Origin: Ginglymostoma cirratum
Taxonomy: Eukaryota
Assembly (NCBI GenBank): GCA_024137785.1
Contig: JAHRHZ010000041.1
Location: 5,407,052-5,471,051 of the forward strand
Direction of reading: 5' to 3'
Length of the DNA stretch: 64,000 bases
Positions 1 to 64,000 of this stretch are shown here, in pieces. Numbering within the stretch: the stretch's first letter is position 1; each line of letters opens with the position of its first letter. A program made the position numbers and the translations under genes. The notes beneath the pieces were generated by a model. It saw nothing but the letters and a program-made list of their open reading frames with translations. It was not told where the DNA came from and did not search any database.

Positions 1-97
1 ACATAGTTAGTAGATGAAAGGGTTTACTGATGTTACTAGATAAACTGCCCTCATCAGGATATAAAGGGCTATTCCTGGGAGGAGTTAACCAGATGTA

Positions 98-275
98 AAA
101 CAAAAACAAGTTGCTGGAGAAACTCAGCATGTCTGATAGCATCTATGGAGAGTCACTGGACTCAAAATATTAACTCTGTTTCTCTCTCTGCACGGATACT
201 ACCAGACCTGTTGAGTTTCTCCAGCAATTTCTGCTTTTGTTTCAGATTTCCAACATCTACAGTTATTTGTTTTAT
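98..275. mobile_element. Fold-back pair of Penelope-derived terminal repeats
   Basis: ttgctggagaaactcagc ... gttgagtttctccagcaa inverted arms. Same family at about 1505-1700, 20110-20280, 23870-24060, 26520-26735, 27765-28010, 33735-33890 and 56010-56260. Confidence 0.7.
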
Positions 276-309
276 TTAACAGCTCACCAGTTGTGTTTAA
301 GTTACGTGC

Positions 310-1516
310 CATAATGTTTCAGAAGTAGTAATGTGATCTTACTCAGAAGGTGAACCTGTGTCTGATTAGACCATCTTGTATCTCATGGAATGTAACTAGC
401 TATTAAGTACAATGTAACAAACTGTTACAGCATATTGAGACTGACCATATCTTCTGACAATTTTATATTGGAAATCCTTCCCCAGAAGGTGCAAGTAGCT
501 GAGATTTCATGGTGGCAAAACTACCCAAAGGTTCTCAGTTGTACCATTTACAGTATCTTCCTCTCACTCGCCTTGTACACTGCCTTTCCCTTTTTGCCTA
601 TCAGGTTCGTTCTTTCTCCCTTTGTTAATGCCTTGTTATGGACCGGTTAATCCAAGTGGCACAGACAGAGCCTCTGTGCTCCAAATCAGCATTGCCCATT
701 TATAGTTTTGGAGCTTCTGTAGTTTTTGTTGTGGTTGGTTTCTGCAGCTGACGCAGTTTTGAGTTTCTGGAAAGTAGTTGCCCTGCTTGTCAGGTTTTTG
801 GGAATGAGAATCTGGTAAACTAGTAAAAGTGGGTGTGAGGATTGTCACGAAGAACGAAAGTGATTCATTTATGTCTTTGCTTTATCAGGAAGGAAAAGTT
901 GCAAGCCTTTGTATATTTTGACCACGTGAATTTTACCCATAACAGTGTGATTAACTGTCCTCTGAAATGGCTAAACAATTCTTTCACTATGTGCTACAGC
1001 CATCTATGTTTCTTCTGCTTTCAGTTTTTGAATGTAACCTTGTACCCAGGTCTCTTGCTTGAACCCCTAAATCACTGGGAACATCTTGTTCCTCTCAGCT
1101 CTGTCTCATTCCTTCATTGGTTTACAGTTCTATCACTCTAATCACCTCCATAAACAGCCAGATTTTTAAAAATGTATCTATGTGTTTATATTTTCACAAA
1201 TTAGGCAATTTGTTTCTTTTACTTCTGAGCATCGCTGGTGAAGCTGGATTTTTTTTTGCCCATCACTAATTAATCAGAGGACAATAAAAGTCAACCACAT
1301 TCTAGGTCAGCAGTTACGTGTAGTCCAGACTGAGTAAGGATGGCAGATTTCCTTCCCGGAAGGAAAGTGAAGCAGGTGTTTGTTTTTAAACAATCCTCAT
1401 AAATACTTGGTTACCATGAGGCTATTTTTTTTTATTCCAGATTTTTTAAAAATTTGTATTCAAATCTCACCAGCTCCATCAAAGCTGAGACCCTAGAATG
1501 TTAAATGCAAATAGAA
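310..1516 (+). repeat. Local duplication, copy 1
   Basis: Collinear similarity to 2281..4487, e.g. tatagttttggagcttctg, cttgcttgaacccctaaatcactgggaacatct, agctgagaccctagaatgttaaatgcaaatagaa. Confidence 0.85.
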
Positions 1517-1714
1517 GTTGCTGGAGAAACTCAGCAGGTATGGCAGCATCTGTGGAGAGAAAGCAGAGTTAATGTTTTGAGTCCAGTGACCCTTCTTCAG
1601 AACACACTGACCCATTCTCCACAAATGCTGTCAGACCTGCTGAGTTTGTCCAGCAATCTGTTTGTTCGTTTGTTGCAGATTTCAAGCATTTATGCTTTTA
1701 AGTTAAGAAGCCTC

Positions 1715-2255
1715 TTCTGGAGTACTGTGTCCAGTTCTGGTTGCCCAGTTATAGGATGGATTTATTAAACTGGGGAGGGTTCAGAGGAGACTTACCAGGA
1801 TGTTGTCAGGAGTGGAGGGTTTGGGTTATAAGGAGAGCCTGGATAAGCTGGGACTTCTCTTAACCTCCTACATTGTACTGAAAGGTGACCTTTATAGAGG
1901 TTTATAAAATAATGAGAGGTATAAATAAAGTGAATGGCAGTTGTATTTTCCCTAGGCTGGGGGATTTCAAGACTAGGGAACATATTTTTAAGGTGAGAGA
2001 AGAAAGATTTTAAAGGCATGAGAGGCAATTTTCTTTAGAGTGGTCCGTGTGTGGAATGAACTTCCAGAGGAAGTGGTGGATGTGGGTGCAGTCATGGCGT
2101 TTAAAAAAACATTTAGATAATTACGTGAATAAGAAATACTTGGGGGGGATATGGGCCAAGTGCAGGCAGGTGGGACCTAGTTTCATTTGGGATTATGGTC
2201 CGCATGGACTGGTTGGGCCAAAGGGCCTGTTTCCAAGCTGTGTGACTCTGTGGTG
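1715..2255 (+). mobile_element. CR1/HER1-type LINE 3' fragment
   Basis: Degenerate LEYCVQFW coding sequence and the 3' tail ggactggttgggccaaagggcctgtttcc. Confidence 0.85.
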
Positions 2256-2280
2256 CATAATAGAGCCATAGTCATAGATT

Positions 2281-4487
2281 CAATGTTCAGAAGTATAATG
2301 GGATCTTACTCTGAAGGTGAACTTGGGTCTGGTTGGACTATCCTGTATCTCCGCACTTAATAGCTAGTTGCATTCTATCTATGTAACAAACTGTTTCTGA
2401 TTACCAAGATTGATCCAGTCTCCTACTGACTACTTTATGTGCAGATCCCTTCTCCGGAAGGTGCATGTAGCTGATATTTATGTCAGAAGGAGAATTGGTG
2501 CTGGCAAAGCTACCCAAAACTTCTTAGTGGTACCAGTGATAGTAGCTTTCTCTCACTTGCCTTCTACACTGCCTTTCCCTCTTGCCTACCAGGCTCGTTC
2601 TTCCTTTGTTAATGCACCTTTCACTGGGGCCCTCTGTCTCCCTCACTTGTTCACTATTGCCCGTGTTGTTTTGTCTTTCACATCTCCTCCATTAATGCTT
2701 TGATTTAGATTTTTGTTGAAAGGAGGAAAGAGTGGTGCAGAGGTTTAGCTACCTGAAGACATGGTCATCAATGGCAGCGTGATTAGAATGGAGATGCATG
2801 AGAAATTAGGGTTGGAAAGGTGGATTTTTTTTGTTTTGAGATAATTGGATTGGGAGTTATGTGAAGCAGGGGTAAAGAGGGTTAAAAAGTTTAAAATCGA
2901 ACCATTTCCTGATCAGGAATAGCTTCGGTCCATTCCAGTCCTTGGCTAAGTCCAGCAGTCACATGGCTGCCAACTCGCTGATTGGAACACAGCAGGTCTG
3001 ACAGTATCAGAAGAGGTGGAACGTCAATGTTTTGGGTCAGGACCCTTCAGAACACACTGCATTGACTCTGACTCCAGCACCTGCAGTTCTTGGTATCTTC
3101 AACTGCCTGATTGGGTATATTCCTGGGATTTCATCGTGGACCACCCATTCACTTGTTTTGCCCATCCCCTGGGTGGACTATATTACCAAGATCAACTGCA
3201 AGGTGAACTTTCTTTTGTAACCAACCATACATCACAGAAAGAGAAGTAGGCCATTCAACCCATCGAATCATCTCCAATATTTGCAGGATTGATAAATGCA
3301 GATGTTCAAAGAGAATACATAAATTGTTTATTTGGTGCCCATGCTGTGATTTCTCTTCTGGGGTTTGTGTTTTTTTCTGCTTTCTTGGAGGCTAATAATC
3401 TGCAGGAGATTAGTTCTCAGCATTCAGACACTCCAGGCCATTCCTGGAGGATTCGCAGCCCATTGGATCTGAATAGTCCTGAGCTGGTTGGTGAACTTGC
3501 TGGTACATGGGCTGTCTGCAATGTTGCCTGGTTGTGTAAAGGCTGCTTTCCTCTGGGTTAAGCTCAACCTGTCAACTCTAGCATATTCCCAGGTGGTGTT
3601 GCCATGCAAGTACCATGTATGGGCCACTTAACCTACTTGGCACAGACTGAGCCACTGCGCCCCCGTCAGCATCACCCGCTTATAGTTTTGGAGCTTCTGG
3701 AGTTTTTGTTGTGGTTGGTTTCTGCAACTGAGTTGGTTTGAATTTCTGGCAAGTGGTTGCTCTGCCTCCCAGGATTTTGGGAACGAGAAGCTGGCACATA
3801 AGTAAAAGTGATCATGAGGATTGTCGAGAAGAAACAAAGTGGTTCACTAATGTCCCTCCATTTTCAGGAAAGAGAAGTTGTGAGCCTTGCACAGTTTGCT
3901 GTGGGTGAAAGTCATGTGTAATCAATGTGACTAACGGTCATCTGAAATGGCCAAACAATTCTGTCTCCTTTTTATACTGCGGCCATCTGTGTTTCTCCTG
4001 CTTTCAGTCTTTGCATTTAACCTTGAACCCAGGTGTCTTGCTTGAACCCCTAAATCACTGGGAACATCTCATTCCCCTCAACTCTGTCTCATTTCTTCAT
4101 CAGTTTACAGTTCTACCACATTGGGACTCTAAATTCCTCTTTAAAAGCAGCCAGGTTTTTAAATAGTATTTATTTATTTGTGTGTATTTCCTCAGATTAG
4201 GCAATTTATTCCAGAGCATCACTGGTAAAGTTGGATTTTGCTGCCTGTCACTAATAGCTCAGAGGACAGTAAAAAGCAACCACATTGTTGTGGGTTTGGA
4301 GTTGGGTGTAGTCCAGATTGGGTAAGAATGACAGATGTCCTTCCTGAAGGTAAAAACAAACAAGGCACATGTTTACATGGTTATCATGAGGCTTTTTTTT
4401 TATTCCAGTTTGTTTTTGATATATTGTATTCAGATTTCATCATCTGCCATCGGAGCTGAGACCCTAGAATGTTAAATGCAAATAGAA
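2281..4487 (+). repeat. Local duplication, copy 2 (about 1 kb extra at about 2620-3620)
   Basis: Shares the anchors listed for copy 1 in the same order. Confidence 0.85.
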
Positions 4488-4489
4488 AT

Positions 4490-5460
4490 ATCTGGAAAGA
4501 ACTGGATCACATAGCACCCCACCAATCTCAAAATCCAGCACAACATTCTCCGACATTTCCGCCACCTACAATCCCACCCCGCTCCCAGAAAGATATTTCC
4601 TTCCCTGCCCCTGTCTGCTTTCCACAGGGACCATTCACTTTGCGACTCCCTCGTCAGCTCTTCACTGCCCAGCAACCTCTCCACCACACCTGGTACCTTT
4701 CCCTATAACCTCAAGAGGTACAACATCTGTCCCCACACCTTCTCTCTCACCTCTGTCCAAGGCCCCAAACCGTCCTTCCAGGTCCAGCACAGATTCACCT
4801 GCACTTCATCCAAACTTGTATCCATTGCTCCCAATGTGGTCTCCCCTATATCAGGGAGACCAAATGCAGACTCAGGGACTGGTTCACAGGGCATCTGCGC
4901 TCTCTGCACATCAGTCAGTCCGACCTTCTGGTTACCATCCATTTTAACTCCCCTGATGACATGTCTATCCTTAGCATCCTCCACTGTCATGATATGGAAG
5001 TGCTGGTGTTGGACTGGACTTGTCCTCCACTGTCATAGTGGGGCCAAGCATAAACTGGAGGAACAACACCTGATATTTTGCTTTGGGAGCTTACAGCCGG
5101 AGAGCCTGAATCTTGACTTCAGCTTCAAAACCCCTCCACTCCCAGCCTTATCCCATGTCCTGCCTCCCTGACCTGTCCTAAACTGTCCATCTTCCTACTC
5201 ACCCATTCGTTCCCCCCTTCCCACTGACAAATCAATATAACCCGCTACCTTCATCTACCTAACACCATCCCACCTACCTTTCCCCAGCCCCACTCCTCCC
5301 TCTTTATTTCTAGGCTCCCCTCCCCCTCCCCAGTCCTGACAAAGTTTCAGCCTAAAATGTTGACTTTCCTGCTCCTGTGATGCTGTCTGACCTGCTGTGT
5401 TTCTCCAGTTCCATGTTTACTGACTCTGCGTTCCAGCATCTGTCGTCCTTACTCTCTCCT
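4490..5460 (+). mobile_element. Penelope-like element 3' part (degenerate GIY-YIG endonuclease plus terminal repeat)
   Basis: Translates to FQVQHRFTCTSS and CSQCGLPYIRETKCRLRDWFTGHLRS (YIGET-type GIY-YIG) and KLEEQHLIF. Ends in the cctgctcc...gatgctg...cctgctgtgtt terminus. Confidence 0.85.
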
Positions 5461-6184
5461 GCCGGGACACCATCTTCTGCCTTCAGAGTTTCATAGCATC
5501 TTTGAGTGTACAGAAGGTGAACAGTCCTTCAGCTGTTCTCTAAGCCATTAAATCTTAATTTTGATATTCCAAGTCTCTTGCTTTTTGACTGTGTGTATGC
5601 TCCAAGTGAGGGCAGCTTCATCACACTGCAGCTTCCAAAAGGAGCTGGTGGAGGACAGGAGATCATTACCTCCATGACGTTTGCACAGTGTCATTAGATC
5701 AAACTGTTTTCCATTTACGACGTTTTTACAACTTGTGAATGTTAATAATTAACACCAACTTTAAATGAAGGGCCACGTGAGTAACAACTGCTCCATGACG
5801 GTAGAGGGGACAGGGGGAAGGGATTAATGTAGGAGGAAGTACATGAAAATAAACCCAGTCGTAGTGCTTCTGAATGCCAGGCGGCTGCCAGCTTGCAGTG
5901 GTTGGAGCCTCTTGGTACCTGCCAGCTGCTACGGGAAAGAGCTGGAGCCCGGAGTTCTGTGTGTATACAGATTAGAGAAGCTTGTTCGGACTCTGCCAAG
6001 GTAGGGTTGTCAGTTTTTGTTGACTATGTTGCTGGAAGTTTGATCAAAATGCCTCTATCATGTCACAGCCCCAGTCTTGCACTCCCACCACCATCCAATT
6101 GGATAGAATCCTGGGCTGCCCACTTGGATCAAGCTTGACTTGTTAATGAGTGGGTCTTTTCTCCCCATCTCCATTTGTTTTTCC

Positions 6185-6530
6185 TTTATTCATTCACAGG
6201 ATGAGGGCATCACTGGCTGGGCAGCATTTATTGCCCATCCCTACGTGCCCAGAGGGCAGTTAAGAGTCAGCCTCATTGCTGTGGGTCTGGAGTTGCATGT
6301 CGGCCAGACCAGATAAGGGTGGCAGTTTCCTTCCCTCAAGGGCATTCGTGAACCAGATGGGTTTTTCTGACAATCGACAATGGATTCACGGTCCTCATTA
6401 GACCCTTAATTCCAGATATTTTAATTGAATTCAAATTCCACCATCAGCTGTGGTGGGATTCGAATCCAGAACATTATCTTGGTCTCTGGATTAACAGCCC
6501 AGCGATAATACCACTAGGCTATTGCCTCCC
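6185..6530 (-). mobile_element. tRNA-derived SINE (family B) with a LINE-derived tail
   Basis: Minus-strand head gggaggcaatagcctagtggtattatc...ttcgaatccc; tail matches 58020-58110. Further copies at about 14100-14465, 22780-23140, 27175-27620 and 37050-37345. Confidence 0.75.
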
Positions 6531-7411
6531 CAATATTTTTAGAACCAATGCAGTCAGAGAATGGCCGGAGGAGGCAGGAAGAGGCCATTCAGCCTGTTGT
6601 GTGTGCTGGCCCTCTACAGGCACAGTTCTCCTAGTGCCCACACCCTCTTCCTTTCCCCTGTTTCTTTTATGTATTGTCTTTTCCCCTGTAACCCTGCAGA
6701 TTACTCCTTTTCAGATGACAAGCCAATTCCCTCTTGGACATCCCAATTAAATCTGCTGCTGCTGTTCTCTCAGACAGCACATTCCAGATTCCAGTGTGAA
6801 AAAGTTTCTCCTCTGCTTTTTGTCCATTACCGGAAGCCTGTGTTGTCTAGATCTCTACCGTTCTAATAATGGGAACAGATTTTTCCTATTGACTTGGTCC
6901 AGACTCCTTATGATATTGAACATCTCTATCAAATCTCCTCTCAATCTCCAAGGAGAACTGTCCCAGTATCTCCAATCCTTCCACCTGACTAAAGTTCCAC
7001 ATTCCAGGAACCATTCCTGTGAATCTCTCCTGTACCCTGTCCCATGCCTTTACATCTTTTCTAAAGTGTGGCCCCCAGCATTGGGCACAATCCTCCTTTT
7101 TATGAGGCTTGAATCAGCATTGATTTTTGTACTTTGTCTCCTTGTTGATAAATTACAGCATGAAGTAAGCTTTAATAACCATTACCTCAACCTGCCCTTC
7201 CACCCTCAATAATTCCTGCATGTTCCTGGGTACCTCCCCCTCTTCTAGAGTTTATTTGTTTTGTGTATTGTCTTCTGTGTTCTTCTGACCGATGTGATTC
7301 ACTTCCCACTTTCCTGCTTAAATGTTACCACCTTCTTAAAAAAAAATTTGATGTTTTTTTTTGGAGTTCTGCATGTGTCTCCTCACAGTTCATAATCCTA
7401 TTCGAGCTCTT

Positions 7412-8480
7412 AAGACCATAAGACGCAGGAGCAGAAATTAGGCCATGCGGCCCACCGAGTCTGCTCCACTGTTCAATCAAAGCTGATAAGTTTCTCAATC
7501 CCATTCTCCCACTTTCTCCCCATAACCCTTGATCCCCCTGACAATCAAGAACCTATCTATCTCTGTGTTAAATATACTCAATGATGTGGCCTCCACAGCC
7601 TTCTGTGGCAGTGACTTCCATAGATTCACCACTCTCTGGCTGAAGAAGTTGCTCCTTATCTCTGCTCTAAAAGGTCTTCCCTTTGCTCTAAGGCTGTGCC
7701 CTTGGGCCCTAGTCTCTCCCACCAATGGAAACACCTTCCCAACATCCACTGTGTCCAGGCTGTTCAGTATTCTGTAAGTTTCATTTAGACCACCCCTCAT
7801 CCTTCTAAACTCCATCAAGTATAGACCCAGAGTCCTCAAACATTCCTCATCTGTTAAGCTTTTCATTTCTGGGACTATTCTCCTGAACCTCCTCTGAACC
7901 CACTGCAGGGCCAGTAATCCTTACTGAGATATGGGGCCCAAAGCTGCGCACGATACTCTAAATGTGGCCTGACCAGAGCCTTACAGAGCCTCAGAAATAT
8001 ATCCCTGCCTTTATATTCAAGTCCTGTCAATATAAATGCAAAAGTTGCATTTCCTTTCCAAACTACTGTCTCAACCTGCAAGTTTACTTTGAGAGAATCC
8101 TGGACTAGAACTCCTCAGTGTCTTTGCATTTCAGATTTCTGAATTTTCTCCCCATTTAGAAAATAGTCCATGATTCTATTCTTACCAAAGTGCATGACCT
8201 CAAACTTTCTCACATTGTACTCCATCTGCCACTTCTTTTTACACTCTCCTTACCTGTCCAAATCCTTCTGCAGCCTCCCTGCATCCTCAATACTACCAGT
8301 CCCTTTACCTACCTTTGTATCGTCTGCAAACTTAGCCAGAATGCTCACAGTTCCTTCATCGAGATCATAAATGTATAAAGTGAAAAGTTGTGGTCCCAAC
8401 TCTGACCCTTATGGAACACCACTTGTCACCGGCTGCCGTCCTGAGAAAGACCCTTTCAACCTCACTCTGGCTATCTGCCA
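7412..8480 (-). mobile_element. CR1-type LINE, RT C-terminus and 3' end
   Basis: ORF fragments KALVRPHLEYRAQLWAPYL and FFSQRVVNLWKSLP. Confidence 0.9.
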
Positions 8481-9464
8481 ATCTTCTATCCGTTTCGTTT
8501 CACCAGCAAATTTTGCAATTGTGCCCCATACACCAGAGTGTAGATGAGTAATCTACATCAGGAAGTGCAAGGGTCTGAACGCACATCCCTGGGCCACGTC
8601 ACTGTTAACCTATCCCAAATATACCATGCCCTGTCACTGAGCCAATCTTGTGTCTGTGGTACTGTCCATTTTATTCCATGAACTATAAATGAGGTGTTCA
8701 AAGAAAATGAATGATGAATAAAGCCCTTTCAATTGAAACCCCAGGAGAAAAACATTCCAAGCAGAATTGCGGGGGTTAATCTTCAATATCTGGAGACTCC
8801 CTAGGGTCAGTGCGGCAGGCTTGGCAACTCGAGTGCAGAGCTGTTCTGGTGTTGCAAAACTGTCATGGTCTTCCCTCTCCTGACATGGTGTGTAGGGGGA
8901 AAATACTGCAAAATTTACCTAAGTAAACTCCCTGTATCAGGCGCAATCAGGAATTGGCATTGAGATTAATATACAGTTTAATATACAGTTTAATATTGAT
9001 ATGTACGACTATTAATTTGCGTAATCAGAAACATGCAATGCTTGAAGCAGCACTCTTGGGCTCTAACTACAACTTCCCTTTGGTAAATTTCCATTTAGAT
9101 AATATTCCTTTGGTCTATTTCAAGCGGAAATCAATTTTTAACCACATCAGTGAAACTATCAGGTAAAGGTCTGAATGTTTAAGTGGGAATAACTTTACTG
9201 AAAATTATTTAAAATACACTGATATTTGGAAATCTCATTAGCGTATGCCAATTATTTTAAATATCACGTGGTATGACAAACCATTTACAAGCTGTGAACT
9301 GACACATGCAGCTGAGAACAACAAGCATTTTGAAGAGCCTTCCTGACCACGTAGAATACTTACAATTTTTTTTCACTGTGGCTTGGTAGAATGGGATGTG
9401 ATTCAGATAGTGTAAAAGATCACAACAAGGGGCTCTTGTGGTGCAGTGATAGTGTCCCTACCTG

Positions 9465-9968
9465 TTGTCTCCCTGCTATAGGAAGGATGTTGTTAAACTT
9501 GAAAGGGTTCAGAAAAGATTTACAAGGATGTTGCCAGGATTGGAGGGTTTGAGCCGTAGGGAGAGGCTGAATAAGCTAAGGCTATTTTCTCCAGAGAGTC
9601 AAAGGCCAAAAGATGACCTTTATAAGAGTTTGTATAATCATGAGGAGCATGGACAGGGTGAATAGCCAAGGTCTTTTCTCCATGGTAGGGGAGTTCAAAA
9701 CCAGAGGACATAGGTTTAATGTGAGAGGGAAAGATTTAAAAGGGGTAATTTTTTCATGTGGAGAGTGCTGTGCATATGGAATGAGGAAGTGGTGGAGGCG
9801 GGTACAATTACTACATCTAAAAGGCATATGGATGGGCACATGACTAGGAAGGGTTTAGAGGGTTATGGGCCAAATGCTGGCAAATGGGACTAGATTAATT
9901 TAGGATATCTGGTCAGCATCGGCGAGTTGGACTGACCCCGTGCTGTACAACTCCTTGACTCTATGACT
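9465..9968 (+). mobile_element. CR1/HER1 3' fragment inserted into a tRNA-derived short element
   Basis: SPCYRKDVVKLERVQKRFTRMLPG and a gactctatgactct tail; host halves lie at about 9430-9464 and 9968-10050. Confidence 0.85.
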
Positions 9969-11129
9969 CTGAGCCAGCAAACCCAGGTTCAAGTCCCATC
10001 TGCTTTCACACACAAAAAATAATAACATGCCTGAACATGCTGGTTTAAAAAATCTCGACACTACTCAATTTGATAACTGCTGTTACAATCCAAGTGAGAG
10101 AATCTAAAGATCGCCACAAAAACTTTAGGTGCAATTCACTTTGTGATCAAATTTCACGAATCCATTTGCATTTTGTTTGGCAACAATTCAAAGGTGGAAG
10201 GGTCAGTAAATAGAATAGGAGCAACATGAGCAAAACCTATTTTTACACAGTGAATCACGTTGATCAAGAATGCGCTGCCTGAAATGGCAATAGACCCTGA
10301 TCCCTTTTTGAAAGGGAATTAGATATACACCTGAACTTGTAAATTTCTCTAATTTATGGAAATGGGCTGGGAAGTGGGATCAATTCAGTACGTCTCACAG
10401 GAGACTCACAGATTGACCAAGACTCCGCACCATTGCTAGGCTCAAGTCCCTGCTTCGGTGGCTCAGTGTTCCAAACACCTTCCTTGAGATAAAGCTTTTA
10501 GACTTTAAGATCTGGATGTTTTCCTACCTCTTGAATTGATAGGTGACTTTGTACAGTTTTCACTGTACTCAAGTATTCCTATACTTGAATACACGTGACA
10601 AAAAGATCTAATTCTAAAATGTATAAAAATTGGGCTGAATTACCTCCAGTGCTGTGTCATGCTGAGCTTCTGGTATAACAATAGGGAATGAGCAATGAAA
10701 TCAAACTCTTCATTCATTCTATCAATTACGCAAGTGTTCTTTTTGAATTTGTTTCTTGCCAGTTGTTGGTGTTTATCCTGCCGGGAGGTTGGAAAACAGT
10801 GCAGCTTATTGTAGAGGGTTCAAATCGATACAAAGTGTATTGATCAAAGTCCTGGAGTTCATTGTGTATTGATAAAGACAGAGAAGCAACCTCAAAATCA
10901 CTGTTGCAATCTGGACTTGAATCATTAGCTATAATCAGACATAGTAATTTCTGAAGGAGGGTCCCGACCTGAAACGTCAGCTTTCCTGCTCCTCTGATGC
11001 TGCCTGGCCTGCTGTGTTCATCCAGCTCCACACTGTGTTGACTCATTAGCTGTGCTTTTCACTCCAGTGACTGTGCTAGACCTGCAGAGTCTCCAGCACC
11101 TTGTATGTTTGTTTCAGATTTCAGATCTA

Positions 11130-11460
11130 TTTTCTCTCTGTCTCTCTCTCTCTCTGTCTCTGTCTGTCTGCCTGTCTCTCTCTCTCTCTCCTGTCTTCTG
11201 TCTCTCTCTCTTTCCTGTCTCCTTTCTCTCTCTCTCTTCCCCCCGTCTTCTCTCTCTCTCTCTCTCTCTCCCCGCCATCTTCTCTCTCTCTCACTCTCTC
11301 TCTCCCCCCACCATCTTCTCTCTGTTTCTCTCTCTCCTGTCTCCTTTCTCTCTCGCACTCTCTCTCTCTCCTGTCTTCTGTCTCTCTCTCTCTCCTGTCT
11401 CCTTTCTCTCTCCTGTCTTCTCTCTTTCCTGTCTCCTTTCTCTCTCTCTCTCTCACTCCA
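11130..11460. repeat. (CT)n-rich compound microsatellite
   Basis: Almost pure pyrimidine tract with recurring tctctctctcctgtc units. Confidence 0.95.
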
Positions 11461-12369
11461 TGTAAATGGGTAACTTGCAGCTATCTCGCAGATTTATAGT
11501 CATTCCCATATTGCCAGCTGATGGAATTGTGTTTGGTCTACTGTGAGAGCTTGCTTTGTTGTGAGGACTTTATAGTGTCAATGTGGATACATGAGGGACT
11601 TCAAATGGTTTTCTCAGTGCATGATATTGGGATAATTGATTTACTTGCTCGTGTAAATCTCTAATGCGCCAATTCCTAAACGTTGCAGTGGAAGTGATTC
11701 TAAATGTGACAATAAATGGTCTGAGTAATGATCAAGCAGCATTTTATTTTAAAGACTGCAGGTTATAGGAGGAAGTGAAGGTTCAGTGGTGTTAACGTGC
11801 AGGTTACATTACTTTGAGTGAATAAGGCAATTGTAATGAGTTTCTTGCTCAATAGAGTAAGGAGTTTTGGGGTTTGAGGATCAAGTAACGCAATTCAAAG
11901 GTGGATTGAGTGGCATTGAGAATAAATCGGCTTAGTTTTACTGTTCGCACACTTTCCTGGTGAGAAGTTCCCCAAAGGTTTCTCGAATATATGAAAAAGG
12001 TTCAGAAATAGAAGGAGGGAGAATACTGTAGGAATAGAAGCCATGTGGAGTAATAACGCTGTGAGCCTAGGTCAGTGAGATTCTAGTCACTTGTGTGGCC
12101 CAGATTAATCCTAATTATGATTACCTGAAACTTTAGATCATTTGACCACTTCAATCTGTTCTTGCTCCATTGACACTGATACCTCTTTGGGTGCCTCAAA
12201 CTGCTTCTCAAACATAATTTTTTTTTTCATTTGTGGAAAGGTAGTTGTTGCGTTATTACAATGGATTGATTGTTGTCTGTCTTCCTGTGTGCTGCGTTAG
12301 CAGTTTCCTGACAACCTCCTGCATTACGCCCAAACTTACTGAAATTTTGTTGTTTATTGTAAAAGAAAT

Positions 12370-13610
12370 TGAGCGTGGAGAAGTTCTGCTACAGATTTAC
12401 AAGACGTCAGTGAAACTGCATCGGGAGTATTGTCTGCAGTTTTGGTCTCCTTGGGATACCATTGTATTAGAAGCAGTTCTGAGAAGGTTTTGACTCATAG
12501 AGAATCACAACCCACAGCAGCTAATCATCCAGCAATTATCTATTTTATATCTATTCTAACCCCACTGCTCAGTACTTCTTTCCACAGTCTTGTATATGAT
12601 GGCATTTCAAGTGCTCATCTAAATAATTCTTAAATGTTGTGATATTTCCTGCCTCGATCGCCCTTTTTGAGGCAGTTTAGTTCCAGGCACACACCACCCT
12701 CTGGGTGGAAAAGAAGCTATCCTTAAATCCCTTGTAAACCTTCTGCCTCTTCACTTAAATCTTTGCCCTCAGTAACAGACCATTCCTCTAATGAGAGGGG
12801 CTTCTTCCTAACAATCTTATTGAAGCCCTTCATAATTTTGTAGACTCCAATCGGACTCCCCTCAGCTTTCTGTGCTCCAAGGAAAACAACCCAGTCTATC
12901 GGGTTTGTCTTTTTGTAATAGAACAGTTCCAGTCCAGGCAACATCCTGATGAACCTCCTCTGCACCCTCTCCAGTACATGCACATCTTTGCTATAGTGTG
13001 GCAACTCAGAACCGCATACAGTACTCCAGCTGTAGACTAACTGATGTCCGATACACCTCCATTATAACCTCCCCGCTGTAGTATTCAATACCTTGATTAC
13101 TAAACACTGGTATCCCGCATTAACCTCTGTATCCATTTGTCCTGTTGCCTTCAATGATCTATGTACATACTCACTAAGGTCCCTTACTCAGCTGATTTCT
13201 GTGATGATGGCCATAACTTACAATGAAAAGTTGAACAGATCAGGCCTGTGTAATTTGGAAGTTGGAAGATTGGGAGGTATTTCTTATTGAAGGATCTTGA
13301 AGGAACTTGTCAGGGTGAATGCTGAGAGGATATTCCTCCACCTTGGACAGTCTAGAATTACTGGATGGGAGGGGGCACAGTTTAAAACCGAGATGAGGAT
13401 AAATCCTTTCTCTGAAGGTGTTTAGTGTTTGGAATTCTTGCCCCCAGTGAGCAGTGGAGGCTGGGTCTCTAAATATATTCACAGCCAAATTGAGCAGATC
13501 TTTGATTAACAAATGGAAGTCAAGGTTGTGAAGATCAGAGAAGAAAGTGTGGTGTGGACCAAATCTGATCAACCATCATCTTAGGGGGGCTGAATAGCCC
13601 CTACTTCTTA
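12370..13610. mobile_element. Cluster of degenerate CR1 fragments in both orientations
   Basis: LQIYKTSVKLHREYCLQFWSP (+) and PHYSKDVHVLERVQRRFIRMLPGL (-). Confidence 0.8.
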
Positions 13611-14569
13611 TGATGGTGCAGGAGTCAGGCAGTGAGGCTGGGCTTTCTATTTTTAATGCCTGCTCATTTTTCTTTTGGTGACTGAGTGTTCTGTCCTATG
13701 ACTTTATGGAATATGGGGAGTATCTTTATTTTGAAGTCATCCTGTCTGTGTTTGGGGAATGAGGGAGACTGTCACTGTGTGTTTCAGTCTCCTGGATGTG
13801 AGAGACAGACAGTGGAACAGCACTCCACTGAAGTTCAGAGGAAGGGTCACTCAACCTGAAGCATTAACTCTGATCTCTCTCCACAGATGCTGCCAGGCCT
13901 GCTGAGCTTTTCCAGTAATTTTTTTATATTTTTGACTTTGACATTAGGTGATTTGTTTAACGTGTAAACACCCACGTTCAATCCTATCCCACGTCACACC
14001 CTTGACTGACTATACACCAGGAGCAGTAGATACCCATGGAGAGGGTAATTTCATTTCATACTCCAGAACGTGGATCTAAAGTTGTGGAGACACCATAGCA
14101 GCTGGAGGGGGGATTTTAAATCCAGTTTATAAATCTGGGACACAGGGCTAGTCTCGTTTCCTAATGACAGGGTTTCTAATTTTAAAAAAAACCCATATAG
14201 TTCACTGTCTTGAGGAAGGAAATCTGTTCACCTTCACTGGTCTGGTCTAACACGTGCCCCCAGATCCACAACAATGTGTTTGCCTTTTCAATGCCCTCTG
14301 AAACGGCCTAGCAAGCCACTACATTCTGTCAAACCAGTACGGAAAATTTTGAGTGCATGTGGACTGCAGCAGTTCAAGAAGGCAGCTCACCACGACCTTC
14401 TCAAGGACGGTTAGGAGATGGATAACCACTTGCCCAGCCAATGACACGCACATCCCCTGAATGAATGGGGGCAAAACACATAAACAGCCTAGATGTGGGT
14501 GCCCATATTCTGTGCCCTGGCTTCTCTCATATCCCTTTTTTAACAGAAGGTTCGAGAAGTGCAGGGGAA

Positions 14570-15045
14570 ACCGTGGAAGGGTTGCACAGTGGCTCACTGG
14601 TTAGCTGCTGCCTCACAGCACCAATGACCCAGGTTCGATTCCACCCTCTGGTGACTGTCTGTGTGGAGTTTGTACGTTCTCCCCATGCCTGCATGGATTT
14701 CCTCTTTGTTCTGAGAAAGGGTCACGGACTCAAAACATTAACTCTGTTTTTCCCTTCGCAGATGCTGCCAGACCTGCTGAGCTTTTCCAGCAATTTCTGT
14801 TTTGTTTCCTCTTGGTGGGCTCTGGCTTCCTCCCATAGTTCAAAGATGTACAGGTTAGGGTGGATTGACCATGTTACACTGCCCATGGTGTCCAGGGATG
14901 TACAGGTTAGGTGGATTAGCCATGGGAAATGCAGGATTACAGGGATAGGGTGGGGGATGGGTCTGAGTTGGATGTCCTTCAGAAGGTCGGTCTAGAATTG
15001 ATGGGCTGGATAGCCTGCTTCCACACGGTAGGGATTCTGAGTTGA
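14570..15045 (+). mobile_element. HE1-type V-SINE with a nested Penelope terminus (about 14710-14810)
   Basis: tRNA-like head gtggctcactggttagc...ggttcgattcc, V-domain tgtgtggagtttgtacgttctcccc, and a CR1-like tail. Confidence 0.85.
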
Positions 15046-15414
15046 ACATTCTGACCCTTGTGTGCACTAACTACATCATGACCACCAGTTCAATCGGTCC
15101 TTAAACGTCGTGATCATTTTGTAACAAGAAGTTCAGTCATTAAGGGACAGAATTCCTGGCTGGCTCCCTCCCTCCCCTCTCTATTCCTTATTTATACACC
15201 ACCTTTGCCTTGTGGAATCCTAAAGAAGCCTGCTCATCCTGACTCGATTCCATCTGGAGTGCCAATGCTGCTTGATGCCCAGTGAGCTCTGACATGAGAA
15301 TTGTGAGCAGTTAGATTGACAGAAGTGAGAACTGTCACACTAGCATAGAGCTAACAAGGTGTGGAGCTGGATGAACACAGCAGGCCAAGCAGCATCATAG
15401 GAGCAGGAAAGCTT

Positions 15415-15442
15415 GACGTTTCGGGCCCAGACCCTTCATCAG
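15415..15442 (-). ncRNA. Minimal hammerhead-ribozyme-like core in a Penelope terminus
   Basis: Reverse complement reads CUGAUGA-A-GGGUCUGGGCCC-GAAA-CGUC: conserved core boxes, stem II hairpin and palindromic ACGU stem III. Confidence 0.65.
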
Positions 15443-15716
15443 AAATGGGGGAGGGGAAGAGGGTTCTGAAATAAATAGGGAGAGAGGGGGAGGCGGATAG
15501 AAGATGGATAGAGAAGAGGATAGGTGGAGACGAGAGAGACAAGTCAAAGAGGCGGGGATGGAGCCAGTAAAGGTCAGTGTAGGTGGTTTTACTGGCTCCA
15601 TCCCCACCTCTTTGACTTGTCTGTCTCCTCTCCACCTACCTTGTCCTCGATCCATCTTCTATCCGCCTCCCCCTCTCTCCCTATTTATTTCAGAACCCTC
15701 TTCCCCTCCCCCATTT

Positions 15717-15744
15717 CTGATGAAGGGTCTAGGCCCGAAACATC
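15717..15744 (+). ncRNA. Minimal hammerhead-like core with a CpG-decayed stem III
   Basis: CUGAUGA-A-GGGUCUAGGCCC-GAAA-CAUC. Confidence 0.5.
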
Positions 15745-15994
15745 AAGCTTTCCTGCTCCTATGATGCTGTTTGACCTGCTGTGTTCATCCAGCTCTACAC
15801 CTTGTTATCTCGGATTCTCCAGCATCTGCAGTACCTATTATCACTGATATCAACACTAGCATGGAGCTATAAGTTTACAGCTGAATAAAGTTCCCCTCTG
15901 AAGGTGAGAGAGAGACAAAACCACAGCAATCTTTTGGATTGCAATGAGCAAATGCTGCACAACAGACTCCCACTTAAAACATGGTCATTTTCAG

Positions 15995-17360
15995 ATCAAA
16001 CTAAAAATGTGCTGGAAATTATCTGCAGGTCTGGCAGCATCTATGGAGAGAAGAGTTGATGTTTTGGGTCAATGACCTTTGATTAGAACTGGGCAAGTTT
16101 GAAATGCAGTCAGGTTGAAGCAAGTGAAAAAGGATCAGAGTAGGGTAATGAACGAGGGAAAGCCTGTGCTAGGTGAAAGACGACTGAGATTGACTGAGAG
16201 AAGAATTTGATTGTGCAGGGCCAAAGGGAGTGGTAACAGGACAAGGAATGCTGTCTGGAGGAGGCATGATGATAAACCAAACAGCTATCTGAAAGAAAAG
16301 AGTGAAACCAAAACACTCAGAGAAATGGAACAAAATGGATGCAGAGATTTACAATTTGATATTCTTGAATTCTGTTGTCTGGAACGCTATAGTGTGATTA
16401 ATGAAAAGATAAGGTGCCATTCTTCAAGCTTATCTCGAGTTCACTGGAACAATGCAGCTGTCCTAGGGCAGGGAGCTCTGCATGGGTCACAGAATTAAAT
16501 TAATAGATGACGCGAAACCTGGTCACACCTGTGGAGTGGAAGGAGATGTTTTACAAATACAACAAACAGCCAGCCGCCTCATTTTAGAGGCGATTGTGCT
16601 GTGAAGCTGGGAATACGGTATTCGAAATTGAAGAGGTGCAGCATAACTTTGTTTTCAACTGGGAGTTTTTGTGTCTTTGGTGGCAGGAGGGAGAATTTAA
16701 AAAGGCAGTTCTTACACCTCCTGTGCCAGATCGTGCCATAGGAAGGGTCAGAGTTACTGAGGGCACTTGGGGAGTGGACAAGGGTTCTGTGGAAGAAAGT
16801 GCCGCTTTTGGAATACTGACAGGGCAGTGGGAGTCAGCAAGTTGGATCCATGCTGGAGTTTGGCGAGGACATTGTGAGTGTTGGGGCTGGTTGTGGTGAA
16901 AGGTGAGGGCATGGTGAACCCTTTCTTGGTCTGGGAGCAAAGGGAAGAGGCAAGAGTAAATGTGCACGAGATGGAGCAGACCTGATCAAGGGCTTTGTCA
17001 GCCATGGGAAGGGAGTGTCTTCCTGAGGAGAAAGGAAGGCATCTCGGAAGCATTGTCATGAGAGGTTATGTTGTCACATACGATGTGACTGTGCTGGAGA
17101 AATGGGGAGAATAGGACAAATCCTGTGGTTAACACATGTTAGGAAGTGTAATCATGGACTTAACACTGAAAATTAGGAAATAACTTATCCCAGAAGTGGA
17201 GACAGATGTTGAGTGGGAGGGAAGAGTTAGAGATAGACCATGTGAAATTGACAGAAGGACGCAAACTGGAAGCAAAGTTGATGAAAATTTCCAGTTCAGG
17301 GCAAGAATAGGAAATGGCACTGATTACAGTCATCGGTGTCCTTGAAAAGGGGGTACCAGG
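15995..17360 (-). mobile_element. Old degenerate Penelope-like element
   Basis: Terminus at about 16000-16090 plus eroded RT/GIY-YIG-like sequence (GISYFLIFSV, CCTSSISNTV), collinear with the 4490-5460 element. Confidence 0.65.
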
Positions 17361-17939
17361 ACTGGAACAAGAAAAATTTGAGACAAGTGAATAACTATAG
17401 ATGCTGGAGATTTGAGACCTAGCTGGTGCAAGACATGTTCTTTGGATTAAGCAGTTGTGAATGCCGTATCTTTTTATCTTTTTCTTTATTTTGAGTTGTA
17501 TATGGAAATGGGGAAAGGTGCACTTTAAACCAAGGAAGTGTGGAAGGAATTGCTGCACATCTTAGAAACAAGCCTCTGGAGCTTATTGTGAGTTGCGTTG
17601 ACACTGTTGTTTTATTCAAGCAGTGGGGGAAGATTTAAGACCAAGTGGCACTGTGTGCAGAACAGGCTTCAGCCAAAGGCAGCCCAATTAGCAGCTTTTT
17701 CAGTTAGGACCAGCTGTGGAGGCCAGCATGAGAACAGCACTCTGATTCCTGGGCAGATGGGACACGAGTGCGTGAAATAGACAATGATATCAAGACAGAA
17801 GTTCTCCAGACTTCAAGCGGCAAGGGCTCTTTCTTTATCTGCAAAAACTGAAAGATAACTATTCTCTCCCACCACAAGCTATTACCTCTAACCAGTGACT
17901 AAGAAACCGAACAATTAATGTGTCTTCAGTCAGGTATAA

Positions 17940-18150
17940 ATAGGTAAAGCTGCAATAGTCTTCCAAGACCATAGGCCTGCAGTCTCTCTCTCATTAGAGA
18001 GGCCAACTGGTGGTTGTCTGACCTGAGAGTCATCACTCCTCAGGTGAAGGGGGAACCTTCATGATAACTTCAGCCAATATAGGAATTGAACTCGTGCTGT
18101 TGGCATCACTCTGCAATGTAAGCTAGCCATCCAGACAACTGAGCTAACAT
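17940..18150 (-). mobile_element. tRNA-derived SINE (family C); second copy at about 20870-21070
   Basis: Both copies share atagtc...ggctgc..tctctcatta.agag...caggtga.g.g...caactgag. Confidence 0.6.
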
Positions 18151-18824
18151 GGCAATTAGATGCCAATGTGTTAATGTGGGATTTGATTTGACTATTTAAG
18201 AGCAGCAAGTTTCCACTCCTCACTTTGGATTTTTAATCACCATTTGATGGCTTTCCAGTCACTTGCTGATATCTACTTTATTATTTTCCGGCTATTGTAA
18301 AGCTGATTTTCAAACCCTTAACCTTAAACACCAATAGTGGGATTGGAATCCCTGTCCTCTGGGTGACCAGCCCTGTACATTCTCTACTCCCACCATATCG
18401 TTTTGCTTTTTATCAGTGTACTTGGCCTCTAAGTGAGCAAGTGTTTCTTAACACTTCTGCTTGCCTCTGAGTTTTGGTTAAAAATAGAAATTTAAAAGGT
18501 TAAAGGGTGATCTAATTAAAATGGAGAAGATACTTAAAAGGAGTCGATAAACAGGGAGACACAATATTTCCATTTGTTGGTAGGGGTGAGAGTAGAGTCC
18601 GGAACAAAAGGAATCATAACCTGAAAATTACAGCCCAGTCATTCAGAGCTGGCACCAAGAAGCACTCCTTCATTTAAAGGATTTGAAATTTAAAATGACC
18701 GACTGCAAACACCGAAGACTGAAGTTCAGTTGAAATGTCAACATTTCAGTGAGTGCATTTTTGTGGGATGTGAGAGGGAAAATGAAGTTAAGATTCAGAG
18801 CTGCTTTAATCTAATTAATTCGAG

Positions 18825-19175
18825 CCATAGAGTTGTACAGCACAGAAACAGACCCTTTGGTCCAACTTGTTCATGCCGACCATATATCTTAAATTAATCT
18901 AGTCCCATTTGCCAGCATTTGGCGCACATCCCTGTAAACCCTTCCTATTCATATACCCATTCAGATGCCTTTTAAATGTTGTAATTGTACCAGCATCCAC
19001 CACTTCCTCTGGCAGCTCGTTCCATACACACACCACCCTCTACGTGAAAAAGTTGCCCCTTGGATCCCTTTTAAAACCTTTCCCCTCTCGACTTCAAACC
19101 TGTGCCCTCGAGTTTTGGGCTCCCTACCCTGGGAAAAGGGCCTTGGCTATTCACCCTACCCATGCCCCTTCATGA
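18825..19175 (-). mobile_element. CR1/HER1 3' end
   Basis: Reverse complement of the same tail seen at 9650-9965. Confidence 0.85.
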
Positions 19176-19496
19176 TATTTTTGGAACAGATTTGAGTGGC
19201 TGGCTGGCTTCTGTTTGTAATTCTTTAGCATGTAATAGGAGCTGTGTGAAGGACTCTTGTGGTGAGATGTGCATTGCCCGTCCCTTGTTGCCCTTGAAAT
19301 GGTGCTGGTGAGTTGTGGCCTTGAACCACTGCAGTTCCTGTGTCCCTAGTTCTGGACCAGGAAGCCTATGTTCAAGTCCCACCTGCTCCAGAGGTATGTC
19401 GTAACAACTCCAAATGGTTTAATCAGCGATAACACAGAAAGAAAAGGAAGTTGTGTCGATGTCAGGCTAGGAGGAGATTGGTGTAACTGGGGGATT

Positions 19497-19505
19497 ATGG
19501 CTAAG
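19497..19505 (+). CDS. TMPRSS4: TMPRSS4-like, putative coding exon 1 (MAK)
   Basis: attATGG is a strong Kozak context, followed by ATG GCT AAG|gtaaga, a consensus phase-0 donor. It joins in frame to the phase-0 acceptor at 22394. Only 9 coding nt, so this exon is inferred. Confidence 0.65.
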
Positions 19506-21084
19506 GTAAGACCACCCAGGAACCTTCCTGATAACCCTGACCTGGAATTGCTCAATGTTTTACATGCAGAGGCTTCCTGAAATTACGCTCACATTTTTCT
19601 CTTCCTTTCGCTCCTTTGTCCTCCACCCCAATTCTCACTGACCCCAGGCGCTAGTGTTACTGGTGACTGGCATGAGGGAAACATACGAAGTTACTTGATC
19701 TGGATGAATTTTTTTTATCTACATTTCAATCCTAATGTTCCGTTAGCTGTTCTCCAAGTGAAAATCGGTGATTTTTAGACTCATGGAAGCTGAGAGCTGG
19801 AGGGAGTACAATGGTTAAAAAAAACGAAAGGACTGCAAATGCTGGAAACCTGAAACAAAAAACAGAAATACTGGAAAATCTCAGCAGGTCTGGCAGCACC
19901 TGTGGAGGGAAATCAGAGTTAACGTTTTGGGTTGAGTGACCCTTCTTCAGAACCATGATACAATAGTTGTTGGGGGCAGGGTTATATTATCTCTCCTCTT
20001 GGTTGTCCTGTACAAGTGGGATTAGCATGTTTCTCCATTTCAAAAGGCACTATGACTCGAGCAGATTGTGCGGAATTAAAATAACATGGAGGCTTGAGTA
20101 AAGTTCTTGAGTCAAAGCAAAATGTTGCAGATGCTGGAAATCTGAAATAAAAAGAGCGCAAGAGCAACTCAGCTGGACTGAAGGCATCTGAGGCTTTGTG
20201 AAGAACTCTAAACGTTAAATCTGTTTCTCGCTCCACAGCTGCTGCCAGACCTGCTGAGTTTCTCTAGCTATTTTTGGATGAAGGACCAGTGACCTGTTTT
20301 TTTTAACAACAATCTAACAGATTCCACGGTCACTTTATTTCTGATGCCAGTCCACAAATGACTAGATTTATTCGATCAGATTATTGTGGGATTTTGACTC
20401 CTGATCCTCTGGGATCTTATGGCCAAAGCCCTTATACTCTGTATTGTCAGTATGTAGGAATGATCCAGCCCATGGAAGACATTATTAGAGTAGATGGTAG
20501 TGTCAGAGCAAAAGAATCACAGTTGAACTTGTTTATGCTCTGCGGGGAAAGTTCAAGCTACGGAGACCACCAGACCCCCTCATTCACACAGGAATTCATG
20601 GGGGGCTGGCTCTGTTCACCTATTGAATGTTGTGAATTACTTGATCCATTTCAGGCTGAACATCCTTAGAGGCTTAGCTGGTCCATCCCAGTGTTTATGT
20701 TCCACTACAGCTTTGTCGCCTGCTCTACATTCCATTCTGTCTCTCATGTTTACTACACTTCATTTCAAAGGCGTCTCCACTATTATGTTGATCAATCTGT
20801 GGTCATGAGTTCTGCCTTCTTATCATGCTGTGGTCAAAGGAGTTTCTGCTGGATTTCTCATGGCATTTAAGAAGATAAAGTCGCCATAGTCCTACGGGAT
20901 CATGAGGCTGCTCTCTCATTACAGAGAGAGATGACTGATGTCACCACGGGTCAGGTGAGGAGAGAGATAGTGAAAGAGAGTCTTTCATAGTAATCTAAGC
21001 TGGTGTGGAAACTGAGCCCAAGCTGTTGGTTTCCCTCTATCTTGCAAACCAGCCCTCCAGCCAACTGAGAATATCATCATCGAA

Positions 21085-21492
21085 ACCCTATAGTGTGGAA
21101 ACAGGCCCTTCGGCCCAACAAGTCCACAACGACCCTCAGAACGTCCCACCCAGACCCATTCCCCCTCTAACTCACCTAATCTACTCATCCCTGAACGCTA
21201 CGGGCAATTTAGCATGGCCAATCCACCTAACCTGCACATCTTTGGATTGGGAGGAAACTGGAGCACCCAGAGGAAACCTACGCAGACGCGGGGAGAATGT
21301 GCAAACTCCACACAGACAGAGGCCCGAGGGTGGAATCGAGATAACAAGGTGTGGAGCTGGATGAGCACAGCAGGCCAAGCAGCATCATAGGAGCAGGAAA
21401 GCTTGACGTTTCGGGCCTAGACCCTTCATCAGAAATGGCTAACCTGGGTCCCTGGTGCTATGAGGCAGCAGTGCTAACAGCTGAGCCACCGT
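21085..21492 (-). mobile_element. HE1-type V-SINE with a nested Penelope terminus (21340-21438)
   Basis: caatttagcatggccaatccacctaacctgcacatctttgg... V-SINE core, interrupted inside the B-box region. Confidence 0.9.
21405..21432 (-). ncRNA. Minimal hammerhead-like core
   Basis: Reverse complement reads CUGAUGA-A-GGGUCUAGGCCC-GAAA-CGUC. Confidence 0.65.
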
Positions 21493-22393
21493 TTACTAAC
21501 TTTATAGTTCTGGTTCCAGCTTTTATTCACCTCACAAATGGAAACCTGTTCTTCCTGTATCCTCTTAAACCATTTCAGAAATTTCAAGATGATGATGGGG
21601 AAACTGTTGGCCTACTCTGTTTTCGAGAGAATAGAGTCCCATCCTGTTATCGTTCCTTGGATCTGGTAGCAAACTTGTAAATTGTGTATTACGTTTTCTC
21701 CAGTATCTCTCTATCCCTTTTTAATAATATTGAGACCAGAACTCTGCACACCACTCAGTGTGGTCTGTCCAAATGTTTTGCAATATACGGGTTTACCGTA
21801 ACTTTGCTTTTCAATTATATCCCTTTAGATTTGTTTGCTTTTACACAGGTTTTTTTTATTGCTATTTTATGGTTTTCCCATCTGTACAGGGTGATCTATT
21901 TGCTCGTCTACAGTATTTGGATTTGTTTTCCCAGCAGTATGTGACCTCCTTGCTCTTGCTCACCAAAATGCACCATCTTGCTTTGATCTGTGTTGAAATT
22001 TGTTCTGTTAATTGCAGGCACATTCTGCCTGTCCTGTGTTTTGGGAGTTAGTAAACTGGCCTTTTAGTAAGCAGTGGCTGTGCCACTGACCACCTCTAGC
22101 GCAGCAATTGTCTCCTAACCTCTGGGATAGTGAGGGGAATAACCACTGTGGGACTGTGGCCCAACATGAGCCCATCATACACCTTCCGACATCCTTGTGG
22201 AAATTTAGTAACTGCATAGCACCAGGATCAAAACCCAGGATCTTCCTATCGTGAGCTGTGTCTAGTGTTAGCGTAAGTGCATTCCTTCGACTCCAACTCC
22301 AAGCCATTGTCGCCCCAGATTATTTTTCATCTTCTCCAGTTCTTGACACTGGAAAGCATTTTGACCATGTCCTTCTTGAATATCTTTTTACAG

Positions 22394-22478
22394 GTACGGG
22401 AGAGCGTGACGTCAAGGGAGGAGACGGATGAGTCTGTTAGCCTCAAACCCTCAAGTCCAACCATTCCAATGGATCCAG
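22394..22478 (+). CDS. TMPRSS4: TMPRSS4-like exon 2, cytoplasmic tail (VRESVTSREETDESVSLKPSSPTIPMDP)
   Basis: Acceptor tctttttacag|, open frame, donor CAG|gtttaa (weak). Phase 0 to 1 fits the next exon. Confidence 0.7.
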
Positions 22479-24074
22479 GTTTAAAAATTGAACTCTTCAT
22501 GTTGTGACCCTGTGGGCTAAATGGGATGATTTGATGATCTGAAGCCTATTTTGCTTTATCTTTTTTGAGGGGCTGTTAACTTTTTTTTATGGGATCTTAC
22601 ATTGACTTTGATAAAGGCGTTGAGGCTAAACCGATGTCAAGATTCTGCTAGTTGGGAGTGAGATCAGAACAGGAAGGGACGGGGAATGAGGAACCCGTTA
22701 CCGCTGGGCTGTGGAGGGAGGAAAGGACACAGGCAAATAACTCGGTGTTTCAGTTTGTATCAAAAAACAGGCCAATTTTTATTCTTTCATGGGGATGTGG
22801 ATCCCACAGACAAGGCCAGCATTTGTTGCCCATCCCTAACTGCCCTTGAACTGAAAAGCTTGCTTGGTCATTTCAGAGTCAACCATATTGCTGTTGATCT
22901 GGAGTCAGCTGCTGGTCAGATTTGGGTAAAAATGATAGATTTCTTTCCTTAAAGGACAAGGAGTATCAATGAATGCAATCAAAATTAATTGACATGTCAT
23001 CACCATTATACTAACTTTTAACTCCAAATTAATTAATTGAATTGAATTCACACCAGTTTAAGTGATGAGATTTGAACTCCTGTCTCTGGTGTGTGAGATG
23101 GGGGTCTGTGAGTTTCTAGGATAGTGAGATTACCACTACACCACCCTGTCCTGCTCAATGGACCCATGCTGATCATATGCCATCCTTATTTCTCCTCATC
23201 AACATGACCACTATTTTCTTCCAGTGTTTAACCAGCTTCTCGTAGATAGAGCTAATTTACCTCAATTATTTCACATGAGCTCCATATGCTTTACACTATC
23301 TCTATTTAAAGATATTTTTGTTTGGCTATTCTAAGAATCATCTCAGGTGTGGACAAATTTAGCGTAACTTGTCTGCTTTAAATTTCTTCCTTCTAGAAAT
23401 AAGCCTTGAACAAACGAACGTTTGTTTTAATGACCTTTTCTGCATTGCTACAATTAATGATTTGTGAAGATGTAATTATAGCCAATTAGACATTCGCCAT
23501 AAAAATAAATTTGCAGTTTGGATGGCATCAGAGAGATGGGAACCCAGATGTGTTTTTGTTGGTTGGAAGGGAGAAGCATTTCAGAAAAGCAAATGGGTGG
23601 AGGGTAAAATCATTCCTTTAACAAACAGCAGGAGAGTGTGACTATTGTGCAATTAGACATCTGCTAATGAAATCCCAGGAATGTGTGACGTTGATGCTCA
23701 GCATTCCACTTGGAAGATTTCAGTTCAGCCCTAATTCTGACACCCTAATAATTGTTTTTCGTTTTATAAAATGAGACTGTCACAAGAAGAGTTAAGAGAT
23801 TTACTGGAGACATAAATGAGTCATTTTCACATCACATGAGCATGCTAAATTCTATAATCGCTCCTAAATAAAAATTGGAAGAACTGCAGATGCTGGAAAT
23901 CAGAAACAAAAGCAGAAGTTGCTGGAAAAGCTCAGCTGGTCTGGCTGTATATGTAAAGAAAAATCAAAGTTAACATCACTAGACTGTAAACATTAACTCT
24001 GATTTCCCTTCACAGATGTTGCCACACCTGCTGAGATTTTCCAGCAACTTCTGTCTTTGCCTATAATCTCTCCA

Positions 24075-24455
24075 GTAAGTAGTACGACCTCTTGTCTGAG
24101 TCATCATGTTGTGACTTAGTCTTTATTCAGAGCCTTCATGAAATTTTAGTTAAGTGTATGGTTTTGAGATGAGATGAGAAAAGCCAAGGGTCTGTCTGCC
24201 ATCTTGGGTGGCTATAAGAGATCATTGGCGTCATTTGGTGACCTGGCTAATATTTATTTCCTCAGTAATATCACTGAAAGGGATGGTCTGGTCTTTAGTA
24301 TCTCCCTGTATGTGAGAGCTTTGTGTGTGCAAGTTGGTTGCTAAGTTCCTGCCTTTCAACAGTGACTATTCAAAAAGAGCCCTTAATTGGCTGAAAAGCA
24401 CTTTGGGACATCCTGAGGTTGTGTCAGGCACTATATGGATGCATGTTTGTCTTTC
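24075..24455 (+). mobile_element. Deu-domain SINE (SacSINE1-like), degenerate; another copy at about 60700-61120 (-)
   Basis: gatgagatg...cctggctaatatttatttcctca...attggctgaaaagcactttgggacatcctgagg resembles the DeuSINE core and tail (from recall). Confidence 0.65.
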
Positions 24456-24763
24456 GTCTCAAATTCCTTTCTGGATCTGTGCAGCTCTCATCCTCCTGCT
24501 CTTGGAGATACTGCAGCAACTTTTAACCCCTTTTCCTAACCCTCCTCTTCCTGGGATGGGACAAATTCACAATATCTTTCCCTCCTTTAAAGCATTTGAA
24601 CTTTTTCTTCCCTCCCCGTTCCCAGACACCCATGAATAAAGTGCAGTCAAAGAGCATGCTCAGTTCAAGACTCCAATTCCAAACCTTTCCCCCTTCACAG
24701 GCAGTAGGCGTTGGGATAGTTTAATGTCCACGTACTAATAAATACATGTTTTCCAATCTCCAG

Positions 24764-24874
24764 AAATATCTACCAAATTTCCATTCAGATGCAAAATGTC
24801 AAAACGGAAGACCATTATAACTGTACTCTTGGTCATTACGGTTATAGCAATTCTCGTGGTTTCCATTTACTTTG
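24764..24874 (+). CDS. TMPRSS4: TMPRSS4-like exon 3, signal-anchor TM (EISTKFPFRCKMSKRKTIITVLLVITVIAILVVSIYF)
   Basis: ctccag| ... TTTG|gtaagt. A basic cluster followed by about 21 hydrophobic residues gives type II topology; phase 1-1. Confidence 0.9.
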
Positions 24875-25934
24875 GTAAGTTGCTTTACTTGTTCAGTATG
24901 TTATTAAATGATCTTGCTCCTTGTCCTGTCTATTTTTTGCAGTTTGTTGTTTAAATTGCTGGCTCGTGATCCTCTGGTTTTGCCCACAGCCAGGATAATT
25001 GACAATGTTAAGCAGCACAGAGCCTGATCCAATCCCTGCCTGAGCCTCACTCTCACACTGGGCAGATTTCCCGGTAAAGACAATGATCAGGATTGGTGCC
25101 ACTGGTGAAGTTTAAGCGACACCCCAAACCAGGGAGCGTTGGGGATAGCTGTTGTGGTTGCTGTCAACAAATCATAGTAACATTAGGAGGCCACTCATCC
25201 CTTCCAGCCTGTTCCACCATTTAGTTAGATCATGGTTGATCTGCATCTCCACTCCATTTCCCACCAAATATCTAACTTTTGAACTCTTCAGTGGACTGCA
25301 GCCAAACCCTCCTCCCTCCCCAGTTTGGTGGGGGACAGAGTTCTAGGTTTCCATTCCCCTGTGTGAGAAGAAGTTTTTGGGAACTGAGCCAGATGTTATC
25401 ATAACTTTCTTGCATGGTTGCTGTGGGTTTAATTAAAGTGGTAAGGAAATCAATCCCATTTACTGTTTGTCTGAATCATGCTGCAGCAAAGGTCAGAAGT
25501 TGACCAGCAGGAAAGCTCCCCCATCTCCAGGGGAAACAATTGATTCAGATCCTGTGCTTTGTGCCCATTTGCAGACAGTAATCACTGGTCGCCACTGGAT
25601 AAAGGACTGTTGGCTAACCTTAACCCACCCCTGCATCCAGAGGTGCTGAATCCGTTTCTCTTGTTACTCTAATCACCCCTCTGACACTGAGCTCAACTCA
25701 TACTTCCCAATCTGGGCATCCTCTGGAAAGTCTGCCATGGCCTATGTATCCCATCGGAGTTTACTATTCAGGCTCACAGTGAGGAATCGTTGCTTAGGCC
25801 AGATGTCTTCGTTTTGAGCCTGCTCTGTTAGGCAAAGCTGTCCAGGGGCCTTGAGTTGTCCTACAAGTAGCTTCAGCACAACCAAGAGGCAGCTGACTTG
25901 ATGTGTAACCAGTGCCATTCTCTCCCTTTTACAG

Positions 25935-26087
25935 TGAAGGTAGCCATTGATACATATTATTACTTCTGCTCCAAAACTTTTAAGTTCATCCCTCGTGATT
26001 CCCAATGCAATGGAATCTTTGATTGTTCTGAAGGTGAAGATGAGCGGGATTGTGTGATGAACTTTACATTCAGAGACCCTTTCCCGA
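25935..26087 (+). CDS. TMPRSS4: TMPRSS4-like exon 4, LDL-receptor class A domain (VKVAIDTYYYFCSKTFKFIPRDSQCNGIFDCSEGEDERDCV...)
   Basis: ttttacag| ... A|gtaagt, 153 nt. DCxxGEDExxC motif with only 4 Cys; closely parallels human TMPRSS4 KVILDKYYFLC...FIPR...CDG..DC..GEDE..C. Confidence 0.95.
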
Positions 26088-26179
26088 GTAAGTATAGAGC
26101 CATCTAGTGTTGTCTGTTTTTTGAGATCGCTGTTTGTCTGATTAGAGGTGTGACAACCTGTGTTCCTTTCTTTTTCCAG

Positions 26180-26309
26180 TACGAATCTATGGATCCAAAT
26201 CCATCCTTCAAGTGAAGGATTCAGGAACCCAGCAATGGAACAGCGTCTGTTATGACAACTGGCGACCCAGCCTTGCAGAAGCAGTGTGCAAGCAGCTGGG
26301 CTACTCAAA
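26180..26309 (+). CDS. TMPRSS4: TMPRSS4-like exon 5, SRCR domain part 1 (IRIYGSKSILQVKDSGTQQWNSVCYDNWRPSLAEAVCKQLGYS)
   Basis: tttttccag| ... AA|gtaatg, 130 nt. Carries the SRCR LQV..W..VC...W....A...CxQLGY motif; preceded by a 92-nt intron. Confidence 0.95.
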
Positions 26310-26640
26310 GTAATGCAAAAAATTTTCCAATTTGCTTCTGTCCTCATGCCTGTCAGCTCAGATGTTTTAAGCCCAATCCATGTCTATCCTTTTGGCTGGA
26401 TGTTAACAAAATCCCACAACCACTTCCTTTTTTTTAAATTTGGAGAAGCTTGGGAAGGAGGATGTATCCTTGATGTGACCCAACATCACCTTTTAAACAG
26501 ATTAAAACTATAATTTTAACAAAAAAAACCGAAAGAGCCACAGATGCTGGAAATCAGAAACAAAAACAGAAATTGCTGGAAAAGCTCAGCAGGTCTGGCA
26601 GCATCTGTGGAGAGAAACCAGAGGTCATTAAAGAAGTGTT

Positions 26641-26671
26641 CTGAGGAAGGGTCACTAGGCCCGAAACATTA
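26641..26671 (+). ncRNA. Minimal hammerhead-like core (second family), sense strand in TMPRSS4 intron 5
   Basis: CUGAGGA-A-GGGUC-ACUA-GGCCC-GAAA-CAUUA. Confidence 0.5.
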
Positions 26672-27348
26672 ACTCTGATTTCACTCCACAGATGCTGCCA
26701 GACCTGCTGAGATTTTCCAGCAGTTTCTGTTCTTGTTGTCGTATCGTTTAGCCTTTTCTATTTGTGGGGCCTAACTATGCACAAATAATTAAACTCTGAA
26801 ATTTGAAATATTTTTGAAATAATAATAACATGCTGTATTATTTCAATATTTTATGTGAACATAAATGGAGGTAAATTGTTGCATGATTTTCTCTTAGTCT
26901 TTCACTATCTGCATTCCTTTTGCAAACCCTTTGTATCCGCCTCACAAAAACAGATGGAAATGCAAGTTGTATCATCAGGTTGTGCTACTGACTGTCTATC
27001 CCTTCATCTGCATCATTCCTATAGATTGTAAATAGCTGAGGCCCCAGCACTGATCCCTGTGCCTCTCCGTGAGTTATAGTTCACTAATCTGAGAGTGACC
27101 CACATATCCCAACCCTGTTAGTTAACCAATCCTCTATCCATAATAACGTATCACCCCTAACACCGTGGCCTTTTTTATTGGTTCATGGGATGTGGGCATC
27201 ACCGGCTGGGCCAGTAATTATTGCCTGTCACTAATTGCCCCTTGAACTGAGCACCTTGCTAGGGCCATTTCAGAGGGCAGTTAAGAATCAACCATATTGC
27301 AGTGGGTCTGGAGTCACATATAGGCCAGTTCTAGTAAACCAAGTGGTT

Positions 27349-27376
27349 CTGATGAAGGGTTTAGGCCCGAAACGTC
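27349..27376 (+). ncRNA. Minimal hammerhead-like core, sense strand in TMPRSS4 intron 5
   Basis: CUGAUGA-A-GGGUUUAGGCCC-GAAA-CGUC. Confidence 0.65.
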
Positions 27377-28299
27377 AAGTTTTCCTGCTCCTATGATGCT
27401 GCTTGACCTGCTGTGTTCATCCAGCCCCATGCTTGTTATCTCGGATTATTGATGCCACCATTTCACAGTGGCCATTAAGGTAGCTTTTGATATCATATTT
27501 ATTTGTGAATTCAAATTTTACCATCTGCCATGGTGGGAACTGAATCCATGTCCCCAGTGTATTAGCCTGAGGTTTTGGATTACTAGTCCAGTGACATAAC
27601 CACTATAGCACCTGCTTCCCCAACTTGTAGAGTTTTTAATGTGGCACCTTATCACATGACTTTTGGAAATCCAAATATGCTACTAGCACTTGTTCCTGTT
27701 TTAACCATCCTGCTTGTTACATTGTCAAATAAAGTTGTCAATAATAACTTCCCTTTCACAAACGAAAAATGTGAAAGAACTGCAGATGCTGGAAATAAGA
27801 AATAAAAGCAGAAATTGCTGCAAAAACTGAGCAGGTCTGACAGCATCTGCAAAGATAAATCAGAATTAGCATTTCGAGTCTGGTGACCCTTTGGGACTGT
27901 TGGCATCAGAAATGATGACTCTTTCTCAACACTGAGATTTTCCAGCAATTTCTGTTTTTGTTTCAGATTTCCACAGATGCTGCCAGTCCTGCTGAGATTT
28001 TCCCTGCAACGTCTGCTTTCGTTCCCTTTTTCAAAACCACGTTGATTCAGCATTATTGTAAAAAGACATTCAAAATGTCCTGCTACTCCATATTTGATCG
28101 TGGATTCTAGCATTGAGATATGTCGGGCTGACTGGCCTATGCATTTCCCTCCTTGAACGATGGTGTTGCATTGGTGGTTTTCCAATTTACTAGGACATTT
28201 TCAGAACCTAGTGTCCAGATCTTGAATCTGGGGAATGTTGTTTTGCCTTAGCATCTGGAAGCGCCTCAAAGAATGAGTTGCTTTGAAGATCAGTGATTT

Positions 28300-28600
28300 G
28301 GGGCAGCACGGTGGCTCAGTGGTTCGCACTGCTGCCTCACAGCACCAGGAACTCGGGTTCAGTTCTACCCTCGGGCAACTGTATGTGTAGAGTTTGCACA
28401 TTTTCTCCGGGTGCTGTGGTTTCCTCCCACAGTCCAAAGACGTGCAGGTTGTATGGATTGGCCATGCTAAATTGTTCATAGTGTTCAGGGATGTGTAGAT
28501 TAGGTGGATGATAGGGGGATGGGTCTGGGTGGAATGTTCTGAGTGTTGGTGTGGACTTGTTGGACTGAAAGGCCTGTTTCTACACTGTAGGGATTCTGTG
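28300..28600 (+). mobile_element. HE1-type V-SINE
   Basis: ggcagcacggtggctcagtggttcgcactgctgcctcacagc ... ggcctgtttctacactgtagggattct. Confidence 0.9.
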
Positions 28601-29919
28601 AACTGTGACTGTTAGACAGGCCAATACAGTAGGCAGGTTGTGCTCAGTATGATTTCATATCATTAAGCACATGAGCATGCAGTTAACAGTCACTAAAGGA
28701 CAATGGAAAGATTTTTTCAAAATGCCGCGGGATTGTAAACATCCATTCAAGACATAGGCTGAACCGAGCTGAAAGATCTATAGTTTAAACGTTACCTCGT
28801 TGCATTCTTTTTAACAAATGTTCCCTCACTGTAAGATCCTTTATACTGGGATCCAGCTGATCAAAAGATCAGGGTAGAATAGAGTTGATGATGAGTCACA
28901 GATGTTTAATGTGCATTGAAAATTATGTCAAAGTGTAACTTCATCATTTACAGGACATGACATGAGAGATTTGAAGACATTGATGAATAGCACACTGATG
29001 TCTTTGACACAGTGTATGGTAACAGTAAAAGGCCTTGCACAGTGGGTAGTGTCCCTGCCTTTGAGCCAGAAGGTCTGGGTCCAAATCCCACTCCAGGACA
29101 TGACTGCCACCAAAGGTGAGCTCCTGACATGGCCAAACAGGTTGAGCATCAACTTGTAAATCCCTCCAATACACAGCAAAGGCAGAAAAGATTCCTGATC
29201 ACACTCATGATGTAGCTGGGTGACTAATGTAGACCAGATTGGTGCCAACAGCTTGGTGGTTTGAGCCCTATTCTAACTGGAGTGAATTGGGGACTGTCTC
29301 CTTGCTTTCCAATGGTGGTGGTCATGGTATTAGGTCTGCCTTCCTTTGTCCAAAGAACTGAAGAAGCTGGCAGCAATAGTAATGGGGACATGTAAGACCT
29401 TGAGCTTTGTCGATTGAGGGTGCAATCAGAAATGAAGCGAGTCGATGGAGATTGCACAGAATTCTGCTCTGGCTTCTGGTCAGATACAGCCTACTATAAT
29501 AGGCATCACAGACTGCCAGACCTTGGGAAAGGTGACTGCATGCTGCAAACTGGCATGGGAAAACTGAGTTAGGAGGAGAGGCTATAGAAACTGGGCAGCA
29601 GGAGAGTAGAAATTCAGTCACCCAAACCCTCCAGAAGTTGGAATGGGCCATAGTTTCTGGCCTAGTCAGTGACACCTATGCCTTGTGAGTGAAGTTTTAA
29701 ACAAAAAATAGACTTGCAAAGTGCAACTCCAAGTAGTTTGTGCACTGTTTCTGGGTTTTTAATGTTGTGAACTCTGATGTCAGTCACATTGTCAAATCAC
29801 ATCAAACTGGATCTTGAATTGAGCAAATGCACCAGAGTTTCTGCCAGCAATGATGTACTGGCTATGATGTACTGGCCATGTTTGGAAGGTTTTAATGAAT
29901 GAATGTTATTACTCTGCAG

Positions 29920-30027
29920 AAGCCCTGTGGGTATTCCTGTGGACAAGAGACTCTGGCCCTCACAGAAGATAATTGACTTCAGCAAAGTCACCAAACCTGT
30001 CTCCATTCAGAACGTGTTGATGGAAGG
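29920..30027 (+). CDS. TMPRSS4: TMPRSS4-like exon 6, SRCR part 2 (KSPVGIPVDKRLWPSQKIIDFSKVTKPVSIQNVLME)
   Basis: ctctgcag| ... GG|gtgagt. Phase 2-2, open, and links exons 5 and 7. Confidence 0.85.
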
Positions 30028-30999
30028 GTGAGTACAACCCGGTGTCTGTAACCCTCAATGAACCGATGTATAGCTGAGGAGGAGTTGGTGAATTTATTTG
30101 GAATTATGTTCGCCGTTGTTTATATCAGGACGAGGTTCGACACTTAAGCGTGAGGGTGATGGGATTTTTTTACTGAAGTACCTTAGGTTCTGATTTACAA
30201 ATGTAATTTTCCTTGACACGTTCCTGAGATTAAATGCAGATTAGGGAGTGTGGGTGCTTGAGACATGATTGTTACTGAATGCACCTCTCTTAACTCTGGG
30301 AGCAAACCATTAGTCATTTAGATCTGGCGTGGGTCATGGTCTGACGGGGCTTTGAAGGACCTTTGTAGAACTGTGTAAAGAGCATTGTGCTAATTTTCTC
30401 CTTGACCTGAAGGATATTGGTTTCCCTGTATAGAACCTACTTGGTTCTCGTTCCTTTTTGAAGTAGAGAGAAATTGTAACTAAGGGAATGCCGGTAATCT
30501 GTTTTATGTAAACAAAAAAAGACCCCTCTACTTCAGAAGTTTGGTCACACTCGAACTGTTCTTTTCCTTTTGGAGAGAGGGTGAAACTGTTCACTCACCC
30601 ATGTGAGAGGGGTCGACATTGAGAATGAATATTTTGCCCTTACAGATTCTCAGTTTTGCAGTAAGATCCTCCCAGGTAAATTAATACACACTCCACTACC
30701 ACAAAAGCTTCACCTACACTGTTCGACCATAATGTCCCGTCTCATGTACCAAAACTCTGAACATATTCCTGCAGGTTTCCCACACACACACACATATATA
30801 AATATATATATTATTTTCAATCATCTTAGCATCACACTACTGCCATTAGTTACCCCGTGTGTGTGTGTGTGTTGTCAGTGCAATGCCTTCCCACACTAAC
30901 TAGAATTTTCTTCACCAGTGTTCTGACAGGACAATATTTGACTGTTAGTCCAACTGATCTTTTATCTGACTTTTTTACAATTATCAACCAAAAGCATTT

Positions 31000-31315
31000 C
31001 ATAGAATCACAGGATACCAACAGTACAGAAAGTATTTGGCCCATCAAGTTTGCAGTTACCTTCAGAGCATCTCACACCTACCCCATAACCCCACATGGGG
31101 ATTATACCATTGCTCACCCACCTAACCTACCCCATCCCTGAACACTGTGGGACAATTTAGCACGGCCAATCCACCTAACCTGCACATCTTTGGACTTCTG
31201 GAGGAAACCGGAGCACCCGGAGGAAACCCACGCAGACACGGGGAGAATGTGTGGAATTTGCACAGTTGCCCGAGGGTGGAATCAAACCTGGGTTTTTGGT
31301 GCTGTGAAGCAGTCC
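31000..31315 (-). mobile_element. HE1-type V-SINE
   Basis: Reverse V-SINE core ggaaaccggagcacccggaggaaacccacgcagacacggggagaatgt. Confidence 0.88.
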
Positions 31316-31754
31316 CAATGTCTTTAAATATCCTGATGACGTGGCTGAATTTGCTTCTAGTAGTGTTCAGAAAATTCATCAGTGGTTCTTGGGCAGCCCC
31401 AGATGATTTGAAATCCCAGTCCATTTCCTGGTCTCTTAACAATTGCTGCACTATAGCAGCGTGATGACTGTCTCTCCCCAGGTGTCCTGTGACTTGCTTC
31501 ACCTGAATGTGGTTTCTAAGATGTTTTTGAATATGTTCTAATGTTGGACCATGGAAGAACAACCTATGTGAGGTTTAGGATTGTTCCAGATTAATTTTTG
31601 ATTTTTATTTTTGTTTTTTCGCAACTAAGATGCAGTTAAAGGTAGAAGATTTCACACCAAAACTGTAAAATAGCACAGCAAAGATTGAGACCATTCAGCC
31701 CATCAATCCTCGACCAGCTCTTTTGGAGAGTGATACAGCAATACAGAGGGCTGT

Positions 31755-32575
31755 TGTGGGTTGCAACGGCACATTGACAAGATGCAGAGCTGGGCAAAGA
31801 AATGGCAGATGGAATTCAACCTGGAAAAGTGTGAAGTGATTCATTTTGGAAGGTTGAATTTGAATGCAGAATACAGGGTTAATGGCAGGATTCTTGGCAA
31901 TGTGGAGGAACAGAAGGATCTTGGGGTCCACGTCCACAGATCTCTCAAAGTTGCCACCCAAGTTGATAGGGTTGTTAAGAAGGCGTATGGTGTGTTGGCT
32001 TTCATTGGCAGGGGAGTTGAGTTTAAGAGCTGTGAGGTTATGCTGCAGCTGTATAAAACCCTGGTTAGACCACACTTGGAATATTTTGTTCAGTTCTAGT
32101 CACTTCATTATAGGAAGGTTGTGGAAGCTTTAGAGAAGGTGCAGAGGAGATTTACCAGGATGCTGCCTGGACTGGAGGACAGGTCTTAAGAGGAAAGGTT
32201 GAAGGAGCTAGGGCTTTTCACATTGGAACGAAGATGGATGAGAGGTGACTTGATAGAGTGGAGGTTGTTTCTACCAGTGGGTCAAACTAGAACTAGGGGG
32301 CACAGCCTCAATATAAGGTTGGAGCAGATTTGGGACTGAATTGAGGAGGAACGTCTTCACCCAAAACGTTGTGAATCTTTGGAATTCCCTGCCCAGTGAA
32401 GCAGTTGAGGCTACCTAGTTGATTATTTTTAAGGCAAATATAGATTTTTGATCAGGTGAAGAGTGGGGTGGCTAAGTGGAGCTGAGTCAGTGTCAAGGTC
32501 AGCCATTATCTTATTGAATGAAGGACCAGGCTTGAGCAAACATATGACCTATTCCTGTTCCTGTTTCTTATGTTC
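31755..32575 (+). mobile_element. CR1-type LINE, RT C-terminus and 3' end
   Basis: ORF 31761..32099 reads WAKKWQMEFNLEKCEVIHFG...LYKTLVRPHLEY. Confidence 0.92.
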
Positions 32576-32580
32576 CTGTG

Positions 32581-32801
32581 GAGATAGTAAGAACTGCCGA
32601 TGCTGGAGTCAGAGTTAACACAGTGTGGAGCTGGAGGAACACAGCAGGCCAGGCAGTATCAGAGGAGCAGGAAAGCTGACGTTTCGGGTTGGGACCCTTT
32701 AGAAATTTTCTGAAGAAGGGTCCTGACCCAAAACGTTAGCTTTCCTGCTCCTCTGATGCTGCCTAGCCTATTGTGTTCCTCCAGCTCCACACTGTGTTAT
32801 C
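32581..32801. mobile_element. Fold-back Penelope-terminus pair with a flanking direct repeat
   Basis: taacacagtgtggagctggaggaac ... gttcctccagctccacactgtgtta. Flanks tcttatgttcctgtg (32566-32580) and tcttatgtccctgtg (32802-32816). Confidence 0.85.
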
Positions 32802-33373
32802 TCTTATGTCCCTGTGTTCTGGTGGAGGCATATGGGCCAAATGATGGCAAATGAGACTAGATCAATATAGTGTATGTGATCAGCTCATATGAATTGGACC
32901 AAAGAGTCTGTTTAGGTGCTGTATGACTCCATGTCAAACCTGGCTCTGTTGGATTTCCTCATTGCCTCTGGTTTGATGTAAATAACTTTAAATTTCTGCC
33001 GTCTGATGGTTGACTTCCAGATGCTAGAAACAGCTCTTATTTGATCAAAGCCCTTTATGATTTTAAATGTAAATCCAGGATAACTTCAAACACAGAGCCA
33101 GTGGTAGTGTTGGTGCCAGGGTCAGATCATGCGAGTGTGTCCAAAGAATGCACCAGATGTGAAATACATTATAATCTAAAATCAGGAATAAAGATTTGAG
33201 CTTTCCTGATGAACTGTCAGTATAATTGTAACATTTAATTATATCTCCCTGGTTGCCAGATAACATCTTGATGCTAAGAGACAAAATTAAATTCAAATCT
33301 AAAATTAAGTTAAAGCTTAATTGAAAAATATTCCAACAATATTAACCATTGTTTCCTTTCGTTTTTTGTTCAG

Positions 33374-33414
33374 GCCTTGCTCTTCCGGGAACATTGTGTC
33401 TTTGGTCTGTGCAC
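33374..33414 (+). CDS. TMPRSS4: TMPRSS4-like exon 7, end of SRCR (GPCSSGNIVSLVCA)
   Basis: ttgttcag| ... C|gtaagt, 41 nt. CxSGxxVSLxC motif typical of hepsin/TMPRSS family members. Confidence 0.95.
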
Positions 33415-33822
33415 GTAAGTTCATGGATTCCTTTAAAGATTTTCATTAGTTTGTCAAAAGTGTTTTCAATTTGAAAAATTTTTGTGTTCTTCAGATAGTG
33501 TGTACTCAGGGAAGTCACTGACTGGTTTGTCGGTGGGAAGTTGCAGGGGGAGATAGGAATTCTTAGCTGAGGGAAGAATAAGCCACCACTGCAGACCCAA
33601 TAAAGAAAACCCTCTACCATCCTGGGAGTTGCATGGTGCAATGCTAATAGTTGTTGTTGAAAAAGAGCGATTAACTTCGTGTCAATGTGTCTGCACCATA
33701 CCCAGGCAATGGCTGACATCTTGGTTTATTAAAAACTGCGGATGCTGTGAATCAGAAACAAAAACAGAAATTGTTGGAAAAGCTCAGCAGATCTGGCAGC
33801 AGCTGTGGAGAGAAATCTGAGG

Positions 33823-33853
33823 TAACGTTTCGAGTCCAGCGACCCTTCCTCAG
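33823..33853 (-). ncRNA. Minimal hammerhead-like core (second family)
   Basis: Reverse complement reads CUGAGGA-A-GGGUC-GCUG-GACUC-GAAA-CGUUA. Confidence 0.6.
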
Positions 33854-34439
33854 AACTAGTTCTTGACCTGAAACGTTAAGTCCGATTTCTCGCTATTTAC
33901 AGAGCTGTTTGGTTCCTGGACTTCTATAGATCAGACATTTGGTCATTTTATGTTGTCTGATTTTAATATCATCCACATTGTCTTGCCTCCCATCCATTTT
34001 CAGAAATGTTTGTTTGATAAAGTTTTTTTTTGTCCTCATCAAGCTGTAGTAATAGTCTCTGTGTGACTGACTTCATTTCTTTCCTGTGTGTCATTTTTGT
34101 ATATTCATTCATTCCTGAAATGCTGGCGTCATTGACGGGACCAGTTTCTATTGTCTATCTGTAAATACCCTGGATAAAATCATGAGGGGCACAGATAAGG
34201 TGAATAGCCAAGGACTTTTCCACAGGATGGCCAGAAAGACGTGGTTAGATGTGGGTACAGTTACAATATTTAAAACACATTTGAACAGGTACATGAATAC
34301 GAAAGGTTAAGAGGGATATAGGTCAAATGCAGGCAAGTGGGTCTGCTTTTGTTTGGGGAAATTTGATCAGCATGGACAAGTTGGACTGAAGTTGTTTCCG
34401 TGCCGGATGATTGTACAAAGTTGTGAACTGCTGCAGCCT

Positions 34440-34920
34440 GTGTTGTTAATGCTATTCCCAGCAATGCAGTTAGGGAGAGAGCCCGCACATTTTGACCCAG
34501 TTCTGATTAAGGGACAGCAATGCATTTCCAAGTTGGGATAGTGTGTGACCTGGCTGAGAACCTGGAGGGGTGGTGGTTTTGCCCTGTGCCTGCTGACCTT
34601 GCCCCTTCAGGGGTAGAGATCGCAGGCCTGGAAGGTGGTGGTAAAAAGCATAGTGCTGTGCTGTGGTACATCCATGTAGATGTACTTGCTTCCTGCTGGT
34701 GGTGATGAAGAAAGGACATGTTGAAGCTTGTGCGAGTCAAACGGGGCTGCTTTGTCTGGATGGTGTTGACCTTCCAGTGTTGTTGGAGCTGCCGCCATCC
34801 AGGCAAGTGCGGAACATTCCATCACACTCCTGATTTGTGCCTTGTCGATGGTGAACAGGCTTTGGGGAGTCAGGAGATGAGTTAGTGCATAATTCCCAGC
34901 CTCTGATGTGTTCTTGTGGC
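34440..34920 (-). mobile_element. Non-LTR retrotransposon fragment (same family as 58020-58940)
   Basis: LLTPQSLFTIDKAQIRSVMECSALAWMAAAPTTL. Confidence 0.8.
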
Positions 34921-35157
34921 TGTTCAAAGTAAGGCAGTGGTATCTTGTCAAAATTGGACGGATCACGTTGCAGAGTCCTCTTGCGTAAAGCAGAACCAAT
35001 TAACTTGAGTCAATTAGATGTATTTTTGTTCTTGTTGTTTAACATTAATCAATGATGAGGGAAGGGACATCTGGATCAAAGGGTTTTCCTGTTCTTACAG
35101 TTTCTGGTGTTCCAAAGAGTACTTTTAGATTATGATTTTCTTGGGATTGTGTTCTGA

Positions 35158-35373
<216 letters not shown>

Positions 35374-35479
35374 TAAGTGTGTAAGTAACTATCACCCTGC
35401 AACCATCTCCCTCCCCCACCCCCCTCCTTCCCACTTCACCCCCAACCAACATCTTCTATCACCCATCAATTATTCTGTC

Positions 35480-36140
35480 TACACCCGTCCCCATCAAACA
35501 CTCCCAGGACAGGGACAGCACAGGGTTAGATACAGAGTAAAGCTTCCTCTCCACTGTCTCCCATCAAACACTCCCAGGGCAGGGACAGCACAGGGTTAGA
35601 TACAGAGTAAAGCTTCCTCTCCACTGTCTCCCATCAAACACTCCCAGGGCAGGGACAGCACAGGGTTAAATACAGAGTAAAGCTCCCTCTCCACTGTCCC
35701 CCATCAAACACTCCCAGGGCAGGGACAGCACAGGGTTAGATACAGAGTAAAGCTCCCTCTCCACTGTCTCCCATCAAACACTCCCAGGGCAGGGACAGCA
35801 CAAGGCTAGATTCAAAGTAAAGCTTTCTGCTGTCCTAAACTGAAAGTAAAGCCCACTCCACATTATCCCATCACACACTTCCAGGGTAGGAACAGCGTGG
35901 GGTTATTTGCAGAGTAAAGCTGTCTCTACACTGACCACATCAAACACACCCAGGGCAGGGAGAGAAAGGCGTTAGAGAAAGTAGAGGAAAGCTCCCATAC
36001 GTCTTTTTCCAAACAGAAGGTAAAGTTTCTCCTACTCCTTTTCTAAACAGAAAGTAAAGCTCCCTCCGCATCGTCCTCATTGAAAGCTCCCAGGGCACGG
36101 GCAACACAGGGTTAGACACTAAATAAGGGTCCCACTGCAC
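35480..36140. repeat. 70-bp minisatellite (about 5 good units plus degenerate units) in TMPRSS4 intron 8
   Basis: ccatcaaaca recurs at 35491, 35561, 35631, 35701 and 35771. Confidence 0.95.
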
Positions 36141-36187
36141 TGCTTTTTGTTTTGGAATGATTTTCTGAATGGAGTTGTTTATTTCAG

Positions 36188-36357
36188 GGAGTATAATCAG
36201 ATTGCAAACTGGAGAGTGTTTGCTGGCAGTGACGTTCTGTACTCTGGGGGAAGCACCTTCTCTGTTCTGAAAGTTGTCATAAACGCCAAGTACAACCCAG
36301 TGACCAGTGACTATGACATAGCCCTCATTAAAGTGAGATCACCTTTACCGTACACAG
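36188..36357 (+). CDS. TMPRSS4: TMPRSS4-like exon 9, catalytic Asp (EEYNQIANWRVFAGSD...SDYDIALIKVRSPLPYT)
   Basis: atttcag| ... G|gtgagg. Contains the DIAL motif. Confidence 0.97.
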
Positions 36358-37495
36358 GTGAGGCAAGTACAAAACCAAGTGCTGCTCATTCATGAGTTGT
36401 GTTATCGCATTGTTAAATGTTAAATACCACTCCTTCCTTTCTCAGGTGAGACCTTCAAACCGCTTTCTCGAGGCAGCTTTCCACAGCTTGCCTCTTACTG
36501 ACCTGCTGGCACGTTTGTCCAGAGAGACTGGCACCAACCCCTTTACCACTGTACAATCCCACTGTCACCTGCCCCCTTGCAGGGTTACTGAGCCACCACC
36601 AGGTTGCCCCTCACAGAGGCACGGCTATACAGCAGTGGTACATCGGTTATTTCAGGGTATGCCAGGAAGATATTCAACTGTGGGAGCATCACAATCCACC
36701 TTAATCCTGATCTCGGTCTGTGAGCATGAACAGGGTTTCCAGGTAATCACTTCCTGGGAGATGTGGCAGTGATCAGTGAGGGATGGATCCAGTTGTAGGA
36801 TTACTAACTGAGATCAGCCAAGGCTACAGACAGAATCTTTGGCCACTCTGTAGTGGCCTGGGCTATTAATCCCAAAACTAAATGGGAACAAGATAGCTGT
36901 TAATGTAGGAGGTTCACTCTACAGGGAATGGAGCCTTAGTCACAAGTTTTAGTTAGTTAGTTAATTTCCCCCATTCTTTCCCCAGTGCTGTTCTCTTGAC
37001 TATTTTAGATGCTGATCATATCAGACTGGGGAACACTTAGGTAACAATACTGTTCAAGCAGTAACCCAGAAACCTGCAGCAATGCTCTGGAGAGAAGATT
37101 TCAAATCCCACCTCTGGATTAACCTGCACTAGTCTCAGTAAAAACCCATCTAGTTCACGAATGCCCTGTGGAGATGTCAGTCTGCCATCTTTACCTGGTC
37201 TGGCCTACATGTGACTCCAGGTCCTGAACTAACCTCCCTCCCTAAAAGGCTAAGCAAGCCAGTTGGAGGTGAGGGTGATTACTCACCACTTCAGAGGCAG
37301 TTCACGATGGGTATACCCAATGTCAGAGGCTCTTACCTTTCTCACGCTGAATTTAAAAAGCTGGTTTCTTTAACCCAGACCAAATTTCTCCTGTTGGAGA
37401 TAAGATAATATTCCAGGATTCCCAATTGTTGATGGCATTAGGAATAATGTTTCTTTCTATTGACTCAGTTTTTTTCTCTCTGTTTCTCGGTCTAG

Positions 37496-37591
37496 ATTAC
37501 ATTCGTCCTGTTTGTTTACCTAACTACGCTTCTCCAGTTCCACACAAAATTTTGGCATGGGTCACTGGCTGGGGCTACACTAAAGAATTTG
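37496..37591 (+). CDS. TMPRSS4: TMPRSS4-like exon 10 (DYIRPVCLPNYASPVPHKILAWVTGWGYTKEF)
   Basis: ggtctag| ... G|gtaatt. Contains the PVCLP and GWG motifs. Confidence 0.97.
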
Positions 37592-38099
37592 GTAATTATC
37601 ACAATGGATATGAAATGAGATCATCATTTTGAAGATGGCTGAAAAGAAAGAGGGGTTTCTCCATATTGTTTTCCAGGGGCACAGGGTTTCCTGTCTTTGT
37701 GGGAACTCTTTGGTTGTGGAGAGAGTCGGAGTAAAATTTAAATTCCCGTTGTTACCTCTACATCCTAGAAATCTCCAGTTGGTCTCGCTAACAGATTTTG
37801 GGGTTCTGTTTTAGGATTTATCAAACATTGAGGAAGTCAGGAATTACAGTATTTTTTTTCCCCCCAAATAGTGGCATTGCCAGATTTGATTGGGCCTACT
37901 CTGGGTGGCTACATCATAGGATCATTCCCCTCCAGTTCTCCCACCCCACCCCCCTAACAACCATGCTGCATCTGTGACCAGCTGCCTGAGAAATACCAAC
38001 TTACATTTGTTTAGCACCTTTTTTTTACCCCAGTCATAGGTCCCAAGGCACTCCACAACAGTACTGTCAGAAAGTCTGACTCCAGAAACACATGAGATT

Positions 38100-38405
38100 G
38101 GGTGGCACGGTGGCTCAGTGGTTAGCACTGTAGCCTCACAGCGCCAGAGACCTGGGTTCAATTCCAACCCCAGGTGACTGTCTGTGCAGACTTTGCACAT
38201 TCTCCCTGTGTCTGCATGGGTTTGCTCTGGTTTCTTCCCAGAGTCTAAAGATGTGCAGGCTAGGTGGATTGGCCATGCTAAATTGCCCATAATGTTCATG
38301 GGTGTGTGGGTTATCGGGGGATGGGTCTGGGTGGGATGCTCCAAGGGTTGGTGTGGACTTTTTGGGCCAAAGGGCCTGTTTCCACACTGTAGGGATTCTA
38401 GTTCT
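38100..38405 (+). mobile_element. HE1-type V-SINE
   Basis: Head ggcacggtggctcagtggttagcactg, V-domain and tail all present. Confidence 0.92.
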
Positions 38406-38860
38406 AGGAGGCTGGTCAAGGATTGGGTTCTAAGGAGAAGCGGAGACAGAGGTGCAGGAGTTTCAGGAAGGAATTCTGCAGCTTGGGTTGCAACAGTTGA
38501 AGGAATGGATGTCAGTGGTGGGACGAGGAACTCCGGGATATGCAAGAGGCCGAATGGGGAGAGCGTAGTCCTTTTGAATTGCTTTGACAACTCTTCATGT
38601 GTTGCAAAAACTCTCTTCACGTGAAGGCCAATTAGTAGTCTGCAGGCCCCTACTAACTGGGGTGTGATGTTAAACAAAATATTGACTGGGATAAATAGTG
38701 ACAGGAGGTTGGAGCAGACCCACCTGCTGTTGGAGATGTTGCTTTTGGACCTGAGAATGCTGAACAAGTGACAGCTAAAGTTTTAACTGAATTCTTTCAG
38801 CACTGATCAAACTGTACCGCCTGGCTATCGTCTGACTTTGTTTTCTGTTGTATTGAATAG

Positions 38861-39003
38861 GTCAAGTGTCAACAGTCCTTCAACAGGCCAATGTATCGGT
38901 GATCGGACGGGAGACTTGCAACAGTCTGCAGTTCTACGGTGGGCAGATCACTAAGCAAATGCTGTGTGCAGGCTACCAGGCTGGCAAAGTGGATGCATGC
39001 CAG
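38861..39003 (+). CDS. TMPRSS4: TMPRSS4-like exon 11 (GQVSTVLQQANVSVIGRETCNSLQFYGGQITKQMLCAGYQAGKVDACQ)
   Basis: tgaatag| ... CAG|gtacaa. Contains MLCAG and the S1-pocket Asp in DACQ. Confidence 0.97.
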
Positions 39004-39579
39004 GTACAAAGATCAATGTGGTGCCAGCTCCCCGAAAGAGGCAGCAGGTTATAGAAGAGTCTGAGTGACAGTGAGGGGGTCACACTATCGATGAAGTTGA
39101 AAAGTTGTATGACAATTTCCCGTGACACCTTGGCGTGTGAACGCTGTACAAGTCTGTAAGAGTAAAGGACGGGAATTGCCATGCAGCCCCTTCAGCGTGC
39201 TCAATAGAATCACAGCTGATCCGATATTCCTCACATCCACTATAAAGTGTGCTGAACTTGAACAGGCTGTTGATTTGAGTAGGCTGTCTTTGCAAGCCAG
39301 TTCGCCAGCCTACTTCTTCAGAATTATCTCACCGACTTATTAATTATTCTTCGTTTTTGGATCCCTTTGAATTTCCTGGTAACCAGCAGGATCTTATTAA
39401 GCCCCTTTTTATTGTCTGCCTGGCTGTTACTGCCCAATGAGTAAGTGGCCTCTTTGCTTCTCTTGCCAAAGGGACCACCTCACTTTGATGAAATTTGTCT
39501 GTTATGATGTCCAGTGTACAATTCTGAAAACCATTCAGAACAATTGAACACTGAAGTAGTCTGTGTCCATATACAGCTC

Positions 39580-40230
39580 AATCCTGGACAATATCCAGGC
39601 TTGATAATTGACAGGTGCCCTTCCCACCACATGAAAGTGGTGCCATATAAACACAGTGGCTATAAGAGCAGTTCAGAAGCTAGGAATCCTGCAGCGAGTA
39701 GCTCCCCTCCAGGCTCCCTAAACCTGTCTACAATCTTGAAGACGCAAGTCAGGAATGTGGTGGAATATTCTCCATTTGCCTGGATCAGTGCAGCTCCAAC
39801 ACAGTCAAGAAGCTTGATACCATCCTGCACAGAGCAGCCTGCTTGATTGGTGCCTCAACCACCAAGTTCAACATTGACTCCCTCTGCGGTAAATATTCAG
39901 TCGTAGCAGCAGCATGTACCATTTGTAAGATGCATAGCAGCAGCTCAAGTTTCCTTCAGCGGCATCTTCTAAACCCATGACCACTTCCACCCAGAAGGAC
40001 AAGGGCACCAGATACATGGGAGCAACCACGAGCTCAAGCTCCCCTCTGAGCTACTCCCCATATTGCTGTTCCTTCACTGTTGCTGAGTCAAACTCCCTCC
40101 CTCCCTGAAGGTATCTACATCACAGGCAGTGCTTCAGGAAAACAGCTCAGTGCCACCTACTCCAGGGCAACTAGGGATGGGGCAATAATTACTGGCTCAG
40201 CCAGTGATGCCCACATCCCATGAATGAATT
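39580..40230 (+). mobile_element. Non-LTR retrotransposon 3' fragment (same family as 58020-58940)
   Basis: LSTILKTQVRNVVEYSPFAWISAAPT and the tail gccagtgatgcccacatcccatgaatgaat. Confidence 0.8.
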
Positions 40231-40437
40231 TTAAACGCAGTTACAATGGGATTAAGTTGCTGATGAACTTTTAAGTGAATTATGTGGAATGGAGGCTGGT
40301 AATTGGTTTTAATGAATGGCGTGGCCAGTTCAGGGGGAGAGAGGGCTCTGGTTGATCTCTCCTGCCTGTGAGCAGCTGTAGATGATACTGACATCGTGTT
40401 ATTTTTTGTGATGATTCTGTCAGATGAAATCTGGTGA

Positions 40438-40707
<270 letters not shown>

Positions 40708-42429
40708 TAAATCATAGTTCCATGCAAAATAGATAAAAGTCCACTCCATTTAATGAGCCACATTTTCATTGGTTACCCGGGAGTTTTGGAGCTGGTGAGC
40801 TGTTAGACTCTTCAGCCTGTACTCTGTGCTCATCCTGGTGATGTGAACAGCTTCACTCCCTTTCTCCTTAGCCTGGAAGAGAAACAGCCACAGTCCCTGC
40901 TCCTGATCTCTATCTGCTCTCTGATCAGTTGCTGCACCTCCACTTTCACCACACACTTTTGTCCCACCTAACCAACCCCACTTTGCATGTTCCTCTTCTC
41001 TTTATCCTCACTTCTTACTCTTTTTTTCCTTCCCTGTCCCACCTGACTCTCCTTTCTTCTCCTCCTCTTCTCCCTTCTCCCACTCCCTTGCACCGCTCTG
41101 TGTAACTCTCTCTCTCTCTCTGCCCACTGCATTGTGCTGACTCTTTTACACAGACTTTTCCTGCCACCTAGTGGCCACATCAATTATGGAACAAGAGCGA
41201 GCAATTCAGGGGAAAATATTAATTTTAAATCAGGTGAATGAAACTGGAGGGGAGAGCAAACTAATCTTGCTGTAATATCGGGAGAGAAGGAATGACAGGC
41301 AGGAGAGACCAGTGTGTGAAAATTTTTATGATGGTATGGGATCTTTAAACTGAAAGAATGTCCTTGTGTTTAGAAACAGAAGCAAAGGTTGGAGCACCAG
41401 TGTTACATTGTACAGTCAACCAATCTCAAAGTCTACTAATTGCTCGCCCAGCAATGAAGAAACATTTGCTTAGAAACTTGTCAGCAAATTAAAATTGGAA
41501 ACCTCACTCAGTACCTGTACTCGACTCATGGTCCTGCTTGTTACCTCCTTGACCATCTCCCTGCTAACCCCCTCACTGCCCCACTCCCTCACTGCTCACC
41601 AGTCTCTGTGAGTGAGAGAATGGATAGGGAGTGGCAGGAGGTTGGAAAGGGGCTGGGAGCAGGGCCGCCGGTGGACTGACCAGGGAATCATCTTCCCAGG
41701 ATTTGAATGGAGTTGATTGGAAATGTTACTGGGTGCTACACATGAAGCTATCCTCACAGCACTCCATGTTAACCATGGTCCAGTTCTTTGATGCAGGCAG
41801 TCACCTGTGCTCCCTTGGACCCTGAACCCTGTATAGGTTAGTCAGTGCACAGCTTGTCCATTGAGGTGACAGAGTGAGTAAAATAAGTGTTGGTCCTCCA
41901 GAGAGTGAGCATGGAATGTTAATACAGTAAACTTCATTTTAACCAGCACCTTATGAACCCGTACTCTTGACAGACTGACCAAAATTATGTACCCAAAATA
42001 CCGTAAATTTACTTTATTTTCACAAACTCTGCAATATCTGAGTCGTCAGTTGATGGTGCAAGTGACAAGGTTCTCTGCCAATAAGTTCTATTTAAGACAA
42101 AGTTGCATTATTATTTAATTTATGTTATTAAAAAGGTATAACAGTGATGTGTATGCACCCTGCATTAAGTTTCTATTACTTAGTGTGTTTTTTTTTGTGT
42201 TGATTGTATGGACCTCCTGATTATCCAGAATATTTGATCAACTGGCACATTCCTAGTCCCATAGCTGCCAGTTAAGAAAAGGTTTGCTGTAGTTAATTTT
42301 GTTTTTAATTGACTCATGGGGCTTGAGCATCACTAACTGGGCCAGCATTTGATGGCCATCCCCAGTTGCCCTTGAGAAAGTGATGGTGAGCTGCCTTCTT
42401 GAACCGGCTGCTGCTGATAAGAAAATGGC

Positions 42430-44515
42430 AGATGAAATTGACAAATTTTTTTTGCTTCTGTCTTCGCTGTCAAGGATATAAAATACGTTTCAGTCTTAGC
42501 TGTAAATCGGGAAGTGGAAGGGAAAGAGGAACTTAATATTGCTTCCCTCCTGATTGTAACGTCACCTAAATGAACTTGGGGAGCTGTGGGCTGCTGAGCC
42601 TTTGGATTGTGATAGACTTCATCCTAGGGCCTTCGAGGGTTGCTAATGAAGAAGTGGATGGTGCTAATTTTTGAAAATTCCCTCAATTCAGGAAGGGTTC
42701 CATCAGACTGAAAAGCCACAAAAATAACCTTTTCTATACAAGAAGTAAGACAACAGAAAACAGCAGCTTCGGGCTGATCTGTCAAGGCTAAAGTTGTATC
42801 ATTAGATGTTATAACTACACACTTTTAGAAAAATTCAAGGTAATTGGGAAGAGTCAGCATGGCTTTGTGAAATGGAGGCTGTCATGTTTAAAAACCTGAT
42901 TAGTATGCTTTTGGAGGAGTGACATGTGCTATGGATAATGGGACCATGTAGATATAGAATTCCGAAAGTATGGAAGCAGGCCATTCAGCCCATACTCAAA
43001 AGAGCATCCCACCCAGACCCATTCCCTTCCCTATCACATTGCATTTTCCACGGGTAATCCACTTAGTTTCCACATTCTGGGTGTTGTGGGGCAAGTTAGC
43101 ATGGCCAATCCACCTAACCTGCACATCTTTGGACTGTGGGAGGAAACCAGAGCACCCGGAGGAATTGCACACAGACACGAGGAGAATGTGCAAACTCCAC
43201 GCAGACAGTTACCCAAGGCTGATTCAAACCTGGGTCGCTGGTGCTGTGAGACAACAGTGCTAACCACTGAGCCACCATGCCATCTCTGTAGTGTAATTGG
43301 ATTTTCAGAAAGCATCTGTGAAAGTGCCCCATCAAACGTTACTGTGGGAAATAAAGCAGCTGGACAGAGTGGACTTGTCTCCACAGGAGTTTAGAAGACC
43401 GTGGGGGTGCCTTGATTGAAGTGCATAAGATCCTGAAAGATCTTGACCAAATGGTCATAGAAAGGATCTTTCCTCTTGTGGGCTAGCTGAGAATGAGGGG
43501 CAATGCTTTAAAATTAGAAGTGTGGGGTAATATATTCACATGGGTGAAAGATTCTATGGCTGGTAAAATATCAGTAGTGCATCATATGGCAAGATATGAC
43601 AAATGGAGTTCCATAGGGATCTGTGCTACATTTTACAAGTTACATCAATGGCTTTGTTGAGGGGAGTGAAGACATGGTAGCTAAATTCAGTGTCAACACC
43701 AAGACAAATAGGAAAGTATGTTGTGAAGAAGACACAAGGAGTTTGCACAACTAGGTAGATAGTGTGAGTGAGTTGGCAAAGATCTGGCAGATGGAGTATA
43801 ATGTGGAAAAATGTGAAGCTGCTCACTTTGGTAGAATGAATGAAGAAGCTGTGTATTACTTAAATTGAGAAGAATGGGATTCTGAGGTGGAGTGCCAAAA
43901 CATTTAGTTTGCAACCAGGTATGTAATCGAGTAGGCTAATAGGACACCGCTCTTTGTGAGCGATTGAATGTGAAAGTAAAAATGTTATACTTCAGTTATA
44001 CAGAGTGGTGGAGAGGCTATGTCTCGAATACTGTGTCCAGTTTTTGTTCCTTCATTTATGTAAGGTTGTAAATGTGTTGGAGACTTTACTAGATCAAAAC
44101 TTGGAATTGTCCTAGGAGGAGCAGTTGGACAGACTGAACTTGTCTCCACAGGAGTTTAGAAGACCGTGGGGGTGCCTTGATTGAAATGCATAAGATCCTG
44201 AAAGATCTTGACCAAATGGTCATAAAAAGAATCTTTCCTCTTGTGGGCTAGCTGAGAATGAGGGGCAATGCTTTAAAATTAGAGGTTTCCCTTTTTAGGA
44301 CAGGGTTAGGGAGATTTTTGTTTTGGAGGGGAGTGCAACTTTAGTTGCAAGTTCCTCTGTTTGAGGGTGAGCTGGTTTTAATATATTTAAGGTGTTGTTA
44401 AATAGATTTTTAGGTTCTTGGGCACAGATGGGAATGTGAAATTTGAAATACAAACACATCAGCCATGGCCTTATTGACTGAGCAGGCTTGAGGAGTGGAA
44501 TGGTCTACTTCTGTT
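42430..44515 (+). mobile_element. Long degenerate CR1-type LINE interrupted by an HE1 SINE (about 42955-43282, -)
   Basis: Eroded RT motifs (agtcagcatggctttgtgaa, tggcagatggagtataatgtggaaaaatgtga, gaatactgtgtccagtttt). Confidence 0.8.
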
Positions 44516-44860
44516 CTTTTGTAAATGCACCCAAATATAAAGGACTTCTATTATGTCCCCTTTGGTCTTCTCTCTTTATGGGATAAAGTGACCAAGTCTG
44601 TTCAAATGTCCCTGAGAGCTGTAAAGTCTTTGATCTGGTAATTATCCCTGTAGGTTTTTGTTGTACCTTCACCTGTGTGTCTTTACAAAATGCAACCAAG
44701 TTTTGATACAAGTTTAACGGAACTTCTCTACTTTGAAGTGTTGCTTCCACGGAAGTGAACCCCATTGTTTGGTTAAATATTTTAAATGGTTGTCTTAAAA
44801 GTAACAACGGAAATTCACATATGTAAACATTGCATTTGTTTTTGTGTTTCTGTTTTACAG

Positions 44861-44872
44861 ATGCAGGAGTGA
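44861..44872 (+). CDS. TMPRSS4: TMPRSS4-like terminal exon 13 coding part (MQE*)
   Basis: Long pyrimidine tract ...tgttttacag|ATG CAG GAG TGA in phase 0, followed by unique UTR-like sequence. Human TMPRSS4 also ends with a few residues in a final exon. Confidence 0.8.
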   Translation: MQE

Positions 44873-47197
44873 GAACAAGAGGTGTGGGGACAGAAGTCCA
44901 CTTTGTACCTCGACCTGGTTTCCTGAATTTGTGGGAGACCATTACTCTATGCACTTTATTGAAGATTTTTAAGGGATGCAATGATTTGACTTTGAATTAC
45001 TCCTTTGTCTTGCCTTTGCTCAGTCCAAAATGCAAGAACGCAAAACTCTCAGACACCAACTGCCTCATGATCCTCTACAAGGGAGTTCAGACATGAGGTT
45101 TGGGCAAATGACAGAAATTTGTAGTAACGTTTTATTTTTTTTTAAATTATGTGAACTGTATCAATTTTGAGATTGTAAACCATCCCATTGTGCACTGTTC
45201 TGTGTTCTCAATATCGAAAAGTCTGAAAATACAATGGAAAGAATGGGATTTGTTAACTTATCTTCCAGGGAGCAACTAACGTTGTTGTTGATTTATTCTA
45301 AATACCTCCTGGTGGGTCAAACCTCCACATTTCTAAATGCCTTGCCACCAAAAAATAATTTAATCTTTTGATTGAAAATGACTGGACAACTAGAAGTTTT
45401 ACAAATTCTTTCTGATTCACAAATTGAGGTTTGAAGTAGTCAATATGATGGCCAGATTTTTGCACAGCAGGTTCCAGGTTGTCCTACTGATACTCTTTAA
45501 AGGAAAGTTTGAGTAGGATGTACTTGAAGACCAGTGCCTTGTTTTTAATATAGCTTTATTATCTTACATCGTGACTTTTTAATGTTTATGAAACACACGT
45601 TTTAATACTTGTTAGAAAAGCTTTGAAAGCATTGATGATGAGGGATTGGGGGTGTTCAAGTGTATGGAAAAAGCTACTTGCTACTTGGGTCGATCTTTCT
45701 AGGAGATCGTCACCCCTATCCCCTTGAATTTGAGAGCGGACCCAACATAATGAAAAGGGCTATTTTGTGTGTTTTGATGCAGACAAAGAATACTAGTGTT
45801 TGGAAATGGCACCCTATCCCCTTGTTGACATTGATAAGAGCCACCCTGGATTGGAGACTAATGCTCAAGTCTTGTTCTCTGTCCCCTTCCATAAAATAGT
45901 CTTCCAGGTGCAGTTGTGCTGAATGCAAAATGGAACACCCTTCGCGCTGCCCAGCATAAAGACTAATTCTACAGCAACAAGCCACGGTCATTGATTTGAT
46001 TAATTTTTGGGTGAGATTGAAGTGGAGTGGGAGTGCCAAGGGACGAGTAGATTTTTGTGGAGACTGGCAAAAGCCACAGTGAAGGGATGGATTTCAATAA
46101 GACTTCTAAAAGTGACTGCCAGAGAGAAAATGGTCCTGTGTGGTCATATTGATAAAGGCCGTGAGCATAATCCTGGTGAAGCCAGAGGGTCCATCTGAAT
46201 CTTAATGCTTTTAATCCAATGAATATTGGCCTGTGTATGGTATGTCATTTCATGGCTATTTCCATAATGCTTCATTCAGTAAAATGCAGAGCCTATTTTA
46301 AAAAGGAGCTTTTGATTTAAAGATATTTACTTGAATCAGGGTCAACTCTTCCTCACGATTGAGGCAAAGCTGAGGAGTGTTTTTATGAACTTGTACACTA
46401 ACTCGAGGAGGAGAGAAACTGGTTGAAAATAGGGGGCCCTTAGTGACTTAGTGTGGGAAGTGCACTGCTTGGTCTGATACCTGTCTGCGTTAGCCAGATC
46501 CCTGATTTCATCCGTGGATTCTACGGCATTGAGTGGCACAGCCACATCTCGGTGAGAAGGAAGTGGTTATATTTGATTTGAAAGTCTTTGGTCGGACGTG
46601 GCTATAACAAATCATCCAGCGGTCCTGTCTCTCACTTTCCAGTGTCTCCTGCTTGGCAGTGCATGCACTGGTAAGTCCAAGGCTGGGCTATGATCCATTT
46701 TCTCCCTCAGCCCTTTGTGTCTCCTCATCAATATCCTGAAGAGTGTCACTGTCTAAAACCTGTACGTGATGGAAAGGGAATTATGTGGGGGCTGAGGGAG
46801 TTGCCATCGGGTGCACATAAATCCATTCTCCAGTGAGAGAGCTGGTTCCTTTTCGTTGACTGGGGAGTGGGTGTTAAAGACTCAGTGTATTTTTCTGTAT
46901 ACAACAAATGTTCATTCAACCTGTTGATCAGAGGTGACATTTTCCGTTTGGAAGCCAACCGGGTTAGTTCCCATCTGTAATTTCTGTTTGGTCCATCTTT
47001 ATGGTACTGATCCTAGTGCTAAGCTCTTCCAAAGACAAAGGTGAATGCTGCTTTGTCTCACTGTCTCAATGCCACATCCCCCTCAAGTGACTATGGCTTT
47101 GATCTTGAATGTTTGCACCAAATTGCATGTCAATTCTATTTTTTTTTGGTTCGGTTTTTTTGATATCTTTGTACCTGAATATTCGGATTCATTTTTA

Positions 47198-47203
47198 AAT
47201 AAA
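47198..47203 (+). promoter_or_regulatory. Probable TMPRSS4 polyadenylation signal (3' UTR about 44873..47220)
   Basis: AATAAA with a U-rich region upstream and a GU-rich tract (tgctgttgtgtatgtg) about 20 nt downstream. Confidence 0.6.
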
Positions 47204-47904
47204 TAATTGACTATTTTTCAATGCTGTTGTGTATGTGACATGTCTGAGTTATATAAAAGGTAGGAAATGTTCATCTTGCGCAGTAAACCCTTGTCTGTAT
47301 ACAGATGGGGATAGGGGATAGGGGTGAGGGGTAGAGAATCAGCTTAGTCAGACCACCCCTATTCCCTCCTCCGCCGCCACTTCCATTTCTTCTCCCCTCC
47401 CCCACCAGAAGGAAAATTCCAGTGCCTCCCTTCAGCTTCATACTGGGGAAAGGTGAGCTGCATTTTTGTGTTGGAAACTTGGTAACGCAATACATTAATG
47501 TTCCAATAAAAACAAAGTGTAGGAAACTCTCAGTGGGTCTGGCAGCATCTGTGAACAGAGCAAATGTTTCAGGTCTATCTGTTGTTGCTCAGTAACAGTC
47601 TCACCTCCCTGAGATCAGATACTTTCCGAAACAACTTGTTCAGAGATGTTATGACATACCTCTGGAGCAGTGGGACTTCCATCCAGCTTAGAGGTAGAAA
47701 CACTAACACTCTGCCACAAGAGTCCTAATGCTACAGTCAGACTCCAACTAATGTGCCTATCCATTAGCCTCTGGGTTATTGACAGAATGCGAGTGGCATG
47801 ACCACTACTCCACCATCACTTGGTGTCCTCTTGAGGAGGTAGGTTGTGGTGCTTAAGATGTCACAGGTAGAAAACGTTAGACAAAGGCCTAGTTTGCCTT
47901 CCTA

Positions 47905-48185
47905 GTTCTTAGAACCCGTATATTGCGGAAGCAGGCCATTTGGCCGATTGAGTACACAATGACCCTCCAAAGAGCATTCCACCCAGACCTGCCCTCCCAT
48001 GCCCTATTCCTGTAACCCTGCATTTCCCCCCCACCCACACATCTTTGGACTGTAGGAGGAAACCCGCACAGACACAGGGAGAATGTGTAAACTCCACATG
48101 GACGGTCGCCTGGGGCTGGAATTGAATCTGGGTGCCTGGCGCTGTGAGGCAACAGTGTTAACTACTGAGCCACTGTGCCGCCCTG
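47905..48185 (-). mobile_element. HE1-type V-SINE, internally deleted
   Basis: Reverse head and V-domain are visible. Confidence 0.85.
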
Positions 48186-51100
48186 CTTGGGTGTAAAATA
48201 ATCTCATAGCACTATTTGCAACAAAGGCTGAGGTGTTCTTCCCCTCCCACCCCAGTGACTAGGGATTGAACTGTGTGGTGATGGTGTCCTGACTGGTTTT
48301 TGCATCGCAACAGACAAAGGCTCCACCCATTTTTTTTGGAAGAGTGACCATTCACTGATGTTCTGGAAGTCTGCCAAGCCCAATCTGGGTTACATATGAC
48401 TCCAGGCTTGCGGCAATGTGGTTGACAACCCCCTGAAATTGCCCAACTAGCCACTCGGCTGACTCAGAGAAACCTAGAAATGCTGGCATCGACGTTGATA
48501 CCTATTTCCTTTTATTGAATTTTGTTTAAAAAAAATCAAAGAAATAAAGCGTTGGTTTCCCCATCCATTGATCGAAGGACAAGGAGAAATGCAAAGAGCC
48601 TGTGGTAATTGCTGACTGGGGAAAAGAATGAGACAAGGGCATATACAACAGGGTTAGATTGAAATGTTTTTATTTTAATTTGTGGGGGATCTTCTTTTCG
48701 GTATAAAATAAATCTATTACCAGCATACAAAAATTAAATAGAATCTAGTATGTCAATCCTTTACACATTGGCAACACATGCATAGTTTATATTTGGCATC
48801 TAAATCAAAAAGAAAAGACAATGCAATTTTCATCATCAGAGTTTGAGAGACACAGATTCTGCCCTGCTACCTTCTGAACCAAAGTGTACCTCCTGTAGTC
48901 TGACAGTCACCAGAGAAAAGGGACATCATCATCCCATGTCATGGTGTGATGAAGTTGGGTCATTCCTCAATCAGTAAAGATAGCCATTCAAACTCAGGCA
49001 GTGACCTGTTGTTTTGAGCTTCATTTAATGCCTTTAAAAGTCAATGTTATTTTGAATTGGCTTCCTTCAAGAAAACCCTGAGTAATGTAAAGTTCATCAC
49101 CAGCTCCCCTTTATAAATAGTGAGGTATATCCTTTGTCACAGTTTTATCTTTTGACTTGCCCGTCCAACAGCTCTGTCTGGGTGGGACTTCAGTCTGATT
49201 GGACATCATGTCTTGATCGACAGTTCCAAAAGGTTGGGGGGGCAGGGGTGGGGGACTCTCATTCATAAAACTCACCCACAGGGAAGCTGAGTGTTTTCTC
49301 TAGATCTACATAGGAAGGTAGTTAAATAATTGAGTGGTGAAGCTGTAAAACACAAAGCCAAGGTGCATGCTGCATTTTGTACATGTCTCCAATATTTTGT
49401 GATTAGAACCTGGTAAAATACCATAATCCCAACCTCCACCCACTCTATTTGATAGAAGGAACTCTACAAACACTTGGAGTAAGATTTCCCTTTCAAAAAT
49501 ATTATTTTTTTTTAAAGAAAAGTCACCTTCTACTTCATCCTGAAATGTGCAGCAATGCAGTGGCCTGTGGAGACTGCCCAACTGGACAACCCAGGGTTTA
49601 AGAATTCTGTCGATTACAGTCTAGCATGCAGCAGGCTGTGCAGTACTCCTGCCACGTGCTCGCTACCTGGGCCAGTGGTACAGCCAATCCATTTCCTTTA
49701 TGGAACCACAGGTTGACTTGACTGGAGCAGTTGGGGTCTCTGGTGATGGACTTGAATCACTCACCTTTGGGTGCCTGATGATGCATGCAGGGTTTGCTAG
49801 GACACCCCTGGGTTTAAGAAACCTCCAGAAGGTAGCTGATCACAGAGTCTGTGGATATTGCATAAACTCTTGCTGTTTCTTTCATAATGCCCAATTTCTT
49901 GAGCACACTGTGATTTGACATCTTACATGCATAACATCTTAAGAACGATAGTGAGGTAACTGGCATCACAGTATTACTCAATCTAGTGACATCAGTGCAA
50001 ATACTAATAACATTGTGGGTGTGCATTCAGTAGTGTCAAGAAGCATCTTAAATTCCATGCAATCACCAGGATGAGAAATATTTTCCCTGGCTTTAGAGCA
50101 TTAGTCTATTCACCACTCACCACCTCCACATTAGTTAGCCTTGTACTGATCAGAAGAGATCATGACTTAAAAGTCATTTTCTCCTTGGACATGAGGTTAA
50201 TGCAGCATTCTCAAGTTCAAGTCTCATCAACCACGAGCTCAGCCAGAATAATTGTAACTGGCATCATTGTAGGTCCTTGAGAACATCTCACGCCTTCTTG
50301 TTTTAGCGACTCAATCTGTGCATCATGAGTCTAGGACCCAGTGCATTTCATTAATTGGTGATGAGAGACCAAGGCTACCTCTTAGCATCTTGCTGTTGTG
50401 CCACAGCCTCTCAAAATTGAGCTAAATCTCAACACGCGAGATGTGGAACAGGTTCAGATAGGTTCCGGAAACAGAAGGACTAGGTCTAACCAACAATAGA
50501 ATTCAATTCCTCTCTCTCATCTCCATAGTGTAAGCAGGCCTTTTATTGAAGATGTCAAGGATGCTTCTCAAAGACACCACACTGTTACACTGGGGTGTTG
50601 TGATGAACCATTTCTTGGGAGGTTCCTGTTTTGAGTCCAATGTTGTACCGATCCCCTACTCTGTCAGGTATTGGGCTCTCCTATATCTAACCAGCCAACC
50701 CAGAGGGCAGTCATGATTTTTTAAGATGCTTCCTGCTCACACCAGTGTGCAAATTCATTTGGCTGACCAAAATCAGATCTAAATTTAGACCGAAGTCGGC
50801 AGTTTTGGACGTGGGTTTGCAACTGAATCCTGGCAAGAGCTGATGAGCCTGAGAGAAGAACAGGATTTTGGGGGAAAACTAACTCGCTGGGTGGGGAATC
50901 CACAGGATCACACAGAGCTAAATCTACATTCCATCCAATGGGAGCAGGTTCACTCCCTCCTGCCCATATGGGATTGGGTGCAATGTTGGTTTTATATCGT
51001 CCAGATTTTACTCTACCTCAAAGCCAATATGTAAAAAACAAAGCTCTCTCTGACCACAGTCTGCAGTTAAAATTGTTCTCTTTGGATCCAAGTTTTCCAA

Positions 51101-51897
51101 TTTTGAGCAATGCATTGATAGTGACTATAATCATTACAGACTATGTTTAAGCAAAACTGTGTGAGGTTTGATAGATGAGGCGTCTTTCGGAACTTAGACA
51201 CTGATTATTGAAGGAATATCTTTCCGAGATACTCTGAGAATGACCAGCCTCACTATTACATACTGATATTCTAAGGGATTGCGTAGCAGATGCTTGTTGC
51301 TATGACACCAATTGTAAGTGGTATCGTGGCTTATTTGCCTGAAGGGTGCTTTTGGTAGATCAAGCAATGACATCATCATTCTACGAGGGCAGTAAGTTAA
51401 TGAGACTCTGCCTCTCATTTATTCATAATAAGCAAATGGAATTGAGGGGAGCCAATTGCAAGGGACAATGCCTTGTGGGGGTGCGGTGGAATTTACAATG
51501 AGTGATGATACAGTGATGTAATATCAGTGGCTTCTGATGGATGCATCAGTGCTCACCTTCAGGTTTTATCAGGTCTTTCACTGAGGCCCCTTTACCACCT
51601 ACGAGATGCATGGAAGGATCCACACATACACAAGGAGCAGAGACCCTGGTGCAAATGGTTAAGAGGAAAGCTGTTCCTGGGTAATAATGCCAATATAATG
51701 GACATTCACTGGCAGGAAGTGCCACTGGTGGGTTTCACCCAGCTGTGGAGAGGGATGCAGACCCAAGGTTTGAGTGGCAGTAAGTGGAAGCGAGCTGGGA
51801 AGAAGGGAATGCTGACTGATTTTGTCTAAAGGATGATTTGGGAACAGCAAAGACTCTACAATCAAAGCTGAAAACTGCAGGTAAAATGATAGCGGTT

Positions 51898-52520
51898 CTA
51901 GAGATAACGAGGTGTGGGGCTGGATGAACACAGCAGGCCAAGCAGCATCATAGGAGCAGGAAAGCTTAACTTTTCAGTCCTAGACCCTTCATCAGAAATG
52001 GGGGAGGGGAAGAGGGTTCTGAAATAAATAGGGAGAGAGGGGGAGGCGGATAGAGGATGGATAGAGGAGAGGATAGGTGGAGAGGAAGCAGACAAGTCGA
52101 AGAGGCGGGGATGGAGCCAGTAAAGGTGAGTGGAGGTGGGGTGGTAGGGAGGAGATAGGTCAGTCCAGGGAGGATGGACAGGTCAAGGGGGCTGGATGAG
52201 GTTAGTAGATAGGAGATGGGGGTGGGGCTTGAGGTGGGAGGAGGAGATAGGCGAGAGGAAAAACAGGTTAGGGAGGTGGGGATGAGCTGGGCTGGTTTTG
52301 GGATGCGGTTGGGGGAGGGGAGATTTTGAAGCTTGTGAAATCCACATTGATACCATTGGGCTGCAGGGTTCCCAGGCTGAATATGATTTGCTGTTCCTGC
52401 AGCCTTCACTGTGGCATTGCAGGAGGCCCAGGATGGACATGTCGTCTGAGGAATGGGAGGGGGAGTTGAAATGGTTTGCGACTGGGAGGTGCAGTTGGGC
52501 CACCTGGAGGCAGCTCTCCA
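51898..52520 (-). mobile_element. Young Penelope-like element 3' end
   Basis: HLPVANHFNSPSHSSDDMSILGLLQCH (GIY-YIG C-terminal region); terminus nearly identical to the arms at 15352-15807. Confidence 0.88.
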
Positions 52521-52689
52521 AAATCTCTTGGCTAATCTCCACCTGATTGGTAGAGATTGACTGAAACCTATCAGTGACTGAATCAATTGAAGCAATTAAC
52601 TCATGGAAAAATGTTTGATAAATTACATGATGTGAGCATATGATGTGTCACAGTAGCAGCTCATATTGCTATGCTAGAAAGACCAGCCC

Positions 52690-53125
52690 AAAGGAGTTTT
52701 TAGATATTTCCTAATCAACTTGTTCAAAGATGTTATTACACATCTCTGGAGCAGGTAGGACTTGAACCAAGGTCACCTGGTCCAGAGGTAGGGACGCTAC
52801 AACTACACTACAAGAGTCCCAACAAAGATATTTTTATACTTACTAACCTGTTCTGGGATATTATTATGCTCATCTGAAGTAGGTGGGACTTGAACCTGCG
52901 TTGCCTGGCTAAAATGTAGGGACACTAACCCTGCACCACAAGATCCTCCAAATGGGTGTTTTATCATATATCCCTAAGGAGTTTTTAAAAAAATTAACCT
53001 ACTTTTCTAATCAACCTGTTATTACCCACCTTTGAAGTAGATGGGACTTGAACCTGGGCCTCCCGATCCAGGGGTAGGGACACCACATGGCACCACAAGG
53101 CCCTCCAAAGGAGTTTTTATTTATA
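52690..53125 (-). repeat. Tandem trimer of a tRNA-derived short element
   Basis: Three units containing ggacttgaacc...ggtagggac...caccacaag. Monomers also occur at about 9430/9970, 19335, 29030, 47630 and 63065. Confidence 0.8.
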
Positions 53126-56100
53126 GGTCCCACAGGGGTTCTAGTCCCTTCTATTTAACAGTATCTACCTGATGTCTGTATGTAGATAATGAAGAGTCTG
53201 GGACCTCCCTGATGGTGAGAAAATGCTAAAATCTGCATTCAACATGCAAGAAAAACTGGCTCCCACAATGGATCCAAGTGCCTAAATATGCATAAAGTGT
53301 ATGAATACTTGACTGTGTCTCCAAGCTCCAAAAAAGGGACATTTGGAGATGAAAGGGGAGTGGAGCTCATTTACTGCTTTTCTATGAAACAATTATTGCT
53401 GGAACTATTTTGTGGATAGAATCTAATCCCAATACTGTTACTATTAAAGAACTGAAAGTCACTTCATGATTGCCAATGTTCTTGTTTGTACACAACGGAA
53501 TTATCCAAGCGGAGATAGATGATACATGCCACCCACAGTTCCCGAAACTTTCTGCTGAAGTGCTTCATGTGAAAAACAGCAAATTCTTATTGGCAACACT
53601 CCCCTTTAGTAGACAGATTATCTTCCTTCACATGTTTGTTCACAATCTTGTTCCTATTGCTTAGAAAGAAGATTTAACTAACTCTATTACAGGAAGTACT
53701 TGATTGCACCACTTCCTGATCAAACTGATATCACTGCATTCTAAGGTCTTGACCAGAAAGTTCCCAATCAGTTGCACATCATTTGCAACACCACCCAGCT
53801 CGGACAAGAAAGATGACAACCAGAATCTTAAGTGATCTTTCACGTTCCCTACTGATCAAGCTTCAGATAATTTGCCCCTTGATTAAGTGCCTTTGAAATT
53901 CATAGCCAAAAAAAAGCAAAGAGCTCATATAAAGGTAACATCCTGAGTAGCATCATCTGTTATTTAATACCATTGGGCATGCAGAGTAATCGGGTGCTAT
54001 GCAAACGCTCCCAGAGTTTTATATTGTTTAGAATATATTTATGAACTTCTGAATGATTGCAATGATAAAGCAATAGTTCTAATCTCATACAGTGCACGTT
54101 GGGTCTTGGAAACCGACCCATTCAATCACATCATGTTCTTCACACCTCAGTGTTGATACTCTGTACAGCACCAGTGCCTTGTGCCCAACTGTGGGAAGTT
54201 CAGATTGGAAAGAAAGATAGCCTTGCTCCTAAAGAAGTGCAAGGATTTTCTGCATCTAGGTTCTGACTTTGGTACAAATTTCTGGAGAAACGGTGTATAT
54301 TTACACCACTTTTTGTACTTTTACAAATCACATGACAGGGTGAGATTTTGCATGACTTGTCTCGTCAATTTGGACCCAGGGATAATCAGGAAAGAGGATA
54401 ATGTAGAGGAATAATTTTCCATGTATCTCTGAATGTCTCATCTCCTTTACACTGTATTTAGAACACAGAAAGAGGCCAATTGATCTCTGCTGGTGATTCT
54501 GTCCACGTCAGCCTTTTCCCTGTTTTCTTCATCCAATCCCATTATAGCTACTCTTCTCTACAATTATTTTCTACTCCTGTCTACTCATGCACTTGTCCAG
54601 CTTCCCCTCAAATGTATTTTTACTTTTCACTTTAACTACTACCTGTGGTAGTGAGTTCCACATTCTCACCATTCCCTAGGTAACACTTCAGTAAAATTCT
54701 ACTCGGATCTAAAGTCGCAACGAGAGGACATTATCCCTAAGATTCCTCTGGCTGCTGTCTTTATTGCAATGAATGATTAAAGGTTTCACTGAAAGTGCTT
54801 TTTGAAGATGACCCAACATTTGAACCCTTCCTTTTCCATACGGCTGTGAGCCAGGAGGCCTCAGATGGGAGCTTCCGAGCTGAGAAAGGATCAATGATTG
54901 TGACTGCTCATAGAGTTACAGAGTCATAGATGTCTACAGCACAGAAAATGGCCCTTCAGCCCGTCAAGTCTGTGCCAGTCAAAACCATGGAATAGTCTAA
55001 TCCCATTCATTCCACTGCTGCAACAGCAGGATGGACAGACCTTGCATGGTAGGGAAGGAGAGGCTGCGAGGAATGTATGCATAGGTGCTGGGGTGGGGAG
55101 GCTATATTTGTAATGGTTTTATAAGAATCTGCAGCGGATTCTAGAGTCCAAAGTCAAGGTGTGAGCCATAACATTTGGTTTTTATTAATGCCCATTGCTT
55201 CAATGCTGATACCAGCTCAGTTAGGTGTACCACCAATGTGGGTGTGCAAGAGGACATATCCTAAGTGCTTTCAGCTCATAGCCCCATACATTATTTTCTC
55301 TTGGTACAGCCTTCAGACTATTGACATTCCTTCACCATCTCTGGATCAAATTCCTGGAATTCCCTCCCAAACAACACTGTGGGTGTCCCTACAACCCCAA
55401 AGACTTCAGTAGTTCAAGAAGGCAGTTCACCATCACCTTCTCCAGGGCCATTAGGAACGGACAATAAATGCTGGCCCAGCCCTCATATGAAATATAAGTC
55501 ACCAACTCCTCAGAATGGATAAATACCATTAGCTGAGGTGGTGCGCAACCTCATCCATCCACATTTTGTTTCATTTGATCTTGAAGAATGGTGCCTTTGG
55601 ACCATCATCAAAATGTTCTCAAAATGCTTTGTGAAAGTTTGTGGATGGCAAGTTTAATGCAAACCAATCAGAACGTGACTGTTCCTTCCACTCGGGCACC
55701 AGTATCTCAAGATGAAGTTAGATGAGGACAATCTCCTTGCCCAATAACCCAGAGCAGTCTCATCACAGAGGCTAATGCTCTTCTTATTGGTTCCAAGGTT
55801 TTTGTATCCACTAACCTCTGAGAAATCCATTGATGACATTTGACACTAGTCTTCAACTTGCCTCACCCCTTCAACGTCATTTGTCCAATATTTCCTTCCA
55901 AGCTGTGAAAATACTCCATCTACATCCTCATTTTTCCAACAATGGGGAGGTTCAAAAGATCTGAGGAAGATTTGTTTTCTCTCCCGGAACCTGACTTGAT
56001 GTCATTTTGATAAAAACAAAATCCTGCAGATGCTGGAAACCTGAAACAAACGCAGATAATGCTGGAGAGACTCAGCAGGTCTGGCAGCATCTACAGAGAG

Positions 56101-57229
56101 AGAGAGAGAAACAGAGTTAACGTTTCGAGTCCTGTACAATATCTCTTCACAATTCCGAAGAAGAGTCATATCAGACTCGAAATGTTAACTCTGTTTCTCT
56201 CTCCACACATCCTGCCAAACCTGCTGAGTTTCTCCAGCATTATCCGTGTTTTCTGCTATTATTTAGCTTTGAATGAAATTCCATTAAATATTCTATCCCT
56301 GGTTTGATACCAGCACACACAGGAGAGCATTAATATTATTCAGTGTCAGCTCTATTGCTGTGTTAAATGGAAGTGGAAACAACAGACAATCATGCTTTCC
56401 CCAGTAATCCATTGCCCATTACTGGACTCTTTCTTGTTGGCACTCCTGTTTACTATGTTCGTATTACATCAATAGACTAGGACATCAAAAGTTGACAGCA
56501 AAGATCTCAAGTGACCAGGGGATGAGTGGTTGGATAGCAGAGCGAGGTGGAAGGTCCCTTGACATCCATTAATCCACTGCTCTATCCTGGTACCCAGCAC
56601 TGAAATGGATAATATTGCTACTTCTGCTAAGATCCACCATGCTCAAGGTTTGTGCTCAAAATAAACAAAGGGATTGTCAGACCAAACATTCCCACACATC
56701 TCCTATCAGTTTCAGTTTCCCAATATTATCAAGAAACCTTGCTCAGACAGTGTGAGGAACCCAGTGAGGATCTCTTTCTCCCGTCTTTGTGATAGGCTAT
56801 GTCTATATCCATCCACATTTGCTCAAGTCTGTTCACCCTAAGCAATTGTTTTGCTAAGACACCCATTAACTGGTTAACTGTTTCCCACAACCAAAGTATA
56901 AATGGGATAGGAAAATTATGGAAAGTAACCGAGAAACTCAGTAAAAAAACAGACACAAGAACCAAACAGGAGGAAAGAATATCAAAAACAATGAGGGATA
57001 TATATTGTCCAATATGTATTGGCAAAGTTTTTTTATATTTCTGATTTATCTACTTTGACAAGAGAATTAATGTTAACCAATACTTTTTTGGGAGGCTGAG
57101 ACCTGTAGTACCTATTACATAGGAAGAACTGGAATAAATCCAAGGTCTAGAGTGAACAGGCACATAAAGGCTAAAGCAATGTTCATCTTTAGCTCAAAGC
57201 AGTCATAGTATAAAGTGAGGTGATATTTC

Positions 57230-57755
57230 AATCATACAGAACCTTGGTCTCACATAATCTGCAGTAACTATGTTTAGTTCCAATCACTACATCAAGGAAG
57301 GACATACAGGTTTTGGAGAAGTGCAAAGAGGTAACACAGCTGAAAGGACTGAAATATTTAGGACAAGTTGCATAAACTTTATTGTGTTCTCTTGGGTTCA
57401 GAAGATTAAGAAGCATTATCATCAAGGTCCTTAAAGGATTTAAGAGGATGGATAGAGGAAACCATTTCTTCCAATGGGGCATCAAGGACAAGGGGACAGA
57501 ACCAGACGAGTGCACCTCAGGACTGAAATCATGAAACATTTCTCCACGTAAGGGTAGTGGGGATCTGGAACATTCTTCCCAAAATGCTGAGGGTCAATTA
57601 AACCTGCCAAGACTGAGAACAATATATTCTGCGATGGAAGGGAATCAAAGGATATGAAGCAAAAGTGGTCAGGTTGAATTACAGGTACAAATCAACCACA
57701 ATCTAATTGTGTGGCAGTGCAAGAACAGAGGGCTGAATGGCCTCTTCTCATGGCC
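57230..57755 (+). mobile_element. Degenerate CR1 3' fragment
   Basis: aggaaggacatacaggttttggagaagtgcaaag and the tail gggctgaatggcct. Confidence 0.7.
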
Positions 57756-57848
57756 ATTCTGATGATGTAGCTTTGTGCCTGAAGTGTGAACGGAAGCTAT
57801 GCCAATGTACTGGGCATTTTTAACACACGCACCAAGGTATTACAGAGA

Positions 57849-57976
57849 TTTTAGAGTAGATTTGTAGCTCGAGTTGTGGATGTTGTCGTCGGTTGGCTCG
57901 CCGAGCTGGTTTGTTGTTTTTCCGCAGACATTTCATTACCCTGCTAGGTCCCAGCTCGGCGAGCCAACCAACCACA
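57849..57976. mobile_element. Small fold-back insertion with a perfect 19-bp inverted repeat and 12-bp flanking direct repeat
   Basis: ggttggctcgccgagctgg (57891-57909) and ccagctcggcgagccaacc (57951-57969). Flanks gtattacagaga and gtattgcagaga. Confidence 0.8.
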
Positions 57977-58019
57977 GTATTGCAGAGAGTTGAATAACTG
58001 GGAGTGTTTTATATAAACA

Positions 58020-58940
58020 CTTTTTATTCATTCATAGGATGTGGGCGTTGCTGGCTGGCCAGCAATTATTGCCCATCCCTAATTGCCATTGAGAAGGTGG
58101 TGATGAGCTACCTTCATTAACTGCTGTAGTCCAAGTGCTGTAGGTTGACCCACAATGCCCTTTGGGAGGGAATTCCAGGATTTTGATTCAGCAACAGTGA
58201 AGGAACGTTGATAGATTTCCAAGTCAGGATGGTGAGTGGCTTAGAAGCAAACTTGCAGGGGATGACTTTCCCATGTATCTGCTGCCCTTGTCCTTTTAGT
58301 TGGAAGTGGTCATGGGTTTGGAAGGTGCTGTCTGAGGATCTTTGGTGAATCTCTGCAGTGCATCTTGCAGATAGTACACACTGCTGTGACTGAGCGTCGG
58401 TGGTGAAGGGTGTGAATGCTTGTGGATTCGGGCCCAATCAAGCGGGCTGCTTTGTCCTGGATGGCGTCAAGCTTCTTAGTGTTGTTGGAGATGCCCCCAT
58501 CCAGACAGGTGGGGAGTATTTCATCACACTCCTGACTTGTACCTTGTAGATGGTGGACAGGCTTTTGGGAGTCAGGAGGTGAGTTACTCACTGCAGTATT
58601 CCTAGCCTCTGACCTGCTCTTGTAGCCACCGTGTTTATGTGGTGAGTCCAGTTGAGTTTCAGGTCAAGATAACCTCCAGGATGTTGATACAGGAGGATTC
58701 AGTGATGCTAACACCATTTAATGTCAAGGGGCAGTGCATAGATTATCTCTTATTGAAGATAGTCACTGCCTGCCATTTGTGTGGCATGAACGTAACTTGC
58801 CACTTGTCAGCTCAAGCCTGGATATTGTCCAGATTTTGTTGCATTTGAAAACGGACTGCTTCAGTATCTGAAGAGTCACAAATGGTGTGGAGTGTTGTGC
58901 AATCATTGGTGAACATCTCCACTTCTGACCCTACGAAGGC
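58020..58940 (-). mobile_element. Non-LTR retrotransposon 3' end (CR1/L2 group)
   Basis: KKLDAIQDKAARLIG...LHHRRSVTAVCTICKMHC; its tail is shared with SINE family B. Confidence 0.85.
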
Positions 58941-60338
58941 TGGAAGGTCCAATCAGAAGGTCTAACTACATTAGAGGCACGTTGAGGATGAGATTTTGCA
59001 CCCAGAGGGCTGTAATGATCTGGAACTCACTACCCGAAGAATTACCTGAAGCAGAAATCATATTTAAAGAAAGTTTGGACTATCTCTTGACTGTTGAAAT
59101 TGACAGAGCAACAGACTAAAAGGTGGGATAAAATGTGGGAGCTTACTTCTGTCCAAATGGTCATGATGGGCTGAATGGCCTTCTGCTCCATAAATCTTTC
59201 TCTGCTTCTACCCTCCCTTGCCACATTTTTCTCTTAGTTATGTAGGTTGACCAGAAAATGAGGTTACTGGTGAGTAAGAGACAAATGATTTCTCTGGCTG
59301 TTGTCCCTACTTGCAGCGAATCATGTTTCAGTCTATAAGTGGACCTTCCCAAAGTAAACCCATATAAATGCTGTTGAAACTGGAAATCTCTCAGAGATGT
59401 CTCTGATAGCACTGCTTCCCAGTAGGAATTATTCCTGTGCTTTTAGGAGCAGCTGTTACTCTCACTGGCTAGTTAGTTTAACCTAGTTAGCTGAACACAA
59501 ATTTACAGCCTATAAAATAGGCTGGAAATCTGAAGCAAAAGAGAGAATAACGGAGAAACTCAGCTGGTCTGGCAGTATCCGTTGAGATAGAAACAGAGTT
59601 AACATTTTGCATCCAGAATGGCACTTCTTTAGAATGTTACACTACAAGCTGCCATCAACCAAACTTAAATAGACTTGCCCATTTAACCATATTCCTGGTT
59701 TAGCTAAACATATCCCTGCAACAGACAACATTTCTCAAGGTCTTTCCAATGGCACATGACAAAGGAAAATCTTGAGTTCCGAAACAGTGACTTGAGAATC
59801 TCAGCAAGCTCTTGGGCTGCCCAGCATGATTACAAGTTAGCCAGGAGAGATATCCCAGTGTGGTTTAACTAGTTATTGACTGAAGCTGATGTGCAGGACA
59901 GCCAATTGTTCTCGAGGGGCACAACCAAATCAAAAGGAAGGAGTTCAAGAGGATAGTAAGACCCTGGTGTAAAAGGCAACATGCGGCACAAGTCTGGTGC
60001 TACACAGCTGGTGTAAATCCCTGTATGAATTGAATTACATGCAGCAAGGTAGATGAAGTTGCATGCCATAGCGTCTCCGAGCTTGATATGATGGTGCTGA
60101 GGATCAGGGAAGGGAGAGGTAGGCAGTACGTGTGAGCGGGGCAGTCAGGAATGAAGTCATGTCTGTAACTGTGATGTCTCAGACTGATGGCCCAACTCTC
60201 CCGCGCAATCAGTGCACAATTCATCCCCTCCCCTCCCCATTCTGTAATCGGGTTACCTTACAAACTGTGTGTACCCGCTAGTGTTTTTATAGGCACGTCA
60301 CATGTCTTTAAGCACTGATGCTAAAATCGGTGCAATCT

Positions 60339-60426
60339 TCAAGCCTTTGGTGGGGTTTTGAGGTCGGTTTTGGAACCATAATGTCCACGCTCAGTGTTGG
60401 CACAGGAGTTTACCAGGCACTCCTTC
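60339..60426 (-). CDS. SCN4B: Sodium channel beta-4 subunit, last exon coding part (KKECLVNSCANTERGHYGSKTDLKTPPKA*)
   Basis: Minus-strand acceptor ctctctag|G in phase 2 joins the TM exon. Matches human KKECLVSSSGNDNTENGLPGSKAEEKPPSKV. Confidence 0.95.
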
Positions 60427-62225
60427 CTAGAGAGACCACAGCAAGCACCATGAGTAGAAGCACCTACCCACTGGTGATACACAGTTAACACTTTGCTTAC
60501 ACAGGGACACAGGAAACGCAAATGCAACCAGTTAAAACACTTCGGTTCTGAGTTTCCTCGGAGCTGTCGTAACTGTGCCTTAGCCTGGTTGTAGCTTCAC
60601 CTGAATGCTGGTAGGAAGGGATGCTTTCCCCAGTCTTACAGGAAAGATACAGCAATGCAGATGAAACAGCTCCCAGGAAATTCTGAGCCATTTTCAAGAC
60701 AAAAGGGATTGCATTTTAATAACGTCTTTCAGGATGTCCCACCGTGCTTTACATTCACTGAAATACTTCTAAAGTTAAGTTGCTGTTGTGATGTAAGAAA
60801 GATCGCAACACCTTCTGAGCACAGAAAGCTCTCCCTGGTTACAATGATGATACAATCTCTTTTGTCGCGTACTGTTGACTGAGAGATAAATGTTGACCAG
60901 AAATCTCCAAAGAGCATCCCTGCTCTTCTTCAAAATGGTGTCAGGGGATTTTTTTGGGACCTACCCACGAGGTGGACAGGACACTGGACTAACACCTCAT
61001 CCGGAAGACAGCTCCAATGACAACACAGCGCTCCCTCAGTACAGGTGTTGTGCTCAGGTCCCTGGAGCAAGACTTGAGCATATGCCCTCTCAGGCGTGTG
61101 TGCTGTCCAATAAGGCATGGGATAGAGGGAGGTTTAAGCAGAACAAAAAGAATGACAATGGAATAAATTTACAACAGGGACATAATCACGACTGAGGTAT
61201 TGGGTGAGGGAGGAGGTCAAAATTCAGATTGGCGTGACTTTGGCACAGGAAGATCCCATCATCCGATGAACTATGGTTGCTTTTGTCAGACACAAAATGG
61301 TGTCCAATCAGTAAGCAAGTAAATTATTTACCACAGTATTAGACAAGCCTTAACATTCAAAGAACATGATCAAAGTGATTGGGGGGAAGGATGGGGATGA
61401 GGGTGTGGGGTGGGGGAGCACAGCAGAGGGTAAGAAAGATTGCGCCAGACCTAACTCTAACCCTATCACAGGAGCAGAAAATCCAAGACTGACCCATTAA
61501 TCTCAACAGACAAGGAACATGTCAGCGAGTAATCAGAGCAAGGACTTTGTTCACAAGTCACAAATCCCTAATGATGTACTGGAACAAACAACTTAAACAC
61601 GATAACTGAGGTGCTGCCTGATCAGGTAAGGCTTTTATGCCTGGATTTTAAAATAATATGGCTCTCGATCTCAACAGGAAGTGTACAATCAATCCTCATT
61701 ATTCTGTTTGATGGGTAAATCCTTGCCAAGTATGGACTATAATTCAACATTGAAATAAATTGTGTCACATTAGATAGACGCTTCTATTAAAAAGCCTAAA
61801 CCTCAGACATGAGTAATCTCTACAGTGATCATATGAAAAAAAATTATTATTCTTACTTGCATAGAATTAGTGAAGCATCCAACAATAAAAATTGCAGATT
61901 GTTCAGTCCTCGATGTCTCTTAAGTAATCAGAGTTAAATTCTCTCTCTACATAGAAGGATAGGAAGCTCTTCGGCACATCACACCTGTGTTATTGCTAAT
62001 TCTTACTGACTGAACTACAGTTGAATATTACTTTTTAATCAATATCAGAGCCACGACGATAAAATCATAGGCACAAACTAGTGTGTGGTGCGAGGTATAT
62101 TGGAGCATGTTACAGTTAATCAGCTAGTTCGTCTTCTCATCCTACAAACTGATAGCTGCAAACTTTTGCTTTAAGATGCATTTTTAAAAATAATATAATG
62201 TTCCGCATATTTGCATCTTACTTAC

Positions 62226-62355
62226 TTCTTCTTTCCGACTCGCTTAATTATAAACATTACAAGCTTTTTAATAATAAATATTAGAATGATGAATCCTATC
62301 AACCCTCCGATTACAGACAGGATGATCACTGTCACTGTGTTGTCCACTTCTATCA
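62226..62355 (-). CDS. SCN4B: Sodium channel beta-4 subunit, transmembrane exon (xIEVDNTVTVIILSVIGGLIGFIILIFIIKKLVMFIIKRVGKK)
   Basis: Minus-strand acceptor ttacag| and donor AA|gtaag, 130 nt. Matches human SCN4B LEEVDNTVTLIILAVVGGVIGLLILILLIKKLIIFILKKTREKK. Confidence 0.95.
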
Positions 62356-62733
62356 CTGTAATACAAAGGGAAAGTTTTTCAAATTAGTACAATGAAAATC
62401 ACCAGTTAGACTCATCACAAAAGAACTAATATAGAGTGGGATACAGCAAGTACACATGAGGGAACAATGGGGTACAAGCAGAAATATAGAGATACGCACA
62501 CGGATATAGAGAAACAGGTGAACAGTGGATATACAAAAAGAAGGGTTATCAACAGATAGCGGAAATATTATTCCTCAACATCTGGTTTTATCAAAGTTAA
62601 AAAAGCAAAAATCTGAAACAGAAACCCAATTTTTGTTTCAGCAGAGGTAGGACAGCCAATCCATTTGCAGGAGGCAGGCTGGTTGTTCACGTATTTTCAC
62701 AAGGCTGTGTGCGTTCACTTTGAATATTTTTCG

Positions 62734-62969
62734 TGAAATAACTCCCCAAAGGCCAGTATCCTGTCACCCAGTCACATTTTATTTACACGTGGAGAGTTCT
62801 TGATACTGATCCAGCTAGCTCAGAGCAGGTTCCTATAAACAGGAGTGTCAAAGGTTCTGTTCATTATATGTGTTAGTCAGGGCTCCCTGATTGGACCAGA
62901 TTAACAGCCCCAAACAGGGAACTCATATTCTATGAGGCCGGCCTGGCTGACCTTGTTACAATCACTACA
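62734..62969 (-). mobile_element. Probable solo LTR (236 bp)
   Basis: The minus strand starts TGTAGT and ends TTTCA, with CCAAT, TATAA and AATAAA in LTR order. No clean TSD. Confidence 0.55.
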
Positions 62970-63599
62970 ATTCCATTTTTAACAACAGTTTGCCAAGCTT
63001 CAGGTAACTCAGCAGGTGAAAAGAGAAGAGCCATGTAAATGAGTTAAGGGACAACCCACTCTAGACACGGTGGTAGTGTCCCTACCCCGGGACCAGGAGG
63101 CCCAGGTTCAAGTCTCACTTGCGCCGTAAAATCTCTGAACAGGTTGATTAGAAAAAGATAGGATAAACTAGTTAAGTGGCCTTAAAGCACTGCTCGTGGG
63201 TCAGAAGGAACAGCAATCCTTCGACCAGGTTGAGAAAGTAGTAGTGAATCATGTCTTCATGATTCTGATCTGTCTGTTTATCCTTTCATGACTCCCTGGC
63301 AACTGGACCCCACTTGCCAACAGACCCGTCACTCACGCCCTCTCACTGATTGGACCTACTTGCTCTAAGGTCAGCTCCAGCCTTGTGCTGTCTGTCTTCC
63401 TATCTGATAGGCAGGGGGAAACCTGTAAGTCTCAGCTTCCCATTTCTACTCCATTCCACACTTTGAAGATCCCCAAGGATAAGTTTGAGGACAGGAAAAG
63501 AGAGGGATAAGACACACAAAGGAGAGGATAGAGTGACACAAGAGGACAGAGAGACATAGGGAATAGAAATATAAATGGAGACAAAGATAAGCAAGGGGA

Positions 63600-63602
63600 T
63601 AA

Positions 63603-63640
<38 letters not shown>
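63600..63640. repeat. (GA)n microsatellite within a purine-rich tract
   Basis: Direct reading of the sequence. Confidence 0.9.
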
Positions 63641-63643
<3 letters not shown>

Positions 63644-64000
63644 CTGATGGGTTTAGAGATATAGAGAAGGAGGTGGAAATACACCAGCAGGAATAGAGAA
63701 GCACACAAAGACAATTAAAGACACAGGTGTATAAAGAGACAAGAATGAACAGAGGCACACAGGCGAATAGAGAGATTTGGACTTTGGGATATTGTGGCTA
63801 TGCAGTGGGAAACAAAATTTTCACAAGTAACCTGTATCTCTAAATTAATCCCTATTTGTAAATGTGTAAAATTGTTAGATCTAATCAAAGCCTCTCGATA
63901 AAGTGGTATTTTAGAAATGTCACTCTGTATAAAATAGCTTAGCACTGACAGACCTCACCATTTGTTTCTGAACACAGTTTAATGAGATAGTTAAGAAGCA

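Follow-up and report, generated by a model that had tools for sequence, protein, structure and literature searches.

Hammerhead-bearing short copies in a shark genome as probable 3'-end pieces of Penelope-like retrotransposons

Described relatives of the shark hammerheads

Minimal hammerhead ribozymes (min-HHRs) of metazoan Penelope-like elements were described by Cervera and de la Pena (2014, PMC4209133). The copies found in the window, the whole 64-kb stretch of DNA analyzed here, show the same type I core with an extra base between positions 9 and 10.1, the same G10.1-C11.1 pair, and a palindromic 15.2-16.2 segment with no helix III. As described there, several consensus families occur per genome, opposite-strand pairs are seen, and most copies are single, which that paper ascribes to truncated elements. 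The stems are shorter in the window than in those min-HHRs, with only 4-5 bp in stem II and 3-4 bp in stem I. Shark terms are absent from two supplementary files of the 2014 paper, and literature searches found no report on these shark hammerheads. Expanded Penelope-like elements are noted in the whale shark in a preprint. Motif, host element and dispersed distribution have all been on record since 2014, and as a ribozyme discovery the present case is ordinary.

Neptune-clade elements (Craig et al. 2021, PMC8557442; Arkhipova et al. 2013, PMC3846280) are described with the same order of reverse transcriptase (RT), Cys linker and C-terminal GIY-YIG endonuclease. They also share heavy 5' truncation, head-to-head inverted termini with palindromic junctions, a 30-40 nt tail on one end, and target duplications of variable length. 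Unlike in these descriptions, most insertions in the window consist of the terminus alone, and their 5' ends are sharply fixed at 2-6 nt upstream of the core.

In Poseidon of the green anole (Frangieh et al. 2024, PMC11167929), two RT start sites define the tail, and both strands are extended. Uncut RNA is the template, and the RNA-seq data reported there have no read ends at the cut site, as here. Poseidon as described lacks the Cys linker, unlike the shark element, and its reading frame starts inside the hammerhead. Non-LTR retrozymes (PMC7229834; bioRxiv 10.64898/2026.07.22.740005) have in common with the window copies a type I hammerhead, kinship to the Penelope terminus, and a predominance of non-coding copies. 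They are described as head-to-tail tandem units of ~170-400 nt with circular RNA, whereas the units in the window are inverted, with none in tandem.

Hammerhead cores, families and decay

An HMM built from 13 seed copies returned 37 matches at E <= 1, and 34 related segments were left after the removal of three weak ones (E 0.63-0.91). The segments represent ~30 short end pieces, mostly decayed. Most have all or part of the hammerhead motif, and the C3 position is retained in 18 arms. All copy counts refer to the 64-kb window, which includes no full-length element; the core density is about one per 3.5 kb.

The family-independent pattern CTGANGAN{8,30}GAAACGTH detected four intact cores against none expected (0 in 100 dinucleotide shuffles). 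They coincide with the four copies that the initial annotation of this DNA had listed as near-intact, at 15415-15442 (-), 21405-21432 (-), 27349-27376 (+), and 33824-33853 (-). All eight copies listed as decayed were also found, with C3 at 1600 (-), 10951 (+), 15717 (+), 19950 (-), 26641 (+), 32710 (+), 51995 (-), and 56155 (+). The proposed minimum of 12 copies was thus borne out at 12 of 12 sites, and the true total is higher. Decay mostly through CpG loss, as had been suggested, holds because 11 of the 16 core mismatches in 12 family-A and -B copies are at CpG positions. At least two sequence families had been recognized. At least four variants were counted here, labeled A, B, C and E in this analysis, besides one old copy, D.

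The assignment to the minimal type I hammerheads known from Penelope-like elements stands: the four intact copies contain the core boxes CUGANGA and GAAA and U16.1-H17, and all have the palindromic ACGU at 15.2-16.2 in place of helix III. The extra base after A9 is an A in all 17 copies compared. The 10.1-11.1 pair is G-C in 12, G-U in 4, and unpaired in 1 of these 17. The cut is predicted after GUC in family A, as proposed earlier. In family B it is predicted after GUU, not after UUA, because the stem I register pairs GUU with AAC.

Stem II had been said to stay paired across families. Pairing is kept between subfamilies (89.7% of cells paired), and stem II was recovered by RNAalifold, but the support from covariation is modest. 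Stem covariation was matched by 3 of 500 shuffles and exceeded all slid controls, the shuffle test being inflated by related sequences. Two-sided changes are present in only three of eight pairs, and 182 of 500 shuffles do as well. The hammerhead fold of monomers lies 7-10 kcal/mol above the predicted minimum, and the double-hammerhead lies far above the predicted co-fold minimum. A hairpin between the conserved GAUGCUG box and the tail is 83% paired, with covariation not above shuffles (42/500).

Non-CpG changes affect 5 of 120 positions in the core (4.2%) and 35 of 618 in the downstream flank (5.7%; p = 0.66), and CpG changes in the core number 11 of 36. The earlier proposal had been tied to excess conservation or covariation of the core boxes. 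No excess core conservation is seen inside the dispersed copies, whereas the stems are kept between subfamilies. Core decay in the dispersed copies is likely neutral, with selection likely acting on parent elements only, because the core decays like the flank inside copies. The expectation that standard annotation would overlook the motif was correct, as no hammerhead family appeared among 38 Rfam matches at E <= 10. Inverted pairs that fold as hairpins account for the Rfam matches of the miRNA type.

In one RNA run, 54,674 of 12,895,792 records map to the window, and intact core letters are present in 89-97% of RNA reads at four places in the decayed copy with C3 at 51995. Upstream continuation into endonuclease sequence is seen in 2,883 RNA reads (loose ends at 52497). 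In RNA run X23 the best-supported read joints are on opposite strands, with an arm that ends at 51994-51999 (502 reads). Among the joints listed, none of the back-going kind looked for as a sign of circular monomer RNA crosses the motif; there are 339 further joints. Joints at 51963-51965 were considered as cut-site evidence and rejected, as a related subfamily has a one-base gap at this point. These joints may conceal unaligned letters.

Coding remnants and insertion anatomy

Immediately 5' of two copies, those at 5336 and 51995, are coding remnants of a GIY-YIG endonuclease. The protein query for these remnants, P0001, carries Pfam RVT_1 and GIY-YIG. Both remnants match it, in keeping with an element that has RT followed by a C-terminal GIY-YIG with two Cys between GIY and YIG. 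The broken remnant at 4506..5156 (+) includes the RT thumb, a decayed Cys linker and the GIY-YIG endonuclease (44% over 218 aa, E 4e-39, tblastn). Its 3' end is copy D (5330..5460, +), a decayed hammerhead with a 4-bp stem I, a body and a tail. The other remnant, at 52292..52509 (-), is the frameshifted C-terminal part of a GIY-YIG endonuclease (77% over 39 aa and 95% over 38 aa, E 8e-31, tblastn). It is adjoined at 51900..52291 (-) by a 3' UTR, a decayed family-A hammerhead (C3 at 51995) and a tail-less body. The RT core is found in the window only as a separate old fragment at 16896-17348. Pfam detected no Penelope domain in the 41 open frames searched, out of 101 of at least 90 aa in the window; such a search misses Penelope domains because the remnants are frameshifted. 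It did report an unrelated RT fragment at 31734.

The CX2-5CxxC linker between RT and endonuclease is common to Neptune and Nematis. It is intact in P0001 and in 56 of 63 matches having the YIG motif, and one of the three Cys is left in the window copy. It is likely that the parent elements belong to the Neptune clade, as assigned by this linker motif and not by a tree. A predicted zebra-shark protein of the same family, P0152, reads through the 3' UTR into an apparent translation of the hammerhead motif. The ATG in the GAUGCUG box was rejected as a frame start: no matching N-terminus was found among 151, then 269 proteins, and the families differ in the frame that runs through the tail. Termini tied to coding sequence are seen in families A and D only. 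The parents of families B, C and E are not seen, because their copies in the window, including all seven of family B, do not extend upstream.

Eleven insertions are head-to-head inverted pairs, and in 10 of them a ~35-nt tail is present on one arm only (p = 0.006, post-hoc binomial). The family-A pair at 15348-15846 consists of a left arm (15348..15571, -) with the intact core 15415-15442 and no tail, and a right arm (15588..15846, +) with one CpG core change and a tail. A 17-bp target duplication at 15337 and 15853 brackets it. The family-B pair at 33719..33893 (both strands) has a palindromic junction, with an intact core and a tail in the - arm (33719-33856) and a short + arm (33862-33893). 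Only the + arm is tailed at 102..280 and at 1505..1708 (family B, decayed core with C3 at 1600). Only the - arm is tailed at 20106..20275, 23870..24059 (13-bp target duplication), 26529..26736 (family B, C3 at 26641), 32577..32804 (family C, C3 at 32710, 15-bp target duplication), and 56006..56251 (family E, C3 at 56155). In the last, a G-C pair of stem II is replaced by A-U. At 2985..3101 the - arm is decayed and the + arm is tail-only, and the complex pair at 27768..28003 has a full tail on the - arm and a partial tail on the + arm.

Two short single family-A copies with intact cores, at 21337..21438 (-) and 27346..27447 (+), start 6 and 2 nt upstream of C3, respectively. Family-B singles are found at 13833..13928 (+) and 16003..16089 (-), both decayed, at 14708..14804 (+), within another repeat and with a near-exact 12-nt target duplication, and at 19820..19953 (-), tailed and with one CpG core change. 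At 10949..11120 (+), a family-C copy changed in the G8/A9 region is followed by an older family-B fragment. A short decayed copy at 47508..47577 (-) starts inside loop II, and a single decayed family-E copy is at 59521..59634 (-).

Target duplications of at least 12 nt flank 5 of 21 insertions, compared with 6 of 300 random sites, and a clear duplication is absent from the other 16. Three whole pairs are bracketed by duplications of 13-17 bp. The 5' start lies 2-6 nt upstream of the core in 14 of 18 core-keeping copies. The tail-less arm reaches further 5' in seven of nine clear pairs, which is not significant (p = 0.09). Partner arms start at scattered offsets, which led to rejection of the idea that one arm of each pair starts at the cut site.

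Origin of the copies

The best explanation, to which a probability of roughly 80% is assigned, is that the copies are 3'-end pieces of endonuclease-encoding Penelope-like retrotransposons, likely inserted as 5'-truncated cDNAs and likely inert now. Each piece would comprise the hammerhead motif, a body of ~70 nt and an optional tail, inserted by the parent's own enzymes as heavily 5'-truncated cDNA. By analogy with the anole element, the parent protein would nick the target and begin reverse transcription downstream of the hammerhead, at one of two sites that would yield the tail-less end and the tail end. Copying would run 5'-ward and mostly halt just upstream of the core, and a second arm would then produce the inverted pair. 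Cleavage is predicted only for hammerhead dimers, probably assisted by protein, in transcripts of tandem parents. Uncut RNA is likely the template, because the copies keep the whole core. It is likely that the copies arose as a side effect of copying by the parent, and not as a repeat of their own driven by the ribozyme.

The initial annotation had labeled the repeats SINE-like, non-autonomous and retrozyme-like. This label is not supported, as no copy is in a tandem array, two are contiguous with endonuclease coding sequence, and the paired arms, tails and target duplications are the ones left by truncated insertions of an autonomous Penelope-like element. No SINE head (tRNA, 5S or 7SL with internal promoter) was found: the window has no tRNA genes, and Rfam gives no match of this type on the copies. 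The start of the copies at the ribozyme also counters the SINE reading.

The fixed 5' boundary is not accounted for by random truncation. A possible but tentative interpretation is that short copies are complete cDNAs of the 5' tip of the parent transcript and that pairs are single two-site events. The parent transcript would begin 2-6 nt before the core, with room for only the 5' strand of stem I, and reverse transcription from two internal sites would run off the transcript end.

It is unlikely that family B, perhaps with C and E, is a non-autonomous element of ~100-135 nt with its own fixed 5' end, mobilized in trans by a Penelope-like protein, which would be a weaker version of what the initial annotation proposed. 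All seven family-B copies do share the GTT start with nothing in common upstream, none of the B, C or E copies in the window extends into coding sequence, and non-autonomous Penelope-like derivatives are described in Chlamys (PMC8557442). However, a separate family-B master is not needed, because short copies with this 5' boundary also come from family A, for which a coding parent exists. Family-B copies also have no tRNA-derived head, and they start at the ribozyme with no visible upstream promoter.

That some dispersed copies are active, host-relevant ribozymes cutting the transcripts around them is very improbable. Four cores are intact and the family is abundant in the RNA run, but the copies have no stem III, the nearest intact cores on the same strand are 5,990 nt apart, and core decay is neutral. 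Single minimal motifs showed no cleavage in the experiments of PMC4209133, and eight of nine Xenopus dimers did not cleave in those of bioRxiv 10.64898/2026.07.22.740005. RNA read ends do not pile up, a weak test of cleavage with short fragmented reads.

Non-LTR retrozymes, in which tandem hammerheads cut the transcript into monomers that circularize and reinsert, comprise Penelope-terminus-related forms reported in vertebrates, including one cartilaginous fish (bioRxiv 10.64898/2026.07.22.740005), but this reading is contradicted for the window: the motif is in none of its seven tandem arrays, the cores of pairs are on opposite strands because paired copies are inverted, the copies do not start at the cut site, and read ends show no pile-up.

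The copies extend the record of Penelope hammerheads to a shark-like genome at high density, where they are missed by Rfam. The more useful aspect is their bearing on the insertion of Penelope-like elements, about which little is known so far. Two countable genomic footprints, the fixed 5' boundary and the rule of one tail per pair, allow an in vivo test of two-site priming. If the short copies are cDNAs of the 5' tip, shark genomes would map naturally, and on a very large scale, where Penelope transcription starts and where priming occurs, and family B could by now be a minimal mobile unit of its own, ~100 nt long.

Hammerhead copies and their predicted fold

The four near-intact hammerhead copies proposed in the initial annotation were confirmed in the sequence, positions included, and the eight decayed copies were all found (8/8). 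A core pattern independent of family matched the window four times, at these near-intact copies, and did not match any of 100 shuffles. An HMM search seeded with 13 copies gave 37 matches in the window; three weak matches were excluded and 34 segments were retained. The first core base, C3, is retained in 18 arms. Two tail-only pieces (3053-3101 and 17388-17418) were found by the tail model. No hammerhead family was present among the 38 Rfam matches to the window at E<=10.

In 17 aligned copies, the motif begins with one strand of stem I (3-4 nt), followed by CUGANGA, one additional A, stem II of 4-5 bp, GAAACGU-H, and the second stem I strand. It matches the minimal hammerhead in the available part of the study of Cervera and de la Pena (PMC4209133). 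RNAalifold recovered stem II unaided. In stems I and II, 89.7% of 136 cells are paired, and the covariation score was attained by 3/500 shuffles. Because two-sided change is seen in only 3/8 pairs, a level attained by 182/500 shuffles, and the alignment rows are related, the support that the alignment lends to the putative stems is fair rather than strong. The predicted minimum differs from the hammerhead fold for both the monomer and the dimer, in agreement with the low activity reported for the minimal hammerhead class. Of the two cut sites predicted initially, GUC agrees with the stem I register of family A; in family B the register predicts a cut after GUU and not after UUA. In family B (e.g., 26668-26695), a pyrimidine run that ends in CAG immediately 5' of ATG resembles a 3' splice site; the AG is missing in families A and C.

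The probable coding parent element

A broken RT thumb, a Cys linker and a GIY-YIG domain are encoded upstream of copy 5336. Upstream of copy 51995 lies the end of a GIY-YIG domain, which matches the whale-shark protein P0001 at 77% over 39 aa and 95% over 38 aa. P0001 shows Pfam matches to RVT_1 and GIY-YIG. In a zebra-shark relative, P0152, the frame runs across the 3' UTR into an apparent translation of the same hammerhead motif. The proposed Penelope-derived, ribozyme-bearing nature of the copies holds for the window. The CX2-5CxxC linker is observed in P0001 and in 56/63 matches with the YIG motif. According to the available part of PMC8557442, this linker is typical of Neptune and Nematis, whereas Penelope/Poseidon lack it; of the two clades that have it, Neptune is the one reported from vertebrates in the sources available in part.

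In X23, an RNA run possibly from a related species and apparently unstranded, 2,883 reads extend upstream into the endonuclease sequence. At four decayed positions of copy 51995, 89-97% of ~10,000 X23 reads carry the intact letters.

The minus strand of 16896-17418 holds a tail-only piece and, ~40 nt further downstream, an old Penelope RT fragment (E 8.5e-07 with P0001). Another RT fragment (31734-32099, plus strand; Pfam RVT_1, E 1.6e-4) is not matched by Penelope proteins and is presumably a CR1/L2-type LINE.

Boundaries and paired insertions

The copies start 2-6 nt upstream of C3 in 14 of the 18 arms retaining it. The family-B copies share an identical GTT start in 7/7, with nothing common further upstream. 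The boundary is approximate for families C and E because there is no long copy as reference. X23 read depth climbs from 3,748 at 52013 to ~9,700 at 51976, part of which could be explained by related subfamilies. The boundary may be a transcript 5' end or a stop point of RT, or it may mark where a short non-autonomous master ends. No description of it was found in the available parts of the published sources; supplements of bioRxiv 10.64898/2026.07.22.740005 and one of PMC4209133 may list shark families.

Eleven head-to-head pairs were observed. The ~35-nt tail is on one arm only in ten; in the eleventh, one arm carries a full tail and the other a partial one (p=0.006, post-hoc test). Near-exact duplications of at least 12 nt flank 5/21 insertions versus 6/300 random sites; the one at 10949 is doubtful, as it is 18 nt away from the element. 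Three of the duplications (17, 13 and 15 bp) each enclose an entire pair, which makes it likely that a pair is a single insertion event. In X23, the joints with the most support connect opposite strands, and one of the joined arms ends at 51994-51999 (502 reads). Penelope-like elements in the available parts of PMC3846280 and PMC8557442 likewise have termini placed head to head, palindromic junctions and a tail at one end. The counterpart of the tail in Poseidon of the green anole is a set of two RT start sites, as described in the available part of PMC11167929.

In tail-bearing copies (e.g., 15752-15842 and 26529-26620), the tail contains CAGCAUC, the complement of a GAUGCUG box kept in all families, which would place the tail-less end inside a predicted long hairpin. 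This hairpin is reminiscent of the stem-loop at which RT starts in the anole element. Its covariation showed no excess over shuffles. The pair at 15348-15811 is a ~460-nt palindrome with 224-nt arms and 94% complementarity, likely to form long double-stranded RNA if transcribed. T>C places number 30 in X23 versus 6-7 in two contig runs, the runs being from different organisms; the excess could be A-to-I editing. About 35 nt are common to 1475-1520 and 4445-4495, just outside two separate Penelope insertions. Copies 14708 and 21337 are nested in another abundant short repeat (D17/D18; 14605-14860 and 21160-21480), which provides an order of relative age.

Classification and decay of the copies

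The copies had also been described as SINE-like and retrozyme-like. In the sources available in part, the defining features of retrozymes are tandem units and circular RNA. In the window, none of the copies falls within a tandem array, no tRNA head was found, and the copy starts do not coincide with the cut site; this label therefore fails for the window. A 70-bp tandem repeat at 35420-36145, with ~5 near-identical units and older flanking units, does not contain the hammerhead motif.

The dispersed copies showed no excess conservation of the core. In a small sample of 12 family-A and -B copies, the non-CpG core differs from the family majority at 5/120 sites versus 35/618 in the downstream body (p=0.66). 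Core and body decay alike, indicating that the core is unprotected after insertion. Core CpG positions differ at 11/36. The RNA reads, whose short fragments make this a weak test, showed no position where many molecules start or stop, and the anole study likewise found no pile-up of read ends. The core is common to the subfamilies. Selection on the parents, followed by neutral decay of the copies, is the simplest reading. The window holds a genuine and dense example of an already known motif, carried by a known class of element.
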